64,000 nt of DNA from an uncultured Clostridia bacterium (GTDB lineage: Bacteria; Bacillota; Clostridia; Christensenellales; Aristaeellaceae), in contig CANRLC010000004.1 in assembly GCA_947631405.1 (NCBI GenBank), positions 21,635 through 85,634 on the forward strand, given 5' to 3'. Each line of letters opens with the position of its first letter. Positions within the stretch are counted from its first letter, which is position 1. The notes under the pieces were generated by a model. The model searched no databases. It worked only from the letters and a program-made list of their open reading frames with translations, and was not told where the DNA came from. A program made the position numbers and the translations under genes. Shown here piece after piece: positions 1 through 64,000 of this stretch.

Positions 1-191
1 AGCGTCGCCTGATCGCAGAAGATCGTGATGCCCCGCGCGCGCTCGATGGCGTCGGCGTCCAGCAGCGTGTCGCCGTGATCGACGCGGCCCGCGCGCCTCA
101 GCGCGCCCGCGCGGCAGAGCATCTGTTCGCAGAGCGTGGTCTTGCCCGCGTCCACATGCGCGAGCACGCCGAGCGTCGCTTCCCTCGCCAT
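1..191 (-). CDS. Translational GTPase, N-terminal fragment (EF-G / TetM-like ribosomal-protection family); the gene continues beyond the window edge
   Basis: The reverse-strand translation from the ATG at 189-191 reads MAREATLGVLAHVDAGKTTLCEQML...DAIERARGITI. It contains the G1 motif AHVDAGKTT and the G2 motif RGITI. Confidence 0.75.
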   Translation of the reverse strand, partial: MAREATLGVLAHVDAGKTTLCEQMLCRAGALRRAGRVDHGDTLLDADAIERARGITIFCDQAT

Positions 192-201
192 AGCGCCTCC
201 G

Positions 202-1143
202 TCAGAGCAGCCCCAAGGATTTGAGAATGAAGATCATCACGAACATCGCCGGGACGCTGCCCATCGTCGTGGTGACGACGAGCTGCGCCGCCAGATCGCT
301 GTCGCCGCCCATCTGCCGCGCCATCGTGAACGAGGAGACGGCCACCGGCCCGCCGAAGGCGATCATCACGCTGGCGAGCGCCTGATCGCGATAGCCCAGC
401 GCCGCCGCGAGCGTGATCACGCAGGCCGGGATGACGCAGAGCTTGAGGGCCGTCACCGCCGCGAGCGCGCGGCCGTTGCCGCGCACCGCCTCCGGCCGCA
501 GCGACGCGCCGAGGGTGAAGAGCGCCAGCGTCGTGGCGACGCCGCCCAGATCGCGCAGCGTCTCGTCGAGGAACGCCGGCACGGGGTTGCCCAGCGCCAG
601 CAGCGCAATGCCGATGACGCAGGCGATGACCAGCGGGTTTTTCGCCACGCGCCCCGCCGTCGCGCGCATGTCGGCGCGCCCGCCCCGGCAGGCCTCCAGC
701 GCGATCACCGCGAGGATGTTGTAAAACGGCACCGTCGCAGGGATCATCAGCGAGGGGATGGTCAGCGGCTCGCTTGGGTACAGGTTGGCCACCACGGCCA
801 GCCCGAAGAGCGCGTAGTTCGTGCGAAAGAGCGCCTGCGTCACCACGCCGCGCCGCTCGCCCTTTTGAACGAACCGGGGCACGACGCGCATGAGCAGCAG
901 GAACAAAAGCAGCAGCGACGTCGCCGAAAAGAGCAGCACCGACAGCCCCTGCGCCTGCTCGACGCGCGCCGAGCGGATGTTGTTGAGCAGCAGGATGGGC
1001 AAAAACAGGCGAAATGTCACGTTGTTGGTCTGCAGCACCGTCTCCTCGCTCATCAGCCCCGCGCGGCGCGTGGCAAAGCCCGCCGCCATCACCAACAGCA
1101 GCGGCAGCACCGCGTCAAAGGAGATCTTCAGGTTTTCGATCAT
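202..1143 (-). CDS. AEC (auxin efflux carrier) family permease
   Basis: The ORF 202..1212 is polytopic and hydrophobic. MIENLKISFDAVLPLLLVMAAGF is a typical AEC N-terminus, so the start was moved to the internal ATG at 1143. The 23 aa upstream are Arg-rich and not membrane-like. Confidence 0.75.
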   Translation of the reverse strand: MIENLKISFDAVLPLLLVMAAGFATRRAGLMSEETVLQTNNVTFRLFLPILLLNNIRSARVEQAQGLSVLLFSATSLLLLFLLLMRVVPRFVQKGERRGVVTQALFRTNYALFGLAVVANLYPSEPLTIPSLMIPATVPFYNILAVIALEACRGGRADMRATAGRVAKNPLVIACVIGIALLALGNPVPAFLDETLRDLGGVATTLALFTLGASLRPEAVRGNGRALAAVTALKLCVIPACVITLAAALGYRDQALASVMIAFGGPVAVSSFTMARQMGGDSDLAAQLVVTTTMGSVPAMFVMIFILKSLGLL

Positions 1144-1948
1144 CCGTCCGTTCCTCCTGCGGCCGCGCCGCCTCGGGTGCGGTTGCTTCCTTCGCCGCCC
1201 GCTCCGCCTCAAAGCGGGCGAGCGCGGCGTCCACCACGCGCCGCTCGTGCCGGGTGAAATGCCGCCCCTCCAGATAGCGCCGGGCCATCTCGGGGCGGCG
1301 CTCCAGCGTGAGCAGCAGCGACTGGGTGAGCTGCCAGTCGCAGATCTCGGCGTGATTGCCGTTTAAGAGCGGTTCGGGCACGGTCAGCCCCTCGAACGCG
1401 CGCGGGCGCGTGTACTGCGGGTATTCGAGCAGGCCGCTGGTGAAGCTCTCGGACACGGCGCTCTCCTCGCTGCCGAGCACGCCGGGAACGAGCCGCGCCA
1501 CGCAGTCCACCAGCACCATCGCGGCCAGCTCGCCGCCGGTGAGCACATAGTCGCCGATGGACAGCTCCTCGTCGATGCACAGGTCGAGCGCGCGCTGATC
1601 GACGCCCTCGTAATGCCCGCAGAGCAGGATCAGCTCGCTTTCGCGCGCCAGCTCCTCGGCCTTTTGCTGGGTGAGCGTCTGCCCGCGCGGGGAGAGATAG
1701 ATGCGCTTTCCGCAAAAATGCTCGCCCTGCGCGTCGCGAACGGCGTCCACGATCGGCTGGGCGAGCATCACCATGCCCGCGCCGCCGCCGTAGGGCGCGT
1801 CGTCGGTGTTGCGATGCTTGTTGGCGGCGTAGGTGCGGATGTCCACCTCGCGCACGGAGAGCACGCCCGCCTTCTGCGCACGCCCCAGAATGCTCTGGTG
1901 CAGCGGCGCGAACATCTCCGGAAAGGTCGTCAGGATGGTGATGTTCAT
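1115..1948 (-). CDS. trmD: tRNA (guanine37-N1)-methyltransferase
   Basis: The C-terminal part of ORF 1115..2713 starts at MNITILTTFPEMF. It contains YGGGAGMVM and SIGDYVLTGGELAAMVLVD, which are characteristic TrmD motifs. Confidence 0.9.
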   Translation of the reverse strand: MNITILTTFPEMFAPLHQSILGRAQKAGVLSVREVDIRTYAANKHRNTDDAPYGGGAGMVMLAQPIVDAVRDAQGEHFCGKRIYLSPRGQTLTQQKAEELARESELILLCGHYEGVDQRALDLCIDEELSIGDYVLTGGELAAMVLVDCVARLVPGVLGSEESAVSESFTSGLLEYPQYTRPRAFEGLTVPEPLLNGNHAEICDWQLTQSLLLTLERRPEMARRYLEGRHFTRHERRVVDAALARFEAERAAKEATAPEAARPQEERTDDRKPEDLL

Positions 1949-2532
1949 GTCTCCTCCGGCGGCAGCAGCGTCATGCGCTGGCGCTCGATCTCCTCCAGCA
2001 CGCCGTACATGCGCTCCTCCTGCGTGCCGATCTCCAGAATCTCGATCTCGCGCAGCGGCAGGGTCTCCTCCTCCGCCTCGCGGCCGAAGAAGTCGAGCAG
2101 GCGCAGCTTCATGCGCAGGCCGTTGGCCTCCAGCACGCGCCCGGTGATCATCTCTTCGCCCATGATCGCGCTGACGATCTCGCCGCGCTCGCGGCAGGCG
2201 AGCAGCACGCTGAGCAGCAGGTCGGTGTCCTCCGCGGGCGCGTCGGTGAAGAACGGGCGATGGTGCTCGCGATAGTGCGCCATCAGCATCGCCAGCCGCT
2301 GCTCGTATTCCTCGCCGTAGAGGACGCTCAGCACGTCCTGATTGCGGCGCACGCGCCAGCCGTCGATCTGGCCCCACGGGGTCAGGTCGCACATGAGCAC
2401 ATGCTGAGCGTCCACCGCCTCCACGAAGCCCGCGCAGAAGCCCTCCGGGTCGTTGGGGTCGGTGTAGACCGACGCCAGCGCGCCCTGCGCCGCCAGCACG
2501 CGCAGCAGATAGACCATGTAGCCGTTGTTCAT
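1945..2532 (-). CDS. Hypothetical protein (195 aa), translationally coupled to the flanking genes
   Basis: This is a clean ORF. Its stop overlaps the trmD start by 4 nt, and its start abuts the stop of the upstream methyltransferase. No family was recognised. Confidence 0.55.
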   Translation of the reverse strand: MNNGYMVYLLRVLAAQGALASVYTDPNDPEGFCAGFVEAVDAQHVLMCDLTPWGQIDGWRVRRNQDVLSVLYGEEYEQRLAMLMAHYREHHRPFFTDAPAEDTDLLLSVLLACRERGEIVSAIMGEEMITGRVLEANGLRMKLRLLDFFGREAEEETLPLREIEILEIGTQEERMYGVLEEIERQRMTLLPPEET

Positions 2533-3801
2533 CTAGTATCGCCTCCTGGGCAGATAAAAGCGCCGGTTGCCCCACACGTCCACCAGCAGCACGCACGGCT
2601 CGCCAGCGCACACGGGCATCTCCAGCGTGTCCGCCAGCGCCGGGGTCGCGCCGGAGCGCGCGCTCTGCACGCAGCTGCGGTACACGTCGCCCTGCACGAA
2701 GCCCGCCGACCACATGTCCACCGCGTCCAGCCCTTCGAGGCCCGCCTCGCGCGCGGCGGGGCTGTCAAAGCGAAGCAATCGCACGGTGTAGGAGCTGATC
2801 GCCGGGTAGACCTCGGCCTCGACCGCGCAGTCGTCCGGCCCGCAGGGGGCCTCCACCTCGAAGCCCCACGGCAGCGCCTTGCCCGCGCCGCTCTGGCTGA
2901 GCCGCTTGACCGTCGAGGCGACGGCGAGCGGGCTTTGATCCGTGCACAGAAAGCGCCTGCCCAGCTGCGCCGCCGCGACGGCGGTCGTGCCGCTGCCCAC
3001 GAACAGGTCGCACACGGTGTCGCCCTCCTGCGTGGCGCTGCGCACGATGCGCTCCAGCAATCGCACGGGCTTCTGCGTGTCGTACCCGGTGCGCTGGGGA
3101 TCCTTCTGTTGCAAATGGCTCACGTCGTCCCAGACGTCGCCGGGGTAGGCCGGCTCGTCGTCGTAATAGCGGTATTCGCGCCCGCCGGAGGTGATGGCGC
3201 GGTAGCTGCGCCCGTCCTCGTCCACGCCGCGGCGCATGTGATTGCTGCGCGCCTGCGCGCGCTCGAGCGGCACGGCCTTCAGGTTAAAGTAATACGAGCG
3301 GCTCTTGGCGTAGAACAGGATGGTGTCGTGCTTGCGCGGGAAGTAGCTGCGCGCGCGCCCGCCGGACTGATACGCCCAGACGATCTCGTTGAGGAAGTTG
3401 TTTTCTCCGAAGATCTCGTCCATCAAAAGGCGCATCGGCGCGTGCATGCGCGAATCGATGTGCAGGAAGATCGTGCCCTCTTTTTTGAGCAGGCCGCGCG
3501 CGAGCGCGAGCGTGCCGCGCATCATGTCGATATACGCCTCGTGGCTCTCGTAGCGGTCGTCGTAGGCGGGCAGCGCCAGCGCGGGCGCGCCGGTGCGGTA
3601 GCCGCGCTCGCCGACGCGCGCGCGCATCTCAAAGCGCTTGCCCGTGTTGAAGGGCGGGTCGAGGTAGACCGTCTGCACCGAGCCGCCGAAGCGCGAGAGC
3701 AACGCCTGCCCGTCCTGCGGCAGGACGCCCTGTATCAGCGTTCCCGCGCTCTCGCGCGTCAGGTGGCGTTCGCTCGCGCAGCGGATATACGTCGCGGCCA
3801 T
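2533..3801 (-). CDS. Beta-class N6-adenine/N4-cytosine DNA methyltransferase with an unassigned C-terminal extension of about 150 aa
   Basis: Motif IV (VYLDPPFNTG) precedes motif I (DLFVGSGTTAVAA). This is the circularly permuted order of beta-class amino-methyltransferases. No adjacent restriction gene is present. Confidence 0.8.
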   Translation of the reverse strand: MAATYIRCASERHLTRESAGTLIQGVLPQDGQALLSRFGGSVQTVYLDPPFNTGKRFEMRARVGERGYRTGAPALALPAYDDRYESHEAYIDMMRGTLALARGLLKKEGTIFLHIDSRMHAPMRLLMDEIFGENNFLNEIVWAYQSGGRARSYFPRKHDTILFYAKSRSYYFNLKAVPLERAQARSNHMRRGVDEDGRSYRAITSGGREYRYYDDEPAYPGDVWDDVSHLQQKDPQRTGYDTQKPVRLLERIVRSATQEGDTVCDLFVGSGTTAVAAAQLGRRFLCTDQSPLAVASTVKRLSQSGAGKALPWGFEVEAPCGPDDCAVEAEVYPAISSYTVRLLRFDSPAAREAGLEGLDAVDMWSAGFVQGDVYRSCVQSARSGATPALADTLEMPVCAGEPCVLLVDVWGNRRFYLPRRRY

Positions 3802-3957
3802 CGCGCTGTCTCCCCTTTCTCTGCCGGGTCTTTATCTTTGGCAGGATCGCGCGTGATCTTCGTTCATTATACCGGGTTTGCCCCGCAAATGCAAGACTTG
3901 CCCCGCCGGCTTGGCGATGGTATGATAAGGGCGTGACGATGCGAAGGAGGCGGTTTC

Positions 3958-4440
3958 ATGTCCGCTTTGGATGCCGTTTTATCCGCGCGCGCGCTCATGG
4001 CCGCGCCCACGCCGCTGAAAGGCGACTGCGGCCGGCTGTGCGGCGGCGCGTGCTGCGCGGGGGACGCGCAAACGGGGATGCTGCTCTTCCCCGGGGAGGA
4101 GCGGCTCTACGCGCGTTGCGCGTTCGCGCGCGTCGTGCCCGCGCGCTTTTCCTTGGGCGGCGCGCCGGGGCGGCTGCTCGTGTGCCAGGGGCGCTGCCCG
4201 CGCGAGGAGCGGCCGCTGGCATGCCGGTTCTTCCCGCTGTTTTTGCGCTTTACGCCGGATGGCGGCACGCGCGTGATGCTCGACCGGAGGTCGACGGGCG
4301 TCTGTCCGCTGGCGGGGTATGGGATGGAGGCGTTGGCGCCGGGGTTTGTGCAGGCCGCGCGGGAGGCGTATGATAAGCTGCTGGGGGACACGGAGTGTCG
4401 GGCGTTTTTGGCAGGGCTTGACGAGGAGTTCGGGTTTTGA
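3958..4440 (+). CDS. YkgJ/UPF0153-like cysteine-cluster (Zn/Fe-binding) protein
   Basis: The 160-aa ORF has GDCGRLCGGACC (a CxxCxxCC-type cluster) and further conserved Cys residues (CRFFPL, GVCPL). Confidence 0.55.
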   Translation: MSALDAVLSARALMAAPTPLKGDCGRLCGGACCAGDAQTGMLLFPGEERLYARCAFARVVPARFSLGGAPGRLLVCQGRCPREERPLACRFFPLFLRFTPDGGTRVMLDRRSTGVCPLAGYGMEALAPGFVQAAREAYDKLLGDTECRAFLAGLDEEFGF

Positions 4441-4490
4441 AGTAAGGAGTGTGAGCGGAGATTGGCGTATAAGAAGGTGTTTTTCTGTGA

Positions 4491-4590
4491 GCAACGCCCG
4501 GTATCGCTTCGCTCCCGGGCTGCTGTTTTTGGGAATGCTGGGCTGCCGCCCAGACCCGCCCGAGGGGCGCGCCCCTCAGACTCCCCATGC
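4491..4590 (+). repeat. REP-like multi-hairpin intergenic repeat (family copy 1)
   Basis: It contains CCCGGTATCGCTTCGCTCCCGGGC, then GCTGGGCTGCCGCCCAGACC, then CCGAGGGGCGCGCCCCTCAG. The same module order occurs at 37196-37615, 40000-40218, 43478-43680 and 50935-51090. Confidence 0.7.
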
Positions 4591-4611
4591 TTTTGGTTTG
4601 CAGCTTTGAGA

Positions 4612-7590
4612 TTATAAAGCAATTTGCTGCGTAAAGCCTTTGGGTGTTCCTACATAAAGCACGCCGTTGGCGACCGACGCCGATTCAAACGTCCCCTCCA
4701 GCAGATATGTCGCGTTCTCCCCGTTCACGTCGCAGGACAGCACGCCCTTCGATGTGATCTGGAGCACCTTCTGCCCGTACACGCCCAGAAACGTCGCGCC
4801 GTCGCGGCGGATGGTCGCGCTTTGCCCGTTCATCACGCGCACGATGTTGCCGCCCGCGCGCACGAGCAGCGCCTGCCCGCACTGCGCGGCCTGATCCGCG
4901 CCGCCCGCGTAGAGCAGCTTTGTCGCGCCCGTTTGAATGCCAAAGGAGACGACGCCCTCCTGCGTCACGCACAGGAGCGCGTCGTTTTGCGCGTCGAGCG
5001 TGAAGTCGCTCACGCCCGTCACCAGCTCGTCCTCCTCGCCGGAAAGGGAGCGCTCGCGCAGGGTCGCGTTCGCGTCGAGGTAGTAGAGCATGCCGTCGTG
5101 CAGCGCGAAGCGCAGGATGATGCCCGCGCGGCAGAGCACCTCGCGCGCGCCGGTGGATGCGTTCACGCGGATGATGCAGTCCTCGCCGCCGTCGCTGGCG
5201 ACGTAATAGAGCTTGCCGTTGGTCAGATGCAAAAAGCGCGGCACGTCGTGCGTGAGCACGGTGGGCGCAGCGCCGTTATAGGGCCGCTTCACGAGCGCGC
5301 CGCCCTGCGACGCGTCCGCGGCGTAGAGGTTTTCCCGGTCGCCGACGGCGATGCCGCCGCCGCCGAGGCTCACCTGATACGCGCCGTTGAGGCGGTATTC
5401 CTCGCTCTGGCGCGCGGTGTTATCGCCGGAGACGCGGGCCGTCTGCGCGGTGACCGCGCCGCTGGCGTACAGCCGGGACTGGGTATCGCTGCCCGCCGCG
5501 CCGTCGGCGGTGAGGCCGTTGGCGTTTTGGAACGCGCGCACGGCCTGCTGCGTCTGCTCGTCGTAGACGCCGCTGACGAACGAGGAGGACAGGTAGCCCA
5601 GCTCCGAGAGGCGCTCCTGCACGGCGCGCACCTGATCGCCGGACATGCCGGCGGTCAGCACGTCGGCCGGCGGCGCGGCGGCGGATGAAAGCGTCTCGCC
5701 CGCGCGGCGTCCGTTGGCGTCGAGCGCGTCGTTTGAGTAGATGAGCTTTAAGGATTGCGGGCCTGCCGCGCCGTCGACCTTGAGGTCGTTCATCGTCTGG
5801 AAGGCCTTGGTGGCGTCCACGGTCGGCTGGTTGAACGTGCCGGTGACGTAGCGCGCGTCGAGGTAGCCCAGCTCGGCAAGCCGCGCCTGATACATCCTCA
5901 CGTCTTCGCCCTCGCTCTGCCACTGGAGCACGGCGTTCATGTTCGGCGTCGCGGTCGGCGCGGGTCTGGGCGTCGGCGTGGCGCGCGTGGCGGAGGAGCC
6001 GAAGTATTCGTCGTAGCGCCGCGCGCCGCCGCCGTAGAGGATGGAGAGCGTGCCCGCCCCGGCGATGCCGTCCGCGGTGAGGCCGTTCGCCTCCTGAAAG
6101 AGCTTGACGGCGCGCTCCGTGCCCGAGCCGAACTGGCCGTCCGGCTCGGTGGAGAGGTAGCCGAGATCCTTCAGGTATTGCTGCAGCACGCGCACCTCGT
6201 CGCTTTGATCGCCGCGCCGCAGCACCGACAGGCCACCGGAAGCGGAGCCGCTTTGCGCCGCGGTCTGCTGGGGCTGCGGCGTCGGGGTCGCGCCCGCGGC
6301 GGCGGCGCCGCTCTGCAAGCGGCTCTGCGTGCCCGCCCCTGCGATGCCGTCGGCGGTGAGGCCGTTGGCGCGCTGGAACGCCTTGACGGCCTCGGTCGTC
6401 TCCGCGGTGAAGCGGCCGTCCACGCGCCCGGTATAGTAGCCCAGCTCGAACAGGCGCAGCTGCAATTCATAGACGCTCTGGCCCGTGTCGCCCTCGCGCA
6501 GCGTCACGGTGCCGCCGGGCACGGGCGACGGCGTGGCGCTCGTCGCGGCGCGGCTGCTGCCGGAGAGCTTGCGCAGCGTCGCCAGCCCGGCGACGCCGTC
6601 GGCCTCGAGGCCGTTGTTTTTCTGGTAGGCCGCCACGGCCTCCTGCGTCTCCGGGCCGAAGACGCCGTCCGCCACGCCCGTCAGGTAGCGCAGCTCGATG
6701 AGCCGCGCCTGCAGCGCGTAGACGTCGTTGCCCGTCATGCCCAGGCTCAGGCTGCGCGCCTGCTCCGGGTTGGCGGTGGCCACGGGCGTGTTCGCGTAGC
6801 GGGCGGACGCGCTGTAGAGTTTCGTCTGCGTCTGCTCGCCCGCCTGCCCGTCGCCGGAGAGGCCGTTCGCGCGCTGGAACGCCTTGACCGCGTTCACGGT
6901 CGTCTCGCCGTAGAGGCCGTCCACGCCGCCCGCGTAGTAGCCCAGCTCCGCCAGACGGCCCTGCAATTTGCGCACCTCCAGCCCGGAGGAACCCTGCTTG
7001 AGGAGCACATAGCTTTGCGCCTGTCCCGACGCGCTGACCGTCTTGGGCTGCGCCGCGCCGGAGTAGAGCAGATCCTGCGTCTGCCGCCCGGCGACGCCGT
7101 CCGCCGTGAGGCCGTTTCTGCTCTGGAATTCCATCACCGCGGCCTGCGTGTCCGCGGCGTATTTGCCGTCGATGGTGCCGCTGTAATAGCCCAGCTCCAC
7201 CAGCCGCGCCTGCAGATCGCTCACGTCGCTGCCCGTGGAGCCGACGCGCAGCAGCGGATAGCCGGAGTTATAGTCCTCCGTGGAGGTGTTCCAGCTCTGC
7301 GCGCCCGGCGCGGCGGTGGCGGCGGTGCGCGGCGTCGCCGTGGGCAGGCTGCCGCTCGCCCAGTCCTGCCATGTGCTCTGGTCGCTGGACGTCCAAGTGT
7401 CCGGCGTGGGCGAGGGCGTGGCGGCGGGCTGCGCGGTGGGCGAGGGCGTGGGCAGCGGCTGCACCGTGCCGAAGGGCACCGAATCCTCGGAGATCGTCAG
7501 CGGGTCGAGCGTCGGGTCGGGCTGCACGAAGCAGCCGCCCAGCAGCATGAGCAACAGCGCCAGCAGCGCCGCCAGAAACCATCGCTTCAT
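4612..7590 (-). CDS. Secreted lipoprotein with seven peptidoglycan-binding (PG_binding_1-like) repeats and a C-terminal beta-propeller-like (DUF5050-like) domain
   Basis: The signal peptide and lipobox read LLMLLGGC. Seven repeats of about 65 aa have the form G..G.DV..LQ.RL.ELGY....DG.....T..AV..FQ..NGL.ADG.AG. The C-terminal tail of about 280 aa has recurring LYY/LYV strands. Confidence 0.8.
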   Translation of the reverse strand: MKRWFLAALLALLLMLLGGCFVQPDPTLDPLTISEDSVPFGTVQPLPTPSPTAQPAATPSPTPDTWTSSDQSTWQDWASGSLPTATPRTAATAAPGAQSWNTSTEDYNSGYPLLRVGSTGSDVSDLQARLVELGYYSGTIDGKYAADTQAAVMEFQSRNGLTADGVAGRQTQDLLYSGAAQPKTVSASGQAQSYVLLKQGSSGLEVRKLQGRLAELGYYAGGVDGLYGETTVNAVKAFQRANGLSGDGQAGEQTQTKLYSASARYANTPVATANPEQARSLSLGMTGNDVYALQARLIELRYLTGVADGVFGPETQEAVAAYQKNNGLEADGVAGLATLRKLSGSSRAATSATPSPVPGGTVTLREGDTGQSVYELQLRLFELGYYTGRVDGRFTAETTEAVKAFQRANGLTADGIAGAGTQSRLQSGAAAAGATPTPQPQQTAAQSGSASGGLSVLRRGDQSDEVRVLQQYLKDLGYLSTEPDGQFGSGTERAVKLFQEANGLTADGIAGAGTLSILYGGGARRYDEYFGSSATRATPTPRPAPTATPNMNAVLQWQSEGEDVRMYQARLAELGYLDARYVTGTFNQPTVDATKAFQTMNDLKVDGAAGPQSLKLIYSNDALDANGRRAGETLSSAAAPPADVLTAGMSGDQVRAVQERLSELGYLSSSFVSGVYDEQTQQAVRAFQNANGLTADGAAGSDTQSRLYASGAVTAQTARVSGDNTARQSEEYRLNGAYQVSLGGGGIAVGDRENLYAADASQGGALVKRPYNGAAPTVLTHDVPRFLHLTNGKLYYVASDGGEDCIIRVNASTGAREVLCRAGIILRFALHDGMLYYLDANATLRERSLSGEEDELVTGVSDFTLDAQNDALLCVTQEGVVSFGIQTGATKLLYAGGADQAAQCGQALLVRAGGNIVRVMNGQSATIRRDGATFLGVYGQKVLQITSKGVLSCDVNGENATYLLEGTFESASVANGVLYVGTPKGFTQQIAL

Positions 7591-7592
7591 GA

Positions 7593-8303
7593 TTATCCCT
7601 CCTCGCGCTCGCCGGTCAGGATGGCGTCCACCTCGTCGAGGCTGCGTATCTCGTAGCGCACGGGCAGGCCGGGCGCGTTGCGTTCGCCGCGCGGGTTATA
7701 CCAGCAGGCATCCACGCCCGCGTTCGCCGCGCCCGCGATGTCGCTGGAGAGCGAATCGCCGAGCATCAGCGCGCGGCCGGGGTCTTGGACGCCCGCGATC
7801 TCCATGCCCAAGCGCAGCATCTTCGGGTCGGGCTTGGCCGCGCCGACCTCCTCGGAGACGACCATCCCCGCGATCATCTCGCGCAGGGGGCTGCGCGCCA
7901 TCCGGCCGCGCTGCGTGGCGGAGATGCCGTTGGTGACGATCACCACGGGCAGCACGCGCCGCCAGCGCGCGACCGCCTCGATCGCGCCCGGCAGGGGCAC
8001 GGCCTGCGCGGCGAGCGCGTCGGCGTAATGGTCGGCAAACGATCGCGCGTCGCCCGTCGCGCCAACCGCGTCCATGAACTGCTCAAAGCGGCGCACGCGC
8101 AGCTCGGCCTGCGTCACCTCGCCGCGCTCGAGCCGCTTCCACAGCGCGTCGTTGATGCGCGAGTAGAGCGCCAGATTTTCGGGCGTGCTTTTCACGCCTG
8201 CCGGCGCACACGCGATCGCGAAGGCGTTCGCCTCGGCGGCGGAAAAATCAAAGAGCGTGTTGTCCGCGTCGCAGAGCAGGACGTCGTAGCGTCGCTTCGG
8301 CAT
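7593..8303 (-). CDS. HAD-superfamily hydrolase (YjjG-like nucleotidase subfamily)
   Basis: The N-terminal DxDxT motif is present (LLCDADNTLFDF). A C-terminal GDSLSSDIAGA motif is also present. Confidence 0.8.
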   Translation of the reverse strand: MPKRRYDVLLCDADNTLFDFSAAEANAFAIACAPAGVKSTPENLALYSRINDALWKRLERGEVTQAELRVRRFEQFMDAVGATGDARSFADHYADALAAQAVPLPGAIEAVARWRRVLPVVIVTNGISATQRGRMARSPLREMIAGMVVSEEVGAAKPDPKMLRLGMEIAGVQDPGRALMLGDSLSSDIAGAANAGVDACWYNPRGERNAPGLPVRYEIRSLDEVDAILTGEREEG

Positions 8304-8391
8304 GAGCGTGTTCCTTTCTGAAAGCCGCGTTGCGCGGGGCTGGATTTACCGTATATTATATCACACTTTGGGGCTGAAGCAAAGCGCGCCG

Positions 8392-9234
8392 TCACGCCTT
8401 CAAAAACGCCGGGATGGCCTCGGCGTCGCGCAGGCCCTTGGCGTACATCTGCTTGAGGCTGTCGAGGCTGCGGCTGAGGGTGGACAGCCCGCAGGTGTCG
8501 TCCGGCGCGACGATGAGCAGCCTGCCCTCTTTGGCGTATTCCTGCGCGCGCTCCACGCCCTCGTTATAGGTGCGCCAGCGGTCGCGCAGGCGCTCGGCGG
8601 CCTTGGGATAGCGGCGCGCGAGGATGCGCGCGGGCGTGCGATCCTTCTTGGGGATGCGCGGCTGATCGACGGGGCGCGTGAGGATCAGCACGACGCGGTC
8701 GCAGCCGTCGGCGAAGGCGCGCTCCACGGGGATGGGATCGACGATGCCGCCGTCGAAGCCCGGCACGCCGTCCACGACGTAGGGCTTGATGAACACGGGC
8801 AGCGCCGAGGACGCCTTGAGCGCGTCGCAGTCGTCCACGCGGACGCGGGACTTATCGTAGTAGATCGGCTCGCCCGTGATCGCGTTGCAGGCGACGATCA
8901 CGAACTCCGCCGGGTTTTGGAGCAGCGCCTCAAAGTCGAGCGGGTTTTCCCCGCCGGTATTGGAGAGCGTGCCGTAGGCGTAGTCGAGATCGACGTAGCT
9001 GCCCTTGCGCAGGAAGTTGCCCAGGCTCGCGTATTCCTTGCGGAAGACGTACTCGGTGTAAAAGGTATAGCTGCGCCCGCGCTGGCGCGCCAGAAATGTC
9101 GCGATGTTCGCGCTGCCGGCGGAGACGCCGATGGTGTAATCGAATTCGATGCCGTTGTCCTGACAGTAGTCCAGCACGCCCGCGCCGTAGATGTCGCGAA
9201 AGCCGCCGCCCACGTCGATGATGCCCGTCTTCAT
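8392..9234 (-). CDS. Patatin-like phospholipase
   Basis: An oxyanion motif GGGFRDIYGAG and a nucleophile elbow GVSAGS (GxSxG) are present. Confidence 0.8.
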   Translation of the reverse strand: MKTGIIDVGGGFRDIYGAGVLDYCQDNGIEFDYTIGVSAGSANIATFLARQRGRSYTFYTEYVFRKEYASLGNFLRKGSYVDLDYAYGTLSNTGGENPLDFEALLQNPAEFVIVACNAITGEPIYYDKSRVRVDDCDALKASSALPVFIKPYVVDGVPGFDGGIVDPIPVERAFADGCDRVVLILTRPVDQPRIPKKDRTPARILARRYPKAAERLRDRWRTYNEGVERAQEYAKEGRLLIVAPDDTCGLSTLSRSLDSLKQMYAKGLRDAEAIPAFLKA

Positions 9235-9541
9235 GGTCTCGTCCCTCTTTCCGTTCGTGTGCCAAAGTTCAACGAGTGTAGTATACGTCGCCGTGTCTAA
9301 TTTGTAAAGGCAATCTCTTTAGTCGCAAAAAACCTTTTTCCACGAAAGTGGAAGTAAAGACTGCCCTCCTTTGCCCCTACCAAAGGGCTTTCCGGTCGCC
9401 CTTTGGAAACCTTCGGCTCCGAAACTATAAAGGTTGGGCGTCGTTTTTTGATAGCGATATTCTACCGATAGCGGCAGCAGCGCGCCCTTCCCCGCTTTAT
9501 TCCGGGAAGGGCGCGCGCATGGGCCGCGCCGCGCGGGCATA

Positions 9542-10795
9542 TCATGCGCTGGCGGGCAGGCGGCGCACCAGACCGCCGACGGCGGACAGCTTTTCCTCGA
9601 TGTGGCAGTAGCCCCGGTCGATGTGCCCGCATTCGTCGTCCACGAGCGTCTCGCCCTCGGCGCACAGCCCCGCGAGGATGAGCGCCGCGCCTGCGCGCAG
9701 GTCGGTCGCGCGCACCGCCGCCCCGGTCAGGTACGGCGTGCCCTCGACCACCGCCACGCGGTTTTCCACCCGGATGTGCGCGCCCAGCCGCGTCAGCTCG
9801 GCGGCGTGCATGAAGCGGTTCTCGAAGATCGTCTCCAAAAAGACGCTGGTGCCGGGCGTCTTGCAGGCGACCGCCATCATCGGCGCCTGCAAATCGGTCG
9901 GGAAGCCGGGATAGACCATCGTGCGGATCTCGAACGGGTGCTTGGCGCGGCCGAAGACCATCAGCCCGCCGGGGGTGTCCTGAATATGTACGCCGGCCTC
10001 GCTGAGCTTGAAGAGCAGCGAGCGCAGGTGCTCCGAGCGCGCGCCGCGCAGCAGCAATTCGCCCCCGGTGATCGCGCAGGCGCAGGCCATCGTGCCCGCC
10101 TCGACGCGGTCGGCGATGGGCGTCCAGCTCGTGCCGTGCAGCTTTTGCACGCCCTCGATCAGGATGGTCGAAGTGCCCGCGCCGGAGATGCGCGCGCCCA
10201 TCGAGCAGAGGAACGCCGCCAGATCGACGATCTCCGGCTCCTTGGCCGCGTTCTCGATGCGCGTGGAGCCGCTGGCGAGCGTCGCCGCCATGAGCAGGTT
10301 TTCCGTCGCGCCGACGGACGGCATGTCGAGGTAGATCACCGCGCCGCGCAGCCGGCCGGAGAGCGTGACGCCGCCGTGGTCGAAGGAGACCTTCGCCCCC
10401 AGCGCGCTCATGCCCTTCAGGTGCTGATCGATGGGCCGCTGGCCGATCGCGCAGCCGCCCGGCAGCGGGATGCGCGCCTCGCCCAGCCGCGCAAGAAGCG
10501 GGCCGAGCACCAGCACCGACGCGCGCATCTTGCGCACGTCCTCCTCGTCCTGCGGGTTGCGAAAGGCGCTCGCCGTGATGACGATGGCCCCCTTTTCCCG
10601 CGCGACCCGGCAGCCGCACGCCGCCAGCAGCGACGCGAGCGTCGAGACGTCCGTCAGCTCCGGCGGATTTTCGATGCGCACGTCCTCCCGCGTGAGCAGC
10701 GCGCCGCACATGATCGGCAGCACCGCGTTCTTGGACGTGCCGATCGGTATCTCTCCCCGCAGGGGCGGGCTTTCGCGAACCGCATAGTGCGCCAT
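9542..10795 (-). CDS. murA: UDP-N-acetylglucosamine 1-carboxyvinyltransferase (paralogue 1)
   Basis: The 417-aa protein has the typical MurA pattern, including GTSKNAVLPI, LPGGCAIGQRPIDQHL and FPTDLQAPM. Confidence 0.9.
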   Translation of the reverse strand: MAHYAVRESPPLRGEIPIGTSKNAVLPIMCGALLTREDVRIENPPELTDVSTLASLLAACGCRVAREKGAIVITASAFRNPQDEEDVRKMRASVLVLGPLLARLGEARIPLPGGCAIGQRPIDQHLKGMSALGAKVSFDHGGVTLSGRLRGAVIYLDMPSVGATENLLMAATLASGSTRIENAAKEPEIVDLAAFLCSMGARISGAGTSTILIEGVQKLHGTSWTPIADRVEAGTMACACAITGGELLLRGARSEHLRSLLFKLSEAGVHIQDTPGGLMVFGRAKHPFEIRTMVYPGFPTDLQAPMMAVACKTPGTSVFLETIFENRFMHAAELTRLGAHIRVENRVAVVEGTPYLTGAAVRATDLRAGAALILAGLCAEGETLVDDECGHIDRGYCHIEEKLSAVGGLVRRLPASA

Positions 10796-11282
10796 AGAAT
10801 CCCTCCGTTACTGGGCGACGCCGCGCGCCGAAGCCGGGCGGTCGCGCCGTCCATGGCAGATTATGCCGCGGGCGGGCGATGTGTCAGCGCCGTCGCAGGT
10901 CGATTGTCTCCCGCCAAAGCGCCGCTCATGCCCGCGCAAAAAGGCTTGCCGCGCCTTGTTTTTTCTCGTTCGCTGGAAGGCGCGCCGCCGCCGGAGCTGC
11001 AAAAATCGCCGCCTTCCAAACAGACAATGCCATTGGAAATCGCAGGATTTTGCGCTTCGACGGCCTCGCTTCAGAAGCGTGCCCCGCGCACGCGCGCCGC
11101 ATCGCCGCGGACGGCCTCCTTTTTTTGCAAGGCATTTTCCCGGAAACGCTTCGTTTTCTTCGCTGCTCGGCGGGAAAAACCGTTTTCGGTTGCATTTGCG
11201 CCGAAAATGGTGTATTGTATGGAAGGGCTTGCGCGCATGCGCTGCGCGCGAACGCGATACACTTCAGGATTGGAGGCGCGCC

Positions 11283-12908
11283 ATGCGCTCACATCGGCTT
11301 CGCGCGTCCACGCTCCTCGCGTGGCTTTTGCTGCTGGCGGCCTATGCGTTCAGCGTGGGCGCGTTCGCGCTCTACGGCGCGCACAATCTCAACTTCGACA
11401 TGTCCAGCGAGATGGTGCTCGCGCAGCTGCTCAACGACGAGGGGCGGCTGCTCACCGATAGCTGGTATTATTCCACGGAGCTGCGCATCGTCAGCCCGGT
11501 GTCGCTCTACCAGCTGGGGCTGAAGCTGTTTTCCTCCTGGCATGCGGCGCGCACGTTCGCGGTCGCGCTGTCGCTCGCGGGCGTCGCGGCGGCGGTGATC
11601 TATCTCGCGCGGCGCATGGGCCTGCGCGACGCGGCCCCCTGCGCGGCGGCGGCGCTCGTGCTGCCACTGAGCGGCGATCTCGCGTTCTATGTGACCTACG
11701 GCGGGTTTTACACCGTCTACATCATGCTGACCTGCGCGCTCACCGGGATGACGCTGCGCATGGGCGACGACGACCGCGTGCGGCCCGCGCGCCTCGCCGC
11801 GATGCTCCTGCTCAGCCTCTGGGGCGGTCTGGTCGGCGTGCGCATGCTGATGCTGCTCGCCGCGCCGCTGGGCCTTTCCTGCGCGCTCGCGCTGGCCAAC
11901 CGCGCGCGCCGCTGCGAGACCCTCCGTGAGGCCGCACGCACGCCGGCGTTTCGGCGGCTGTGCGGCGTGGCGGCGATCACCGCGGCGCTCCTCATCGGCT
12001 GGCAGATCAACGCGCGGGTGCTGGGGCGCTATTTCTCCTTCCGCAATTACAGCGGCTTTGAGCTGCGCGGCTTTTCCAGCGAGGCGCTGCTGCGGCAGGT
12101 GGACGGCCTCGTCTCCTTCTTCGGGTTCAGCGGCGGCCATCCGCTGCTCTCGCTGCCGGGGCTGGCCGATATGGCGGCCGTCGCGCTGGCGATCCTGATG
12201 GCCTTTGCCGCGCGCCGCGTGATCGCCGGGCGCGTTCCCTGCGGGGACGGCGCGAGGCTCGTGGCGCTCTACGCCGCCTGCGGCGTCCCGCTGGGCATGC
12301 TCCTCAGCGGCCTGATCTCCGGCGGCGCGTGGTACTACATCGGGGCCATCGTGATGCTGGTGCTCACGCTCTTCCTGTTTTTGGAAAAGCTGCCGTGCCG
12401 CCTTCCCGCGCTGCGCGCGGCGCTGCTGCTGGGCGCGACGCTGATCTTCCTGCTGGAGGCGCGCGCGACCGTCTCGACGACGATGCGCGCCAGCAGGGCC
12501 AACTACGAGGAGGCCGCCGACTACCTGGTCGAGCACGGCTACACGCTCGGCTTCGCCACGCTCCCCAACGGCAGCACGCTCACCGAGGCCAGCGACGGCA
12601 AGCTCGAAGTGGTCACCTACGGCGGCTGGTCCGCGGGCGAGCCGTATGACTGGCTGCAAAAGAAATCCCACTTCGGCGAGCTTCCGCCGGGGAAGGTCTT
12701 CGTCTTCATCGAGGCGGCGGAGCCGCTGGAGTACCCGCCTCCCGTCGCCCTGCCCGATCATCTGGAGGCGGTGCTGACGGGCGGAACCATCTACGCCTAT
12801 GACAGCGCCGAGGAGGTCGTCGCGCTGATGCGCGAAAACCGCGCGAAGCTCGAGGCCGAGCGCGCCGCGCAGGCGGCCCAAAATAACGACGCGTCTTCTC
12901 TACCGTAA
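11283..12908 (+). CDS. Large polytopic membrane protein, function unassigned
   Basis: ORF 10863..12908 becomes hydrophobic and membrane-like only from MRSHRLRASTLLAWLLLLAAYAF (ATG 11283). There are many predicted TM segments and then a soluble C-terminal domain. Confidence 0.6.
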   Translation: MRSHRLRASTLLAWLLLLAAYAFSVGAFALYGAHNLNFDMSSEMVLAQLLNDEGRLLTDSWYYSTELRIVSPVSLYQLGLKLFSSWHAARTFAVALSLAGVAAAVIYLARRMGLRDAAPCAAAALVLPLSGDLAFYVTYGGFYTVYIMLTCALTGMTLRMGDDDRVRPARLAAMLLLSLWGGLVGVRMLMLLAAPLGLSCALALANRARRCETLREAARTPAFRRLCGVAAITAALLIGWQINARVLGRYFSFRNYSGFELRGFSSEALLRQVDGLVSFFGFSGGHPLLSLPGLADMAAVALAILMAFAARRVIAGRVPCGDGARLVALYAACGVPLGMLLSGLISGGAWYYIGAIVMLVLTLFLFLEKLPCRLPALRAALLLGATLIFLLEARATVSTTMRASRANYEEAADYLVEHGYTLGFATLPNGSTLTEASDGKLEVVTYGGWSAGEPYDWLQKKSHFGELPPGKVFVFIEAAEPLEYPPPVALPDHLEAVLTGGTIYAYDSAEEVVALMRENRAKLEAERAAQAAQNNDASSLP

Positions 12909-12922
12909 AGGAGGTCTATTCT

Positions 12923-14809
12923 ATGTGTGGCATCGTAGGCTATGTGGGCGTCAAACAGGCCGCGCCGATCCTGCTGGACGGCCTGCAAAAGCTGGAATAC
13001 CGCGGCTATGACTCCGCGGGTATCGCCGTGCGCGACGCGCAGGCGGAGCACATCGAGGTGGTCAAGGCGAAGGGCCGCCTCAAAAACCTGATGGACATGA
13101 CCGACGCCGGCCGCGCCGTGCGCGGCAGCTGCGGCATCGGCCACACGCGCTGGGCGACGCACGGCGAGCCGAGCACGCTCAACGCGCACCCGCACTACTC
13201 GCGCGAAAAGCGCGTGGTCGTCGTCCACAACGGCATCATCGAAAACTATCAGGAGCTGCGCGCCAAGCTGACGCGCAAGGGCTACGCCTTTGAGACGCAG
13301 ACGGACACCGAGACCGTCGCGCTGCTGCTGGATTGCTACTACGCCGAGGCGGCGGAAAAGGGCCTCTCCCCGCGCGAGCGGGCGCTGTTCGCCATCCGCA
13401 ACATGATGATCCGGGTGCGCGGCAGCTATGCGCTGGGCATCCTCTTCGGTGACCAGCCGGGCGCGCTCTACGCCGCGCGCAAGGATAGCCCGCTGATCGT
13501 GGGCCGCTGCGACGGCGAGCTGCGCGGGCACATGATCGCCTCGGACGTGCCGGCGGTGCTCAACTACACGCGCAGCGTCGTCTACATCGACAATCTGGAG
13601 ATCGCGTGCCTGACGCAGGACGAGCTGCGCCTGTATAACGTGGACTGCGAGGAGATCGAAAAGCCCTTCACCGAGATCAAGTGGGACGCCGCCGCCGCCG
13701 AGAAGGGCGGCTACGAGCACTTCATGATGAAGGAGATCAGCGAGCAGCCGCGCGCCGTGCGCGACACGCTCTCCCCGCGCATCCATGAGGAGGAGGACGG
13801 CAGCCGCTCCGTCGATCTCTCCGAGCTGGGGCTGACCGACGACGACCTGCGCGCCGTCTCGCGCGTGACGCTGATCGGCTGCGGCTCCGCCTACCACGTC
13901 GGCGTGGTGGGCCGCGCCGTGATCGAGCGGCTCTCCCGCGTGCCGTGCGAGGTCGATCTCGCCAGCGAATTCCGCTACCGCGACCCGATGCTCGAAGAGA
14001 ACGCGCTGGTGATCGTCATCAGCCAGTCCGGCGAGACGGCGGACAGCCTCGCCGCGCTGCGCCTGTGCAAGGAGCGCGGCGTGCGCACGCTGGCGATCGT
14101 CAACGTCGTCGGCTCGTCCATCGCGCGCGAGGCGGACGCCACGCTCTACACCTGGGCCGGGCCGGAGATCTCCGTCGCCACGACCAAGGCGTATTCCACG
14201 CAGCTCGCCGCGCTCTATCTGCTGGCGGTCAAGCTCTCCTCCGTGCGCGGGACGCTCGACGCCGCGCGCGAGCAGCAGCTCCTCGCCGATATGCTCGCCC
14301 TGCCCGACCAGATCGAGCAGATTCTGGCGGACAAGGAGCGCGTGCAGTGGTTCGCCAACAAGATGAGCGCCTGCCGCGACGTGTTCTTCATCGGCCGCGG
14401 GCTGGATTACGCGATCAGCCTGGAGGGCAGCCTCAAGCTCAAGGAGATCAGCTACATCCACTCGGAGGCCTACGCCGCGGGCGAGCTCAAGCACGGCACG
14501 ATCAGCCTGATCGAGGACGGCGTGCTGGTCGTCGCGCTGGCGACGCAGCCGGATCTCTTTGAAAAGGTCGTCTCCAACATGGTCGAGGTGCGCAGCCGCG
14601 GCGCGTATCTCTTCGGCCTGACCCTCTGCGGCCAGTACGCCATCGAGGACGCGGCGAACTTCACCGTCTACGTCCCGCGCACCGACCCGCTCTTCGCCAC
14701 GTCGCTGGCGGTGATCCCGCTCCAGCTGCTCGCCTACTACATCAGCTGCGCGCGCGGGCTGGACGTGGACAAGCCGCGCAACCTCGCCAAGAGCGTCACG
14801 GTCGAGTGA
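12923..14809 (+). CDS. glmS: Glutamine--fructose-6-phosphate aminotransferase
   Basis: The protein has the MCGIVGYVG N-terminal nucleophile, two SIS domains and the C-terminal ...KPRNLAKSVTVE. Confidence 0.95.
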   Translation: MCGIVGYVGVKQAAPILLDGLQKLEYRGYDSAGIAVRDAQAEHIEVVKAKGRLKNLMDMTDAGRAVRGSCGIGHTRWATHGEPSTLNAHPHYSREKRVVVVHNGIIENYQELRAKLTRKGYAFETQTDTETVALLLDCYYAEAAEKGLSPRERALFAIRNMMIRVRGSYALGILFGDQPGALYAARKDSPLIVGRCDGELRGHMIASDVPAVLNYTRSVVYIDNLEIACLTQDELRLYNVDCEEIEKPFTEIKWDAAAAEKGGYEHFMMKEISEQPRAVRDTLSPRIHEEEDGSRSVDLSELGLTDDDLRAVSRVTLIGCGSAYHVGVVGRAVIERLSRVPCEVDLASEFRYRDPMLEENALVIVISQSGETADSLAALRLCKERGVRTLAIVNVVGSSIAREADATLYTWAGPEISVATTKAYSTQLAALYLLAVKLSSVRGTLDAAREQQLLADMLALPDQIEQILADKERVQWFANKMSACRDVFFIGRGLDYAISLEGSLKLKEISYIHSEAYAAGELKHGTISLIEDGVLVVALATQPDLFEKVVSNMVEVRSRGAYLFGLTLCGQYAIEDAANFTVYVPRTDPLFATSLAVIPLQLLAYYISCARGLDVDKPRNLAKSVTVE

Positions 14810-14922
14810 CGGGTTTTTGAAGAAATCGCTACGTTTTTTCGGCGCAAAGTCTCAAAAACGGGCGAAAACGCGAGAAAACGCGAGGTTGCTCCTTAAATCC
14901 CGAAAAAACTCAAAAAAACGGC

Positions 14923-14951
14923 TTGACAGATCGCATGCTCCGGTGTAGAAT
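14923..14951 (+). promoter_or_regulatory. Sigma-A type promoter for rpmG-secE-nusG
   Basis: TTGACA (14923-14928), a 17-nt spacer and TAGAAT (14946-14951) lie about 55 nt upstream of rpmG. Confidence 0.55.
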
Positions 14952-15005
14952 AAACGAGCATGTTTGGCGGGCCTTGTTTCCCGCCGCGAAGAAGGAGGTG
15001 CCTGT

Positions 15006-15170
15006 ATGGCTGCTGCCGGTGTTCGCGTGAAGATCACGCTGGCCTGCACGGAGTGCAAGCAACGCAATTACAACACGATGAAGAATAAGCGCAATACCCC
15101 GGATCGTATCGAAATGAGCAAATACTGCCGTTTCTGCAAGAAGCATACGGTTCATCGGGAGACCCGCTAA
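15006..15170 (+). CDS. rpmG: 50S ribosomal protein L33
   Basis: The translation reads [54 protein letters not shown]. The start was moved to the internal ATG at 15006. Confidence 0.9.
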
Positions 15171-15205
15171 GGCGCGCGCGACAACGCATGAAGGAAGTGA
15201 AAGAG

Positions 15206-15469
15206 ATGTCTGAAAACAAGGTCGCCAAAAAGGCGGACAAGCCCGGCTTCTTCACCCGCGCGAAGAATTGGATCGTCGCGCTCCCCGGGCGCATCGTCGC
15301 CGCCTTCAAGAACATGAGGGCCGAGCTGCGCAACGTCGCTTGGCCGTCCCGCAAGGATCTCATCAACTACTCGCTCGTCGTCATCGCCTTTGTCGTGGTG
15401 CTGGCGGTCGTCATCGGCCTGCTGGATACCGGCTCTTCTTTCGTGGTCAAGAACCTGATCGAGCTGTAA
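15206..15469 (+). CDS. secE: Preprotein translocase subunit SecE
   Basis: This small protein has a basic N-terminus, WPSRKDL, and a single C-terminal TM helix. It occupies the conserved position between rpmG and nusG. The ATG at 15206 follows AAGGAAG; the alternative ATG at 15188 has no RBS. Confidence 0.8.
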   Translation: MSENKVAKKADKPGFFTRAKNWIVALPGRIVAAFKNMRAELRNVAWPSRKDLINYSLVVIAFVVVLAVVIGLLDTGSSFVVKNLIEL

Positions 15470-15496
15470 CGGTTCGCGATCGAAAGGAGGTTTTTC

Positions 15497-16018
15497 ATGC
15501 CGGACGAGAAAGCCCTGTGGTACGTCGTCCACACCTATTCGGGCTATGAGAACAAGGTCGCCAACGACCTCGTCAAGACCGTCGAAAACAACGGCATGGG
15601 CGCCCTCATTCAGGACGTCAAGGTGCCGATCGAGGAAGTCGTCGAGATCCGCAACGGAAAGCCTCACACCATCCAGCACAAGCTCTTCCCCGGCTACGTT
15701 CTGGTCAAGATGATCAAGACCACCGAGACGTGGTACGTCGTGCGCAACACGCGCGGCGTGACGGGCTTCGTGGGGCCGGGGTCGGAGCCGATCCCGCTGA
15801 CGGACGAGGAATTTGACCGGATGACGAGCATCCAGGGCACCATCCGCATCGATCTGCAGCCCGGAGATTCCGTGCGCATCAAGACCGGCAGCGTCGAGAA
15901 CGCCATCGGCACGGTCGAGGAGATCAACGCGGAGGAGCACAAGGTCAAGGTCTCCATCGAGATCCTCTCGCGCAAGACCACCGTGGAGTACGACATCTCC
16001 GAGGTGGAGCGCCTGTAA
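15497..16018 (+). CDS. nusG: Transcription termination/antitermination factor NusG
   Basis: The translation reads WYVVHTYSGYENKV..., has a KOW region (GDSVRIKTGSVENAIGTVEEI), and sits in the conserved context. Confidence 0.92.
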   Translation: MPDEKALWYVVHTYSGYENKVANDLVKTVENNGMGALIQDVKVPIEEVVEIRNGKPHTIQHKLFPGYVLVKMIKTTETWYVVRNTRGVTGFVGPGSEPIPLTDEEFDRMTSIQGTIRIDLQPGDSVRIKTGSVENAIGTVEEINAEEHKVKVSIEILSRKTTVEYDISEVERL

Positions 16019-16156
16019 AACGCAACCCGCCGGGGCTTGCTCCGGTTCGTTGAAGCATCCGCCCGTCGGGCGGAGTCAGCCCGGCGCGCGCCGCGCGCCG
16101 GACGTGGGAGGAACCGCAGGTTCCGCATGACCACAGATCAAGGAGGTTACTGCACC

Positions 16157-16585
16157 ATGGCGAAAAAAGTTACTGGCATGATCAAGCTGCAAGTCGAGGC
16201 CGGCAAGGCCAACCCGGCGCCGCCCATCGGCCCGGCGCTCGGCCAGCACGGCGTGAACATCCCCGGCTTCTGCAAGGAGTTCAACGAGCGCACCAAGAAC
16301 GACATCGGCATGATCATCCCGGTCGTCATCACCGTCTATTCCGATCGTTCCTTCACCTTCATCACCAAGACCCCGCCGGTTCCGGTGCTGATCAAGAAGG
16401 CGCTGGGCATCGAGTCCGGCAGCGGCGTGCCCAACAAGACCAAGGTCGGCCAGCTCACGCAGGCGCAGGTTCGCGAGATCGCCGAGAAGAAGATGCCCGA
16501 CCTGAACGCCGGCAGCATCGAGGCCGCGATGAGCATGGTCAAGGGCACCGCCCGTTCCATGGGCGTCACCGTCGCCGACGCGTAA
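16157..16585 (+). CDS. rplK: 50S ribosomal protein L11
   Basis: The translation reads [35 protein letters not shown]. The RBS AGGAGG lies upstream of the ATG at 16157. Confidence 0.93.
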
Positions 16586-16699
16586 TCGGGGCATCACAGC
16601 GCGGCGACGCCGCGCGAGGCGGCCCGACCGCCGCATGCGCCGGGTCGGAAACCGTGGGAGGATATCAAGCCGTTTGCACCACAGGGAGGAACAAGCACT

Positions 16700-17389
16700 A
16701 TGAAGCATGGCAAGAAATATCAGGACAGCGCGAAGCTGATCGAGACCGGCAAGCTCTACGATCCGGACGAGGGCGTGAAGCTCGCCCTGCAGACCGCGAA
16801 GACCAAGTTCAACGAGACGTTTGAGATCTCCGTCCGTCTGGGCGTCGATCCCCGTCAGGCGGATCAGCAGGTTCGCGGCGCGGTCGTGCTGCCCAACGGC
16901 ACGGGCAAGACCGTCCGCGTGCTGGTGTTCGCCAAGGGCGATCAGGCCAAGGCCGCCGAGGATGCCGGCGCGGATTACGTCGGCGCCGAGGAGCTGGTGG
17001 CGAAGATTCAGGGCGAGAACTGGTTCGACTTTGACGTCGTCGTCGCAACGCCCAACATGATGGGTGTGGTCGGCCGTCTGGGCCGCGTGCTCGGCCCGAA
17101 GGGCCTCATGCCGAACCCGAAGAGCGGCACCGTGACCATGGACGTGGCGAAGGCCATCGCCGAGATCAAAGCCGGTAAGGTTGAGTACCGTCTGGACAAG
17201 AGCGCGATCATCCACTGCCCGATCGGCAAGAAGTCCTTTACGCCCGAGCAGCTCACCGAGAACCTGACCGCGCTGATGACCGCCATCGTTCGCGCGAAGC
17301 CCGCCGCCGCGAAGGGCGTCTACCTGCGCAGCGTCGTCCTTTCCTCTACGATGGGACCTGGCATCAAGCTCAACCCGCTCAAGTTCTGA
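16700..17389 (+). CDS. rplA: 50S ribosomal protein L1
   Basis: The translation reads [15 protein letters not shown]... and shows the typical L1 sequence along its full length (229 aa). Confidence 0.93.
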
Positions 17390-17400
17390 TGCGGCGCATC

Positions 17401-17438
17401 GCGGCCCGCGAGGCGCAAGCCTTGCGGGCCGCTTTCTT
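17401..17438 (+). terminator. Intrinsic terminator after rplA
   Basis: The stem GCGGCCCGC (17401-17409) pairs with GCGGGCCGC (17424-17432) and is followed by TTTCTT. Confidence 0.6.
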
Positions 17439-17444
17439 CCGCGT

Positions 17445-17473
17445 TTGACATTCCGCTGCCGCCATAGTATAAT
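17445..17473 (+). promoter_or_regulatory. Consensus sigma-A promoter driving tRNA-Arg
   Basis: TTGACA (17445-17450), a 17-nt spacer and TATAAT (17468-17473) are present. The tRNA 5' end lies 12 nt downstream. Confidence 0.7.
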
Positions 17474-17484
17474 ATCTCCAGCGC

Positions 17485-17561
17485 GCGCCCGTAGCTCAGT
17501 TGGATAGAGCGTCAGACTCCGACTCTGAAGGCCGCAGGTTCGAACCCTGTCGGACGCACCA
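17485..17561 (+). tRNA. tRNA-Arg (anticodon CCG), with encoded CCA
   Basis: The cloverleaf was folded by hand. The acceptor stem is GCGCCCG/CGGACGC with one C:A mismatch at 4:69. The D arm is GCTC-AGTTGGATA-GAGC. The anticodon stem is TCAGA/TCTGA with loop CTCCGAC. The T arm is GCAGG-TTCGAAC-CCTGT, followed by ACCA. Confidence 0.85.
17516..17561 (+). repeat. att copy 1 (attL of element 1): the last 46 nt of tRNA-Arg
   Basis: ACTCCGACTCTGAAGGCCGCAGGTTCGAACCCTGTCGGACGCACCA is identical at 31069-31114. It matches 45 of 46 positions at 35299-35344. Confidence 0.85.
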
Positions 17562-17568
17562 GACAAAA

Positions 17569-17606
17569 ACCGTTGACTTGTAAGGAAAAGTCAGCGGTCT
17601 TTTTAT
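17569..17606 (+). terminator. Intrinsic terminator after tRNA-Arg
   Basis: ACCGTTGACT pairs with AGTCAGCGGT and is followed by CTTTTTATT. Related versions follow att copies 2 and 3. Confidence 0.65.
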
Positions 17607-17655
17607 TATGTTTTATGAACTGTTCCGGCGCTTTGGTACACCATTTGGTACACCA

Positions 17656-18837
17656 TCAGCCGTTTTTGGTCTGCTTCCCGTACATGAATTGGCTCATGGC
17701 GTCCGACAAGCCCGCGTCCTTTTCTTCGTATGCGTGGGCGTAGATGTCAAGCGTCGTCGAGATTCGGCTGTGTCCCAGGCGGCGGCTTATGGAAGCAATG
17801 TCCGCCGACCCGCTCACGAGCAAAGACGCGCCCGTGTGCCGCAGGCCGTGAAGATTTAAGGGCGGCAGACCGTGCTTTTTCTGGAAGAGCGGGAACCACT
17901 TCGTTGGAGACTGAACGAACATCCGCGAGCCGTCGTCCTGTGTGAAAACGGCGTCTTCGTCCTTCCAATTCGGCCCACAAACAAGGCGTATACGATTTTG
18001 TTCCCGCTTCCACTCTTTGAGCGCGTCGAGCGTTTTGTCGCTAATGTGAATTATACGCTTCCCGCTTTCGGTCTTTGGGCTTTTGAGATATTGTCCGACG
18101 CCTTTTGAATAGGCACAAGAGCGCTTGACGGAGACGGTTTGCTTTGTCATGTCGATGTCCGCCCAATTCAGGCCGATACACTCGCCACGGCGCATTTGTG
18201 AATCGAGCGCGAGCAGGCCGTATGCTTTCCACTTGGCCGGGGCGTCCTCCAGCGCTTCCACGAGCCGCGCAACATCGTTTTCACTATACACGGGGCGCTC
18301 AGCCGTGTCCTTCCTTGGCGGGATGATGTTATCTGCCGGGTTTATCATGATTAGCTGTTCTCGCTGCGCCGTTTTCAAAATCAGATGAAGCAGCGTGTAG
18401 AATTTCAGCGAATATGTGCCGCTCAGGTTCTCCTTTTCAAGCCCTGCAAAGAAGCTGTTTAGGGTCTTCGGGTCGATGTCGCGCAGCTTCAGCTTTCCCA
18501 GCCGTGGAACAATTCGTGTGTCTAAAAGGTTTTGATATTCGGAGATTGTGCCCTTTGCAAGCCCTTTTCGCTTGCAATATGTGACCATCCATTGCTCCGC
18601 ATATGCCTTTAACGTTATCGCCTTTTGTGGGCTGATCTTCTGATCCTCCAGCTCTATCCGAAAGCGTTCCGTTGCCTTGCGAGCCTCCGCGCGCTGGGCG
18701 CTTTCACTCTTGCGCGGGTCAAGGTGGAGTGTGCGGGATGGCATGATTTTCCGGCCCGCTCCGTCATAACCGCAACTGACGCGGATGAGCCACGTTCCGC
18801 CGCCTTTGTTGATCGGCTCAATCCCTTTTCCTTTCAT
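17656..18837 (-). CDS. int: Tyrosine recombinase / phage integrase (element 1)
   Basis: The C-terminal catalytic region reads HGLRHTGASLL...LGHSRISTTLDIYAH (R..H..R..Y signature). The start was placed at the ATG at 18837, preceded by AGGGGG. The gene is adjacent to attL. Confidence 0.9.
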   Translation of the reverse strand: MKGKGIEPINKGGGTWLIRVSCGYDGAGRKIMPSRTLHLDPRKSESAQRAEARKATERFRIELEDQKISPQKAITLKAYAEQWMVTYCKRKGLAKGTISEYQNLLDTRIVPRLGKLKLRDIDPKTLNSFFAGLEKENLSGTYSLKFYTLLHLILKTAQREQLIMINPADNIIPPRKDTAERPVYSENDVARLVEALEDAPAKWKAYGLLALDSQMRRGECIGLNWADIDMTKQTVSVKRSCAYSKGVGQYLKSPKTESGKRIIHISDKTLDALKEWKREQNRIRLVCGPNWKDEDAVFTQDDGSRMFVQSPTKWFPLFQKKHGLPPLNLHGLRHTGASLLVSGSADIASISRRLGHSRISTTLDIYAHAYEEKDAGLSDAMSQFMYGKQTKNG

Positions 18838-18971
18838 ATATAGCCCCCTATCCCCCCTAAAAAATGTCACTTTGTCACTTGGGCGAAAAAATCCTTATGC
18901 CGTCTAGCTTTTTTGCGTGACAAAACCCGTTTTAGATTTGTCATAGCTTGTCACCAACGGGCGAAATTTTG

Positions 18972-19571
18972 TCACTCTTCGCGCTGAAATGGAGATTCTG
19001 CCAAAGATTCAGACAAGCGCTCGAAGTGCTTTTGTTTCCATAAGGTAAACAATTCTTCGTCAATCTCCCCCGCCCGGTATAGTTCTAAATACCTTCGGTA
19101 CGGCTCAGAAAAACGCGCAGCGGCGGTATAGTAAATTTTCAGCGTAACACAGCCGTACTCGGTACATTTCCCAGTTTTTTCTTCTTCTTCCTCGCAATAG
19201 CGCTGTTCTTCCTCGTCAAGGCCAGGATACTCTTTCCAAGGAATATAGGAAGTGCTTATTTCCACAGGGACTAGTTTTGCTTCACATAATTTTGTAAAAT
19301 AATAAAGATATTCTCCGCCAGTCATTGGCTCTACTTTGTTTGCATCTTCAATCCCGCAAAGACTGTCCAGTGTCACGCCATAGTAACGGGCAAGCCGGAC
19401 AGCATAATCAAGCTGTGGTTGCTTCTTTCCTGTCTCATAGGCGGACAGCGCCGCGGCGGTCATTCCCACTTTTGCGGCTACTTCCTGCTGTGTCTTCCCT
19501 GCCTTTTTTCGCAGCGCAAGCAGATTTGCGGACAATGTTTTCAATTCCACCATACTACACGCACGCCCCAT
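18972..19571 (-). CDS. XRE-family HTH repressor (cI-like) with an unassigned C-terminal domain
   Basis: The N-terminus LRKKAGKTQQEVAAKVGMTAAALSAYETGKKQP is an HTH_XRE motif. The gene is divergent from the rightward early operon. The start may instead be the ATG at 19553. Confidence 0.8.
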   Translation of the reverse strand: MGRACSMVELKTLSANLLALRKKAGKTQQEVAAKVGMTAAALSAYETGKKQPQLDYAVRLARYYGVTLDSLCGIEDANKVEPMTGGEYLYYFTKLCEAKLVPVEISTSYIPWKEYPGLDEEEQRYCEEEEEKTGKCTEYGCVTLKIYYTAAARFSEPYRRYLELYRAGEIDEELFTLWKQKHFERLSESLAESPFQREE

Positions 19572-19600
19572 CTTTCTTAAATTGTGGTTTATCTTTTTGT

Positions 19601-19630
19601 ATTATAGCGCATCCTGCCGTGAATTGTCAA
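19601..19630 (-). promoter_or_regulatory. Leftward promoter for the cI-like repressor
   Basis: On the minus strand, TTGACA (19625-19630), an 18-nt spacer and TATAAT (19601-19606) are present. Confidence 0.5.
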
Positions 19631-19685
19631 TATTTATTCGTTTACGAAAAGTTGTTTATTTGCTCGACATTCGCTTCTCGTAGCG

Positions 19686-19714
19686 TTGACAAACTTTTCG
19701 AGACGTGGTATAAT
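19686..19714 (+). promoter_or_regulatory. Rightward early promoter of element 1
   Basis: TTGACA (19686-19691), a 17-nt spacer and an extended -10 TGgTATAAT (-10 at 19709-19714) are present. The CTTTTCG operator half-site lies in the spacer. Confidence 0.65.
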
Positions 19715-19819
19715 GTTTTCTGCGAAAAGACATAGCTTCGAACGCAAGGAGGGGTTGCAGATGCAGAACATCGTTCGAGCTGGAAAGAAAACAGACTTGC
19801 AGAAAGGGGATGAATTGGC

Positions 19820-20026
19820 GTGACGCAGCTGGTAAACATCACGCGCGCGTCTGAGATGACAGGCGTGAGCAAGTACGAGCTCCGCCGGGGCGCAAAGCAA
19901 GGGCGGTATCCGTTTATTTTGTGCGGAAACAAGCTCATGTTTGACCCCGCGCAGCTCTCAGCCGTCTTTGAGCGGCAAATGGAGGAGAACAGGAGGGCGG
20001 CGCTTAAGTGCTCAACAAATTCATGA
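19820..20026 (+). CDS. Small HTH DNA-binding protein (excisionase/Cro-like)
   Basis: The GTG start at 19820 follows AAAGGGGA. VNITRASEMTGVSKYELRRGAKQGRYPF resembles the excisionase/MerR-type HTH_17 fold. It is the first substantial gene of the rightward operon. Confidence 0.6.
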   Translation: MTQLVNITRASEMTGVSKYELRRGAKQGRYPFILCGNKLMFDPAQLSAVFERQMEENRRAALKCSTNS

Positions 20027-22692
20027 TCGAGAATCCTTCGGGCTTCCCGCCTGAGTTATTGGGTCTAGATCAATGGGTTTGTTGGCGATATGTGAATCGG
20101 GACGGGAAACGCACAAAGGCCCCCTTCACGCCTGACGGGAGGGCGGCAAAATCAAACCGCGCGGACACGTGGACGAGCTACAAGAACGCCTCCAGCGCGG
20201 CAGGGTTTGACGGTGTCGGCTTTATGTTCGACGGGGAACACGTTGGAATCGACCTCGACCATTGCATAGACCAGAAAACGGGCGAGATCGAGCCGGACGC
20301 CCTCGCCATTGTCAACCGCGTAGACAGCTACACGGAACTCAGCCCAAGCGGGACAGGGTTGCATATCTTCTGCCGGGGCCAACTTAAAGGAAGCGGGCGG
20401 CGTCGCGGAAACGTCGAGGTATACGGCGCGGGGCGGTATTTCACCGTGACCATGCGTCCCTATGGCGAGCCGCGCCAGATGCGCGAGGCAAGCGCCGAAA
20501 TCGCCGCCGTTATCGCGGAATACATCGACAAGCCCAAAAGGGCCGGACAGCGGGCGGCGAAGGTAAATGAAGGTCAGAGACGGGCGCAGACGGTAAAAGA
20601 CGACGACCTGCTAGACAGGATTCGGAACAGCAAGCAGGGCGCATGCTTCGCCGCGCTGTGGAAGGGCGACACGTCCGCTTACCACGGGGACGATTCTGCC
20701 GCAGACCTCGCGCTGTGCAACATCCTCGCATTTTGGACGGGCAAGGACGCCGCACGGATGGACGACCTTTTCCGGCAATCCGGCCTCATGCGCGGCAAAT
20801 GGGACGAGCGGCACGGCCCGGACACCTACGGGCAGATGACCATTCGCAGGGCGATTGACGGCACGACGGAAACATACAGGGAGCCAAAGCGGATAGAAGC
20901 GCCTGACCTCCCGCAGATGAGCGAAGAAGGATCCCCGTTCCGCCGCTTCGAGGAAGCCTATCAGCACGTGAACGGCTATCTGGCCTCGCGCGGCATGCTT
21001 TACGCCGTGACGCAGGCAAAAGGCGAAATTCAAACCGCGCCGTTGGCCAAGTTTATCGCTGTGCTGACAGAAATCACGACGCGAGATAACGGCGTTGAAA
21101 CGTGCAAGGAGTTTTGCGTCGAAGGTATCAACAATTACGGCGAGCCTTTGCCACCGGTCAACGTCCTAGCAAGTCGATTCAGCGCCATGACGTGGCCGCT
21201 GGAGGCGTGGGGCGTCGATGCGAACATCTATCCCGGCATGTCTTGCAAGGAGAAGCTGCGATTTGCAATCATGGAAGCCGGGCACTTCACAGCAAGCCGC
21301 CGCACCGTTTACGAGCACACGGGCTGGAGGAAAATAGCGGGGAAATGGGCTTATCTCTACAATGGCGGGGCCATTGGCGCTGACGGTCTCAGCGTCGAAT
21401 TGGAGGGCGCGCTGGGCAGGTACAGTCTGCCGGAGCACGGCGGGAGCATGACGCCGACGCGGGAGCTTCTCAACGTATTGCCGCGCCGCGTGGCTATTCC
21501 TTTGCTTGCGCACGTCTTTCTCGCCCCGCTTCGGGAGTTTTTGAGCATGGCGGGCTGTACGCCGGCATTTATCCTCTTTCTTGCCGGGGCGACTGGCGCG
21601 AAAAAGAGCACGATTGCGGCGCTTGGCTTGTCCCATTATGGCGCAGGCTTTGATGGGCAGCACTTGCCCGCGAGCTTTCACGACACGCAAAACGCGCTGC
21701 GCCGCAAGGCTTTCTCCCTCAAGGACGCGCTTTTGATTATTGATGACCTGCACCCGACCAGCGATCCACGGGAGCGCCGGACGATGGACGGCAGCGCGCA
21801 AGCGATGGCGCGCGCGTGGGGAGACCTGGCAGAGCGTGGAAGACTGCGCGCAGACACATCTTTTCAGAAGGAACAGCCGCCGCGCGGTCTGGGCATGATG
21901 ACAGGCGAAGATTTGCCAGACGTGGGCGAAAGCGGGCTTGCCCGGTTCTTCCTCGTGGAAATCGGACGCGCGGAAATCACCGTTGACGATCGGCTATCAG
22001 ACCTCCAGCAACGGGCATCACGCGGCGAGTTTGCCGCCTCCATGCGGACTTATTTGGAATGGTTACTCCCCCGCGCGGATGACCTTCCCGGCAAGCTGGG
22101 CGATGCTTTCCGCAAGTACCGCAGCGAGGCGCGCGCGCGTCTTGTCGGCACGCATGACCGACAGCCCGCCGCCGTCGCGTGGTTGATGATCGGTTTTGAA
22201 ACGGCGTTGGATTGCATGGTTGACCACAACGAATTGACCGACGCGCAACGCGAAGACCTGCGCAAGGAAGCGTTTGAAACGCTCATCAACACGGCCAGCG
22301 AACAGCAACGGGATATGGCGCAGGCGTCGCCGTGTAAACTATTTATATCGACCTTACTTCAAATGGAAGCGGCGGGCGATGTGTCATTCGTCCAACTTGG
22401 CGGTTATGCGCCGCCGATTAGCTATCAAAGCGCTGCGCAAAATATCGGTTACAAGGATGAGGACTTTTATTATCTGCATCCTGTGTTGGCTTATGGCGCT
22501 GTCAATGACGTTTTGCGCGATAATGGAACGAGCTTGCCAGTCTCGCGCGGTCGCCTGTGGCGGCAGATGGGCGAAGCCGGATTGATTGAGCTTGCGCCAA
22601 ATGGGGACACGAGCAAAACGAAGAAAGTAGGCCCCAAAGATTCGCCCCGCGTCGTTTGGTTGAAGCGACAAAAGGCCGAAAGCCTCGCGTAA
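20008..22692 (+). CDS. Bifunctional primase-polymerase / helicase replication protein
   Basis: The N-terminal prim-pol signature is WVCWRY...KAPF...GVGFMFDG..VGIDLDHC...SPSGTGLHIF. The central region is PriCT-like (ADLALCNILAFWTGKD...). The C-terminal P-loop domain has the Walker A motif GATGAKKST (DUF927/D5-like). Confidence 0.8.
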   Translation: MLNKFMIENPSGFPPELLGLDQWVCWRYVNRDGKRTKAPFTPDGRAAKSNRADTWTSYKNASSAAGFDGVGFMFDGEHVGIDLDHCIDQKTGEIEPDALAIVNRVDSYTELSPSGTGLHIFCRGQLKGSGRRRGNVEVYGAGRYFTVTMRPYGEPRQMREASAEIAAVIAEYIDKPKRAGQRAAKVNEGQRRAQTVKDDDLLDRIRNSKQGACFAALWKGDTSAYHGDDSAADLALCNILAFWTGKDAARMDDLFRQSGLMRGKWDERHGPDTYGQMTIRRAIDGTTETYREPKRIEAPDLPQMSEEGSPFRRFEEAYQHVNGYLASRGMLYAVTQAKGEIQTAPLAKFIAVLTEITTRDNGVETCKEFCVEGINNYGEPLPPVNVLASRFSAMTWPLEAWGVDANIYPGMSCKEKLRFAIMEAGHFTASRRTVYEHTGWRKIAGKWAYLYNGGAIGADGLSVELEGALGRYSLPEHGGSMTPTRELLNVLPRRVAIPLLAHVFLAPLREFLSMAGCTPAFILFLAGATGAKKSTIAALGLSHYGAGFDGQHLPASFHDTQNALRRKAFSLKDALLIIDDLHPTSDPRERRTMDGSAQAMARAWGDLAERGRLRADTSFQKEQPPRGLGMMTGEDLPDVGESGLARFFLVEIGRAEITVDDRLSDLQQRASRGEFAASMRTYLEWLLPRADDLPGKLGDAFRKYRSEARARLVGTHDRQPAAVAWLMIGFETALDCMVDHNELTDAQREDLRKEAFETLINTASEQQRDMAQASPCKLFISTLLQMEAAGDVSFVQLGGYAPPISYQSAAQNIGYKDEDFYYLHPVLAYGAVNDVLRDNGTSLPVSRGRLWRQMGEAGLIELAPNGDTSKTKKVGPKDSPRVVWLKRQKAESLA

Positions 22693-22810
22693 AGCCCGCC
22701 TGACAGCCTGCGCGCCCGTCTGACGGCTTCCGGGCCGATGCTGGAGGGATTGCTCATCATCGAACACGGCGCGCCAGAACGGCTTATAACGCAAACAAGG
22801 AGGAAACACA

Positions 22811-23950
22811 ATGAACGAAGTTATAAAAATCGACCCGGCGCTCAGAGATTTAATCCCACCTCTGGCAAGCGATGAGCGGTCAAAACTTGAAGAAAGTATC
22901 GTTTCGGAAGGTTGCAGAGAAGCGCTAATTTTATGGAACGGCACGCTGATAGACGGTCATAACAGATATGAGATATGCAAGAAACATGGTATCAGTTTCA
23001 AAACCACGCAGAAAAATTTCCGTGACCGTGACGATGCAATTTCATGGATGATTAAGAATCAGATCGGCAGGAGGAATCTTCCGGCATATGAGCGGACGAG
23101 GTTAGTGCTAAGATTAAAACCTTCAATCGCAGAAAAGGCGAAAAAGAATCTTGTAACGTCTACTGGCGGTTGCAATGCCCGACCTTTGCAGAAATCTGCA
23201 AAGGCGGGAAGCGTCAACACCGTGGAAGAAATCGCAAAGGCCGCTAACGTTTCCCGCGATACGGTTCAGAAAGTGGAAAAGCTGGAATCAATGGCACCGC
23301 CTGAGATAAAGCAAAAATTACGTTCTGGCGATATGTCCATCAATGAAGCGTATCAGCTTGTCCGGCGTCAAGAGAAGGAAGAAGCGCGAGAAGAACAGCG
23401 GCAGGAAAACGCGGAGAAGGTGAAAAAGCTCGCAACGCCGCTGGACGCACAAGGGCTGTTCCAGACGATTGTGATTGACCCGCCGTGGGACTGGGGCGAC
23501 GAGGGCGACGTTGACCAATTCGGCAGGGCAAGGCCGGACTACACAACGATGTCGATTGAAGAAATCGAAAAGCTCCCTGTTGGAAAGATCGCGGATGAAA
23601 ACTGTCACCTGTATCTGTGGGCCACGAATCGGAGCCTGCCGAAAGCGTTCAGGCTGCTGGAGGCGTGGGGATTCAGATACATTACCTGCCTGACGTGGGT
23701 GAAGCCCAGTATCGGAATGGGCAACTACTTCCGCGGAGACACGGAGCAGGTCATTTTCGGCGTGAAAGGAAGCCAGATGCTAAAGCGAAGGGATGTAGGA
23801 ACGCACTTCAACGCGCCGCGCGGAGACGGTCACAGCGCAAAGCCGGACGCTTTCTACAAGCTGGTCGAATCGTGCAGCTACGGCCCGTATATTGACATTT
23901 TCGGGCGCAAGGAACGCGAAGGTTGGTCTGTGTGGGGTGAGAACGGTTGA
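22811..23950 (+). CDS. ParB-like N-terminal domain fused to an MT-A70 family N6-adenine DNA methyltransferase
   Basis: The N-terminus (LILWNGTLIDGHNRYEIC) is ParB/Srx-like. The C-terminus has the catalytic motif VIDPPWDW and YLWATN, which are typical of MT-A70 methylases. Confidence 0.8.
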   Translation: MNEVIKIDPALRDLIPPLASDERSKLEESIVSEGCREALILWNGTLIDGHNRYEICKKHGISFKTTQKNFRDRDDAISWMIKNQIGRRNLPAYERTRLVLRLKPSIAEKAKKNLVTSTGGCNARPLQKSAKAGSVNTVEEIAKAANVSRDTVQKVEKLESMAPPEIKQKLRSGDMSINEAYQLVRRQEKEEAREEQRQENAEKVKKLATPLDAQGLFQTIVIDPPWDWGDEGDVDQFGRARPDYTTMSIEEIEKLPVGKIADENCHLYLWATNRSLPKAFRLLEAWGFRYITCLTWVKPSIGMGNYFRGDTEQVIFGVKGSQMLKRRDVGTHFNAPRGDGHSAKPDAFYKLVESCSYGPYIDIFGRKEREGWSVWGENG

Positions 23951-24339
23951 GCAACCGCAGGCAACGCCGCCCTGCTTCGTTCTGCGCCGTCTGAGGCTGT
24001 CAAAACAGGGCCTGTCGCGCGTTCCGGCTGGCTGGAGGTGCAGACGGTCGTTCCGATGTGGACGCGGCGAGAGAGCCTATTTTGACGGCCTGACGGGGCG
24101 CTGACGGGACGCACAGGAAACGGCAGAGCGCGAGCAGAAAACGCTTGTACAAAATGAAACAGGCCGGATTTCTCCGACCTGCTCATTGAGTAGGAACCCG
24201 GTCAAAGGTTCCTTTTACGATGAAAGGGATTTCTCCCTATCTGCCCAGCCGATCAAGGCCGGGCTTTTCGATACCTCAATGATAAAGCATATGTTGCGCC
24301 GTTGTCAAGAGTGCATCCCTGAAAATTTTTGCCGCTTTT

Positions 24340-24957
24340 TTATATTGCGAGCGCTTCTTGAATCCGTTGTTTCAAAGTTTGGTCTGAATTGGGAGACAGC
24401 TCTTTCTGCACATCGAGAAGCAGAGAACGCAAGACTTTTATCTTTTCTTCTTTTGCGTCTCCGCGCTTCTGCGCCGTCTCCAGCTTTCCTTCAACCGTCT
24501 TATAGTATCCGTATAGATCGGTAACAGAAGCAAGCGCGCGATCAACGGCAAGCATATCCGCCTTTGTAAGAACCGCTTTGCGCTGTGTAAGGCGGGCTTT
24601 GCTGACAGAACGTATTCCGGCAACATCAACATAGCCCTCAATCAGCAGCTTTCCTTGCGCATCCGTCTGCTGGGTAATTGGGACTAACAGAGCTGACTTT
24701 TTGCGCTGTGTCGCGTGCGTAATAGGGGCAACGCAAACACTTTGCCGATTTATAGATGTTGCGTCATTCTCAATAATCACACACGGATGATAGCCGCGCA
24801 ATTCTGTGCCAATATTATAGCCAAAATCGCATCCGTATACCTCGCCGCGTGTGACGCTGATCGTTTGGCCGGGAATGAGTCTTCGCGCCTTAATGTCCAG
24901 CTTTTTTTCTAGCCATTGAAGCTCGTCTTTTGTCTCTTGCAGGTCAATATTGGCCAT
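24340..24957 (-). CDS. MazF/PemK-fold toxin with N- and C-terminal coiled-coil-like extensions (205 aa)
   Basis: The core RGEVYGCDFGYNIGTELRGYHPCVIIEND...VCVAPITH...SVSKARL matches the PemK/MazF pattern (RGD-Y..DF.P..G.E..G.RP.vV.S.D...v..P.T). About 35 aa are added at the N-terminus and about 65 aa at the C-terminus. Confidence 0.65.
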   Translation of the reverse strand: MANIDLQETKDELQWLEKKLDIKARRLIPGQTISVTRGEVYGCDFGYNIGTELRGYHPCVIIENDATSINRQSVCVAPITHATQRKKSALLVPITQQTDAQGKLLIEGYVDVAGIRSVSKARLTQRKAVLTKADMLAVDRALASVTDLYGYYKTVEGKLETAQKRGDAKEEKIKVLRSLLLDVQKELSPNSDQTLKQRIQEALAI

Positions 24958-24972
24958 TGTGCATAGTCTCCT

Positions 24973-25176
24973 TTATTCTTCTTGCGGTTGCTTCCATTCG
25001 GCCTCTGACAGCTTCATATCTTCGCGGAGAAGCGTATTGACAAGGTTATTGACGGACATACCCTTTTCCCGTGCGTGCGCTTCTACGGCGCTTTTGCGCT
25101 CTTTAGGGATTGTAATGGCCAGTCGTGCATATGTGCGCTCATTGAAAGCGCGGCGGTAGTCTGTGGCTTTGGTCAT
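24973..25176 (-). CDS. Ribbon-helix-helix (CopG/Arc-like) antitoxin candidate
   Basis: This 67-aa ORF ends 15 nt upstream of the toxin gene and has the RBS GGAGGTG. YARLAITIPKERKSAVEAHAREKGMSVNNLVNTLL fits a beta-strand plus two-helix RHH layout. Confidence 0.6.
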   Translation of the reverse strand: MTKATDYRRAFNERTYARLAITIPKERKSAVEAHAREKGMSVNNLVNTLLREDMKLSEAEWKQPQEE

Positions 25177-25246
25177 GCTTTATCACCTCCATTATAAGCG
25201 GCCCTCCTCCACCCTGCAATGATTATATCAAAAAATCAAGAGTTTA

Positions 25247-25316
25247 TCTAGTGTTAGATTGCACAAGAATCTAGCGCTAGATTTGTTATGTCTAGTGCTA
25301 GACATCTAACGCTAGA
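25247..25316. promoter_or_regulatory. Four 12-bp palindromic operators (TCTAGnGnTAGA) overlapping divergent promoters
   Basis: The sites are TCTAGTGTTAGA (25247-25258), TCTAGCGCTAGA (25270-25281), TCTAGTGCTAGA (25291-25302) and TCTAACGCTAGA (25305-25316). The rightward promoter is TAGACA (25299-25304), 17 nt, then TGcTATACT (-10 at 25322-25327). The leftward TA promoter is TGaTATAAT (+ strand 25222-25227), with its -35 inside the first operator. Confidence 0.7.
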
Positions 25317-25465
25317 TGTGCTATACTCATAGTGTCGAAAGGGAAACCGCCCGGTGCTATGAGTGAGACGCTAGCCGCGCAGGATGACGCATAGGAGCCA
25401 GGGCACGAGCCGGGCGGGAACCCTGAAACAACACGAACGACCGACAAGCGAAAGGAGCAATCGCA

Positions 25466-25693
25466 ATGAAGTACAGCCGCTGGAACCGCACGATTAAGAG
25501 CCTCGCCGACGTGATCGAGCACGCGAACGAGATCAAGGCCGCGCAGGACAGGATGAACGCTCACGACCGGGACGAGGCCGACAACGAACTCGCGCTGATC
25601 GCTGACATGCTCCACCTGATGGGCAAGGAAATCCAATTCTTCCCTGACAGCGAAAGAAACTTCAAGGCCCATCTGATGAACCTTCCCGCCTGA
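25466..25693 (+). CDS. Hypothetical small protein (75 aa)
   Basis: The ORF has the RBS AAAGGAG. It is the first gene downstream of the operator-controlled rightward promoter. Confidence 0.5.
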   Translation: MKYSRWNRTIKSLADVIEHANEIKAAQDRMNAHDRDEADNELALIADMLHLMGKEIQFFPDSERNFKAHLMNLPA

Positions 25694-25814
25694 TGAGAGC
25701 TGGACGGCAACCAGCCGAAACGCCGCGAGGCGTAGCGGGACAGCCGAAAGTAGGGCGCAACCCTGACGGCGACCCTGACGGACGAACGACCGACACCGAA
25801 AAGGAGGCAAACCC

Positions 25815-26138
25815 ATGAAATTCAACCTTGCCGAGATCATGCGCCGCGCGTGGGAGATCAAGCGCGACCCGCGCCACGTCTACAGCTTCGGAACCTGCCT
25901 CAAGCTGGCATGGGCCGAGGCGAAGGGCGGCAAGCGCTACGGCGTCAACGTCGAGCTGGTGCGCGCGCAGGTCACGGCTTACATCGTCAAGCTGATGCGG
26001 AACATCCGCGACGAGCACGACGTCCACAAGCTGGAAGCGCTTCGGGCCGCGCTGCTGGCACCGATTGACCGGCACGGCGTTGCAGTGCTGGACGGCAAGA
26101 CGGCGGGCCTCGTGCGGTACGCTGTCCAGCACGCATGA
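25815..26138 (+). CDS. Hypothetical protein (107 aa)
   Basis: The ORF has the RBS AAGGAGG. Its leader is nearly identical to that of the preceding gene. Confidence 0.5.
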   Translation: MKFNLAEIMRRAWEIKRDPRHVYSFGTCLKLAWAEAKGGKRYGVNVELVRAQVTAYIVKLMRNIRDEHDVHKLEALRAALLAPIDRHGVAVLDGKTAGLVRYAVQHA

Positions 26139-26251
26139 AAAGAGCCGCCAAGGGCGGCAACCCTACGGCGGCGAGCGTCACCCAGGCAGACACGAACCGG
26201 GGGACGGCTCCAGTATAGCACGGGGCCGCCCTCCCACGCAAGGAGGAACGC

Positions 26252-26500
26252 ATGAACAACGTAACAATTCTGGCCGATGCGCTGCGAAGCGGGACGGCGA
26301 CACCTGACCAGATCGAAGCGGCGGCGGGCCTGTTGACCCGCTGGGCCGTGTTGCTGGCCGATGTGGAAGCGATGAGCGAATATCGCGCGCATTTTGTGGA
26401 ACTGCTGGCTAAAACTTATATCAAACTCGAACAGAAAGACAGCACGGAGGGAGGCGCAGAGCATGACAGCGGCAGAGCGGGAAGCGATGATTCTCAGTAA
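26252..26500 (+). CDS. Hypothetical protein (82 aa)
   Basis: The ORF has the RBS AAGGAGG and overlaps the start of the sigma-factor gene by 38 nt. Confidence 0.45.
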   Translation: MNNVTILADALRSGTATPDQIEAAAGLLTRWAVLLADVEAMSEYRAHFVELLAKTYIKLEQKDSTEGGAEHDSGRAGSDDSQ

Positions 26501-27044
26501 TCGCGGCCTTGTCGGCTTCGCGGCGCGGCGGTACAACCTGCCCGGCGCTGACGCGGATGACCTGTTCCAGATCGGCGCTATCGGGCTTATCAAGGCGGTT
26601 GACAGCTACGATGCGGGACGCGGCGTCAAGCTGGCTTCCTATGCCTTGCGCTGCATCGACAACGAGATTTTGATGGCCCTTCGTGTCAGTCAGAGACGCC
26701 GCCGGGAAGTTTCATTGGATTCGCCTTTGCTGGAGGACGCCAACAGCGGAAAGGCGCTGACGCTGGCCGACAAGCTGATAACGGAATCTGACACTGTGTT
26801 TGAAGCGGTGCGGCGGCAGATGCGGAATGAAGCGCTGCATAAGGCGCTGGAGGTTCTGAGCGAGCGAGAACGCGCTATCATCGTGGGACACTACGACCTC
26901 GACGGGCAAGGCGCGGTGAATCAAGCAGAACTGGCGCGGCGGATCGGCATCAGTCAGGGCTATGTGTCACGGCTGGAAAGGCACGCGCTCCACATCTTGA
27001 AAGCATACCTGACCGAGACGGGTACGGTCGAACAGACGGCATGA
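26463..27044 (+). CDS. Sigma-70 family RNA polymerase sigma factor (group 3, sporulation-sigma-like), element-encoded
   Basis: The start MTAAEREAMILSNRGLV follows GGAGGGAGG. Region 2 is DDLFQIGAIGLIKAVDSYD...KLASYALRCIDNEILM. The region 4 HTH is NQAELARRIGISQGYVSRLERHAL. Confidence 0.8.
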   Translation: MTAAEREAMILSNRGLVGFAARRYNLPGADADDLFQIGAIGLIKAVDSYDAGRGVKLASYALRCIDNEILMALRVSQRRRREVSLDSPLLEDANSGKALTLADKLITESDTVFEAVRRQMRNEALHKALEVLSERERAIIVGHYDLDGQGAVNQAELARRIGISQGYVSRLERHALHILKAYLTETGTVEQTA

Positions 27045-27083
27045 AGCCCGCACAAGTGAAGGAATAGACAGGAGGTTTCAAGC

Positions 27084-27305
27084 ATGACTGACACTTTGGC
27101 GCAGATTCGACGGTATATCAAGAATACGCGCAGCGACATTCCAGAAGGTTTTCAGGCGCGCTTGTCTGAGATCGTGGCGCTCGTGCAAATGTCACGGCGC
27201 GAAGATATTGTAGACGCCTTTTCACTTGCATTTAACTTTGGATTTGCTAAAGGCGTGAGATACACCAAACAGGAGAACAAGAAACGCCGCTTGACAAGAA
27301 GCTAG
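27084..27305 (+). CDS. Hypothetical protein (73 aa)
   Basis: The ORF has the RBS ACAGGAGG. It is followed by the hairpin GCCCGCCGCGTGCGGGC and then CTTTCTT. Confidence 0.45.
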   Translation: MTDTLAQIRRYIKNTRSDIPEGFQARLSEIVALVQMSRREDIVDAFSLAFNFGFAKGVRYTKQENKKRRLTRS

Positions 27306-27443
27306 CCCGCCGCGTGCGGGCCTTTCTTGATTATCAGGGTTGCCAGGGCCCTGACAAGGCTGTCTGGTCTGCTTCATGATAGCCTTTCTTCTGCCCTGCT
27401 GGCCCTGTGCTGACAGCGACGGGCACGGGCCGAACGCGAGCCA

Positions 27444-27487
27444 TTTGTGCGCCGTTTGTGCGCCGTTTTCGCGCCGTTTGATGCGAT
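27444..27487 (+). repeat. Four helically phased 11-bp direct repeats
   Basis: TTTGTGCGCCG, TTTGTGCGCCG, TTTTCGCGCCG and TTTGATGCGAT lie head to tail in a non-coding stretch. Confidence 0.7.
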
Positions 27488-27546
27488 GCGCAGAGGCCCA
27501 CGGCTGGAGGGGTAGATTAAACCGACCGCCGATTGAACAAGCGGTA

Positions 27547-27646
27547 TTCAAAGGGTGTAGGTTGAAGCGACACCCTTTTGAACGGGCGCTGTTCAAGGGT
27601 GTAAGTTGAAGTGACACCCTTTGCAAGCTGGTGTCAGTTGAACCGA
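27547..27646 (+). repeat. Two and a half copies of a hairpin/inverted-repeat unit of about 35 bp containing GTTGAA
   Basis: The first unit is TTCAAAGGGTGT-AGGTTGAAGCG-ACACCCTTTTGAA (27547-27582). The second is TTCAAGGGTGT-AAGTTGAAGTG-ACACCCTTTGCAA (27592-27626). A half unit GGTGTCAGTTGAACCGAC (27630-27647) follows. Confidence 0.7.
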
Positions 27647-27801
27647 CGGCAGCTATAATACCGTCACTTGAACTTACGCTATTCGCGCCGTGCGGGCACG
27701 CAGAGAATAAAAAACATCCTGCGCCCGCCGGGACAACGGACGCAGGGAGAAATGAAGATGTGCGCGAATGAAACGGAAACCGACCACAGGAGGATATATT
27801 T

Positions 27802-27984
27802 ATGATAACACAAGCGCGCAGACGTGTCAAGCCAAGCAGAGACACGGCCCTTTATGCTGTCAAGGGAACGCGCCGAGCGAGGCATGCCGCCGGGGTAATA
27901 AGGGGGCGTGCGCGCGGTGCGGGGGTAACTCCCGCGAGCACCCGAGCAAAACAAAAAGGCGCTATTTCAATCTGCCCGCGCTGA
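27802..27984 (+). CDS. Arginine-rich small protein candidate (60 aa)
   Basis: The strong RBS AGGAGG lies 7 nt upstream of the ATG. The translation is MITQARRRVKPSRDTALYAVKGTRRARHAAGVIRGRARG.... No homology was recognised, and the high Arg content could also arise by chance in GC-rich DNA. Confidence 0.35.
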   Translation: MITQARRRVKPSRDTALYAVKGTRRARHAAGVIRGRARGAGVTPASTRAKQKGAISICPR

Positions 27985-28148
27985 CAGCTATGAATAAGGG
28001 CTATCTGCTGGCCGGGAAAGCCTAGATCGAATCGAGCCTTTCTGTGCTGGCGGCATTTGTACGGGTCAAAGCATAAAAGGCGCTATCTGGCAGAAACGAA
28101 GCGGCCCGCCGTGTGTGTAGAGCGGTACTGTCTGGCGCAAAATGGGAC

Positions 28149-28177
28149 TTGACTAGACTAGTGAAATATGATAGAAT
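28149..28177 (+). promoter_or_regulatory. Promoter of the alpA-terS (packaging) operon
   Basis: TTGACT (28149-28154), a 17-nt spacer and TAGAAT (28172-28177) are present. Confidence 0.6.
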
Positions 28178-28260
28178 AATAAGTGAACGGGACGCCCGGA
28201 ACCTGACGGACGCCGCCGAAATCGGACGCCTGCGACTGGGCAGGCGGAGACAGCCGACAA

Positions 28261-28300
28261 GGGCTATAAGGTGCGATTGTGCGCCTTGTGGCCCTTTTTT
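28261..28300 (+). terminator. Intrinsic terminator inside the packaging-operon leader
   Basis: GGGC...AAGGTGC-GATTGT-GCGCCTT...GCCC is followed by TTTTTT (28295-28300). It lies between the promoter and the first gene, whose ATG is at 28340. Confidence 0.6.
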
Positions 28301-28339
28301 GCATCTTCCCAATTTTTCAGGCAGAAAGGAGTACGAACG

Positions 28340-28570
28340 ATGGAGAACCTACACGACCAAAGGGAAATAAGCCGGGCGTGGCGCGTCTCACGGAGCCTGT
28401 TTTACCGTCTCAGGCGGCTTCCTGACTGGCCGGAACCCGTCCGCCTTGGTAGACGCACGCTTTACCGAGAAACCGATTTAAGCGCGTTCCTAGAGCGCCA
28501 CACGGGCTTGCAGACGGGACAGCACGAGCGAAAACAGAAAGGAGGGCTGACAGATGGCGGCACGGACTAA
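28340..28570 (+). CDS. AlpA-family HTH transcriptional regulator
   Basis: ISRAWRVSRSLFYRLRRLPDWPEPVRLGRRTLYRETDLSAFLE matches the Phage_AlpA pattern (GvSrstiYrl...FP.Pv.lg.r...W...ev..Wl). The RBS is AAAGGAG. Confidence 0.7.
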   Translation: MENLHDQREISRAWRVSRSLFYRLRRLPDWPEPVRLGRRTLYRETDLSAFLERHTGLQTGQHERKQKGGLTDGGTD

Positions 28571-29156
28571 AACGGACACACAAGCAAGAAAGACTTCGCT
28601 GCGAGCCGTCGGCGGTCAGATTCAGAGCAACAGGAACAACATGCCGGGACACGCAAAGCTGATGACTGAGGACGGCGACAACGGGCGGTATGTTCGCCAC
28701 GCTTTGACAGCTATGGATTTGCCGCCTATCGACATTTCCGACCCGGCACAGGTCGAACAGCGAATCCGCGAATACTTCCAATACTGCGAAGAACAAGATT
28801 GTAGACCGGGCTTTGTCGCGCTGGCAAATTGGATTGGAATTGACCGCACGACGCTTAACTCATGGAAACGCGGCGAATACAGGAACACCACGCACTCCCA
28901 CATCATCAAAAAAGCGGTTTCACTTTTGGAGGGAATTTGGGAGGAACTTATGGCAGAAGGGCGGATAAACCCTGTTGTCGGGATTTGGATGGGCAAACAG
29001 TATTATCAGCAATCCGACCGGCAAGAGCTGGCAATCACGCAAGATCATGAGGTTCGCCCAGCCCTGACGGTAGATGAAATCTGTAAAAACCTGCCAGAAA
29101 TAGACGAATCGCTGTATCTTGACGCTGACGCCTCCAGCTACGATGAAGGAGCGTGA
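28554..29156 (+). CDS. terS: Terminase small subunit (TerS)
   Basis: QRIREYFQYCEEQDCRPGFVALANWIGIDRTTLNSWKRGE...INPVVGIWMGKQYYQQSDRQE fits the HTH-type TerS pattern (PT..GLA..LGI.r.TL..w....n..g.IF.lKn.fG..D). The RBS is AGGAGGG. No large-subunit gene follows. Confidence 0.7.
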   Translation: MAARTKTDTQARKTSLRAVGGQIQSNRNNMPGHAKLMTEDGDNGRYVRHALTAMDLPPIDISDPAQVEQRIREYFQYCEEQDCRPGFVALANWIGIDRTTLNSWKRGEYRNTTHSHIIKKAVSLLEGIWEELMAEGRINPVVGIWMGKQYYQQSDRQELAITQDHEVRPALTVDEICKNLPEIDESLYLDADASSYDEGA

Positions 29157-29413
29157 CGCCGCTGATGGATGAGGAACTTTTGGCAGCGCTCGACCATGCG
29201 CAGGCGTGCGATTTAGGAGAGGGCCGAGAGCTGCGCGCGCTGGTCAAGCTGTTTTGGTCTTGGACGGCGGTTTTTCCAGATTCAAAACTGCGCTCAAATG
29301 GCCGTCACCGACTGCGACAACAGGTCATCCGCTACGCAAACGAGATGACGCTTCCACCTCCAGCGGAAAACGATGAAACGACGGACGGCGAAAGCCAAGA
29401 AAGGAGAGATTGA
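29153..29413 (+). CDS. Hypothetical protein (86 aa or less)
   Basis: The ORF overlaps the terS stop (GTGA). The start is uncertain between the GTG at 29153 and the ATG at 29165. Confidence 0.4.
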   Translation: MTPLMDEELLAALDHAQACDLGEGRELRALVKLFWSWTAVFPDSKLRSNGRHRLRQQVIRYANEMTLPPPAENDETTDGESQERRD

Positions 29414-29416
29414 CTT

Positions 29417-30304
29417 ATGGAGCGCAAAACGAAACAGATTTTCACGGCAATTTCTGACGCATTGGGCCGCTATGACGGCACGGTTACAGACACCGTGAAG
29501 GCCTATCGTGCCGCCAAGGAAAAGGCGCGCGCCGATGCAAGCATCTTCAAAGATGAACAGACGGAATACAATCGCAGGCTGGAGGGCCTGAAAGCAAAGG
29601 CCCGCGCAGAGATTAAGCGAGCAGACGCGGCGCTTGTGGAATCCGTGCGAGATAAGAGCTTGCCGCTTCTGCGCGAGGCGCTAGGGTTCTACACGGCACA
29701 GATACCCAGCGACAACTTTATCAAACGTCTTCGCATCTTCTCAGAATTTGACCTGAAAATGACGCTGGCCGAAGCGCGGCAGCTTGCTGACCTTGCCGCA
29801 GACAACAATCTCGCGCTTCGTGCGCTGGCGACCGTTGCGGCGCGGTCTGGGCTTGACGTGCGCTTTCCGCAGCTCGAAGATTATGAACGCGACCTCCAGC
29901 AACTTGAAAAGCTCGTTCGCACGCCGATTTGCTACGTTCCGCAGGAGTATTTGCATGAAGGCTTGGAGTTATTCGCAGAGATACCCGCTTTCCGCGCAGA
30001 CGGCAGCGTCTGGTATTCGACAAAATCCGATTCTGTCGGCCTGCTTTTGATCGGCGCGAATTTCCGAAGCGTCTTTAAGGAACTGGACGAGACGGGCGAA
30101 CGCTGGGCGTCTTCTGTGGTTGCGAGCGTTCTTCCACTTGAAGACAGCGAAAAGGCCGCAGAGCATCAAGCAGCCGCCGAAGCTGTCAGCGTTGACGGCA
30201 CCACAGCAAGCAATCTGGAGCATGCGCGGCAGCTTGGGAAGCAGAAAGCCGATACAATGCGCGAAGCGGACGAAACCATGAAGCAATTCACGAACAGAGG
30301 ATAA
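29417..30304 (+). CDS. Hypothetical protein (295 aa), helical/coiled-coil-rich
   Basis: The ORF has the RBS AGGAGAG and no recognisable family. In PICIs this position after terS usually holds capsid-remodelling or interference genes. Confidence 0.55.
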   Translation: MERKTKQIFTAISDALGRYDGTVTDTVKAYRAAKEKARADASIFKDEQTEYNRRLEGLKAKARAEIKRADAALVESVRDKSLPLLREALGFYTAQIPSDNFIKRLRIFSEFDLKMTLAEARQLADLAADNNLALRALATVAARSGLDVRFPQLEDYERDLQQLEKLVRTPICYVPQEYLHEGLELFAEIPAFRADGSVWYSTKSDSVGLLLIGANFRSVFKELDETGERWASSVVASVLPLEDSEKAAEHQAAAEAVSVDGTTASNLEHARQLGKQKADTMREADETMKQFTNRG

Positions 30305-30352
30305 AGAGCATCGACGGCAAGCGCCGCGATTAAGAAAGGAGATCGCCACATC

Positions 30353-30640
30353 ATGGGAGAGGCACGGGAGACAAACCAAAAGAATTTTACAGACGATGTG
30401 AATAGCATTAGATGGATTCTTGGGAAAATCGGAGACAATGACTATACGGACAAAGAAAGCGGTCATTGTTTCGCAGACGACCTTGAAGAACTGGACAGAT
30501 TGCTTGGTGTTGCTGCAAAAGAATTTGAAGAAAGCGAATTTACGGACGCCCGCAAGTTATTGTGGAAGCGTACTCGAAATTTCACATTTCAGAGAATCAT
30601 TGACTATTACAAGCACGCGCGGCAAAACAGCGAGGAATGA
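30353..30640 (+). CDS. Hypothetical protein (95 aa)
   Basis: The ORF has the RBS AAAGGAG. It is the last gene before the right arm of element 1. Confidence 0.5.
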   Translation: MGEARETNQKNFTDDVNSIRWILGKIGDNDYTDKESGHCFADDLEELDRLLGVAAKEFEESEFTDARKLLWKRTRNFTFQRIIDYYKHARQNSEE

Positions 30641-31068
30641 TTCGCCTTTCGCTGGCACGGGACAATTTCAGAATGGGAAGGGCGGGACAAAACCCGCTCT
30701 TTCTTTGTGCGGATATTGCCCACACGGAGGGCGCGCGGCGCTGTGACAAAAGTGACAAACCAAAACAAATTTGTCACCATTTTTGTCACGCGAAAAATCT
30801 ATTCTACACAAGGGTTTTTCACAATAAAAATTAAAGAAGTGACAAAGTGACAAAAAATAATACATACATACTCCCCTTATATTTGAACGAGCCGCGCGAA
30901 GCTGCAAGCCCGCCCGTGTGGATAGGGTTGTGGTACACCATTTGGTACACCAAAACTGCGCAAAGTTTCGACAACTTGCGGAAAGATACGAAAAGAAAAA
31001 CGTTGCAGGCACTAATAAAATTGAACGCTGTACTACGCGATAACAAAATTCAGAAAGCATCAATCAAC

Positions 31069-31114
31069 ACTCCGACTCTGAAGGCCGCAGGTTCGAACCC
31101 TGTCGGACGCACCA
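31069..31114 (+). repeat. att copy 2 (attR of element 1 / attL of element 2)
   Basis: This 46 nt is identical to 17516-17561. It is followed by a diverged copy of the tRNA terminator (AAAAACCGTTGAG...GGCGGTTTTT). Confidence 0.85.
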
Positions 31115-31301
31115 AGCAAAAACCGTTGAGAACGCTAGATTTCTTGGCGGTTTTTCTTTATGGTTTCAAACTTAATTCTGCGGTCTTTATCTGGGTTTCG
31201 ACCGTTTTGTCACATTTCCTGTCACATTCCCAGTTAAATAACAGGCGATTAAGTCTAGTAGCGTCTATGTTTTTTGAGCATTTCGCATGTCACATACGCT
31301 G

Positions 31302-32420
31302 TCACGTCAAGTGCGGCACAGCCTCGTTGGAATACATGCCTGCAAGCTGTTTTCCCGCCGAACACATCTTTTCTTTCTGTATGTGTGCGTAAATCTTGAA
31401 CGTGGTTGTAACGTCGGAATGGCCCATCAGCCCTTGCAAGGTCTTGGCGTCGATCATCCCTCCAGCCGCAACGGTTGCGAAAGTGTGTCTCAGTGCGTGC
31501 GCTTTTGCACCGTATAGTTGAATTCGCTTTAGAATACGCTTCATGTCATTTCTATATGAACACTGTGTTTTAGGATGCCCAATATCATCAAAACGGTGTC
31601 CCTTATAATCGGCAGCATACGTCGGTTTGCTGACGGGGCACTCAAAGAGATAGCCGCTCTCTTTTCTGTATCGCATGAGCAACGCTTTCAGTTCCGGCAA
31701 AATGGGGATGAAACGAATGCCTGCCGGACTCTTTGGAGGGCCTATAACAGGCTGATTTCCTGTGTCGCTGAATATGATTGCTCTTTCAATTCTGAGCATG
31801 TCCTTTTCAAAATCCACATCTTCCCAGCGTAAACCTAAAAACTCTCCGCGTCGAATGCCCGTCAAAAGCGGAATAGCAATCTCCAGCTTGTCAATGCCCT
31901 TTAGAATCTCTATCTGTTGCAGAACATCGTTTGCTTGTTCACGGGTGATGGGTTGACGTTCGGTCTTTTTCTTGCTGTAAGATATTCTCTTTGCGTTCAC
32001 AGGATTGCGCGATATGAGTCCATCATCCACAGCGCAATCAAATATTTCATGCAGATAGATAAAGAACTTCTGACACATTGACTGGCTGTATTCGCGTTTA
32101 ATGTTGAAGAACATCTGAATTTCATCTGTCGTGATTTCTTCGATATACTTTCCTGTGAAATATGGCACAAAGTGCTTCTCAAGAATACTCACTGTATTGC
32201 GCGCCGTTCCTTTCTTTACCTTTGCCGTATGATATAGCTTAAACCACTTCCGCGCATACTCTATGAACGGGGTCTGTTGACAAGGCCTTTTCTGACAGAG
32301 CATGTTGAACGTTTCCTGCGTTTTTCGCTGATACGCGTCAAAGATTTCCTGCTGTGTTGCGCCAGTCAACCAGACTTTCTTACCGTCTATAATCGCGCGT
32401 TGCTTGATTCTCTTGGACAT
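31302..32420 (-). CDS. int: Tyrosine recombinase / integrase (element 2)
   Basis: The C-terminal catalytic region reads AHALRHTFATVAA...LMGHSDVTTTFKIYAH. The ATG at 32420 follows AAAGGAGAAG. The gene is adjacent to att copy 2. Confidence 0.88.
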   Translation of the reverse strand: MSKRIKQRAIIDGKKVWLTGATQQEIFDAYQRKTQETFNMLCQKRPCQQTPFIEYARKWFKLYHTAKVKKGTARNTVSILEKHFVPYFTGKYIEEITTDEIQMFFNIKREYSQSMCQKFFIYLHEIFDCAVDDGLISRNPVNAKRISYSKKKTERQPITREQANDVLQQIEILKGIDKLEIAIPLLTGIRRGEFLGLRWEDVDFEKDMLRIERAIIFSDTGNQPVIGPPKSPAGIRFIPILPELKALLMRYRKESGYLFECPVSKPTYAADYKGHRFDDIGHPKTQCSYRNDMKRILKRIQLYGAKAHALRHTFATVAAGGMIDAKTLQGLMGHSDVTTTFKIYAHIQKEKMCSAGKQLAGMYSNEAVPHLT

Positions 32421-32495
32421 ATCGTCTTCTCCTTTCGATATGCCCACGGTATCCGATGTGAGGTTGTCAAGGTTCGACGAGCCTCCAGCGGCGGC

Positions 32496-32573
32496 CTATG
32501 CCTTTTCAACGGCCTCTTGAATCATCTGCTGGAGGTCTTCTCGATTTAGTGTAACATTGTTGTCAAGTTTCAT
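32496..32573 (-). CDS. Possible 25-aa ORF upstream of int2 and in frame with it
   Basis: The translation is MKLDNNVTLNREDLQQMIQEAVEKA followed by TAG, with the RBS AAAGGAG. The frame stays open from the TAG into the integrase ORF. Confidence 0.25.
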   Translation of the reverse strand: MKLDNNVTLNREDLQQMIQEAVEKA

Positions 32574-32964
32574 TTTTTCTTAGGCTCCTTTCGTTTTCCT
32601 GCCTTTAGTTGTGAGTTGGCAATGAATAAGCTGTCTGGTCGGTCAAAGCGGCCATTGGGTTATCGCTGAGTTGAGACAAAGGAATTTTTTCCTTGTCCGG
32701 GGATTCGTCGATATATGTTTGGCTCAGTTCTCAAGCGCGGGAGCCTGCGAGTAAATAAGCTACGCTCCCCGGAGGAGATATAATATATAACCCTTTTCAC
32801 CCCTATAAATTGACCCTATTTTTTCAACGAGTGGAGAAAAGGTGCCTGCGGGGTCTGAGGCTACACTCTCCGAAAGATATACAATATATATTTCTTTCCA
32901 TCTCTTCTATATTGGGGTCAAAAATTAGCTGAGGTGGAGGTTATACTGTATTGACTTGTCCATC

Positions 32965-33483
32965 TTAATACAATTCAAGCCGCCCCTGCCCATATGCGCC
33001 TGTTTTCTTCTGCTTGGCTTTGTCGTAGTATTCGACGCCTGAAAGCGCTCGAGCGTCCTTCTCGTCGGGCATAGCGCGCACGCTGGATACTTCCCCCGTC
33101 CATGCGTCGTACACGGTTATCAGCCGATCTGACAGCCCACAGCGATAGGCAAGGAGAAACACCAGCGCCCGCATCAAAGGCAGGTCTTGACGGTATGGCG
33201 CGTCGTATCGGTCTATGCGATAGTCAATGCGCGTGACGGTCGCACGCTCTCCGCCGATGTCAACGCACGCCTCCAGCGCCGTATTCATGGCCTCTTGCGT
33301 GGAGGCCGCATCGTTGTATTCCTCCATGCACGGCAGGCGTGGAATGCTCAGCCTGTAGCGATTCCCGCCCTAAGGGTCAAGCGCGTGTCTGTATTCCTCC
33401 GGCAGGGAGGCAAGGTCGATGGAATTCTTCGCCGTCAGTTCAGCCGTGTGTACGCCACGCCGCTAGTTTTTGTTCATGTTCAT
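32965..33483 (-). pseudogene. Rep_trans-like rolling-circle replication initiator fragment, with two in-frame TAG codons and a C-terminal truncation
   Basis: TRIDYRIDRYD and GVEYYDKAKQK resemble the RlDlAlD and iYDK motifs of Rep_trans. The same frame extends upstream to the ATG at 33483 through TAG codons at 33463-33465 and 33370-33372. The protein ends far short of normal Rep_trans length. Confidence 0.5.
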
Positions 33484-33600
33484 CGCCTCCTATTTTTCCC
33501 TATGAATCGTCTGGTTCTCCCGGTTTAGAAACGGCTTTTTGAAGGGGGTTGGACAAACACCTTACCGCCTCAAAATGGCGTATGATTTTTCTTTGTATTG

Positions 33601-34002
33601 TTAGGTTATAAAACTGTCTAAACCGTGAGAATTCTGCTTGCTGTTCATGTACGCGCGTCTGTGTCTCGCCGCATCGCTCTCCCGCTCGCGGCGCTTCCTG
33701 CACGCAAGGCAATATTCCTGTCGATTGCTGGAGGGAATAAACAAGCTTGCGCATCGTATACAGCGCTTGGCCTCCTTGATTGGTTTGTTGTTTTCTTCCT
33801 CCCGCAGGACGGTTGCCCATACAAAGCGATTTAAGTCTTTGTCCTATGGCAATACCGCATCCGTGAAATAGCCGCATGCAAGGCTCCCTGCGCTTGATAC
33901 TTCGCACGGCTTATCTTCTGGCAGGCAATAGCCGTCCATGTAGTTCGCGCATTCGGATTTAGCGAGACATTTGATTCTTCGTCTCAATTCTCGTTCGTTC
34001 AA
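33601..34002 (-). pseudogene. Cys-rich VLP family gene (typical of Firmicutes ICEs) interrupted by one in-frame TAG
   Basis: The TTG start at 34002 follows GGAG. The translation reads LNERELRRRIKCLAKSECANYMDGYCLPEDKPCEVSSAGSLACGYFTDAVLP, then TAG (33844-33846), then DKDLNRFVW...CIRCASLFIPSSNRQEYCLACRKRRE. The frame is intact on both sides. Confidence 0.55.
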
Positions 34003-34343
34003 TTTCGTTATCTCCTTTTCTCGTTATTGGCATTCTCGCCCCTTCACTTATAACGGGAACAAAATTGAGATAATTTATCATCTATTCAAAAAAACAATAT
34101 TATCGCCTTAACCATAGATTAAACAAATATCATTTTCCTTCGCGTCCTCATCATTCTCCCCCTACCCTTATACCGGCCTTGAGCATACCATAGCGCCTAT
34201 TATTTGACTTTCGCGTGTACGGCGATGCGGGCTGTTCATCGTCGAATGCTTCGTTAGAGTTTAAGATAAAGCAGGGATATGGCAAAAATCAATATCTATA
34301 TCCCTGTAAACGTAAGATGCGGAGTTAAAGAAAAGGCAGGGGA

Positions 34344-34904
34344 TTATCCCCGCCTTTCGGCTATCATCCTGTCGAGCGTCGGCCTGCTGATTCCCAATTC
34401 TTTGGCCATTGCAACCTTCGTCAGTTCCCGGCGCTGATACCTTGCGAAGACCTCTTCAAACTTCGCATCCGCTTCCTTGGCCTTTCGCCCTTTGTATTTT
34501 CCGGCTTTCTTCGCCTCTGCGGTTCCTTCCCGCTGGCGCTCCAGCAGGTTCTCTCTCTCGAATTCGTTGATAGCGGCGATCATGGTCAACATCGGCTTCC
34601 CCTGCGGCGTCCTTGTGTCGATGCTTTCCTTGAGGCTGACTAGATGCACGTTCTTCTTGTTCAACAGTTCGACGATGTTCAGCAGGTCGCGCGTGCTTCG
34701 CGCCAGTCGGCTAAAGTCGTGAACAAAGACCGTATCGTCCTCTCTGACATATTCGAGCAAGGCCCGTAGCTGCGGACGGTTCATATCCTTGCCGCTGACC
34801 TTCTCCGTAAACCAGCGGTCAATCTCGCATTTGTTCAAGCTCTCCAGCTGGCGCGCTTCGTTCTGTTCCACCGTGCTTACTCTTACATAGGCCACGTTCG
34901 CCAT
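34344..34904 (-). CDS. Small serine recombinase (resolvase/invertase family)
   Basis: MANVAYVRVSTVEQNEARQ contains the catalytic Ser motif. The C-terminal HTH is MAKELGISRPTLDRMI. The start was placed at the ATG at 34904. Confidence 0.88.
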   Translation of the reverse strand: MANVAYVRVSTVEQNEARQLESLNKCEIDRWFTEKVSGKDMNRPQLRALLEYVREDDTVFVHDFSRLARSTRDLLNIVELLNKKNVHLVSLKESIDTRTPQGKPMLTMIAAINEFERENLLERQREGTAEAKKAGKYKGRKAKEADAKFEEVFARYQRRELTKVAMAKELGISRPTLDRMIAERRG

Positions 34905-35298
34905 CTTCCCATTCTCCCTTCTGCCGTTGGTGGTTTGGTTTTGTTGACGGCTACAGGATAGCACGATGCAAAAGTAAAGTCAATGACTTTGAATACAAGA
35001 TGTAAAATAAATCGAATTTTGATTTCTGTTTTACAGTTTTTCACAGGGTTTCTTGTGTATATTTAGAGTATACCCCAGTTTGACATTTCATTCATTTTTA
35101 GGCGTTCGGCATTCCCCTTTTTCCCGTGTTGACGCCTTGGTTCGTTTCATGGAGGTCTTTTGCTGCTCTCGCTGGAGGTTCCATCCCTCCGGCAATTCAA
35201 ATTCGATGACATTAAACAAAGCCCCCGACACCCTCTCGCGGATACCGTGGACACATATAGTATTGCGTAATGGAAGAATAATAATCAAAGATAGTCGA

Positions 35299-35344
35299 AC
35301 TCCGACTCTGAAGGCCGCAGGTTCAAACCCTGTCGGACGCACCA
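35299..35344 (+). repeat. att copy 3 (distal attR; probable original tRNA 3' end)
   Basis: It matches 45 of 46 positions of 17516-17561, with a G-to-A difference at 35325 in the T loop. The closest copy of the tRNA terminator follows it (ACCGTTGACT...AGTCGGCGGTTTTTG). Confidence 0.85.
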
Positions 35345-35575
35345 TCAAAAAACCGTTGACTGATAAGGAAAAGTCGGCGGTTTTTGTTTATTTGAAAATA
35401 GTTATATTTTTGAATTTGGGGACTATTTGGGGGACTCCTGATCCGAAAGCAGCTCGCCTGCGTGCCGCAGGTATGCGCATATGAACGCCGATAAGTGGAT
35501 AGGGTGAAAAAAAGAGGTTGAACATGTCGCAAAGTCTGATATAATGAAAAAAACGAAGAAACGGCGGGAAAAAGA

Positions 35576-35962
35576 TTGGAGTACATTGGGAAAATCGACA
35601 TCAAAAAATACGCTCTAGTCGCGAGATCGGTTCGCTCCTGCGTGGTTGTGCTCACGGCAAAGCAAAAAGAACATATTATCGAGCGCAGAGGGCAAGAATT
35701 CTATGATCGGTTCAGACCGTATTTTGGAGAGATCGCTGAAGACCCGGATTATATTTTTCAAGACAAAGCACACGAAAACACCGCAATAGCAAGCAAAACG
35801 ATTGAAATTGGCGGAGGTTCTCATGTAAACCTTGTCATTCGACTCGCCGTGGAGACAGATACAACTGGGTTTGAAAACTCAATCATTACGGTAATTGCTG
35901 AAAATGAAAAGCGTTACCGTCAGAGAATCCGCAATAACAAAGCTCTTTACAAAAAAGAATAA
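35576..35962 (+). CDS. Small protein resembling PBECR-type (barnase/EndoU/colicin-E5/RelE-like) nuclease-fold proteins; assignment tentative
   Basis: The start is TTG. The pattern xEYIGKI......V.LT..Q..HI.ER........F....I...PDYIF.D....NT........NLV..L..........NSI.T......K.Y......NK.LYKKE is recalled from small ICE/plasmid-borne proteins. Its own promoter is TTGAAC (35518-35523), 16 nt, then TGaTATAAT (-10 at 35540-35545). Confidence 0.45.
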   Translation: MEYIGKIDIKKYALVARSVRSCVVVLTAKQKEHIIERRGQEFYDRFRPYFGEIAEDPDYIFQDKAHENTAIASKTIEIGGGSHVNLVIRLAVETDTTGFENSIITVIAENEKRYRQRIRNNKALYKKE

Positions 35963-35980
35963 ATCGCGTATAATAGCAGT

Positions 35981-36112
35981 AGGATAGAAACGGTCGCCCG
36001 AGGTGGTGGATTTCGTAGCAACCACACGCCCAACGGGCCAAAAGGGACGCAGGAGAAGGCTACGCCTGCCGGACGACCTTCTATAAGCCGCCAAGCGCAA
36101 GCGAGGCGGTTT
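35981..36112 (+). ncRNA. Orphan structured small RNA candidate (about 130 nt) with its own promoter and terminator
   Basis: The promoter is TTTACA (35946-35951), 17 nt, then TATAAT (35969-35974). A three-way junction can be folded by hand: P1 AUAGAA..GGUCG (35984-35996) with CGACCUUCUAU (36074-36084), P2 GUGGU/ACCAC (36003-36007 with 36021-36025), and P3 GCAGG/CCUGC (36049-36053 with 36065-36069). The terminator is AGCCGCC...GGCGGTTTTTT (36086-36116). No ORF follows on this strand. Confidence 0.45.
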
Positions 36113-36362
36113 TTTGAATATTAAAAAGAAATACGACACCATGCTCAACGCGCTTGTCGCAATTCTCTTGCCATCCTTTTGAATCTTGTCGTCTCCAAAA
36201 GCGCGCTTTGGCACGGTCGAAAACACGGGCAACAAAGGCTACCGCGGCGGCATGCCGCGCTGGACATTGCCGCGCCGCCGCACAATCGTGCGGCGGCGCG
36301 GCCCCATATTCTCTCGTCTCTTCCGCTTTATTTCTTCCCTTGCGGGTTGCATCCTTCGTTAT

Positions 36363-37058
36363 TTACCGCGCCTCAAAGACGACGGTCACGCTGGCGCTCA
36401 CCGAGACGCTGCCCGAGCGGATGCCCGTCTCGATGCCTGCCGCCGACGCCTCGGCGAGGTCGGCCTTGGCGTTGGTGAAGACGGCGTAGTTGCCGCCGCC
36501 CAGCTCGGTCACGCTCTCGGGGGCGACGATGGTCAGCCCCAGCGGCTTGGCCATGCGCTGCGCCTTTTCCTGCGCGGCCTGAATGGCCAGCTCGAGCGCG
36601 TCGCGATACAGCTCGGCGCTCTTGGAGCTGTCGTAGCTCACGTTGTAGATCTGCGTCATGCCGCCGTCAGTCAACGCGCCGATCACGGCGTCGAGCAGAT
36701 CGACGTCGCGGCAGGTGATGCTCAGCGTGTGGCTGGCCTCATAGCCGGTCAGCTTCGGCGTGCTCCCACTGTAATCGTAGGTCGGAGAATAGCTGTAATT
36801 CTCCGTGATGATGTCCTCCTCCGCCACGCCAAGCGCGAGCAGGCCGTCCGTGACCGCCGCGATGACGCCGCCCATCTTTTCTTGGGCCTTGGCGACCGTG
36901 TCCGCCGTGAACTCCGCGCGCGCGGTGACGCTCACGATGTCCGGGTCGGCGGTGACCACGGCCGTTCCCTGCGCGGTGATCTCGCAGTCGTCGGCAAACG
37001 CGACGGCGGGGAGAAGAAGCAACGATGCGGCCAGCAGCCATGCGGCGAATTTGCGCAT
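36363..37058 (-). CDS. SIMPL-domain (DUF541) secreted protein
   Basis: The signal peptide is MRKFAAWLLAASLLLLPAVAFA. The layout (ITAQGTAVVTADPD...A.F..........AQ...) is typical of SIMPL/26-kDa periplasmic immunogenic-protein family members. Confidence 0.7.
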   Translation of the reverse strand: MRKFAAWLLAASLLLLPAVAFADDCEITAQGTAVVTADPDIVSVTARAEFTADTVAKAQEKMGGVIAAVTDGLLALGVAEEDIITENYSYSPTYDYSGSTPKLTGYEASHTLSITCRDVDLLDAVIGALTDGGMTQIYNVSYDSSKSAELYRDALELAIQAAQEKAQRMAKPLGLTIVAPESVTELGGGNYAVFTNAKADLAEASAAGIETGIRSGSVSVSASVTVVFEAR

Positions 37059-37195
37059 GAACAGTCCTCCTTTTTGAATGGGTCGTTGGGTTCAGGGGGT
37101 CGGTTGGTTGGTTGGTATCCACTCATATAGACGGGGCAGGCGTGCAAATTCATCCCGTTTGGTGGAAAAAGTTGGAAAAAAGTGCGCCGCGGGGG

Positions 37196-37615
37196 TGCGC
37201 GGCGCGCGTTGGGGCGTTGCAGGGTAGCCCCGCCCGGTTTCGCGAGACGCTTCGCGTCCGCAGACTGTGGGAAACGGTCACTGTCGGGGCGATAGCGCTT
37301 GAAGTTTCTGTGGCGCTCGTCCGGGGAACTCGCATAGTCGCGAGCTGCGCTCGCTCCTTGCGATTCCCCGCATTCCGCCTCGCTGTTTCGGCCACTGGCC
37401 GCGCTCGGCTCCAGCGCCCCCAATCCCCCACCACGCTTCGCGGCGCGCGTTGGGGCCTTGCGCGGAAGCTCCGCCCGGTTTCGCGAGACGCTTCGCGTCC
37501 GCTCCCGGGCTACTGTTCTGTCGCTTCGCGTGGGGTACGCTGGGCTACCGCCCAGACCTGTTCGGGGGATACCATCCCCCGAACCCCCATCGCGCTTCGC
37601 GGCGCGCGTTGAGGC
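37196..37615 (+). repeat. REP-like multi-hairpin repeat, two tandem units
   Basis: The units are delimited by GCGGCGCGCGTTGRGGC at 37199, 37441 and 37598. Both contain CCGCCCGGTTTCGCGAGACGCTTCGCGTCCGC. The second unit adds GCTGGGCTACCGCCCAGACC plus TTCGGGGGATACCATCCCCCGAA. Confidence 0.75.
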
Positions 37616-39142
37616 TTATTCCTCGATCAGGCTCTTGCCCTGCATCTCCTTCGGGGTGGGCAGGCCGATATACGGCAGCATGGTCGGCGCGATGTCGGCG
37701 AGGCAGCCGCCTTTGCGCAGCTTCACGTCGCCTACGCCCGCGGCGAGGAACGGCACGGGGTTGGTCGTGTGCGCGGTAAACGGCGAGCCGTCCTCGTTCT
37801 TCATGTGGTCGGCGTTGCCGTGGTCGGCGGTCAGGAACATGCAGCCGCCCATCTCATGCACGGCGTCCCAGACCTCGCCGACGCAGGCGTCGACGGCCTC
37901 GACGGCCTTGACCGCGGCGTCGAACACGCCGGTATGGCCGACCATATCGCAGTTGGCGAAGTTGAGGATGACCACGTCGTACTTGCCGCTGCGGATGCGC
38001 GCGGCGCACTCGTGGGCGACCTCGTAGGCGCTCATCTCGGGCTTCAGGTCGTAGGTGGCGACCTTGGGGCTGGGGATGACCTTGCGATCCTCGCCGTCAT
38101 ACGGCGCTTCGAGGCCGCCGTTGAAGAAGAAGGTCACATGGGCGTACTTCTCAGTCTCGGCGATGCGCAGCTGGGTCTTGCCGTTCTTAGAGAGGTACTC
38201 GCCGAGCACGTTGGTGAGCGCGACGGGCGGGTACGCGACCTCGACGTTGGGCATGGTCGCGTCGTACTCAGCCATGCAGACGTAGTGGATGGGGAAGCGG
38301 CCGTTGCGGCGGACAAAGCCGTCGAAGGCGTCGTCCACGAAGGTGCGGGTGATCTGCCGGGCGCGGTCGGGGCGGAAGTTGATGAAGACGACGGTATCGC
38401 CCGCCTCGACGCGGCCGCCCTCGCAGGTGACGCACGGGATGACGAACTCGTCGGTGACGCCGTTCTGATAGCTGCGCTCGATGCATTCCTTGGCGCTTTC
38501 GGCGTGCTCGCCCTCGCCGTAGACGAACGCGGCGTAGGCCTTCTCGATGCGATCCCAGTTCTTATCGCGATCCATGGCGTAATAGCGGCCGGTGACGGTC
38601 GCGATCTGTCCCAAGCCGATCTCATCGAGTTTGGCCTGCAGATCGGCCAAGAATCCCTCGCCGGAGTGGGGGTCGGTGTCGCGGCCGTCCATGATGCAGT
38701 GGACGTACACCTTTTTCGCGCCGAGGTGCTTGGCCAGATCGAGCAGGCCGAACAGGTGCTCGATATGGCTATGAACGCCGCCGGTGCCGAGCAGGCCCAT
38801 GAAGTGGATGGCCTTGCCCGCGTCGATGGCGGCGCGCATATTGCGCACGAGGACGTCGTTCTCCTTCATGGTGCCGTCGAGGATGGACTTGGTGATGAGG
38901 GTGAGCTGCTGATAGACGATGCGGCCCGCGCCGATATTGGTATGGCCGACCTCGCTATTGCCCATCTGGCCGTCCGGCAGGCCGACGGCCATGCCGGAGG
39001 CGTCGATGGTGGTATACGGGCAGGTGGAAAAGAGCTGATCGAGGCGGGGCTTTTTCGCCGCGACGATCGCGTTGCCGTAGGTCTGCTCCGGCACCCAGCC
39101 GAATCCATCCATGATGCAGAGCAGGACAGGTTTCTTGGACAT
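37616..39142 (-). CDS. gpmI: 2,3-bisphosphoglycerate-independent phosphoglycerate mutase
   Basis: The 508-aa protein has the typical iPGM sequence (MDGFGW, GNSEVGHTNIGAGR, TADHGNA). Confidence 0.93.
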   Translation of the reverse strand: MSKKPVLLCIMDGFGWVPEQTYGNAIVAAKKPRLDQLFSTCPYTTIDASGMAVGLPDGQMGNSEVGHTNIGAGRIVYQQLTLITKSILDGTMKENDVLVRNMRAAIDAGKAIHFMGLLGTGGVHSHIEHLFGLLDLAKHLGAKKVYVHCIMDGRDTDPHSGEGFLADLQAKLDEIGLGQIATVTGRYYAMDRDKNWDRIEKAYAAFVYGEGEHAESAKECIERSYQNGVTDEFVIPCVTCEGGRVEAGDTVVFINFRPDRARQITRTFVDDAFDGFVRRNGRFPIHYVCMAEYDATMPNVEVAYPPVALTNVLGEYLSKNGKTQLRIAETEKYAHVTFFFNGGLEAPYDGEDRKVIPSPKVATYDLKPEMSAYEVAHECAARIRSGKYDVVILNFANCDMVGHTGVFDAAVKAVEAVDACVGEVWDAVHEMGGCMFLTADHGNADHMKNEDGSPFTAHTTNPVPFLAAGVGDVKLRKGGCLADIAPTMLPYIGLPTPKEMQGKSLIEE

Positions 39143-39172
39143 AGCTTCTCCTTTATATGGCGCTCTTGCGCA

Positions 39173-39922
<750 letters not shown>

Positions 39923-39999
39923 GGGAACGACTTCCTTTCTAAGCGTTTCTAAAAGGCCCCGGCGCGGCCCCAAGGCCGCGCCGGGGCGGGTAGATGTGG

Positions 40000-40218
40000 G
40001 TGGGGTTCAAGGGAAGCGGGACGCTGGGGATCTTATTTACAGACCCCGCTCCGCTTCGCGGCGGTTTGATGTCGCTTTGCTTGTCCGGGAACGCAAACGC
40101 GCTGCGTTTGCTGCCGGACGCGGGAGGTGCGCCTGCGGCGCGGGATACGCTGGGCTGCCGCCCAGACCTGCCCGAGGGATTTCATCCCTCGGACTCCCTT
40201 CCCCCGCTTCGCGGGATT
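40000..40218 (+). repeat. REP-like multi-hairpin repeat between pgk and tpiA
   Basis: It contains GCTGGGCTGCCGCCCAGACCTGCCCGAGGGATTTCATCCCTCGGACTCCCTTCCC (40149-40205). By eye it is about 90 percent identical to the reverse complement of 43478-43640. Confidence 0.8.
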
Positions 40219-41421
40219 TTAAGCCTCGTCGAGCGCAGCGACGCCCGGAAGCGTCTTGCCCTCCAGATACTCCAGCGATGCGCCGCCGCCGGTCGAGATG
40301 TGCGTCATCTTATCGCCGAGACCCATCTGCTCCACGGCCGCCGCAGAGTCGCCGCCGCCGATGATCGTCACGGCGTCGCTCTCGGCCATCGCCTTCGCCA
40401 CCGCCAGCGTGCCCGCCGCCAGCGTCGGGTTCTCAAACACGCCCATCGGGCCGTTCCAGATCACCGTCTTCGCGCCCTTCACCGCGTCGGCAAACAGCGC
40501 GCAGCTCGCCGGGCCGATGTCGCAGCCCTCCATGTCCGCCGGGATCGCGTCCGCCGCGACGACCGTCGTGTCCACCGGGGCGTCAATCGGATCCGGGAAC
40601 GCCTTCACGCACACGGTGTCCACCGGCAGCAGCAGCTTCACGCCGCGCTGCTCGGCCTTGGCCATCATGTCCTTGCAGTAGTCGATCTTCGTCTCATCCA
40701 GCAGGCTATTGCCCACGCCGTAGCCCTGCGCCTTCAGGAACGTGAACGCCATGCCGCCGCCGATGATGAGCGTATCGACCTTCTCCAGCAGGTTGGAGAT
40801 CACGTTCAGCTTATCCTCCACCTTCGCGCCGCCGAGCACCGCGACGAACGGGCGGTCGGCGTTCTCCAGCGCCTTGCCCATCACGGACAGCTCCTTGCCG
40901 ATCAGGTATCCGGCCACGCACGGGGACAGGAACTCGGTCACGCCCGCGGTCGAGCAGTGCGCGCGGTGGCAGGAGCCGAACGCGTCGTCCACATAGCACT
41001 CGGCCAGAGAGGCCAGCTCCTTGGAGAACGTCTCGACGTTCTTGGTCTCCTCCTTGCGGAAGCGGGTGTTTTGCAGCAGCACCACGTCGCCGTCCTTCAT
41101 CGCGGCGACGGCGGCCTTCGCGTTCGGGCCGACGACGGCGTCGTCATCGGCGAAGACCACGGGCTTGCCGAGCAGCTCGGACAGGCGCGCGGCCACCGGC
41201 GCGAGGGAGAACTTCTCCTCCGGCCCGTTCTTGGGCTTGCCGAGATGGCTGCACAGGATGACGCGGCCGCCGTCGGCGATCAGCTTCTTGATCGTGGGCA
41301 GCGCGGCGACGATGCGCTTGTCGTTGGTGATCTTGCCGTCCTTCATGGGCACGTTAAAATCGCAACGAACCAGTACCCGCTTGCCGGCGACGTTGATGTC
41401 GTCAATGGTCTTCTTTGCCAT
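40219..41421 (-). CDS. pgk: Phosphoglycerate kinase
   Basis: The 400-aa protein has RCDFNVP, a typical PGK N-terminus, and the C-terminal [14 protein letters not shown]. Confidence 0.95.
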
Positions 41422-41600
41422 ACGAACTCCTCCATTTTTTTGATCGTTGGGAAAGGCCGCGCACGGCGCGCCTTTGCTCGCATTGCGTCCTCGGTGCGGC
41501 GCGGGAGAGCGCCGGGGCCGCGAACGGTATCAGTGTACCATCTTTTGCGCGGATTGTCAAAGAAATCACGCAAATTCGCGCAAGTTTCCCGCGGGGCGTT

Positions 41601-42626
41601 TTACAGGCGAAAATGCTCGGCCATGCGCAGCGCCGCGCCCTCGTCGGTGACGACGAGCGCATGCGGGTGATGCTGGCAGATCGCGAGGATGGCCTCGGCC
41701 TTGCCCGCGCCCGCCGCAACCATCGCCGCGCGGTTCTTGTAGCCCAATTCCTCCTCGCGCAGCGCCAGCGAGCCGCACTGGCCCACGACCCGGCCCTGCG
41801 CGTCGAAGTAAAAGCCCAGCGCCTCCGCGACCGCGCCGCGGGAGAGCAGCTCGCGCTGCGCGTCCTCGCCAAGGCCGCGCCGCTGGGCGAGCACGCTCGC
41901 CCGGCCCGCGCCGTAGAGCAGCACGTCCGCGCCGCGCAGCAGCTCCCACGCCTCGCGCACCTGCGGCAGGCGCGACAGCTCCGCCGCCGCCATGCCGCTC
42001 AGCCCGTCGGGCAGCTGCAAGAGGCAGGCGCGCCCGCCCAGCCGCTCGGCGAAGCGCTCGGCGAGCGTGTTCGCCTGCGTGCGCACGACGCCGCTCATGC
42101 CACCCTGCGCGGGCACGACCGTGACGCCGAGCGGCGCGCTGGCGACCGCCTCCGCCGTGCGCGCGATCGTCGTGCCGCCGGAGACCGCGAGCACCCGCGC
42201 ATCCTTGAGCAGCGCGCGCAGCTGCTTTGCCGCCGTGCGCGCCGCGTCGCCCAGCGCGCCGTCGTCGCGGTCGGCGTCGCCGGGCACCACGCACACGCGC
42301 TGCGCGTTCAGCTTGCGCGCGAGCGCCGTCTCCAGCGCGGCGAGCGCGCGCCTGCGCGCGCTGACCGTGCGCGCCGCGTCCAGCGCGTTCTGTCCGAAGG
42401 CCGTCAGCGACATGCCCGACGCGCTCTGCTCGATGCAGCCCGCGTCGCGCAGCGCGTCCGCCGCCGAGCGCACGCTGCGCTCCGGCAGCTGCAACCGCGC
42501 CGCCAGCGCGCGTCGGCCGATCGGCCCCAGCGCGCCCACGCGCTCGAGAATCAGCGAGCGCAGCTCCAGCTCCTCCATCAGATCCGGCGCGATGCTCGAC
42601 AGCGCGCCCAAAAGCGATGTTTCCAT
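41601..42626 (-). CDS. cggR: SorC/CggR-family central glycolytic genes regulator
   Basis: It has an N-terminal winged HTH plus a SorC sugar-binding domain and sits upstream of pgk-tpiA-gpmI. No gap gene lies between it and pgk. Confidence 0.7.
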   Translation of the reverse strand: METSLLGALSSIAPDLMEELELRSLILERVGALGPIGRRALAARLQLPERSVRSAADALRDAGCIEQSASGMSLTAFGQNALDAARTVSARRRALAALETALARKLNAQRVCVVPGDADRDDGALGDAARTAAKQLRALLKDARVLAVSGGTTIARTAEAVASAPLGVTVVPAQGGMSGVVRTQANTLAERFAERLGGRACLLQLPDGLSGMAAAELSRLPQVREAWELLRGADVLLYGAGRASVLAQRRGLGEDAQRELLSRGAVAEALGFYFDAQGRVVGQCGSLALREEELGYKNRAAMVAAGAGKAEAILAICQHHPHALVVTDEGAALRMAEHFRL

Positions 42627-42721
42627 CCGTCCTCCCGGACGACCGGGCGAAACTTATCCCGTAGGCCCGGCTCGTCCCGCCCGCACAGTATACCACGATT
42701 TGGGGGCGCGCGCAACCTCCG

Positions 42722-43462
42722 TCACGCCCCCAAGAGCGCCAGCAGCAGCGCAAGCGCCACGCACAGCAGCCACGCGCTCACGCCGCATACGAGCGCCCCC
42801 TGCGCGATGTCCCCCGCCACCGGCGCGTGGATGCGCGTGTCGTCCTGCGCGATGCCCAGCACGCTGACGAGCCGCGCCTGAGCGCCCGCGCCGCGCGTGC
42901 GGAACGGATTGCGCCCCACAATGCACGCGCACACGAGCGAGAGCGCGAAGAGCAGCGCGTCGCCGACGCGCGCGAGATGCGCGAGCAGCCGCGCCGGGCC
43001 GCCCTCCTCGCCGCACGCCGCGCGCAGCCCGAGCCACGCCCAGCCGAGCGCGCCGCCGAGCCGCAGCGCCAGCGATAGCGCGCAGAGCAGCAGCGGCACG
43101 ACCACCTCGCCGGAGAACGCGGGCGCGAATCCCTCGCAGCTCTCCATGACCTGCGCCTCGTAGGCGGCGACGTCGCCCGCACACGCGCCGCCGTCGAGAC
43201 GGCGCTTGACCTCCGCCGCGCGCGGGACGGACGCCAGCCCGGTAAAGAGCGGCGCGAGGGTGAGCGCCGTCAGCGCCGGGTGGACGAGGGAGAGGAAGAA
43301 AGCGAGGGTCGCGAGCAGGGTGGAGAAGGCGATGGGGCGGGGCTTGCGCACGGGCTGGCGCTGATAGGCCCGGGCGAGGAGATAGACGAGCACATCCGCG
43401 GTCTGCGGGAGCAGGAAATAGAGCGCAAACGCCAGCGCAAACCCAGCGGGCAACACGATCAT
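42722..43462 (-). CDS. Hypothetical integral membrane protein (246 aa)
   Basis: The ORF encodes several hydrophobic helices. No family was recognised. Confidence 0.5.
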   Translation of the reverse strand: MIVLPAGFALAFALYFLLPQTADVLVYLLARAYQRQPVRKPRPIAFSTLLATLAFFLSLVHPALTALTLAPLFTGLASVPRAAEVKRRLDGGACAGDVAAYEAQVMESCEGFAPAFSGEVVVPLLLCALSLALRLGGALGWAWLGLRAACGEEGGPARLLAHLARVGDALLFALSLVCACIVGRNPFRTRGAGAQARLVSVLGIAQDDTRIHAPVAGDIAQGALVCGVSAWLLCVALALLLALLGA

Positions 43463-43477
43463 AGCAAAGCCTCCTTA

Positions 43478-43680
43478 TTCATAGCGCGAAGCGAAGAAGG
43501 GAGTCTGAGGGATGAAATCCCTCAGGCAGGTCTGGGCGGCAGCCCAGCGTTCCCCACGCCGCAGGCGCACCCCCGCGTCCGGCAGCAAACGCACCGCGTT
43601 TGCGTCCCCGGACAAGACAAGCCGCTTCAAACCCACAAATCCACTCTCGCCTTTCTTAGTAAATAGCTTTCCCACCTGCG
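43478..43680 (-). repeat. REP-like multi-hairpin repeat (inverted relative to the 40000-40218 copy)
   Basis: It contains the reverse complement of the GCTGGGCTGCCGCCCAGACC...CTGAGGGATTTCATCCCTCAG module (43497-43548) and of the GGACGCAAACGCGGTGCGTTTGCTGCC module. Confidence 0.8.
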
Positions 43681-43695
43681 GCAGGCTTCCCTTCC

Positions 43696-44889
43696 CTACT
43701 CCTCCACAATCACCGGACTCGTCACCAAGTCCCTTCCCGCGGCCCGCTTCTGCTCATTGCGGCACCCCAGCGCCCAGAGATCCTGCGCGCGCAGATCGAG
43801 CGCGAACCCCTCGTCCGCGCGGTCAAAGTCCGCCGCCTTCGCGATCAGCGGCACGCTCGCCGAGGCGCGCATCGCGTGCAGCAGCGGCAGCGCCCGCCGC
43901 CTGAAGCCGAGGATGCGCGCATAGCCGGGCCGCTCGATGCGCGCCGCCAGCGCGCGCGTCACGCCCAGCAGCGCCAGCGCGCAGAGCCGCGATAGCCGCG
44001 CGTAGGGATAGCGCCGCGTCTTCACCCGCGCGAGCAGCGCCTCCCGCGTGCCCGCCTCCGCCGCCGCGGCGAGAAAGCGCCCCTCCAGCCCTTCGTCCAT
44101 GCCCGGCACCTCGCGCAGCGCTTCCGCGTCCATCGTCCGCAGGCGGTAGAGCAGCGCGGCGTCCAGCGCGCCCGGCTCGTGTACGTCGCCCAGCGCCTCC
44201 GCCTCGCGGATCAGATCGGGAAACGGCACCGCGCCCAGCGCCGCGTCTGCCTCCCCGCGCTCCAAAGCCGCGCGCACCGCCGTCGCGCTCGCCAGCGGCG
44301 CGAGCGTCTCGTCGTGATAAGCGCAGCCCTCCCGCGCGACGGGGAACGCGCGCATCCCGCCCGGCAGCGCGCGCAAATACTCCAGCGCCAGCGCCGCGTT
44401 CGGCCGGTTCAGCGCGTCCGCCAGCCCCGGCGCGCCGCACGCCGCCTCCACCGCCAGCGCCTGCGCACGCGGAAAGCTCTCGCCCGCGTCCAACGCCCGC
44501 CGCAGCGCCGCGCGAAACGCGGGCGGCTCCTCGCGCAGCGCCCGCACGGCGTCGCCGAGCAGCGGCAGCGCGTCCGCCTCGCAGCCAAAGGAAAGATCCG
44601 CCCCCACGCCCAGCGAGGCGAGCAGCGCCATGCCGCCGCGCGCAAACTCCGGCGCGGGCGCGCAGGCAAAGCGCGCGGGCAGCTCCAATACCAGATCGGC
44701 CCCGCCCAGCAGCGCCATGCGCGCGCGCAGCCACTTGTCGTGCCGGGCGAACGCGCCGCGCTGCGTGAGCGCGCCGCTCATCAGGCAGAGCACATAGTCC
44801 GCGCCCGCCGCCTCGCGCGCGCGGCGCAGGTGCAGCGCATGCCCGTTGTGAAAGGGATTGTATTCGCAGATCACGCCGACGACGCGCAT
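43696..44889 (-). CDS. tmcAL: tRNA(Met) cytidine acetate ligase (YlbM/UPF0348 nucleotidyltransferase)
   Basis: MRVVGVICEYNPFHNGHALHL...VLCLMSGALTQRG matches the TmcAL N-terminal HxGH-type motif. The start was placed at the ATG at 44889. Confidence 0.8.
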   Translation of the reverse strand: MRVVGVICEYNPFHNGHALHLRRAREAAGADYVLCLMSGALTQRGAFARHDKWLRARMALLGGADLVLELPARFACAPAPEFARGGMALLASLGVGADLSFGCEADALPLLGDAVRALREEPPAFRAALRRALDAGESFPRAQALAVEAACGAPGLADALNRPNAALALEYLRALPGGMRAFPVAREGCAYHDETLAPLASATAVRAALERGEADAALGAVPFPDLIREAEALGDVHEPGALDAALLYRLRTMDAEALREVPGMDEGLEGRFLAAAAEAGTREALLARVKTRRYPYARLSRLCALALLGVTRALAARIERPGYARILGFRRRALPLLHAMRASASVPLIAKAADFDRADEGFALDLRAQDLWALGCRNEQKRAAGRDLVTSPVIVEE

Positions 44890-45032
44890 GCTCGCCTCCC
44901 CCGCGGCCCGGGGCCGCCCCATCGGAAAAAAGTTCCATGCATCCTTTTCAAACGCGCCGAAATGCGATATAATACGCGTAGATGCTCTTTCGGCCGTCAG
45001 GCCTATTATAACACGTCAAGGAGGAATGTCCA

Positions 45033-46028
45033 ATGTCCGTCATCGACAAGATCCGCGCGAAAGCCGCGGCAGACGTCAAGCATGTGGTGCTCGCCGAAGG
45101 CAGCGAGCCGCGCACCGTACAGGCCGCCGCGAAGATCGTGAAGCTGGGGCTGGCCAAGATCACGCTGGTCGGCGCGAAGGCCGAGATCGAGGCCAAGGCC
45201 GCCGAGCTGGGCGTGGATCTGGCGGGCGTCGCCATCGCCGACCCCGCGACCAGCGACAAGACCGCCGCCTACGCCGACGCGCTCTTCCATATCCGCGAGA
45301 AGAAGGGGATGACCCCGGAGAAGGCGACCGACCTCTGCCTGCACAACACGCTCTTCTACGGCACGATGATGCTCAAGATGGGCGACGCCGACGCGATGGT
45401 CGCCGGCGCAATCAACACCACCGGCGACGTGCTGCGTCCCGCGCTGCAGATCATCAAGGGCGCACCCGGGATCAAGACCGTGTCCTCCTGCTTCCTGATG
45501 GAGGTGCAGGATCGCCAGTACGGCGACGACGGCGTGCTCGTCTTCGGAGACTGCGCCGTGAACATCGCGCCGACCGCCGAGCAGCTGGCCGACATCGCCG
45601 TCGCCTCCGCGCAGACCGGCAAGGCGCTCGTCGGCCTCGACCCGCGCGTGGCGATGCTCTCCTTCTCCACCAAGGGTTCCGCCAAGCACGAGCTGGTGGA
45701 TAAGGTCGCCGAGGCCGTCCGCCTCGTACACGAGCAGGCGCCCGAGCTGAACGTGGACGGCGAGATGCAGGCCGACGCCGCGCTCGTCTCCTCCGTCGGC
45801 GATCTCAAGTGCCCGGGCAGCCCCGTCGCCGGCAAGGCCAACGTGCTCGTCTTCCCCGATCTTCAGGCCGGCAACATCGGCTACAAGCTGGTGCAGCGGC
45901 TGGGCAACGCGAAGGCCGTCGGCCCGATCATCCAAGGCTTGGCCAAGCCGGTCAACGACCTGTCCCGCGGCTGCTCCGTCGAGGACATCGTGGACGTCGT
46001 CGCCATCGCGGCGGTGAAGGCGCAGTAA
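45033..46028 (+). CDS. pta: Phosphate acetyltransferase
   Basis: The 331-aa protein has the typical short-form Pta sequence ([14 protein letters not shown]..., [19 protein letters not shown]). Confidence 0.92.
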
Positions 46029-46065
46029 GGCCGGTTTCCCTATCAATTCGCAGGAGGAGATTCCC

Positions 46066-47259
46066 ATGAAAATTCTGGTCATCAACGCCGGGTCGTCCTC
46101 GCTCAAGTATCAGCTCATCGACATGGACGACGAGTCCGTGAAGGCGAAGGGTCTGGTCGAGCGCATCGGCATCGAGGGCACGCACTTCAAGCAGACCGTG
46201 CTGGACACGGGCAAGGTCATCGAGTTCACGCGCGACATGGCCGACCACACCGAGGCGATCTCCGCAGTGCTCTCCGCGCTGACCGACCGCGAGGCCGGGG
46301 CCATCGCCTCTCTCGACGAAATCGGCGCGTGCGGCCATCGTGTGCTCCACGGCGGCGAGACGTTCAAAGGTTCCGTGCTCGTGACCGAGGAGACCATGCG
46401 CGGCATCGAGGAGCTGGTGCCGCTCGGGCCGCTGCATCAGCCGGCGAACATCGCGGGCATCAAGGCGTGCCAGAAGGTCATGCCCACCAAGCCGAACGTC
46501 GCGGTGTTCGATACCGCCTTCCACCAGACCATGCCGCCCAAGGCGTTCCTCTACGGCGTGCCCTACGAGTATTATACGAACCTGAAGGTGCGCCGCTACG
46601 GCTTCCACGGCACGAGCCACCGCTTCATCTCGGGCGAGGTGCCTAAGCTGCTGGGCAAGAAGCCGGAGGACTGCAAGTTCATCATCTGCCATCTGGGCAA
46701 CGGCTCGTCCCTGAGCGCCATCGTCGGCGGCAAGGTCGTCGATACGACGATGGGCCTCACCCCGCTGGAGGGCGTGCTGATGGGCACCCGCTCCGGCGAC
46801 GTCGATCCCGCCGTGCTCGAGTATGTGATGGACAACACCGGCATGGACATCCATCAGATGCTGAACGTGCTCAACAAGAAGTCCGGCTTCGCGGGCCTGT
46901 CCTGCTCCAGCGACATGCGCGACGTCAAGGCCGCCGCCGCCAAGGGCGACAAGCAGGCGCAGGCCGCGCTGGACGTGTGGGTCTACCGGCTGCAGAAGTA
47001 TCTGGGCGCGTATAACGTCGCCGTCGGCGGCGCGGACGCCATCGTCTTCACGGCGGGCATCGGCGAAAACGACACCGACGCCTGTGCGCAGGTCATCTCC
47101 GGCCTGTCCTTCATGGGCGTCAAGATCGACCCCGCGAAGAACCTGCGCGGCGTGACCGGGATCATCAGCACCGACGATTCGACCATCAAGGTGCTGCGCA
47201 TCCCGACCAACGAGGAGCTGCCCATCGCGCGCGACACGCTGGCCATCGTCACCAGGTAA
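46066..47259 (+). CDS. ackA: Acetate kinase
   Basis: MKILVINAGSSSLKYQL..., GHRVLHGG and FTAGIGEN motifs are present. Confidence 0.95.
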   Translation: MKILVINAGSSSLKYQLIDMDDESVKAKGLVERIGIEGTHFKQTVLDTGKVIEFTRDMADHTEAISAVLSALTDREAGAIASLDEIGACGHRVLHGGETFKGSVLVTEETMRGIEELVPLGPLHQPANIAGIKACQKVMPTKPNVAVFDTAFHQTMPPKAFLYGVPYEYYTNLKVRRYGFHGTSHRFISGEVPKLLGKKPEDCKFIICHLGNGSSLSAIVGGKVVDTTMGLTPLEGVLMGTRSGDVDPAVLEYVMDNTGMDIHQMLNVLNKKSGFAGLSCSSDMRDVKAAAAKGDKQAQAALDVWVYRLQKYLGAYNVAVGGADAIVFTAGIGENDTDACAQVISGLSFMGVKIDPAKNLRGVTGIISTDDSTIKVLRIPTNEELPIARDTLAIVTR

Positions 47260-47444
47260 AGATCGCTTTCCCTTGCGCCGCCCCATACGGGCGGCGCTTC
47301 GTCTGCCGAAAATCCGCTTTCTTTTCGCTGATTGACTTTGGGGGCGTTCTTCCTCCCCCCTTCGGGGGAGGGAGAACTTCTTTGCCAAGCTGCGCCGCCT
47401 CCCGCGGGCGGCGCTTTTTCTTTGCGTTGCCCCCAAATAAGCGC

Positions 47445-47473
47445 TTGACAAGCCCCGCGCGAGCGCGTATAAT
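47445..47473 (+). promoter_or_regulatory. Consensus sigma-A promoter for yceD-rpmF
   Basis: TTGACA (47445-47450), a 17-nt spacer and TATAAT (47468-47473) are present. Confidence 0.65.
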
Positions 47474-47501
47474 GAGAAACGGTCGATTTTGAGGTGAGGG
47501 T

Positions 47502-48023
47502 ATGAAGCTGGACATCACCAAGGGCATCCAGCGCAAAGGCTCGCAGGTCGCGTGCGACCTTGCGGAGAGCTGGGGCGAGGATCGCTGGAACGGCGATGTC
47601 ATCCGCTTTGCAAGCCCCGTGACCTTTTCCGGCAGCTACCTGCTCGCCGACGAGACCGTCGTGCTGCGCGGCGTCGCCCGCGCGCAGATCGAGTCCCGCT
47701 GCGCGCGCTGCCTGCGCCCCACGCTGACTACGGTCTGCGCCGAGGTGGACGAGGCCTTTGAGCGAGACACGGGCGAGGCGCGCTCCCCGGAGGACGATGC
47801 CTACGTCTATTCCGGGCACACGGTCGATCTCACCGACGCCGTGCGCACCGCGCTGCTGCTGGAGATGCCCTCCCGCGTGCTGTGCAGGGAGGACTGCCGC
47901 GGCCTCTGCCCCCGGTGCGGGCAGGATCTGAATGTCGCCGATTGTTCATGCCGGCGGGAACGCGATCGCGAAAACCCGTTTTCGGCATTGGCATCTTTGC
48001 TCAATGAGGATGAGGAGGTGTAA
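47502..48023 (+). CDS. yceD: YceD/DUF177 family protein (ribosome maturation-associated)
   Basis: It has the CxRCL...CxxxCxGLCxxCG zinc-ribbon-like C-terminus and the conserved position directly upstream of rpmF. Confidence 0.8.
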   Translation: MKLDITKGIQRKGSQVACDLAESWGEDRWNGDVIRFASPVTFSGSYLLADETVVLRGVARAQIESRCARCLRPTLTTVCAEVDEAFERDTGEARSPEDDAYVYSGHTVDLTDAVRTALLLEMPSRVLCREDCRGLCPRCGQDLNVADCSCRRERDRENPFSALASLLNEDEEV

Positions 48024-48025
48024 AA

Positions 48026-48223
48026 ATGGCTCTTCCCAAGTATAAAGTCTCGAAGTCCCGCGGACGCATGCGCCGCGCGCACTGGAAGCTGTCCGCGCCC
48101 GGCATCGTCAAGTGCCCGCGCTGCCAGAAGATGAAGCTGGCCCATCGTATCTGCAAGCATTGCGGCTACTACGACGGCAAGCAGGTCATCGAGATGGACG
48201 TCGAGTCCGGCTCCGACAAGTGA
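48026..48223 (+). CDS. rpmF: 50S ribosomal protein L32
   Basis: The translation reads MALPKYKVSKSRGRMRRAHWKLSAPGIVKCPRCQKMKLAHRICKHCGYY. Confidence 0.93.
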   Translation: MALPKYKVSKSRGRMRRAHWKLSAPGIVKCPRCQKMKLAHRICKHCGYYDGKQVIEMDVESGSDK

Positions 48224-48296
48224 GGCGCATATCCCCCGGCGGTCACCGCACGGGGGTTTGTTTTCGCCCATTTTTCCGCTGCAAAGGAGGATGCGC

Positions 48297-49475
48297 ATGA
48301 TCTCCACGGCGCTGCTGGCGATGATCTATCTCTCGTTCGTCAGCCTCGGCCTGCCGGATTCGCTGCTCGGCAGCGCGTGGCCGTCGATGGCCCCGGCGAT
48401 CTCCGCGCCGCTGTGGGGCGCGGGGCTGGTGCAGATGACGATCTCCTTCGGCACGATCGTCTCGAGCCTGTGCGGCGCGAAGCTCATTAGGCGTCTGGGC
48501 ACGGGGCGGCTGACGGCCCTCTCCGTGGCGACGACGGCGCTGGCGCTGCTGGGCTTTTCCTTCGCGCAGAGCATCGGCGCTTTGCTGCTGCTGGCGGTGC
48601 CGCTGGGGCTGGGCGCGGGCGCGGTGGATACGGCGCTCAACAACTACGTCGCGCTGCACTGCAAGCCCCGGCACATGAGCTGGCTGCACTGCTTCTGGGG
48701 CGTGGGCACGACGCTGGGGCCGATGGCGCTCTCGGCGCTGCTGCGCTCGGGCTTCTCGTGGGCGGCGGGCTACCGGCTGGTCGGCGCGCTGCAATGCCTG
48801 CTCAGCGCGGCGCTGTTCCTGACGCTGCCGCTCTGGGCGAAGGCAAACGACGCGGCGGAGGCCGCGCGCACGCGCGACCTGTCCGTGCGGCAGGTGCTCG
48901 CGCTGCCGGGCGCAAAGCAGGGCATGCTCACGTTCGTGTGCTACTGCTCGGTGGAATCGACGCTGGGCCTTTGGGCGGCGACATATCTGGTCGTCGTGCG
49001 CGGGATGGACGCGGCGCATGCGGCGTCGCTGGCGGCGCTATTCTATGTGGGCATCACGGCGGGGCGTGCGGCGTCCGGATTCATGACGCTGCGCTTTTCG
49101 CCCCGGCAGATGGTGTCGCTGGGCCTTGGCGTGCTGCTGTGCGGCGCGGCGATGATGGCGCTGCCGCAATCGGGGCTGATGCTCGCGGGGCTGCTGCTGT
49201 GCGGCCTTGGCTGCGCGCCGATCTATCCGAACATCATTCAGGACACGCCGGTCAACTACGGCGCGGAGAACTCGCAATCCGCCGTCGGCGTGCAGATGGC
49301 CTCGGCCTACGTCGGCTCCACGTTCATGCCGACGATCTTCGGCCGCCTCGCGCGGGCGCTGTCCTACGCGGCGCTGCCAGGATTTGCGATGCTGCTCACG
49401 GCGGCGATGGCGCTGCTGTTTTCCGCGCAGAAGCGCGCGATCGAACGCGCCCGGCGCGGCAGCGCGGCGCGCTGA
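48297..49475 (+). CDS. MFS transporter
   Basis: The protein has about 12 hydrophobic segments with an MFS-like organisation. The start was placed at the ATG at 48297, 6 nt after AAAGGAGG. Confidence 0.7.
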   Translation: MISTALLAMIYLSFVSLGLPDSLLGSAWPSMAPAISAPLWGAGLVQMTISFGTIVSSLCGAKLIRRLGTGRLTALSVATTALALLGFSFAQSIGALLLLAVPLGLGAGAVDTALNNYVALHCKPRHMSWLHCFWGVGTTLGPMALSALLRSGFSWAAGYRLVGALQCLLSAALFLTLPLWAKANDAAEAARTRDLSVRQVLALPGAKQGMLTFVCYCSVESTLGLWAATYLVVVRGMDAAHAASLAALFYVGITAGRAASGFMTLRFSPRQMVSLGLGVLLCGAAMMALPQSGLMLAGLLLCGLGCAPIYPNIIQDTPVNYGAENSQSAVGVQMASAYVGSTFMPTIFGRLARALSYAALPGFAMLLTAAMALLFSAQKRAIERARRGSAAR

Positions 49476-49500
49476 CATTCACCTTGACGGAGGGATGCGC

Positions 49501-50094
49501 ATGGAGACCCCGAAAGAAAGCGCGAAGGAAAGCGCGGCGCAGCCGCGCGAGCGGCTTGGCGCGCTGCTATTGCAGTTTTTGAAGTTCGGCTGCTTCACCT
49601 TTGGCGGCGGCTGGAGCATCGTATCGCAGATGCAGCGCGTCTATGTGGAGGAGCGCAAGACGATCAGCAACGAGGACTTGCTCGACCTGACCAGCGTCGG
49701 CCGCAGCCTGCCCGGCACGATGATCGCGAACATCGCGTTCCTGTTCGGCTACCGTCAGGCGGGCGTGCCCGGAGGGCTGGTGTGCGTGACCGGCATGGTG
49801 CTGCCGCCGCTGGCGCTGCTCTCGGTGATCACGCTGTTTTACACGGCCTTTCGGGACAGCTATTGGGTCGCCGCCGCGATGAACGGCATCCGCGCGGCGG
49901 TCGTGCCGATCATCCTGTGCGCGGCGCTGCCGCTGACGAAGAGCGCGCTCGTGCGCCGTTCGGCCTTTGTGCTCGCGGCGCTGGCCTTGGGCGCGTATCT
50001 GCTGGGCGTGGGCTGCGTATGGCTGGTGATCGCGGGCGCGGTGTGCGGGCTGCTCCTGTGCGCCGCGCGGCGCGAAAGGGGGCGCAAAGCGTGA
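49501..50094 (+). CDS. chrA: Chromate transporter family protein (half-size, N-type)
   Basis: FLKFGCFTFGGGWSIVSQMQ... matches the ChrA/CHR family motif. It is paired with a second half-size gene. Confidence 0.8.
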   Translation: METPKESAKESAAQPRERLGALLLQFLKFGCFTFGGGWSIVSQMQRVYVEERKTISNEDLLDLTSVGRSLPGTMIANIAFLFGYRQAGVPGGLVCVTGMVLPPLALLSVITLFYTAFRDSYWVAAAMNGIRAAVVPIILCAALPLTKSALVRRSAFVLAALALGAYLLGVGCVWLVIAGAVCGLLLCAARRERGRKA

Positions 50095-50639
50095 TTCGGC
50101 TGTTGTTTACGCTCCTTTGGAGCTTCACCAAGATCGGCTTCACCAGCTTTGGCGGGCTGTCGATGATCCCGCTCATCTCCAGCGAGATGGTCGCCCACGG
50201 CTTCATGACCGCCGCCGAGGTGTCGGACATCGTGGCGATCGCCGAGATGACGCCCGGGCCGCTCGGCCTCAACTGCGCCACGTTTGCGGGCATGCGCACG
50301 GCGGGGCTGCCCGGCGCGCTCGCGGCGAATCTGGGCATTCTGCTGCCGACGCTCACGCTGACCGCCGCCGCGGCGATCTTCTACGAGCGCTTCAAAGATA
50401 GCCGCGTCATGCAGGACGTGATGGCGGGCGTGCGCCCGGTCTGCGTGGGGATGATCTTCGGCGTCGCGCTGGAGCTTTGCGCGAGCAATTATCTGGCGGA
50501 GGGGCGGGTGCTGCTGCCGTATGTGATCTTGGGCGCGGCCGATCTGTTTCTGCTGCTGAAGGTCAAGCTGTCCATTCCCAAGCTGATCGGGCTGAACGCG
50601 CTGGCGGGGATGCTGCTCTTTGGGGTGCTGGGGATGTAG
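50091..50639 (+). CDS. chrA: Chromate transporter family protein (half-size, C-type)
   Basis: The GTG start overlaps the upstream stop (GTGA). FTKIGFTSFGGLSMIPLI... is the second CHR-domain motif. Confidence 0.8.
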   Translation: MIRLLFTLLWSFTKIGFTSFGGLSMIPLISSEMVAHGFMTAAEVSDIVAIAEMTPGPLGLNCATFAGMRTAGLPGALAANLGILLPTLTLTAAAAIFYERFKDSRVMQDVMAGVRPVCVGMIFGVALELCASNYLAEGRVLLPYVILGAADLFLLLKVKLSIPKLIGLNALAGMLLFGVLGM

Positions 50640-50790
50640 CTGTACTGCAAAGCACAGGATGGGGTCTGGGGACAATGTCCCCAGACAGGGTTTGGGGCGG
50701 TAGCCCCAACGTTCCCCGGCGCGTAGCGCCCACAAATCAGTAGCCCGGTAGCGAAGCGTTCCCGGGCGGGTTGCTCATGCAAAGTGGCGT
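50640..50790 (-). repeat. REP-like repeat, subfamily 2 (inverted relative to the 60330-60476 copy)
   Basis: CAGGATGGGGTCTGGGGACAATGTCCCCAGACAGGGTTTGGGGCGGTAGCCCCAACG is the exact reverse complement of 60398-60454. Its flanks are about 85 percent similar by eye. Confidence 0.8.
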
Positions 50791-50934
50791 GCTCCCGCTT
50801 TTGCTTGTCCTGCGTAACCCAATGACAGAATGATAGATGCTTTGATTTGAGAATAGTATCAGGCGAACGCGGCCGAAGGGTGATTGACGAAAAAGAAAGA
50901 GAGCCGGTGCGCAGGTGTGCGTCCGGCTCTCCTT

Positions 50935-51090
50935 TTTTGCATCGGTTTGCGATCTCCACCGCCCGGTTTCGCGAGACGCTTCGCGTCCGCTTCCGGGCTG
51001 CTTTTGTTTTTTTGGGGAAACGCTGGGGCCTCGCCCCAGACCCCGCCCGAGGGATTTCATCCCTCGGACTCCCTTCCCTTTCACCCTTAT
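50935..51090 (+). repeat. REP-like multi-hairpin repeat
   Basis: CCGCCCGGTTTCGCGAGACGCTTCGCGTCCGC is followed by GCTGGGGCCTCGCCCCAGACCCCGCCCGAGGGATTTCATCCCTCGGACTCCCTTCCC. Confidence 0.8.
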
Positions 51091-51094
51091 TCTT

Positions 51095-52204
51095 TTACGC
51101 CTGCCCCATCAGCGCGGCGATCACGCTCTCCGCCCAAGTATCAAACCCCTCCGGGTCGCGGTCATAGAGCAGCCCCGTGCAGTCCGTCGCGCCCACCGTC
51201 AGCGCATAGACGCTCTCTCCGAGCGCATCCGCCGCCGGACAGACGATCTGCTTCGCCGCATCGCCGCAGAGCAGCGCTTCCGCGAGCGACAGCGCCGCCT
51301 CGCGCCGCGCCTGGTCGTTCCAACACGCGCGCGAAATCGTCAGCCCCACGCTCGGCGTGCCAACGACCGCCGTGCGCGCCTGCCCGTCCGCCGCGGGCGC
51401 GTTGACCACGATCACCTGCGCCGCGCGCTCCGCCGGAACCTGCAGCGCGAGCGTGTCCGCGTCAAAGCGCATCGCCGCGCCGCCGGAGAGGAAGAGCGCC
51501 TCCATCTCCTCGTCGCGCGCGTTCCACGGATCCGCGCCGAACGCGCCTACCGCGCAGAGCGCCGCGAGCGTCTGCTGCGCGCCGGTGCGCGAATCCGCCT
51601 CGCCGAATTGCTCCGCCGGGGCGCCCATCAGCGCCGCGCAGTCGAGCGCGATCTCCGACCACTCGCACAGCGCGTTGGCGATCGGCGTCACGCCCCGCTG
51701 CGCGAGCGCCGTACACACAGCGATCAGCTCGTCCAGCGTCTTGGGCGCGGAGAGGCCCGCCGCCGCGAGCACGTCCTGATTGACGTACAGCGCCTCCCAG
51801 TTGAGCCGCACCGGGGTCAGCAGCACGCTGCCGTCGGCCTCGGCCATCGCGCGCATCTCGCGCGCGCCGAGCTGCGGCGCGGCCTGCGCAAGCTCCTGCG
51901 CCGATACGACCTGCTCGCCCGTCAGCCCGGAGCCGACCGGGACGATCAGCAGGTCGGCCTCGCCGCTCGCGAGCAGCTCCTGCATCTGGGCGAGCCACGC
52001 CTCGTCGATCAGTCCGGAATAGTCCTCGACGAGGTTGCCCGAGCTGCCCTCCCACGCGGTCACGATGTCCATGTACGCCTGCGCGGCGAAATCGACGTCG
52101 GCGAACGGCGTCAGCGTGCGGAGCGTGACGCCCGCCGCCAGCGCGCAGCAGCCCGCCATGCACAGCGCTGCGGCGAGCAGCGCGCATACAAAGATCTTGC
52201 GCAT
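51095..52204 (-). CDS. Putative lipoprotein, ABC-type extracellular solute-binding-protein-like
   Basis: The start MRKIFVCALLAAALCMAGCC contains a lipobox. The overall size and composition resemble family-1 SBPs. No permease or ATPase gene is adjacent. Confidence 0.5.
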   Translation of the reverse strand: MRKIFVCALLAAALCMAGCCALAAGVTLRTLTPFADVDFAAQAYMDIVTAWEGSSGNLVEDYSGLIDEAWLAQMQELLASGEADLLIVPVGSGLTGEQVVSAQELAQAAPQLGAREMRAMAEADGSVLLTPVRLNWEALYVNQDVLAAAGLSAPKTLDELIAVCTALAQRGVTPIANALCEWSEIALDCAALMGAPAEQFGEADSRTGAQQTLAALCAVGAFGADPWNARDEEMEALFLSGGAAMRFDADTLALQVPAERAAQVIVVNAPAADGQARTAVVGTPSVGLTISRACWNDQARREAALSLAEALLCGDAAKQIVCPAADALGESVYALTVGATDCTGLLYDRDPEGFDTWAESVIAALMGQA

Positions 52205-52247
52205 AAGAATCCCTCCTGTTTTACACGTCTCTATTTTTTTGGGGTGT

Positions 52248-53624
52248 TTACAATCCAAGATTGATCGCGCGCTGCAGCGCGCGCCGCGCGATGGGCGCGG
52301 CCACCGCGCCGCCGGAGCCGCCGTGCTCCACCAGCACGCTGACGGCGTAGGGCGCGTTGTCGTTGACGACGTAGCCCACGAACCACGCGTGCGCCGCGAC
52401 GCCCTCGTCGTCGCTGACCTCGGCGGAACCCGTCTTGCCCGCGACGACGTAGCCGTCGCCGAGCGCGGCGCGCGTGCCCGTGCCGGATTTCACGACGGCG
52501 ATCATGTCTTCCTCGATCTCCTGCGCGACGGCCGCGGGCAGCGCCCTGCTCCCCGGCTCCCGGGCGGGCAGCTTGCGCGCGCCGCCCTGCGCGGTGGTGA
52601 TCGAGGCGAGCAGCGTCGGCTCGACCGACAGCCCGCCGCGCGCCACCGTACAGGCGATGAGCGCCATATGCAGCGGCGTCGCCAGCACGCGGCCCTGACC
52701 GATGGACGACCACGCGAGATCCTCCGCGCTCAGATCGTCGATGGGATAGCTGGAGTTATAGACGATGAGGTCGCCGAACATGAAGTTCTCGTTGAAGCCG
52801 AGCTGCTCCGCCGTCGCGCCGAGCATCTGATAGCTGAGATCCTGCGAGAGCGCGGCGAACGCCGTGTTGCAGGAATGGACGAACGCCTGCTTGAGCGACT
52901 GCACGCCGTGCTCGGCGCTCTCGGTGACGGAATAGTTGCCCACCGGGTAATAGCCGGTGCAGTTGAAGGCGAAGTCGTCGAGATCGGGCAGGTTTTCCAG
53001 CGCCGAGGCGAGCGTCACGATCTTGAACGTGGAGCCGGGCGGGTACAGCCCCTGCGTCGCCCGGTTGACCAGCGCGCCCGCCTCCTCGTCGGCCAAGGCG
53101 CTCTCCATGTCCTCGGGGTCAAACTGCGGCAGGGAGACCATCGCCAGGATCTCGCCCGTCTTGTAGTTCATCACCACGACCGCGCCGCGCTTGCCCTCGG
53201 GGAAGGACTCGGTGATGTGGCGGGAGAGGCGCTCGGAGATCGTCAGGCGCACGTCGTCGCCGCGCTGGGGCGTTCCGGTGAAGGCGTCGGCCAGACGCTC
53301 CCAGACGCTCGACTTAAAGCCGAGCAGGTACGGCGCGTGGAACGTCTCCACGCCCGTGGACACCTGCCCGCCGCTGTCGCCCACCACCTGCGAGACCGCC
53401 ATGCGCGTCTCGCGGTTGTCGCTGTAGCGCCGCGCGCCGGAGGCGTCGGTATAGGCGAGCACCGCGCCGTCGCGGTCGGTCACCGTGCCCATGACGACGC
53501 TCTGCTTCTGGCTGGTGATGCGCGGGTTATAGGGGTTGGAGACCCAGCGCCCGCCGTAGAAGAACACGGAGTAGCAGCAGTAGGCGGTCATCACGCCGAA
53601 GAGCGCGAAGAGCAGGGTGAGCAT
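52248..53624 (-). CDS. Class B penicillin-binding protein (PbpA-like transpeptidase)
   Basis: The active-site motifs STFK (GSTFKIVT), SxN (HSCN) and KTG (GKTGSAE) are present, along with a single N-terminal TM segment. Confidence 0.85.
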   Translation of the reverse strand: MLTLLFALFGVMTAYCCYSVFFYGGRWVSNPYNPRITSQKQSVVMGTVTDRDGAVLAYTDASGARRYSDNRETRMAVSQVVGDSGGQVSTGVETFHAPYLLGFKSSVWERLADAFTGTPQRGDDVRLTISERLSRHITESFPEGKRGAVVVMNYKTGEILAMVSLPQFDPEDMESALADEEAGALVNRATQGLYPPGSTFKIVTLASALENLPDLDDFAFNCTGYYPVGNYSVTESAEHGVQSLKQAFVHSCNTAFAALSQDLSYQMLGATAEQLGFNENFMFGDLIVYNSSYPIDDLSAEDLAWSSIGQGRVLATPLHMALIACTVARGGLSVEPTLLASITTAQGGARKLPAREPGSRALPAAVAQEIEEDMIAVVKSGTGTRAALGDGYVVAGKTGSAEVSDDEGVAAHAWFVGYVVNDNAPYAVSVLVEHGGSGGAVAAPIARRALQRAINLGL

Positions 53625-53641
53625 GAGGCGGATGCGCCGTT

Positions 53642-54991
53642 TTATGACCTTGATAGGATCGCCTCCTCCATGTCCTCCTGTCCGCGCGCCGCGATGCCGT
53701 GCAGGATGCCGATCATCGCCAGACAGGAGATCAGCGACGAGCCGCCGTAGCTCATGAACGGCATGGTCACGCCCGTCAGCGGGATCATCTTGATGACGCC
53801 GCCGACGATCATGAACGTCTGGATGCCCAGCATCGCCAGCACGCCGCAGCCGAGCAGCATTTCAAAGGAGCGGCGCGAGCGGCCGATCAGCGACGCGCCG
53901 CGCGCGATGAGCAGCAGATACGTCACGAGCACCAGCAGGCCGAACACCAGCCCCATCTGCTCGCAGAGGACGGCGAAGATAAAGTCGTTGTCATAGGCGG
54001 GAATCTGGCTGGGCGTGCCCTGCCCCAGCCCCACGCCGAACAGCCCGCCGGAGCCGATCGCCAGCAGCGCCTGAATGATCTGGTAGCCGCCGCCCAGCGG
54101 GTCGCTCCACGGGTTGCGCCACATCGCCACGCGCACCTTGACGTGCGCGAACATCCGGTAGCCCATCATCGCCGCGGCCGCGCCGCCGCACAGGCCGAGC
54201 GCCGTCAGCGGCACGTTGCCGCAGGCGACGTAGAACATGACCAGCGTCGTCAGGTAGTAGATGAGCGCGGTGCCCAGATCGCGCTGGAGCATGAGCAGCG
54301 CAAGGCACGCCGCCGAAAAGAGGATGGCCGGGAGCATCTGCGGCACGGTGCGGTGCGCGCTGAAGTAATACGCCAGAGAGAGCACGACGCTCAGCTTGAC
54401 GAACTCGCTGGGCTGGAACGAGCCGACGAGCGGCAGCGACACCCAGTTCTTCGCGCCGTAGCGCCAGTCGCCGAAGGCCAGCGGCAGGATGAGCGCCGCG
54501 ATGCCCAGCGCCATCGACAGCAGCGTGAGGCCCTTGTAGCGGCGCACGCGGCTGACGATGCCGCTCATCGCCAGCATCACCGCCAGCCCGGCGACGTAGA
54601 AGATCGCCTGCCGCAGCCCGCGCTCGGTGGAGACGGTGTACAGCACCACGATGCTCACGCCGCACAGGAAGTTCGTCAGCGCCATGAGCAGCGCGTCCAT
54701 CGGCAGCGCGCGCGGCAGGATCAGCGTGGTGAAAAGGCCCAGCGGGGCGATCAGCGCCAGCACCGAGAGCGCCTGCGCGTCCACCGCGCCCGGCTCGCGC
54801 ACGCACGCCAGCAGCAGGCCCATCGCCTCGAAGGCGAAGGTGAGCAGCGCGATGGCCGTCACGCGGAAGCCGCCCGCGCGGCTGATCGCGCGCCGCCTGT
54901 CCCGCGCCTCGGCCTGCGCGCGGGAATCGCCGCGCCGCCCTCTTGCGCCGGAGGCGGGGCGTGCCGTGTAGGTTTTTGCCTTTGCCGGCAT
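53642..54991 (-). CDS. SEDS-family peptidoglycan polymerase (FtsW/RodA/SpoVE)
   Basis: The polytopic protein has conserved SEDS motifs (NWVSLPLVGSFQPSEFVK, PLTGVTMPFMSYGGSS). Confidence 0.88.
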   Translation of the reverse strand: MPAKAKTYTARPASGARGRRGDSRAQAEARDRRRAISRAGGFRVTAIALLTFAFEAMGLLLACVREPGAVDAQALSVLALIAPLGLFTTLILPRALPMDALLMALTNFLCGVSIVVLYTVSTERGLRQAIFYVAGLAVMLAMSGIVSRVRRYKGLTLLSMALGIAALILPLAFGDWRYGAKNWVSLPLVGSFQPSEFVKLSVVLSLAYYFSAHRTVPQMLPAILFSAACLALLMLQRDLGTALIYYLTTLVMFYVACGNVPLTALGLCGGAAAAMMGYRMFAHVKVRVAMWRNPWSDPLGGGYQIIQALLAIGSGGLFGVGLGQGTPSQIPAYDNDFIFAVLCEQMGLVFGLLVLVTYLLLIARGASLIGRSRRSFEMLLGCGVLAMLGIQTFMIVGGVIKMIPLTGVTMPFMSYGGSSLISCLAMIGILHGIAARGQEDMEEAILSRS

Positions 54992-54995
54992 GCCG

Positions 54996-55808
54996 TCACC
55001 TCCGCTTGTCGCTCGTCTTCGCCGCGCCGGATCGCTTGGACGCGGCGGCCGTCTCGGCCTTCGCGCGGCCCTCGCCGCCCGGCTTGGTCGCCTTATCCGG
55101 CTGTTTCTTCCTGCCTGTCTTTTCCGTCTTGTTTGTCTTTTCCATCTTGGCCGCGGCGGGCTTTTTTGCGCCCGGCTTGGCGGCGCGCGCCCTGTAGACC
55201 GGGCGCGCCTCGTCCTCGTCCTGCGCGCTCCTGCGGCGCTCGCGGCGGGTCGCCGCCTTGCGCGGCGCGCCGAGGCCCTCGCCCGCGCCCTGCTGCGCGC
55301 GGGAGCGGCGCGCGCGGGTCACATACGGCTGCTCCGGCGTCTCGCCGCGCAGCGCCGCCGCCCGGCTGACGCGCCACGCGAGCCGGATGCCGCCCACGCA
55401 GAGCACCGCGCCGTCGTGCAGCACGGCCTCGTCGCCCGGCTCCACGGGCACGTCGTCCACCATGAAGCCGTCGCGGTGCAGCGCGACCATGTGCAGCGCG
55501 TCGCCCTCCATCCAGAAGAAGGCGCTGCGCAGGTGGACGCGCCGGGCCGGGATGCGCACGTCGCAGCTCATCGCCGCGCCGAGCGTGCCCTCGTAGGGGA
55601 CGGGGATGTCCAGCCCGGCGGCGAGCTTGCGGCCCTTCGCGCTCATCACGCGCAGCACGCCCGCCTGCGGTAGCCCGCGCCGAACGCGCCGCCACAGCCG
55701 CGCGTCGGACGTCTGCTTGCGCGCGGAGAGCAGCACGATGGCCGCCGCGATCGCCGCCGCGACGTATCCAAAGCCGTAGGACAGTACCCGATACCACGCT
55801 CCGGTCAC
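54996..55808 (-). CDS. FHA-domain membrane-anchored protein with a lysine/alanine-rich tail
   Basis: It has an N-terminal TM helix, then an FHA-like core (TLGAAMSCDVRIPARRVHLRSAFFWMEGDALHMVAL...MVDDVPVEPGDEAVLHDGAVLCVGG). Confidence 0.55.
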   Translation of the reverse strand: MTGAWYRVLSYGFGYVAAAIAAAIVLLSARKQTSDARLWRRVRRGLPQAGVLRVMSAKGRKLAAGLDIPVPYEGTLGAAMSCDVRIPARRVHLRSAFFWMEGDALHMVALHRDGFMVDDVPVEPGDEAVLHDGAVLCVGGIRLAWRVSRAAALRGETPEQPYVTRARRSRAQQGAGEGLGAPRKAATRRERRRSAQDEDEARPVYRARAAKPGAKKPAAAKMEKTNKTEKTGRKKQPDKATKPGGEGRAKAETAAASKRSGAAKTSDKRR

Positions 55809-56166
55809 GATGCTCCCCCTCGCGCCCGCCGCGAGACCGGCGGGCCTTCCTCTCCCGCCGATTATACCATAAAAACGGAGCGGCGCGGGAAAATCATCCC
55901 CGAAAAGTGGATTTTTCCACTAAAATTCCAAAATCTGCGCACCAAACCCCATCCGCCGCCCGCGCGGGCGCGCAAAAAAGCGGGCGTGCGCGGGGCGGCG
56001 GCTTTGCCCTGCCGCCCGGTTCGCGCGCGCGCCCTCTCCGCTTTTGCGCCTTTCGCGCGGCGCCGCTCTTTTTCGATCGCGTTCGACGGGGGTTGCCAAA
56101 CGCCGCGCATCTGTGTATAATAGATGAACCAACACAGAGGCCGCGCGGCGGAAGGAGATGACGGAC

Positions 56167-57438
56167 ATGGCGATCGAAGAACGGCTGCTCATCACGGGCG
56201 GGCATCCCCTCGAGGGCGACGTGTACGTCAGCGGCGGCAAGAACACCGCCGCCGCGATCATCCCCGCGACCATCCTCAGCCAGACGCCGTGCGTGATCGA
56301 AAACCTGCCCGACATCGAGGATCTGCGCGTCTCCGCGCAGATGCTGCGCCACCTCGGCGCGAAGGTCAACTGGATCCCCGAGCAGGGCGTGATGGAGGTG
56401 GACGCGAGCAGCATCGACCGCACCGACGTCCCGCTCGACCTGTGCCGCCGCATGCGCGCCTCCTCCTATTACATCGGCGCGCTGCTCGCGCGCTTTGGCA
56501 GCGCGCAGGTGCCCATGCCCGGCGGCTGCGACATCGGCCAGCGGCCCATCGACCAGCACATCAAGGGCATGCGCGCGCTCGGCGCGCAGGTGGAGACGCG
56601 CCGCGGCATCGTCTACGCGACGGCGGAGCCGCTCGTCGGCGGCGACGTGTTTCTGGACATCGCGACCGTCGGCGGCACGATCAACGTGATGCTCGCCGCG
56701 TCGCGCGCGCAGGGCAACACCACCATCTACAACGCGGCGAAGGAGCCGCACATCGTCGATCTGGCGAACTTCCTCAACTCCATGGGCTGCCGCGTCAAGG
56801 GCGCGGGCACCGACGTCATCCGCGTGCGCGGCGTGCAGGATCTGCAAAGCCGCCGCCCCTACGCCGTCATCCCCGACCAGATCGAGACGGGCACGCTGAT
56901 GATCGCCGCCGCCGCCACCCACGGCGACGTCACCATCCACGGCTGCATCCCCACGCACATGGAGGCGCTCACCGCCAAGCTGCTGGAGATGGGCGCGCGC
57001 GTGGAGGAGCGCGACGACTCCATCCGCGTGCGCTCGCTGGGCGGCCATCGCGCCGTCTCCTTCAAGACGCAGGTCTACCCCGGCTTCCCCACCGATCTGC
57101 AGCAGCCGATGGGCGCGCTGCTGTGTACCGCCACAGGCACGTCCACGGTGGTGGAAAACATCTTCGAGTCCCGCTTCCGCTATCTGGCGGAGATCGAGCG
57201 CATGGGCGCGCGCGTGCGCGTCATTGAGCAGACCGCCATCATCGAGGGCGTGCCGCAGCTGCACGCCGCCGCCGTGGAGGCGTCCGATCTGCGCGCGGGC
57301 GCGGCGCTGGTCGTCGCGGCGCTGATGGCGCAGGGCACCACCGAGATCTCCAACGTCCACTTCATCGACCGCGGCTACGAGCATCTGGAGGCCAAGCTCG
57401 CCAGCCTCGGCGCCGAGATCACCCGCGCATGCGACTGA
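56167..57438 (+). CDS. murA: UDP-N-acetylglucosamine 1-carboxyvinyltransferase (paralogue 2, MurAB/MurZ-like)
   Basis: GGKNTAAAIIPA, MPGGCDIGQRPIDQHI and FPTDLQQPM are present. The start was placed at the ATG at 56167, 9 nt after GGAG; the ATG at 56158 abuts the RBS. Confidence 0.9.
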   Translation: MAIEERLLITGGHPLEGDVYVSGGKNTAAAIIPATILSQTPCVIENLPDIEDLRVSAQMLRHLGAKVNWIPEQGVMEVDASSIDRTDVPLDLCRRMRASSYYIGALLARFGSAQVPMPGGCDIGQRPIDQHIKGMRALGAQVETRRGIVYATAEPLVGGDVFLDIATVGGTINVMLAASRAQGNTTIYNAAKEPHIVDLANFLNSMGCRVKGAGTDVIRVRGVQDLQSRRPYAVIPDQIETGTLMIAAAATHGDVTIHGCIPTHMEALTAKLLEMGARVEERDDSIRVRSLGGHRAVSFKTQVYPGFPTDLQQPMGALLCTATGTSTVVENIFESRFRYLAEIERMGARVRVIEQTAIIEGVPQLHAAAVEASDLRAGAALVVAALMAQGTTEISNVHFIDRGYEHLEAKLASLGAEITRACD

Positions 57439-57654
57439 CGCGGCCCTTTCTTCCAGCAAAAATAGCCGCCGGGCGGCTTGAGAGGCGCAAAACGCGCGGC
57501 TTGTCAACGAAGCTTTTCCTCTCCCCTCCGGGGGAGAAAAAACATCCCTTATCGTTTCAATGATCGCTCAGTTTTTTCTCTTGTGGAACGCCGGGCATCG
57601 AAACGGACGCCGTTTTTTGCAGACTGGGAGGCGCAAAACGCGCTTCTTTTTTTC

Positions 57655-57683
57655 TTGTCATGGCATCGCTTCTATGCTATAAT
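57655..57683 (+). promoter_or_regulatory. Promoter for glgP
   Basis: TTGTCA (57655-57660), a 17-nt spacer and TATAAT (57678-57683) are present. Confidence 0.55.
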
Positions 57684-57784
57684 GAGTGTTGCGTGTGCAT
57701 GCGCACGCGGTCAGGATGCGCGCTCCCGCGATGGAGCTTTCGACGGCGGCCGTCTGCCGCCAGCCACGAGGAGGGTTTGACACG

Positions 57785-60250
57785 ATGCCTCTTGTCAGCG
57801 AATACACCAAGGACACCATCAAGGAGTCCATTCTCAACAAGCTGCTGCGCTATTACGGCTGCACCATCGAGGAGGCCACGCCCAAGCAGGTCTACGCCGC
57901 CGTCGCCGCGACCGTGCGCGACCAGATCATGCTCAAGTGGCGCTTTGAAAAGGAGGCGCGCCGCACCGAAAAGGCAAAGCGGCTGTACTACCTGTCCATC
58001 GAGTTTTTGACGGGCCGCTGGCTGCACAACAACCTGCTCAACCTCTGCTCCACCGCCGAGTACGAGCAGGCCTTTGCAGAGCTTGGCCTGACGCTTCGCG
58101 GCGTGCTGCACGAGGAGCCGGAACCCGCGCTGGGCAACGGCGGCCTCGGCCGCTTGGCCGCCTGCTTCCTCGATTCGCTCGCCACGCTCAACCTGCCGGC
58201 GATGGGCTGCACCATCCGCTACGAGTACGGCCTGTTCCGCCAGCGCATCGTGGACGGCCAGCAGGTCGAGGTGCCGGACGAGTGGCTCACCTACGGCAAC
58301 GCGTGGGAGATTCCCACGCAGCGCGACGCCGTCGTCATCCGCTTCGGCGGCCAGATGATGGAAAACTGGATGGGCGACAAGAACTACATCTCCCTGCAGA
58401 ACACCGAGGACATCATCGCCGTGCCGTATGATCTGCCGATCGTCGGCTACGGCAGCGACGTCGTCGACCGCCTGCGCATGTGGAGCGCCGTGCTGCCCAA
58501 GAACTTCAACCTTGAGAAGTTCTCCGCGGGCGATTACAACGGGGCCACGCAGGAATCCGACTCCCTCGCCGCGCAGATCTCGAAGGTGCTCTACCCCGAG
58601 GACAACACCTACAACGGCAAGAAGCTGCGCCTGATGCAGGAATACTTCCTCGTCAGCGCGACGCTGCAATACGCCATCAAGGACTTCAAGCGCATCTACG
58701 GCGCGAACATGGAGCTGCTGCCGCAGAAGGTCGCCTTCCACATCAACGACACGCACCCGGCGATGGTCATCCCCGAGCTGATGCGCATCCTCGTGGACGA
58801 GGAGCACCTGCCGTGGGAGCTGTCCGAGCGGCTGACCCGCGAGTGCGTCGCCTACACCAACCACACGATCATGGCCGAGGCGCTGGAAAAGTGGCCCGAG
58901 GACATGATGCGCGAGACGCTGCCGCGCATCTACTCCATCATGCAGGAGCTGAACCGCCGCCTGTGCCAGAAGCTCTTCGACCGCTTCCCCGGCGAGTGGG
59001 ACCGCATCGGCCACATGGCCATCCTCGCCTACGATCAGGCGCACATGGCCAACATGTGCATCGCCTGCTCCAGCGCGGTCAACGGCGTATCCCAGCTGCA
59101 CGGCGACATCCTCAAGCGCTCGACCTTCGCGGATTACTACAAGGTCATGCCCGAAAAGTTCACCGCGATCACCAACGGCATCACCCCGCGCCGCTGGCTG
59201 ATGCTCGCCAACCCGACCCTCTCCTCGCTGCTGGACGAGACCATCGGGCAGGGCTGGCGTCACGACGCGATGGAGCTGGAGAAGCTGCTGCCCTTCGCCG
59301 ACGACGCGGCGTTCGTGGAGAAATTCGCCAAGGTGAAGTACGAGAACAAGGCGCGCTTCTCCCGCTGGATCAACCGCCATCAGGGCATCGTGCTCGACCC
59401 GGACACGATGTTCGACGTACAGGTGAAGCGGCTGCACGAGTACAAGCGCCAGCTGCTCAACGCGCTGCACATCCTCGTGCTCTACAACCGCATCGACAGC
59501 GATCCCAGCTACACGATGGCCCCGCGCACGTTCATCTTCGGCGCGAAGGCCGCCCCGGGCTACCGCCGCGCGAAGGAGATCATCCACTTCATCAATGTGC
59601 TCGCGGCGAAGATCGCCGCGCACCCGCGCGCCAACCAGTTCATCAAGATCGCGTTCCTGCAGAACTACAACGTCTCCACCGCCGAGATGCTCATGCCCGC
59701 CAGCGAGGTGAGCGAGCAGCTCTCCACCGCCTCCAAGGAGGCCAGCGGCACCGGCAACATGAAGTTCATGATGAACGGCGCGGTCACCATCGGCACGCTC
59801 GACGGCGCGAACGTGGAGATCGCCGATCTGGTCGGCGAGAAGAACTGCTACATCTTCGGCATGCGCTCCAAGGAGGTCGAGGCGCTCTACGCCTCCGGCA
59901 CCTATCGCGCGCTGGACATCTACGAGAGCAACATCGAGCTGCGCCACGCGCTCGACATGCTCTTTGACGGCCGCCTCACGCCCGACAACCCGAAGATGTT
60001 CGAGAGCCTCTACCGCGCGCTCGTCTTCTCCGACAACGGCGGCATGGCCGATCCCTACCTCGTCCTCAAGGACTTCGGCTCCTATCAGGCGGCGCAGACC
60101 CGCCTCGGCGCGGACTATCTGGACGCCAAGGCGTGGACGCGCAAGGAGATCGTCAACGTGGCCAAGAGCGGCGTATTCTCCTCCGACCGCACGATCAGGG
60201 AGTATAACGAGAAGATCTGGCACCTCCAGCCGCTGGTTCGTAAGAAGTAA
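57785..60250 (+). CDS. glgP: Glycogen/maltodextrin phosphorylase
   Basis: GNGGLGRLAACFLDS and the pyridoxal-phosphate site EASGTGNMKFMMNGA are present. The start was placed at the ATG at 57785, after GGAGGG. Confidence 0.93.
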   Translation: MPLVSEYTKDTIKESILNKLLRYYGCTIEEATPKQVYAAVAATVRDQIMLKWRFEKEARRTEKAKRLYYLSIEFLTGRWLHNNLLNLCSTAEYEQAFAELGLTLRGVLHEEPEPALGNGGLGRLAACFLDSLATLNLPAMGCTIRYEYGLFRQRIVDGQQVEVPDEWLTYGNAWEIPTQRDAVVIRFGGQMMENWMGDKNYISLQNTEDIIAVPYDLPIVGYGSDVVDRLRMWSAVLPKNFNLEKFSAGDYNGATQESDSLAAQISKVLYPEDNTYNGKKLRLMQEYFLVSATLQYAIKDFKRIYGANMELLPQKVAFHINDTHPAMVIPELMRILVDEEHLPWELSERLTRECVAYTNHTIMAEALEKWPEDMMRETLPRIYSIMQELNRRLCQKLFDRFPGEWDRIGHMAILAYDQAHMANMCIACSSAVNGVSQLHGDILKRSTFADYYKVMPEKFTAITNGITPRRWLMLANPTLSSLLDETIGQGWRHDAMELEKLLPFADDAAFVEKFAKVKYENKARFSRWINRHQGIVLDPDTMFDVQVKRLHEYKRQLLNALHILVLYNRIDSDPSYTMAPRTFIFGAKAAPGYRRAKEIIHFINVLAAKIAAHPRANQFIKIAFLQNYNVSTAEMLMPASEVSEQLSTASKEASGTGNMKFMMNGAVTIGTLDGANVEIADLVGEKNCYIFGMRSKEVEALYASGTYRALDIYESNIELRHALDMLFDGRLTPDNPKMFESLYRALVFSDNGGMADPYLVLKDFGSYQAAQTRLGADYLDAKAWTRKEIVNVAKSGVFSSDRTIREYNEKIWHLQPLVRKK

Positions 60251-60329
60251 GGCTGGAAAAAAGAGACGACACACAACACGGGCCGGACGGCATGCGCCGT
60301 CCGGCCCGGCAGTCTATAACGCAACTGTT

Positions 60330-60476
60330 CATGAACAACCCGCCCGGGATCGCTTCGCTTCCGGGCTACCTTTTGCAATCGCTTCGCGATTGGGGTACGT
60401 TGGGGCTACCGCCCCAAACCCTGTCTGGGGACATTGTCCCCAGACCCCATCCTGTGCTTCTTTAACTGAAGAAGTC
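60330..60476 (+). repeat. REP-like repeat, subfamily 2
   Basis: CCCGGGATCGCTTCGCTTCCGGGC is followed by CGTTGGGGCTACCGCCCCAAACC and then CTGTCTGGGGACATTGTCCCCAGAC. It is the inverted partner of 50640-50790. Confidence 0.8.
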
Positions 60477-61379
60477 TCACTCCACCACGTCGAGATACCG
60501 GCTGGTGATATAGCCCGTAAATCCCTTTGCGGAGACGAGATACCAGCCCTCGTGCGTCTCGCCCAGCACCGTCACCGCGTCGTCCAGATGCAGCCGCGCG
60601 ATGACGTCGCCCTCCGGCGACTGGCGCACGTTGACGCTGCTGTTTGCGCGGATGCCCGTGACGGTTCCCGTCGGCTGCTCGGAGGCAACGGATCCGCGCG
60701 TCAGGTAGCGGGTCATGACGTAGCCCGCCTGCGCGCCGACGCGCACGCGCGTCCACGTTCCGCTCATGTCCGACAGGCACTTGACCGGCGTGCCGGTAAA
60801 GAACAGCCCCAGCGAGTCGGTGTTCGTGCCCGCGCCCGCGCGCAGGTGTACGCGGTCGGCGTTTCCCCCGTCGATGCGCGCCGTCTCATAGCCGCGGTCG
60901 GTGTCCAGCGACAGGTGCCGCGCGTGGATGTAGCCGCGCTCGCCGCCGCAGTCGATCAGGTACCAGCCCTCGTGCGTCTCGCCCAGCACCGTCGCGATCT
61001 CGCCGTGGCCGATCGTGCCGGAGCACTCCGCGCGGTCGTCCGGCCACGCGTGCAGGTTGAGCGCGTGCCCCGCGCTCACGACGGCCTGCGCCGTGGGTTG
61101 CTGCGGCGTGATCGCGCGCGTGGTCAGGTAGCGGGTCATGATGTAGCCCGTCTGCGCCTCGATGCGCACGCGCGTCCACTCGCCGCTCATGCCCGACAGG
61201 CACTCGACCCGCGTGCCCGTGAAGAACAGCCCCAGCGAATCGGTGTTCGTGCCCGCGCCCGCGCGCAGGTGTACCTTGGTGGAGTTGTGCCCGTCCACCG
61301 CCGCGATCTGCGCCAGCGCGCTCCCGGTACACAGCGCGAGCAGCAGCGCCAGAAGCAGCGTCGCGATCTTTCTCCTCAT
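60477..61379 (-). CDS. Secreted protein with four bacterial SH3-like domains arranged as an internal two-domain duplication
   Basis: The signal peptide is MRRKIATLLLALLLALCTGSALA. VHLRAGAGTNTDSLGLFFTGT.V.CLS.MSG.WTRVR..AQ.GY.MTRYLT occurs twice, and ...LGETHEGWYL......GYI..RYL also occurs twice. Confidence 0.7.
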   Translation of the reverse strand: MRRKIATLLLALLLALCTGSALAQIAAVDGHNSTKVHLRAGAGTNTDSLGLFFTGTRVECLSGMSGEWTRVRIEAQTGYIMTRYLTTRAITPQQPTAQAVVSAGHALNLHAWPDDRAECSGTIGHGEIATVLGETHEGWYLIDCGGERGYIHARHLSLDTDRGYETARIDGGNADRVHLRAGAGTNTDSLGLFFTGTPVKCLSDMSGTWTRVRVGAQAGYVMTRYLTRGSVASEQPTGTVTGIRANSSVNVRQSPEGDVIARLHLDDAVTVLGETHEGWYLVSAKGFTGYITSRYLDVVE

Positions 61380-61502
61380 TTTTGTTCCTCCCTTTCCCCG
61401 TTCGCGCGGATCGGATCGAATCGTGTTCAACATCTATGCACAGTATACCATAAGCAAGGGAAAAAGAAAACGCCCTCCGGCAGCTCAGCCGAAGGGCGAT
61501 CG

Positions 61503-62003
61503 TCACGCCTGCTCGATGCCCGTCACCGTTTGCGGCAGCTTGCGCAGCGCGCGCAGCAGCAGCGGCCCCAGCACATAGCAGGAGACCGCCTCGCCCGCCG
61601 CAACCGAGAGCATGCACAGCGGCAGCGGCACCGCCGGGGAATAGCAGAAATGCACCACCGCGCCGACGATCACGCCGTTGAAGAGCACGGGCATCGCCGC
61701 GGCGAGCGCGAAGCGCTTTTTGAAATAGCGGGTACACACCGCCGCGCCCAGCGTCGCCAGCGAGCCGAAGACGATGTCCGGCAGCGCGCCGCCGCCCAAG
61801 AGGTTGGAGAGCAGGCAGCCGACAAACAGCGCGGGCACGGCCTCGGGCATCAGCACGGGCAGCAGCGTCAGCGCCTCGGAGACGCGCACCTGCACTTCGC
61901 GGAAGCTGATGGGCAGAAACAGCAGCGTCAGCGCCGCGTAGGCGGCGGCGACGACGGCCGCGCGGGCGAGCGCGCGGGTCTTTTGGGAGGACGGGGTTTT
62001 CAT
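61503..62003 (-). CDS. queT: Queuosine-precursor transporter QueT (ECF-type S component)
   Basis: The start is MKTPSSQKTRALARAAVVAAAYAALT. The protein is a small polytopic protein of about 166 aa with the QueT-like motif FRE.QVRVSEAL. A preQ1-type aptamer lies upstream. Confidence 0.7.
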   Translation of the reverse strand: MKTPSSQKTRALARAAVVAAAYAALTLLFLPISFREVQVRVSEALTLLPVLMPEAVPALFVGCLLSNLLGGGALPDIVFGSLATLGAAVCTRYFKKRFALAAAMPVLFNGVIVGAVVHFCYSPAVPLPLCMLSVAAGEAVSCYVLGPLLLRALRKLPQTVTGIEQA

Positions 62004-62084
62004 GGACAACGCTCCTTCTTCGTTTGTTTCGCCGTACAAAACGAAGGCCGCGGCCCGCCGCCCTTCTTCCTTGCGAGGCGCGCA

Positions 62085-62109
62085 AAAAAGAAAAGCGGCA
62101 TAGGCCGCG
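62085..62109 (-). terminator. Expression-platform terminator of the queT leader
   Basis: On the minus strand, GCGGCCUAUGCCGC is followed by UUUUCUUUUUU. It lies between the aptamer and the queT start. Confidence 0.6.
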
Positions 62110-62130
62110 AGAAGGGCGTGCGCCCTTCGG

Positions 62131-62171
62131 CCCATAGTTTTGTTTAAGGACTGGATGGTTTCGAACAGTCC
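62131..62171 (-). promoter_or_regulatory. preQ1-I-type riboswitch aptamer
   Basis: The minus strand reads GGACUG-UUCGAAACCAUC-CAGUCC-UUAAACAAAACUAUGGG. P1 is GGACUG/CAGUCC, the A-rich tail is ACAAAACUA, and an H-type pseudoknot is possible between CCAU and AUGG. It resembles the Thermoanaerobacter preQ1-I aptamer CUGGGUCGCAGUAACCCCAGUUAACAAAACAAGG and sits upstream of queT. Confidence 0.6.
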
Positions 62172-62338
62172 ATGCGGTTGTCGCCGCCCATTATAGCAGA
62201 TTCCCGCGCGATGGACAAGACAAAAATTGCGCGCGGGGATTGACGCGCGAACACTTTTCGTGTACAGTGTAGATGTTTCATCCGTCCAGCGCGACAGGTG
62301 AACAGAATTTGACGACCAGCATCCTTCGGAGGGATCCT

Positions 62339-63274
62339 ATGACGCTGCTAGAATACCGCATCTTCCAGACCGTCACGCAGCAGGGCAGCTTCGCGCGCGC
62401 GGCTCAAATCTTGCACCTGACGCCCAGCGCGATCAGCCACGCCGTCAGCTCGATGGAGGAATCGTGCGGATTTTCGCTCTTCGTGCGCGGCAAGGGCGGC
62501 GTGACGCTCACGCGCAACGGCGAGGCGCTGCACCCGGTCATCTGCCGCATCCTCGCGGCGGACGAGGCGCTGGCGCAGACCATCGGCGAACTCAAGGGTG
62601 TGCAGCGCGGCACGGTGCGGCTGGGCGCGTTCAACAGCGTGTGCATGACGTGGGTGCCGCAGATCGTCAAGGCGTACCGCGAGCGCTTCCCCGGCGTGAG
62701 CGTCGAGATCCGGCAGGGGACGTACAGCGACGTGATCGAGTGGCTGAAGACCGGGGCCATCGACATCGGCTTTCTGTCCACCGCGTCCACACACGAGCTG
62801 GACGTGCTGCCCCTCTACCGCGACCGGCTCATGTGCGTGACGCCCAAGGGCTTCAAGACGCGCGAGCCGGGGCGCATCACGCCGGACGAGCTGCGCGCGC
62901 AGACCTTCGTCGTGCAGGCCGACGCGACCGACGCCGACGTACAGGCGTTCCTCTCCAAGTACGCGCTCTCGTCGGTGCGGGCGTCCTGCAGGGTGGTGGA
63001 CGACCTGTCCACCGTGGCGATGGTGGAGAGCGGGTTCGGCGTGTGCATCCTGCCCAGCCTCATCCTCGCGCGCGCGCAGGGCGACGTCGAGGCCTACCCC
63101 ATCGAGCCGCTCGAGGTGCGCGAGTTCGGCATCGCCTTCCCCAACCCGCAGATGCTCGCGCCCGCCGTGCGGCAGATGGCCGCGCAGATCGAGGCCTACG
63201 CGCGCGAGCGCCGCGCCGAGAATCCCGTCGCCAACGAGGGCTTCGCGCCCAGCGCGCGCTTTTCCGCCTCGTGA
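62339..63274 (+). CDS. LysR-family transcriptional regulator
   Basis: MTLLEYRIFQTVTQQGSFARAAQILHLTPSAISHAVSSMEE is a canonical LysR HTH. The start was placed at the ATG at 62339, after GGAGGG. Confidence 0.88.
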   Translation: MTLLEYRIFQTVTQQGSFARAAQILHLTPSAISHAVSSMEESCGFSLFVRGKGGVTLTRNGEALHPVICRILAADEALAQTIGELKGVQRGTVRLGAFNSVCMTWVPQIVKAYRERFPGVSVEIRQGTYSDVIEWLKTGAIDIGFLSTASTHELDVLPLYRDRLMCVTPKGFKTREPGRITPDELRAQTFVVQADATDADVQAFLSKYALSSVRASCRVVDDLSTVAMVESGFGVCILPSLILARAQGDVEAYPIEPLEVREFGIAFPNPQMLAPAVRQMAAQIEAYARERRAENPVANEGFAPSARFSAS

Positions 63275-63313
63275 CGCCGCGCACTCTCCCCCGCATTTGA
63301 AAGGAAGACGCAC

Positions 63314-64000
63314 ATGAAAAAGCTCCTTTGTCTGCTGGTTTTGCTGTTCCTCTGCCTCGTCTTCGTGACGTCCGACGCCGCCGCGCTCGCGCTCACCGAT
63401 CAGGCCGGGCGCGAGGTCACGATCGACGCGGAGCCGCAGCGCATCGTCTCGGGCTACTACATCTCCACCTCGGCGTGCATCGCGCTGGGGCTGACGGATC
63501 GCATGGTCGCCATCGAGGCCAAGGCCGACGCGCGGCCGATCTACGCGCTCGCCGCGCCCAGCCTGCTCGATCTGCCAAGCGTCGGCACGGCGAAGGCGTT
63601 CGATTTGGAGGCGTGCCTTGCGGCGGAGCCGGATCTGGTGCTGCTGCCCAAGCGTCTGGCCGACGCGGCGGACGCGCTTGAGGGCTTCGGCATCCCGGCG
63701 CTGCTCGTCGATCCGGAGGACGCCGGGCGGCTGACGGGGATGATCGAGATGATCGGCGCGGCGACGGGCATGGACGAGCGCGCGAATGACCTGATCGGCT
63801 TTATAGACGAGGCGCTGGGCGCGTGCAAGGACGCGCTCTCCGGCGAGGCGCCGGTGACGGCGCTGCTGCTGGGCAACGCCGACCGCATGACCTGCGCCAC
63901 GGGCGACATGTACCAGAGCGCGGTGCTCGAGCAGGCGGGCGCGGTCAACGCGGCCGGCGCGCTTACGGGCGGCTCCTTCGCCGCGATCTCCTACGAGGAT
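63314..64000 (+). CDS. ABC transporter substrate-binding protein (iron-siderophore/cobalamin type, cluster 8), partial at the window edge
   Basis: The signal peptide is MKKLLCLLVLLFLCLV. The pattern ...D..GREVTI...P.RIVS..........LGL.D..V....................PSVG......LE.....PDLV is typical of FecB/BtuF-like binding proteins. The frame is open to position 64000. Confidence 0.65.
   Translation, partial: MKKLLCLLVLLFLCLVFVTSDAAALALTDQAGREVTIDAEPQRIVSGYYISTSACIALGLTDRMVAIEAKADARPIYALAAPSLLDLPSVGTAKAFDLEACLAAEPDLVLLPKRLADAADALEGFGIPALLVDPEDAGRLTGMIEMIGAATGMDERANDLIGFIDEALGACKDALSGEAPVTALLLGNADRMTCATGDMYQSAVLEQAGAVNAAGALTGGSFAAISYED

Follow-up and report, generated by a model that had tools for sequence, protein, structure and literature searches.

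A tRNA-Arg island in a Clostridia bacterium, probably a PICI-like phage satellite, with a candidate capsid-redirection gene

Is an island that carries an integrase, a replication protein and a terminase small subunit a phage satellite, another kind of mobile element or what is left of a prophage? The island in question, Element 1 (E1), lies in a 64-kb window (the whole stretch of DNA that was analysed) and has a low GC content, the host DNA being at about 0.64-0.75 as against 0.43-0.62 across 17.5-36.1 kb. It begins directly behind a tRNA-Arg(CCG) gene (17485..17561, plus strand; ARAGORN; Rfam tRNA 67 bits), whose last 46 nt (17516-17561; direct-repeat family D1) form the attL core and recur with a 46/46 match at 31069..31114 on the plus strand. 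Because these identical tRNA 3'-end repeats bound the island, we place E1 at 17562-31114 (13,553 bp); the preliminary description had the same left end and put the right end at 31068, the border (31068/31069) at which the attR core starts. The 3' end of the tRNA is restored by the integration of E1, which brings its own copy of the tRNA terminator hairpin, a terminator-like site just past the attR core (31118-31155). The attR core is at the same time the attL core of Element 2, a 4.2-kb neighbour in tandem array on the right side of E1, and a third copy with one mismatch follows at 35299-35344. The repeat TGGTACACCATTTGGTACACCA (two 10-mers; direct-repeat family D3) occurs at 17634..17655 and, 100% identical, at 30931..30952, and its copies are candidate arm-type sites for the integrase. 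The right arm with the second copy (30931-31098), together with the att core, gives a 77% alignment to a sister element (L018). None of the contigs spanned an attP junction, the short ones breaking at the att repeat.

The ORFs of E1 were searched against Pfam and PHROGs, with NCBIfam and PADLOC used for some calls, and the earlier assignments of integrase, prim-pol/helicase, sigma factor, ParB-MT-A70 fusion and MazF pair were all borne out. The tyrosine integrase (17656..18870, minus strand; PF00589 3.9e-25; phrog_1 7e-68) is started by gene callers at an ATG at 18837, and 8 contigs on record encode exactly the 393-aa product that results. Next comes a cI/Stl-like XRE repressor (18972..19571, minus strand; PF01381 7e-16; phrog_8/4/3) with its HTH at residues 15-75 and a C-terminal part of 120 aa in which no S24 peptidase (autocleavage) domain is recognisable; the repressor matches the NCBIfam RstR-like model at 2e-16, below that model's cut-off. 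The proposed divergent lysogeny switch is borne out by a promoter pair at 19601..19714 (minus strand 19630-19601; plus strand 19686-19714), both members of which fit the sigma-70 consensus at 12/12 positions. Its Xis-like partner is less secure, as the small HTH_17-like protein encoded at 19820..20026 on the plus strand (Xis/Cro-like; PF12728 E 0.0089) scores 16.7 bits against a Pfam cut-off of 27; the gene in the same position of a related contig (L017) has PF12728 on record, which backs the call. Its reading frame overlaps by 19 nt the start of a gene for a protein that combines prim-pol, an NrS-1-type helix-bundle domain and a P-loop helicase (20008..22692, plus strand; PF22763 1.9e-31; phrog_1829 7e-86; phrog_13901 2e-80; weak DUF927 match) and is an analogue of pri-rep.

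Between the replication gene and the terS operon lie the accessory genes. The first encodes an MT-A70 DNA methyltransferase that bears a ParB-like N-terminal part (22811..23950, plus strand; PF05063 2e-22; phrog_359 7e-55; phrog_4715 for the ParB-like part; PADLOC MTase_II 1e-48), an orphan type II methylase. A MazF/PemK-fold toxin (24340-24957, minus strand; PF02452 2e-20; phrog_1936, phrog_13890) is paired with an RHH/Arc-like antitoxin (24973-25176, minus strand; phrog_582). Three small plus-strand ORFs of 75, 107 and 82 aa (25466..26500) have only weak PHROG matches, to uncharacterised families, and all three are annotated as genes in identical metagenome copies of E1. The sigma-70-family sigma factor (26394..27044, plus strand; PF04542 2e-16; PF04545 7e-11; phrog_351 1e-37), which gene callers start at 26463 (193 aa), contains regions 2 and 4 and is nearest the sporulation SigK/SigE type, reaching 179 bits with the NCBIfam SigK model against a cut-off of 252. 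This accessory load had been called unusual for PICIs, a view that we do not share, orphan methylases, TA pairs and sigma factors being not unusual in phages and satellites.

What the island lacks is equally informative. The Pfam and PHROG search of all E1 ORFs matched no TerL, portal, capsid, tail, lysis or conjugation family, as had been anticipated. No homologue of the TerL, portal, MuF, FtsK or GP88 proteins of related phages lies within the 64-kb window, nor does a helper prophage. The absence of conjugation families bears on the view that E1 is an IME with an unrecognised relaxase or oriT, or a non-transferring island, in which the GP3-like protein and the 295-aa protein encoded downstream of it (o295) would be a DNA-binding or maintenance pair outside packaging. 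Seven small or medium ORFs without an assigned function (Pfam, PHROGs) leave room for such a design, and Element 2 next door carries a Cys_rich_VLP gene, of a family that is frequent in Firmicutes conjugative transposons. Against it, no relaxase, coupling protein or T4SS was matched by Pfam or PHROGs in any E1 ORF, and we judge it unlikely.

The identity of the terminase gene is central to this choice. It belongs to a compact operon in which a small HTH gene comes first and is followed by terS and three uncharacterised genes, with a promoter and a terminator hairpin ahead. The HTH gene (28340..28570, plus strand; AlpA/MerR-type, 76 aa) shares its last 17 nt with the start of terS. Its match to phrog_66 (5e-6) favours the AlpA-like regulator described before; its PF12728 score of 20.9 bits is again below 27, and the Xis and AlpA identities of the two HTH_17 proteins are both weak. 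The terminase small subunit itself (P22 gp3-type; 28554..29156, plus strand; phrog_606 8.6e-7) scores 31.1 bits with PF16677, just above the cut-off of 29.4. A total of 251 homologues were found, and PF16677 is present in all of the 120 listed. They occur mostly in MAGs of Oscillospiraceae, Acutalibacteraceae, Ruminococcaceae and Lachnospiraceae, and relatives with 40-58% identity sit in Oscillospiraceae-type phages, where TerL, portal, MuF and capsid genes are either adjacent or begin a few kb downstream. Homologues at 13 GTDB loci and others on IMG/VR contigs precede TerL (phrog_38 2e-63), an SPP1-type portal, MuF and capsid genes, and at one locus (L025) the TerL match begins 354 nt past the TerS match. 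In most related phages a 3-4 kb cassette parts terS from terL, so that we infer the TerS role there as well, and a TerS profile search recovered no solved TerS by sequence. The TerS identity is nevertheless sound, and the protein is no stray HTH protein, and the earlier claim of a TerS without a TerL is upheld. Elsewhere the family was found only in phages that also encode TerL, portal and capsid proteins, which weighs against a maintenance role.

Behind terS come o86 (29153..29413, plus strand; 82-86 aa), which has no Pfam or PHROG family match, o295 (29417..30304, plus strand), a 295-aa member of a TerS-linked uncharacterised family, and the last gene of the operon, a 95-aa ORF (30353..30640, plus strand) that gene callers also annotate in identical copies and that matches no family in Pfam, PHROGs or PADLOC. 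The o295 family comprises about 255 clusters at 50% identity, belongs to no Pfam or PHROG family and has no match among 50,697 GenBank phages or in IMG/VR. A search for relatives of E1, as had been suggested, was fruitful among bacterial sequences. L018 shares the tRNA site and the same non-coding region, its TerS being 84% identical in protein and 86% in DNA; L017 combines a VapE helicase with TerS and with o86-like and o295-like genes, the latter at 69% identity to o295; L049 and L050 have cI-like, xis-like, primase-helicase, TerS-like and o295-like genes and a 70-aa ORF. Even the partial contigs (L017, L049, L050; 4.7-5.7 kb) hold the full regulator, replication gene and terS/o295 module. 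Homologues of o86 (37-40% identity) follow terS in L017, L018 and L019, and o86 invariably comes after terS in E1-like elements. In all seven informative loci the TerS-like gene adjoins an o295-like gene just downstream, and the pair occurs on three kinds of backbone, one of them a circular, plasmid-like replicon of 9,654 bp (L035) with ParA, a DnaB-type helicase and a resolvase. The presence of the pair on plasmid-like replicons, and the lack of any relative of E1 or o295 among 2.9 million IMG/VR contigs, would suit a maintenance pair; the IMG/VR result could mean either that the elements are not encapsidated or merely that virus-calling tools missed them.

The same relatives speak to the view that E1 is the left half of a decayed prophage that kept integration, immunity, replication and terS and lost everything from terL onward. 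The order of int, cI, cro-like, replication, late regulator and terS genes is indeed the one seen in a temperate siphovirus as far as the packaging genes, and the tandem tRNA array records repeated integration, which could favour deletions. Yet the att cores are intact and identical, both arm repeats are kept, and every E1 gene is intact, with identical copies present in several metagenome samples. TerS is the only protein common to E1 and the TerS-related phages, a finding that counts against E1 being such a phage in decay, and the genes behind terS are not phage head genes but belong with a family that is TerS-linked in other small elements. Because this family recurs beside different replication modules, we see a selected recurrent design and not a one-off deletion, and consider prophage decay very improbable.

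What might o295 do? Its AlphaFold model (pLDDT 94) has a long helical hairpin and an alpha/beta part, for which Foldseek found nothing significant (best E 0.17 in PDB, 0.03 in BFVD). Only W230 is invariant across 101 family members, which argues against an enzyme role, and the lack of conserved catalytic residues also counts against the IME or maintenance view. Searched against 2,916 ORFs, the o295 profile matched nothing but the final 34 residues of the protein in scaffold position of a phage (L020; E 2.7e-4), with ends aligned to ends, and none of 10,000 shuffles reached the score; two more phage homologues were also matched. hhalign paired the two C-termini at E 7.9e-4. In the reverse search of 3,947 sequences with a 32-column phage-tail profile, the best o295-family match reached 5e-7, and besides scaffolds all matches to E 0.3 were o295-family C-termini. 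The E1 tail itself matches this profile weakly (E 0.22), and against the L020 tail its score was reached by none of 20,000 shuffles. The similarity spans only about 28-35 residues and was spotted post hoc, and the 196-aa phage protein is called a scaffold from position and composition alone, PHROGs assigning it no function. Such a specific likeness to a head-module protein counts against a maintenance pair, and it parallels the SaPI protein CpmB and the phage 80alpha scaffold, which have a C-terminal capsid-binding tail in common (PMC5644958). We therefore propose o295, a hitherto uncharacterised TerS-linked family whose tail resembles a phage scaffold-position protein, as a candidate scaffold mimic or capsid-size redirector. 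The earlier suggestion that the genes behind terS remodel capsids gains from this tail, whereas its positional argument fails: SaPI capsid genes precede terS, while o295 follows it.

It is also possible, with a smaller likelihood, that E1 is a satellite in which o295 is no capsid-size factor and instead interferes with the helper by a procapsid block, or contacts portal or TerL, E1 being packaged as multimers in full-size heads like PICMIs and SaPIs without cpm genes. The common segment is short, and the remainder of o295, for which no fold match was obtained, does not resemble CpmB with its 72 residues. The sizes of related elements run from 9.65 kb (L035) to 13.6 kb (E1), with partial contigs of 4.7-5.7 kb, a spread that would sit oddly with a single size-determining protein. 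Size redirection and simple interference look alike in the present results, both resting on the same tail similarity.

On balance E1, which resides in a high-GC gut bacterium of Clostridia type, is probably a PICI-type integrative satellite that carries a candidate gene for capsid redirection, its helper dependence, packaging and transfer being what we infer from its genes. It has four of the five PICI core components (PMC10085698) and agrees with PICIs in size, att and absence of structural genes (PMC6092414), in line with the gene content first described; none of the outcomes named beforehand as contrary (structural or TerL homologues, a stray HTH protein, conjugation genes) was observed. 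It looks like an element equipped for integration, self-copying and self-directed DNA packaging, without virus shell genes. In our model, a helper siphovirus would relieve E1 repression; this helper may belong to the Oscillospiraceae phage group with a related TerS, SPP1-type portal, MuF and lambda-E-type capsid protein. E1 would then excise and replicate, its origin perhaps lying in the conserved stretch of iterons and hairpins at 27.4-27.6 kb, and its TerS would pair with the helper TerL, steering headful packaging to an E1 pac site. The protein o295 would bind the helper capsid protein via a C-terminal tail copied from the helper scaffolding protein, and thereby redirect or block capsid assembly, in the manner of SaPI1 CpmB and the phage 80alpha scaffold. 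Transcription of the E1 late operon or of helper late genes may depend on the sigma factor, and the methylase and MazF pair may protect and stabilise E1.

The 1-kb non-coding region upstream of the alpA-like gene (27306..28339) is a candidate ori and/or pac site with a control leader. It contains three 11-bp iterons TTTGTGCGCCG (27442-27480), repeated hairpins AAGGGTGT..ACACCCTT (27549-27623), a candidate transcript of about 85 nt on the minus strand (27796-27705) and a plus-strand promoter (28149-28177), followed by a terminator hairpin with a 16-bp stem (28259-28296) just before the alpA-like gene. The leader before that gene has a fold z-score of -4.5, and parts of the region show 82-91% nucleotide identity to L018. 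A second structured, conserved non-coding block lies directly 3' of mazF (23960..24320); 344 nt of it are 92% identical in L017, the central 145 nt about 98%. Its fold z-scores are -6.3 on the minus and -4.1 on the plus strand, promoter-like and terminator-like sites were detected in it, and a candidate minus-strand transcript of about 120 nt (24150-24272) has a fold z-score of -7.5.

The host DNA of the window has a GC content of 64-75%, which drops to 43-62% at 17.5-36.1 kb. A tRNA-Arg(CCG) gene ends at 17561, and its 46-nt 3' end (17516-17561) recurs as an exact copy at 31069-31114 and as a one-mismatch copy at 35299-35344; two elements therefore lie in tandem at this tRNA, namely Element 1 (E1; 17562-31114, 13,553 bp) and the smaller Element 2 (31115-35344, 4.2 kb), which occupies the interval between the second and third att copies. 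The preliminary description had outlined the same island, and only its right end has to be moved, the true end being that of the attR core at 31114. Each of the two elements has a separate tyrosine integrase adjoining its own left att site, and a copy of the tRNA terminator hairpin follows every att copy, so that both the tRNA and its terminator are restored by integration. Just inside either end of E1 lies one copy of TGGTACACCA, 22 nt made up of two 10-mers, and we infer that these paired repeats are candidate arm-type sites for the integrase. The predicted E1 attP junction would read ...ATCAATCAAC, followed by the 46-nt core and GACAAAAACCGTTGAC.... Identical copies of E1, always with Element 2 adjoining, occur in several samples of one study. 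The contig itself is associated with samples ERZ27249631 and ERR10663762-5. A search for the excised circle through integrase contigs returned only integrated forms or contigs broken at the att repeat and no attP junction, an absence that is uninformative in metagenome contigs. Element 2 and the sister element L018, neither of them a phage, occupy the same tRNA-Arg site as well.

The gene content of E1, annotated with Pfam, PHROGs, NCBIfam and PADLOC, comprises an integrase (PF00589 at 3.9e-25) and a 199-aa XRE/cI-like repressor (7e-16), whose C-terminal 120 residues match no family, so that an autocleavage domain of the LexA type is not recognisable. A 68-aa HTH_17-like protein is encoded on the strand opposite to the repressor, and between the two genes lie two perfect, divergent sigma-70 promoters (12/12). 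Replication would be served by an 894-aa prim-pol with an NrS-1 helix-bundle domain and a P-loop helicase part (phrog_1829 at 7e-86). The cargo consists of a ParB-like/MT-A70 methylase and a MazF-fold toxin with an Arc/RHH partner, together with a sigma factor (26394-27044) that is nearest to the mother-cell sporulation factors SigK and SigE (179 and 157 bits, under the curated cut-offs). This sigma factor also gives a weak match to MzaA of the MZA defence system. The late operon runs from a 76-aa AlpA/MerR-type HTH gene through terS, an ORF of 82-86 aa and a 295-aa ORF (o295; 29417-30304, plus strand) to a 95-aa ORF, with neighbouring genes overlapping or separated by 3-49 nt. Three small ORFs and a 73-aa ORF have no assigned function. 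The calls of an Xis-like and an AlpA-like gene made at first reading are both weak by family match.

Screening of the 20 E1 ORFs against Pfam and PHROGs recovered no family of terminase large subunit (TerL), portal, capsid, tail, lysis, relaxase or type IV secretion proteins. Likewise, the TerL, portal, MuF, FtsK-like and GP88 markers of the related phages have no homologue within the 64-kb window, and no helper prophage lies there. The original observation, that E1 has the gene content of a phage-inducible chromosomal island (PICI) with neither structural genes nor TerL, is therefore confirmed. These results also bear on the alternatives. A temperate prophage would carry TerL, portal, major capsid, tail and lysis genes, which are absent between the E1 att sites, and a cfPICI would encode its own capsid, portal, head-tail connector or adaptor and TerL, none of which was detected in E1. 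For an IME or conjugative element, an unrecognised relaxase among the unassigned ORFs is conceivable; in the E1 ORFs, Pfam and PHROGs detected neither a relaxase nor families of the FtsK/TraG or type IV secretion kinds. The readings of E1 as a prophage, a cfPICI or a recognisable IME were set aside on these grounds.

The Pfam score of the E1 TerS is marginal (PF16677, 31.1 bits against a cut-off of 29.4). However, 251 homologues were found and PF16677 is present in 120 of the 120 listed, and judged by this family evidence, which is not marginal, the TerS call is genuine and of the P22 gp3 type. Homologues at 40-58% identity come from IMG/VR phage contigs and from metagenome-assembled genomes labelled mostly as Oscillospiraceae, Acutalibacteraceae, Ruminococcaceae and Lachnospiraceae, with the TerS of phage L020 among the closest (55%). 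In the related phages TerS is followed downstream by TerL (phrog_38 at 2e-63), an SPP1-type portal, a MuF-like protein and a Phage_cap_E capsid protein. The TerS and TerL matches are 354 nt apart in phage L025, and in most of the others a cassette of 3-4 kb separates terS from terL, containing the gene for a small serine recombinase and frequently also FtsK-like and GP88 genes on the minus strand. TerS is the sole E1 protein in common with these phages. A sequence comparison of the TerS profile with solved structures gave spurious matches only and no solved TerS.

Among the loci related to E1, a TerS-like gene lies just upstream of an o295-like gene in all seven that include upstream sequence (E1, L017, L049, L050, L051, L036 and L035; own profiles and Pfam). 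L017 encodes a repressor-like protein, an HTH_17 protein, a VapE helicase, TerS, a counterpart of the small ORF between terS and the o295 gene, and an o295-like protein (69% identity), whilst L049 and L050 each combine cI-like and xis-like genes with a 390-aa primase-helicase-like protein, a TerS-like protein, a 70-aa ORF and an o295-like protein. L035 (contig 1-9684) is circular, as judged by its 30-nt terminal overlap; this 9,654-bp circle carries ParA, a 466-aa protein with no assignment, three 33-bp iterons, a DnaB-type helicase, a resolvase, a TerS-like (GP3_package-like) protein and an o295-like protein, and no virion genes, and the same hijacking cassette may here be borne on a plasmid. 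L036, with a resolvase, a TerS-like protein, an o295-like protein and ParA, resembles a second plasmid-like example. The pair occurs on tRNA-integrating prim-pol islands, on minimal small-helicase islands and on circular, plasmid-like ParA/DnaB replicons.

The sister element L018, which sits at the E1 tRNA site, provides a further view of this exchange. Parts of a 1-kb E1 gap with no credible genes (27306-28339) are 82-91% identical to it at the nucleotide level, and TerS is 84% identical as protein and 86% as DNA; a 1,484-aa ORF and two other small ORFs replace the AlpA-like, o295 and 95-aa genes of E1. That E1 is a decayed prophage, reduced to its present form by a one-off deletion, was considered and set aside, as modules are swapped among small replicons of which none has virion genes, a pattern not expected from such an event. 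The 1,484-aa ORF (1377-5831 of L018) stands directly before terS and matches no Pfam family; its N-terminal third matches phrog_1535, annotated as tail tape measure protein (4e-53).

A word-indexed search at first made o295 look orphan-like, with 6 clusters, but the full profile search enlarged the family to about 255 clusters of proteins of about 300 aa. An initial AlphaFold model built from 6 sequences (pLDDT 55) gave meaningless Foldseek matches and was replaced by one from a 101-sequence alignment (pLDDT 94, pTM 0.80), in which a long N-terminal helical hairpin (3-94) and a mixed alpha/beta part are followed by a low-confidence linker (about 251-270) and a final helix (266-293). Foldseek comparison of this second model with the PDB and BFVD returned nothing significant (best E 0.03), the 101 family members match no Pfam or PHROG family, and a PDB sequence search and a PADLOC scan of o295 were negative. 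Neither tblastn of two family members against GenBank phages nor IMG/VR searches with o295 alone or with a family sub-alignment gave a match. The protein family that o295 represents is large, new and linked to TerS, and it is found on plasmid-like replicons too; in these sequence and structure comparisons it has neither a known fold nor a member among catalogued phages. W230 is the only invariant residue in the 101-member alignment, and a single invariant position would be more in keeping with a structural or adaptor role than with catalysis.

A possible function is suggested by the C-terminus of the family. When the o295 profile was run over 2,916 ORFs from the fetched loci and the window, the one match outside the family was a 196-aa ORF of phage L020 (E 2.7e-4), with the last 35 profile positions aligning end to end to the last 34 residues of the phage protein. 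The gene for this protein, to which PHROGs gives no function, is flanked on one side by the portal/MuF genes and on the other by a head-protein-like gene, after which comes the major capsid gene, a position that we take to be the scaffolding-protein slot of the SPP1-like siphovirus gene order. None of 5,000 whole-sequence shuffles and none of 5,000 tail shuffles reached the score of the o295 profile against the L020 protein. The 196-aa protein has 14 IMG/VR homologues with two C-terminal types, as interchangeable modules would have; the o295-like type reads A..A(R/K)..G(K/R)..A.....Y(V/M)(R/K), and two homologues with this tail also match the o295 profile. Profile-profile comparison (hhalign) aligned the o295 C-termini with those of the phage scaffold-position proteins at E 7.9e-4. 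In the reverse search, with a 32-column phage-tail profile against 3,947 sequences, the best o295-family match reached 5e-7 and, scaffold candidates aside, all matches up to E 0.3 were o295-family C-termini. The tail of E1's own o295, which includes ...LEHARQLGKQKADTMREADETMKQF..., is a weak match in this search (E 0.22), and when aligned directly to the L020 tail it scores above all 20,000 shuffles.

The parallel is with SaPI1 CpmB, whose C-terminal helix-and-hook is a homologue of the corresponding part of the phage 80alpha scaffolding protein; CpmB contests the same capsid-protein site, giving small capsids (PMC5644958). As in CpmB, the o295 tail appears homologous to that of a scaffold-position protein, here as a matter of sequence statistics. 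We therefore propose o295 as a scaffold mimic, a tentative proposal against which the balance still leans somewhat, as the two tails agree over a short segment that was noticed post hoc, and as the scaffold identity of the phage protein is positional. In such a mechanism the o295-family proteins would grip the capsid protein of the helper through a borrowed scaffold tail.

Four of the five core components by which PICIs are recognised (PMC10085698) are present in E1, namely integrase, regulator, primase-replicase and terS; for the fifth, capsid morphogenesis, o295 with its scaffold-like tail is a candidate. Its organisation, its size within a range of about 12-15 kb and its lack of structural and lysis genes agree with the published definition of these islands (PMC6092414), as does the presence of terS with no terL. 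The regulator is represented by the cI-like XRE repressor with its divergent 12/12 promoters, and the two HTH_17 genes score weakly. E1 resembles SaPI1 and the Gram-positive PICIs in the 13-15 kb scale, att repeats, terminal integrase, repressor facing an Xis/Cro-like gene, primase-replicase of its own, late-operon terS with no terL, absence of virion and lysis genes and accessory cargo, and in a C-terminal tail copying that of a scaffold, established there for CpmB and the 80alpha protein (PMC5644958; PMC6092414; PMC10085698) and a candidate here in o295. Conversely, sequence kinship with these islands is limited to generic families, and no homologue of known cpm, ppi or rpp genes was found in E1. 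Its TerS is of the P22 gp3 type (PF16677), and its candidate mimic has 295 residues, a fold of its own and a place after terS, whereas CpmB has 72 residues and lies before terS. E1 further adds the SigK/E-like sigma factor, a leader terminator before the packaging operon and a high-GC anaerobe host.

The Gram-negative PICIs, exemplified by EcCICFT073, share with E1 an integrase, an AlpA-type small HTH protein and pri-rep, and they hijack helper packaging (PMC6092414), a likeness in which E1 is known from its genes. The E1 switch is cI-like, in the Gram-positive style, and its AlpA-like gene lies directly before terS and not next to int; no Rpp/Ppi-type gene was recognised in E1. PICMIs and marine VEIMEs are similar in reduced gene content (PMC10803314; PMC9618062) to the 4.7-5.7 kb contigs L017, L049 and L050, each of which has a regulator and a small replication gene besides a TerS-like gene, with one or two others. 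PICMIs are described as having no capsid-remodelling genes and as packaging concatemers (PMC10803314), while E1 is larger and has a candidate remodelling gene; the likeness is one of gene content. The P4-like satellites (psu-delta-sid, ash/epsilon, alpha primase) have in common with E1 a primase/helicase, an AlpA-like regulator and tRNA integration, and themselves encode the alpha-helical capsid-size protein Sid and the transactivator Delta of helper late genes, to which the E1 sigma factor is a possible parallel. Nevertheless, P4 uses cos sites and has no TerS of its own, and no Sid, Psu, Delta or Ash homologue occurs among the E1 ORFs (Pfam, PHROGs); a P4-like identity was likewise set aside. 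Judged by its genes, E1 would work most like a Gram-positive PICI, with no specific gene family in common with those described. That it is a PICI-like satellite, for which we infer excision, encapsidation and transfer, seems to us fairly probable. In IMG/VR its prim-pol finds only distant relatives (35-39% identity) and no relative of E1 as such, an absence that carries no information.

It is also conceivable, if on balance doubtful, that the terS and o295 genes form a portable 'piracy cassette' in gut Clostridia, combining a helper-compatible TerS with a large new class of scaffold mimics on at least three unrelated backbones. If this is true, gut anaerobes would harbour dedicated phage satellites in the form of plasmids as well as islands. 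Such satellites are of interest as drivers of both gene transfer and phage defence, and the large surveys assign nearly all of them to Proteobacteria, Bacilli and a few Actinobacteria (PMC10085698). The strict anaerobes that dominate the gut are almost unrepresented, and our literature search for satellites in Clostridia found nothing specific. E1 and its relatives offer a concrete, testable satellite lineage for Oscillospiraceae-type bacteria, and the common TerS family and scaffold tail point to a candidate group of helper phages. The o295 family is a possible marker gene for satellites, plasmid-borne ones included, where virus-calling tools miss them. Tail mimicry, if true, would mean that the CpmB strategy arose a second time independently, and would give a means of studying how the TerS-related phages set their capsid size.

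The non-coding regions of E1 offer some indication of how the late genes may be controlled. The gap at 27306-28339 contains three 11-bp iterons and repeated hairpins (27442-27623), partly conserved in L018 and 4.7 kb downstream of the replication gene, which are a candidate origin or pac site. A minus-strand promoter and a strong terminator in the same gap predict a transcript of about 85 nt, and immediately before the AlpA-like gene a plus-strand promoter is followed by a terminator hairpin with a 16-bp stem. This leader terminator hints that expression of the packaging operon depends on antitermination or on a dedicated factor; the E1 sigma factor may act at this leader or on helper late genes.

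A second non-coding block (23960-24320), just 3' of mazF, is 92% identical to its L017 counterpart across 344 nt, rising to about 98% in the central 145 nt, and the L017 proteins are far more diverged from those of E1 (TerS 32% identical). It folds as four hairpins (z -7.5 for 24150-24272, minus strand) with promoter-like and terminator-like sites. No Rfam family matches it, an exact search of IMG/VR for a 20-nt hairpin (24.2 kb) found nothing, and covariation is uninformative between two copies that are about 98% identical. Possible identities for the block are an sRNA, an origin and a pac site.

Besides its tyrosine integrase (31302-32447, minus strand), Element 2 encodes a protein of the Cys_rich_VLP family (33844-34002; 6.9e-10), a small serine recombinase (34344-34964) and several ORFs of no recognised family; no replication gene was recognised in it. 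The recombinase found between terS and terL in the TerS-related phages shares 42-45% identity with that of Element 2. Past the third att copy, low GC persists for about 750 bp (35345-36100), a stretch holding a 128-aa PBECR2 nuclease-like ORF (35576-35962; 28.6 bits against a cut-off of 27.1) and, directly after it, a skipping-rope RNA (35993-36077; 41.6 bits against a gathering score of 36.7), and this stretch may be the remnant of a third element.

Follow-up and report, generated by a model that had tools for sequence, protein, structure and literature searches.

A shared operator array between an Arc-like repressor gene and a sigma-factor operon: a probable phage-type immunity switch in a satellite of uncultured Clostridia

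Which protein binds the four palindromes that separate a small RHH gene from a divergent sigma-factor operon in this DNA, and do they serve a toxin-antitoxin (TA) module or a switch of another kind? The initial annotation of the window (the whole stretch of 64,000 nucleotides that was analysed) had proposed that the RHH protein binds these sites, and that it represses both its own promoter and that of the sigma-factor operon as a complex with the MazF-like toxin encoded behind it. In order to answer these questions, the operators, the two promoters, the RHH protein, the genes on both sides and a set of related loci were analysed.

The array lies in the intergenic region between the RHH gene and orfA, the first open reading frame on the opposite strand, and consists of four 14-bp palindromes of the form RTCTARnGnTAGAY at positions 25246–25317. 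According to the motif and promoter scans, O1 (ATCTAGTGTTAGAT, 25246–25259) overlaps the predicted -35 box of the leftward promoter (P_L). O2 (ATCTAGCGCTAGAT, 25269–25282) is a perfect palindrome between the two predicted promoters, O3 (GTCTAGTGCTAGAC, 25290–25303) overlaps the predicted -35 box (TAGACA) of the rightward promoter (P_R) and abuts O4, and O4 (ATCTAACGCTAGAT, 25304–25317) fills the P_R spacer, with start-to-start distances of 23, 21, and 14 bp from O1 to O4. When the window was searched for TCTAGNGNTAGA with at most one mismatch, seven strand-matches were obtained, all of them in the array, vs. 1.05 expected, and none of 100 shuffles reached this number (0/100); with zero mismatches, the motif was confined to the array in a scan of the whole 2.28-Mb genome. 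The window has about eight times fewer copies of the tetranucleotide CTAG than its base composition predicts (26 observed vs. ~217 expected), and six of these 26 copies fall inside the 72-bp array, while any other 80-bp stretch holds at most two.

P_L, the predicted promoter of the RHH/MazF-like operon (25250–25222, − strand), is composed of TAGATA (25250–25245), 17 nt and TGaTATAAT (25230–25222), and P_R, the predicted promoter of the leader/small-ORF/sigma operon (25299–25327, + strand), of TAGACA (25299–25304), 17 nt and TGcTATACT (25319–25327), both being consensus predictions with weak -35 boxes (4/6). The motif search of the window reproduced the palindrome number, positions, and 23/21/14 spacings given in the initial annotation, and the promoter consensus scan agreed with its placement of the first palindrome over the leftward -35 box (O1 covers TAGATA) and of the third and fourth over the rightward promoter (O3 on the -35 box, O4 in the spacer).

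Homologues of the 67-aa RHH protein were grouped into 41 clusters, which led to ~80 loci from genomes, viral contigs, and metagenomes, most of them from gut and rumen members of Christensenellales, 'Limiplasma', and unclassified Clostridia. The gene content of each locus was determined by tblastn with the window proteins, from the genes called on the contigs, and from SD-anchored ORFs. Nearly every RHH locus carries two to four palindromes upstream of the RHH gene, the palindrome sequence varying between loci. In the layout common to the ~80 loci, a small RHH gene faces an opposing promoter across the palindromes, one of which lies in the spacer of that promoter. The statistics exclude ~15 loci whose upstream regions are short or atypical and in which automatic operator discovery failed or was unreliable.

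The position of the operators relative to the promoters is conserved on both sides. In ~55 of 59 related loci, the distal operator has its centre within the P_R spacer, 9–12 bp downstream of a TTGAnA-like -35 box (centre to centre) and 11–14 bp upstream of a TATAaT -10 box on the divergent strand. On the other side, the proximal operator lies on or adjoining the P_L -35 box in 52/59 loci (centre on the -35 box in 33, 4–6 bp upstream of it in 19), with TATAAT 21–28 bp downstream. The middle operator, equivalent to O2, is present in nearly all related loci, and an abutting pair like O3-O4, with centres 14 bp apart, also occurs in L039, L042, L015, L031, and L099, all of the same operator type. 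As a phylogenetic footprint, this geometry speaks for both predicted promoters and for their likely occlusion by the operators, and the comparison of loci strongly supports that one operator array would govern both divergent promoters. Because P_R is covered twice (O3, O4) and P_L once (O1), tight repression of P_R and a milder autoregulation of P_L would be expected.

The same geometry bears on whether the array could mainly serve as a site of the centromere or origin kind, or else form a hairpin or terminator in RNA. Such roles have some basis, as RHH centromere-binding proteins such as omega and ParG recognise arrays of repeats (PMC3074150, PMC3130281), and the terminator scan reported O1-O2 as a hairpin with a T-rich run behind it. 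However, no gene for a ParA-type ATPase was found among the 20 ORFs of the element by Pfam scan, and in ~55/59 loci the sites stay in register with the -35 and -10 boxes to either side, which makes this explanation very improbable. A terminator was rejected on position, O1-O2 being located between the divergent -35 boxes, in DNA that would stay untranscribed with the predicted promoters.

The RHH gene (24973–25176, − strand) is single-copy in the genome and its 67-aa product was classified as a putative Arc-like RHH repressor based on PHROG matches, AF2 fold, and operator co-variation. It comprises an N-terminal arm (residues 1–17), a beta-strand (R18–I23), two helices (25–37 and 42–53), and a conserved tail, LSEAEWK. 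The protein matched PHROG 13890 ('unknown function', 1e−14) and PHROG 582 ('Arc-like repressor', 3e−5); Pfam RHH_5 was hit below the cut-off (E = 0.0095), no Pfam family scored above threshold, and the search of the RHH profile against PDB sequences gave no significant match. In the AF2 model (alignment A1), an extended segment (16–24) is followed by helices 25–37 and 42–53, with a core pLDDT of 83–90, and this beta-alpha-alpha fold, together with the fold matches, assigns the protein to the RHH (Arc/MetJ/CopG) superfamily. The top Foldseek matches in the PDB were all RHH proteins, with P22 Arc as the best (probability 0.85–0.99, rmsd 1.1–1.9 Å) and RHH antitoxins, AmrZ, AvtR, and ParD as the next, at E-values of at least 0.2, the domain being short. 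Among GenBank phages, the protein search retrieved only remote RHH matches in metagenomic viruses (≤ 44% identity), and the DNA of 24300–27350 nothing beyond one weak 123-bp match.

The 59 loci yielded 51 non-redundant combinations, in which co-variation between operators and proteins was evaluated. Beta-strand positions 18/20/22 correlate with the central 3 bp of each half-site (Mantel r = 0.67, p = 2e−4; partial r = 0.59 given the N-arm) and the N-arm with the outer 6 bp (r = 0.62; partial r = 0.63 given the triad), a co-variation for part of which recombinational linkage may account, since the operators and the N-terminal codons are adjacent on the DNA. In the same 51 combinations, the operator showed no correlation with the C-terminal half of the RHH protein (r = 0.00 for the central and 0.05 for the outer bases). 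The triad R-A-T at positions 18/20/22 goes with the central bases CTA(A/G)C·G(C/T)TAG, R-N-T with TTGC·GCAA, R-N-K with GG(G/A)C, x-R-V with TTGT·ACAA, and E-K-R or D-R-R with GGTACC-like centres. Regarding the arms, T-x-Y-K is found with outer ATCT...AGAT around four different cores (the window type, L054, L068, and L060), SAVKxRYN or TVKDRWN with ATACT...AGTAT, and KAQQxAVxKY with TATAT...ATATA. Judging from these pairs, linkage cannot explain such independent assortment, with arm type tied to outer bases and strand type to central bases in every copy. The resulting natural specificity table contains ~20 protein/operator pairs, with > 20 operator specificities in the family, and points to an apparent two-part readout (arm for the outer bases, sheet for the centre), possibly a truly modular recognition code whose parts have been naturally recombined into > 20 specificities.

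A natural swap between close relatives points in the same direction. Two Logan assemblies, L040 and L041, hold the same satellite as the window (MazF 98–99%, orfA 96%, orfB 90–92%, and integrase 97% identical). Compared with L040, the window has a DNA identity of 89% in the leader, 42% over the operators, P_L, the 5'UTR and RHH codons 1–27, and 97–98% from RHH codon 28 into mazF, and the coding content of the exchanged cassette is the RHH N-terminus only. The beta-strand reads RLNVKL in L040/L041 vs. RLAITI in the window, and they carry TATATGGACGCCAATATA three times as operators. The window's own four-site ATCT...AGAT array, abutting distal pair included, recurs in L039, whose RHH protein is 84% identical and has the same N-terminus, without MazF and with other downstream DNA, as well as in L099, which has the arm and strand type of the window and MazF-203 downstream. 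The DNA-binding part and the operators co-vary and are swapped as a unit (89%, 42%, 97%), and the exchange of operators and RHH N-terminus is, by this pattern of identities, that of an immunity cassette; we therefore take the RHH protein as the likely binder with high confidence.

Another protein, either the cI-like HTH repressor of the element (18972–19571) or a host factor, might bind the palindromes instead, the RHH gene being a mere neighbour. The cI-like HTH protein is indeed encoded in the element, and it also differs between the window and L040 (60% identity), so this comparison alone does not exclude it. Nevertheless, the operators follow the RHH N-terminal residues over > 20 types and the swapped L040 cassette codes for the RHH N-terminus alone, while a host factor cannot explain > 20 specificities. 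The cI-like protein was moreover rejected as the common binder, no cI homologue being present near the other TCTAG-type loci (L009, L010, L015, L031, L039, L042, and L099) in the fetched flanks (2.5–6 kb, less at contig ends), and we consider binding by another protein extremely improbable. Based on the co-variation, the natural swap of operators with N-terminus, and the promoter-operator geometry kept in ~55/59 loci, the adjacent RHH protein is strongly supported as by far the best candidate binder of the four palindromes, as the initial annotation had supposed.

The genes to the right of the array indicate what such a repressor would control. The host element spans 13.5 kb and adjoins tRNA-Arg(CCG) (17485–17561), beside its integrase gene. 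It encodes, in this order, a tyrosine integrase, the cI-like HTH protein, HTH_17, a prim-pol/helicase, and a ParB-like/MT-A70 methylase, followed by the leftward MazF-like and RHH genes; to the right of the array, three small ORFs precede the gene of a SigK/SigE-like sigma factor and a 73-aa ORF, which a gene-poor stretch separates from an AlpA-like and a small-terminase-like gene. It has the gene set of a PICI-like satellite, i.e., integrase, cI-like HTH, HTH_17, prim-pol/DUF927 helicase, and GP3_package terS-like genes. P_R is followed by a leader of ~130 nt (25334–25465, + strand) with a conserved, probably structured RNA at ~25338–25440, which is conserved in 9/71 loci; RNAalifold predicted 22 pairs, 10 of them with compensatory changes, and neither the leader nor the array matched an RNA family in an Rfam search of 24000–28600 (E ≤ 1). 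Next on the + strand are orfA (25466–25693), orfB (25815–26138), orfC (26252–26500), the sigma factor gene (26463–27044; SigK/SigE-like, below the equivalog cut-offs), and orfE (27084–27305).

The scan predicted no + strand terminator between P_R and the sigma gene, although internal promoters upstream of the sigma gene are possible, and a terminator-like hairpin was found at 27305–27321, after orfE. The earlier statement that P_R leads into three small ORFs and the sigma factor is compatible with this apparently terminator-free run. Because every gene between P_R and the right end of the element is read rightward, P_R appears to head its regulatory and packaging arm. In relatives, the first conserved gene past P_R is orfB-like, with a product of ~107 aa (L011, L023, L025, L027, L039, L040, L042, L085, L094, L098, and L100); in L039, genes of the phage early kind come next, namely DUF2800/PDDEXK, AntA, and Bro-N. 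A repressor gene facing an early operon, with several operators spread over the two promoters, is the layout of an immunity switch. A sigma gene in the divergent operon was found in this window only, while in L028, L064, L094, and L095 it is located elsewhere and convergent to the RHH gene; the predicted sigma wiring is therefore a trait of this satellite rather than of the switch family as a whole.

The gene behind the RHH gene brings back the question of a TA system. It encodes a 205-aa PemK/MazF-fold protein with N- and C-terminal extensions (MazF-205; 24340–24957, − strand), whose toxin fold was recognised by Pfam PemK_toxin (E = 2e−20, residues 37–145) and PHROG 1936 ('MazF-like growth inhibitor'). 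With a small gene directly upstream and O1 on the P_L -35 box, the locus has an arrangement of the MazEF kind, a resemblance of arrangement only. The RHH protein and MazF-205 could form a true type II TA pair, in which the RHH tail neutralises the toxin, the TA complex is the repressor (conditional cooperativity), and loss of the antitoxin frees both the toxin and the sigma operon. In line with this, the toxin gene starts 15 nt past the RHH stop, and the window offers no other small gene as antitoxin. The MazF-205 family (21 clusters) is preceded by a same-strand RHH-type gene with the same operator layout in 8/9 distinct contexts. Furthermore, the C-terminal coding part of the RHH gene is kept beside mazF in two independent rearrangements, i.e., the window/L040 swap, which keeps RHH codons 28–67 with mazF, and L098, where a remnant RHH C-terminal coding piece is retained directly upstream of mazF. 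The conserved acidic tail with its Trp (SEAEWK) presumably resembles antitoxin tails, which we also counted in favour of a pair. RHH antitoxins for MazF-type toxins are known as well, e.g., MazE6 (PMC9477884), and were counted likewise.

Other observations argue against a TA pair. Among the ~80 loci retrieved with the RHH query, MazF-205 was found in only three, namely the window and the near-identical L040 and L041. The place behind the RHH gene is otherwise taken by genes for a ParE toxin (L074), Gp49/HigB-like (L011, L056), DUF4160 (L023, L064), DUF4258 (L029, L072), HicB-like (L066, L070, L082), SocA/Panacea (L046, L073), Bro-N (L010) or HTH antidote-like proteins (L021), by an integrase gene (L012, L013, L059) or, in some loci, by nothing. 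The C-terminal halves of the RHH proteins, including the tail LSEAEWK, are indistinguishable across these cargo classes and equally conserved whether the next gene is MazF, ParE, Gp49, DUF4160, DUF4258, HicB-like, Panacea, integrase, or none, and the RHH proteins that are linked to MazF fall into at least four C-terminal subtypes. L096 carries MazF-205 without any RHH gene, the gap between the RHH and MazF genes reaches 445 nt in L097 (plus an intervening gene) and 166 nt in L098, and the N- and C-terminal extensions of MazF-205 itself could regulate it in cis.

Inheritance as a cognate pair, as in type II TA systems, is thus not seen (3/~80 loci, generic C-terminal halves, L096 without RHH). 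As MazF is rare, the cargo diverse, and the C-terminal halves generic, we read the slot behind the RHH gene as a variable cargo position and, from its occupancy, conclude that the RHH family is not a dedicated antitoxin family. A true TA pair in the window appears less likely than not. The proposal of the initial annotation that the TA complex represses both promoters is accordingly weak, given the same rarity of MazF, variable cargo, and generic C-terminal halves. Its broader idea of a TA promoter and a sigma-factor operon promoter wired to one array holds as far as the shared array is concerned, but the system behind it is apparently a conserved phage/satellite switch with the toxin gene as cargo, and not a TA operator array captured by a sigma operon.

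Taken together, we propose, with a probability of roughly 0.78, that the palindromes are the operators of the adjacent Arc-like RHH protein and constitute a bidirectional, phage-type immunity switch, with the MazF-like gene as cargo of the repressor operon. Most likely, one RHH dimer would bind each palindrome, the two-stranded beta-sheet (R18, A20, T22) reading the central CTAG-NN-CTAG bases and the N-terminal arms (T5-x-Y7-R/K8) the outer AT/TC bases. Dimers on O3 and O4 would occlude the -35 box and the spacer of P_R and thereby keep off an operon of the structured leader, three small ORFs, the SigK/SigE-like sigma factor, and a fifth small ORF, which would be co-transcribed from P_R at least as far as the sigma gene and would head the whole rightward (packaging) arm of the 13.5-kb integrase/primase/terS satellite. 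At the same time, O1 on the P_L -35 box would autoregulate the RHH gene together with the co-transcribed MazF-like gene. More generally, the RHH family would act as the maintenance/immunity repressor of a group of phages and satellites of Christensenellales-like Clostridia.

A combined role, in which the RHH protein is a dual hub, i.e., the satellite immunity repressor and, via its acidic Trp tail, also a generic neutraliser of any toxin in the cargo slot (MazF-205 here, ParE and others elsewhere), seems unlikely to us. If it were true, removal of the RHH protein by proteolysis or by a helper-phage anti-repressor would release an abortive-infection toxin and start the sigma-factor programme.

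Among known systems, the proposed immunity switch comes close to immI of phage P22 (Arc/Mnt, with divergent Pant/Pmnt), where a small phage-borne RHH repressor also acts at operators between and over divergent promoters and autoregulates its own gene. Arc itself is the best structural match of the RHH model, in agreement with the 'Arc-like repressor' PHROG. In 1989, Knight and Sauer reportedly switched operator specificity by swapping a few N-terminal residues between Arc and Mnt, and the window/L040 swap would be a natural counterpart of this laboratory experiment. There are also differences: P22 Arc binds one 21-bp operator as a dimer of dimers, whereas three to four separate palindromes of 14–18 bp, probably with one dimer each, are present here; no significant sequence similarity to Arc is detectable at the Pfam or PDB sequence level; and the RHH family of the window has an arm of 17–20 residues that apparently adds base specificity. 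The OR region of lambda (cI/Cro) is similar in that the repressor gene is divergent from the early operon and three or four operators lie over both promoters, and in heteroimmune lambdoid mosaics the DNA-binding part of the repressor and the operators are likewise swapped together as an immunity cassette. The non-essential rexAB genes are located behind lambda cI, comparable to the defence-type cargo behind the RHH gene. Unlike in lambda, the repressor is an RHH and not an HTH protein, no Cro analogue was identified, and the window element has a separate cI-like HTH/integrase module, so that the RHH switch would be a second one within one satellite.

ArtA of pSK41 resembles the RHH protein in its layout (beta 17–23, alpha 26–38, alpha from 43 onward, 16-residue N-arm) and, if the binding proposed here is right, in placing one dimer on each site, with sites overlapping promoter elements (PMC2777438). 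However, ArtA recognises 5-bp TGACA and its arm makes backbone and protein-protein contacts only (PMC2777438), whereas the arm of the family described here co-varies with the outer bases of the operators. For the N-terminal arm of an RHH protein to read bases specifically would be unusual; that of ArtA contacts phosphates only (PMC2777438). In the omega-epsilon-zeta system of pSM19035, several promoters contain short repeats in arrays to which an RHH dimer binds, and in this way the toxin operon is tied to further functions of the mobile element (PMC4627068). There, in contrast, epsilon is the antitoxin and omega binds 7-bp heptads, not 14-bp palindromes, at three separate promoters, while no separate antitoxin gene is found here between the RHH gene and MazF-205.

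Links between TA systems and sigma factors or other promoters have been described: MqsA/MqsRA also bind promoters elsewhere, DinJ reduces RpoS, transcription of mazEF in S. aureus continues into the sigB operon (PMC3920265, PMC4996492), and Listeria mazEF is located directly upstream of the sigB operon (PMC5308263). Given the MqsA, DinJ-RpoS, and mazEF-sigB precedents, the idea of TA/sigma-factor coupling is therefore not new, and the novelty that the initial annotation attached to it is limited. In the published cases the link acts in trans or by read-through in the same direction, whereas here a single operator array lies on two divergent promoters and the antitoxin role of the DNA-binding protein is putative. 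What appears to be new is an uncharacterised Arc-like repressor family with > 20 natural specificities and an apparent two-part readout that includes the N-arm, as well as, judging from gene order, a slot for defence/toxin cargo behind the repressor gene and, in this satellite, a sigma-factor operon as the probable repressed target.

The proposed switch offers a concrete, testable regulatory model for the PHROG 13890 family. Many phages and satellites of Christensenellales-like Clostridia from gut and rumen, hosts with almost no genetics, apparently have these RHH proteins as their master switch, and the specificity table of the family could be of use in designing orthogonal RHH repressors (compare PMC3413123). 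Finally, the toxin and defence genes collected behind the repressor gene bear on how prophages and satellites express their defence cargo in the silent state.

Directly 3' of P_R, the predicted rightward promoter of the divergent operon, lies a conserved leader of ~100 nt (25338-25440, +), which is kept in 9 of 71 loci (the window, its near-identical sister elements L040 and L041, as well as L011, L023, L028, L039, L042, and L097, all related loci with a small Arc-like RHH repressor gene and upstream palindromic operators). The invariant blocks of this leader are CCGGTGCTAT, GTGAGACG, and GCCAGGGCACGAGCCGG. RNAalifold predicted a fold with 22 pairs, 10 of which show compensatory changes, and no match was found in Rfam. 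The leader may represent a new RNA that regulates phage early operons in cis. Another type of conserved leader, unrelated to that of the window, was seen in L019, L029, and L094 (motif ...CATTTGACC(G/T)CCGGGC(T/G)GCCATTGCGTTC...), where it occupies the same place, in the interval from the operators to the first divergent gene.

Within the divergent operon, the gene for the orfB-like protein (~107 aa; 25815-26138, + in the window) is the most conserved member across operator types. The window protein and its relatives share the pattern MKxxLxxIMxxAWxxxR...LAWAEAKG, their matches to PHROG and Pfam are weak, and the protein is a candidate counter-regulator, analogous to Cro or an anti-repressor. 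The operon likely ends directly 3' of the orfE stop codon, where GCCCGCCGCGTGCGGGC, a hairpin rich in GC, precedes CTTTCTTGAT (27305-27321, +). Upstream, between the proximal and middle operators, the short motif TTGTGCA(A/T) was observed (25259-25267, TTGCACAAG), at an equal position in L009, L023, L040, L094, and others; it is conserved across differing operator types, matches neither predicted promoter and could be the site for a second factor. Over the whole window, CTAG is about eight-fold too rare (26 occurrences vs. ~217 expected from base composition).

On the other side of the operators, the slot directly 3' of the RHH gene (loci L010-L100) accumulates toxin-antitoxin and defence-type genes, namely ParE, Gp49/HigB-like, DUF4160, DUF4258, HicB-like, SocA/Panacea, Bro-N, and MazF-205, and in several loci the RHH stop codon is overlapped by the next gene. 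Canonical MazF/PemK proteins carry an R-P motif with the catalytic Arg at the place where all MazF-205 relatives read, including the window protein (24340-24957, -), have ELRGYHPCV (ELRDSHPCV as a variant in L100). These relatives also have in common an N-terminal extension (MxNIDLxETxxELQWLEKKL) and a C-terminal helical extension of ~60 aa. In L098, mazF is separated from an RHH gene of a different type by a remnant encoding ...EAGESINQYMQKALLARMGLPEWPAAGVPEED (871-1036 of that locus). The encoded piece is the C-terminal portion of yet another RHH subtype, and the remnant would be a scar left by recombination or else a tail peptide that has been retained.

Two different RHH switch modules, L094 and L029, were encountered ~9 kb apart on a single MAG contig (JAFXQO010000081.1). 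Their operator types differ (ACTTGTACAAGT and ATACTGAGGTTAGTAT-like), and this arrangement is consistent with heteroimmune elements residing side by side.
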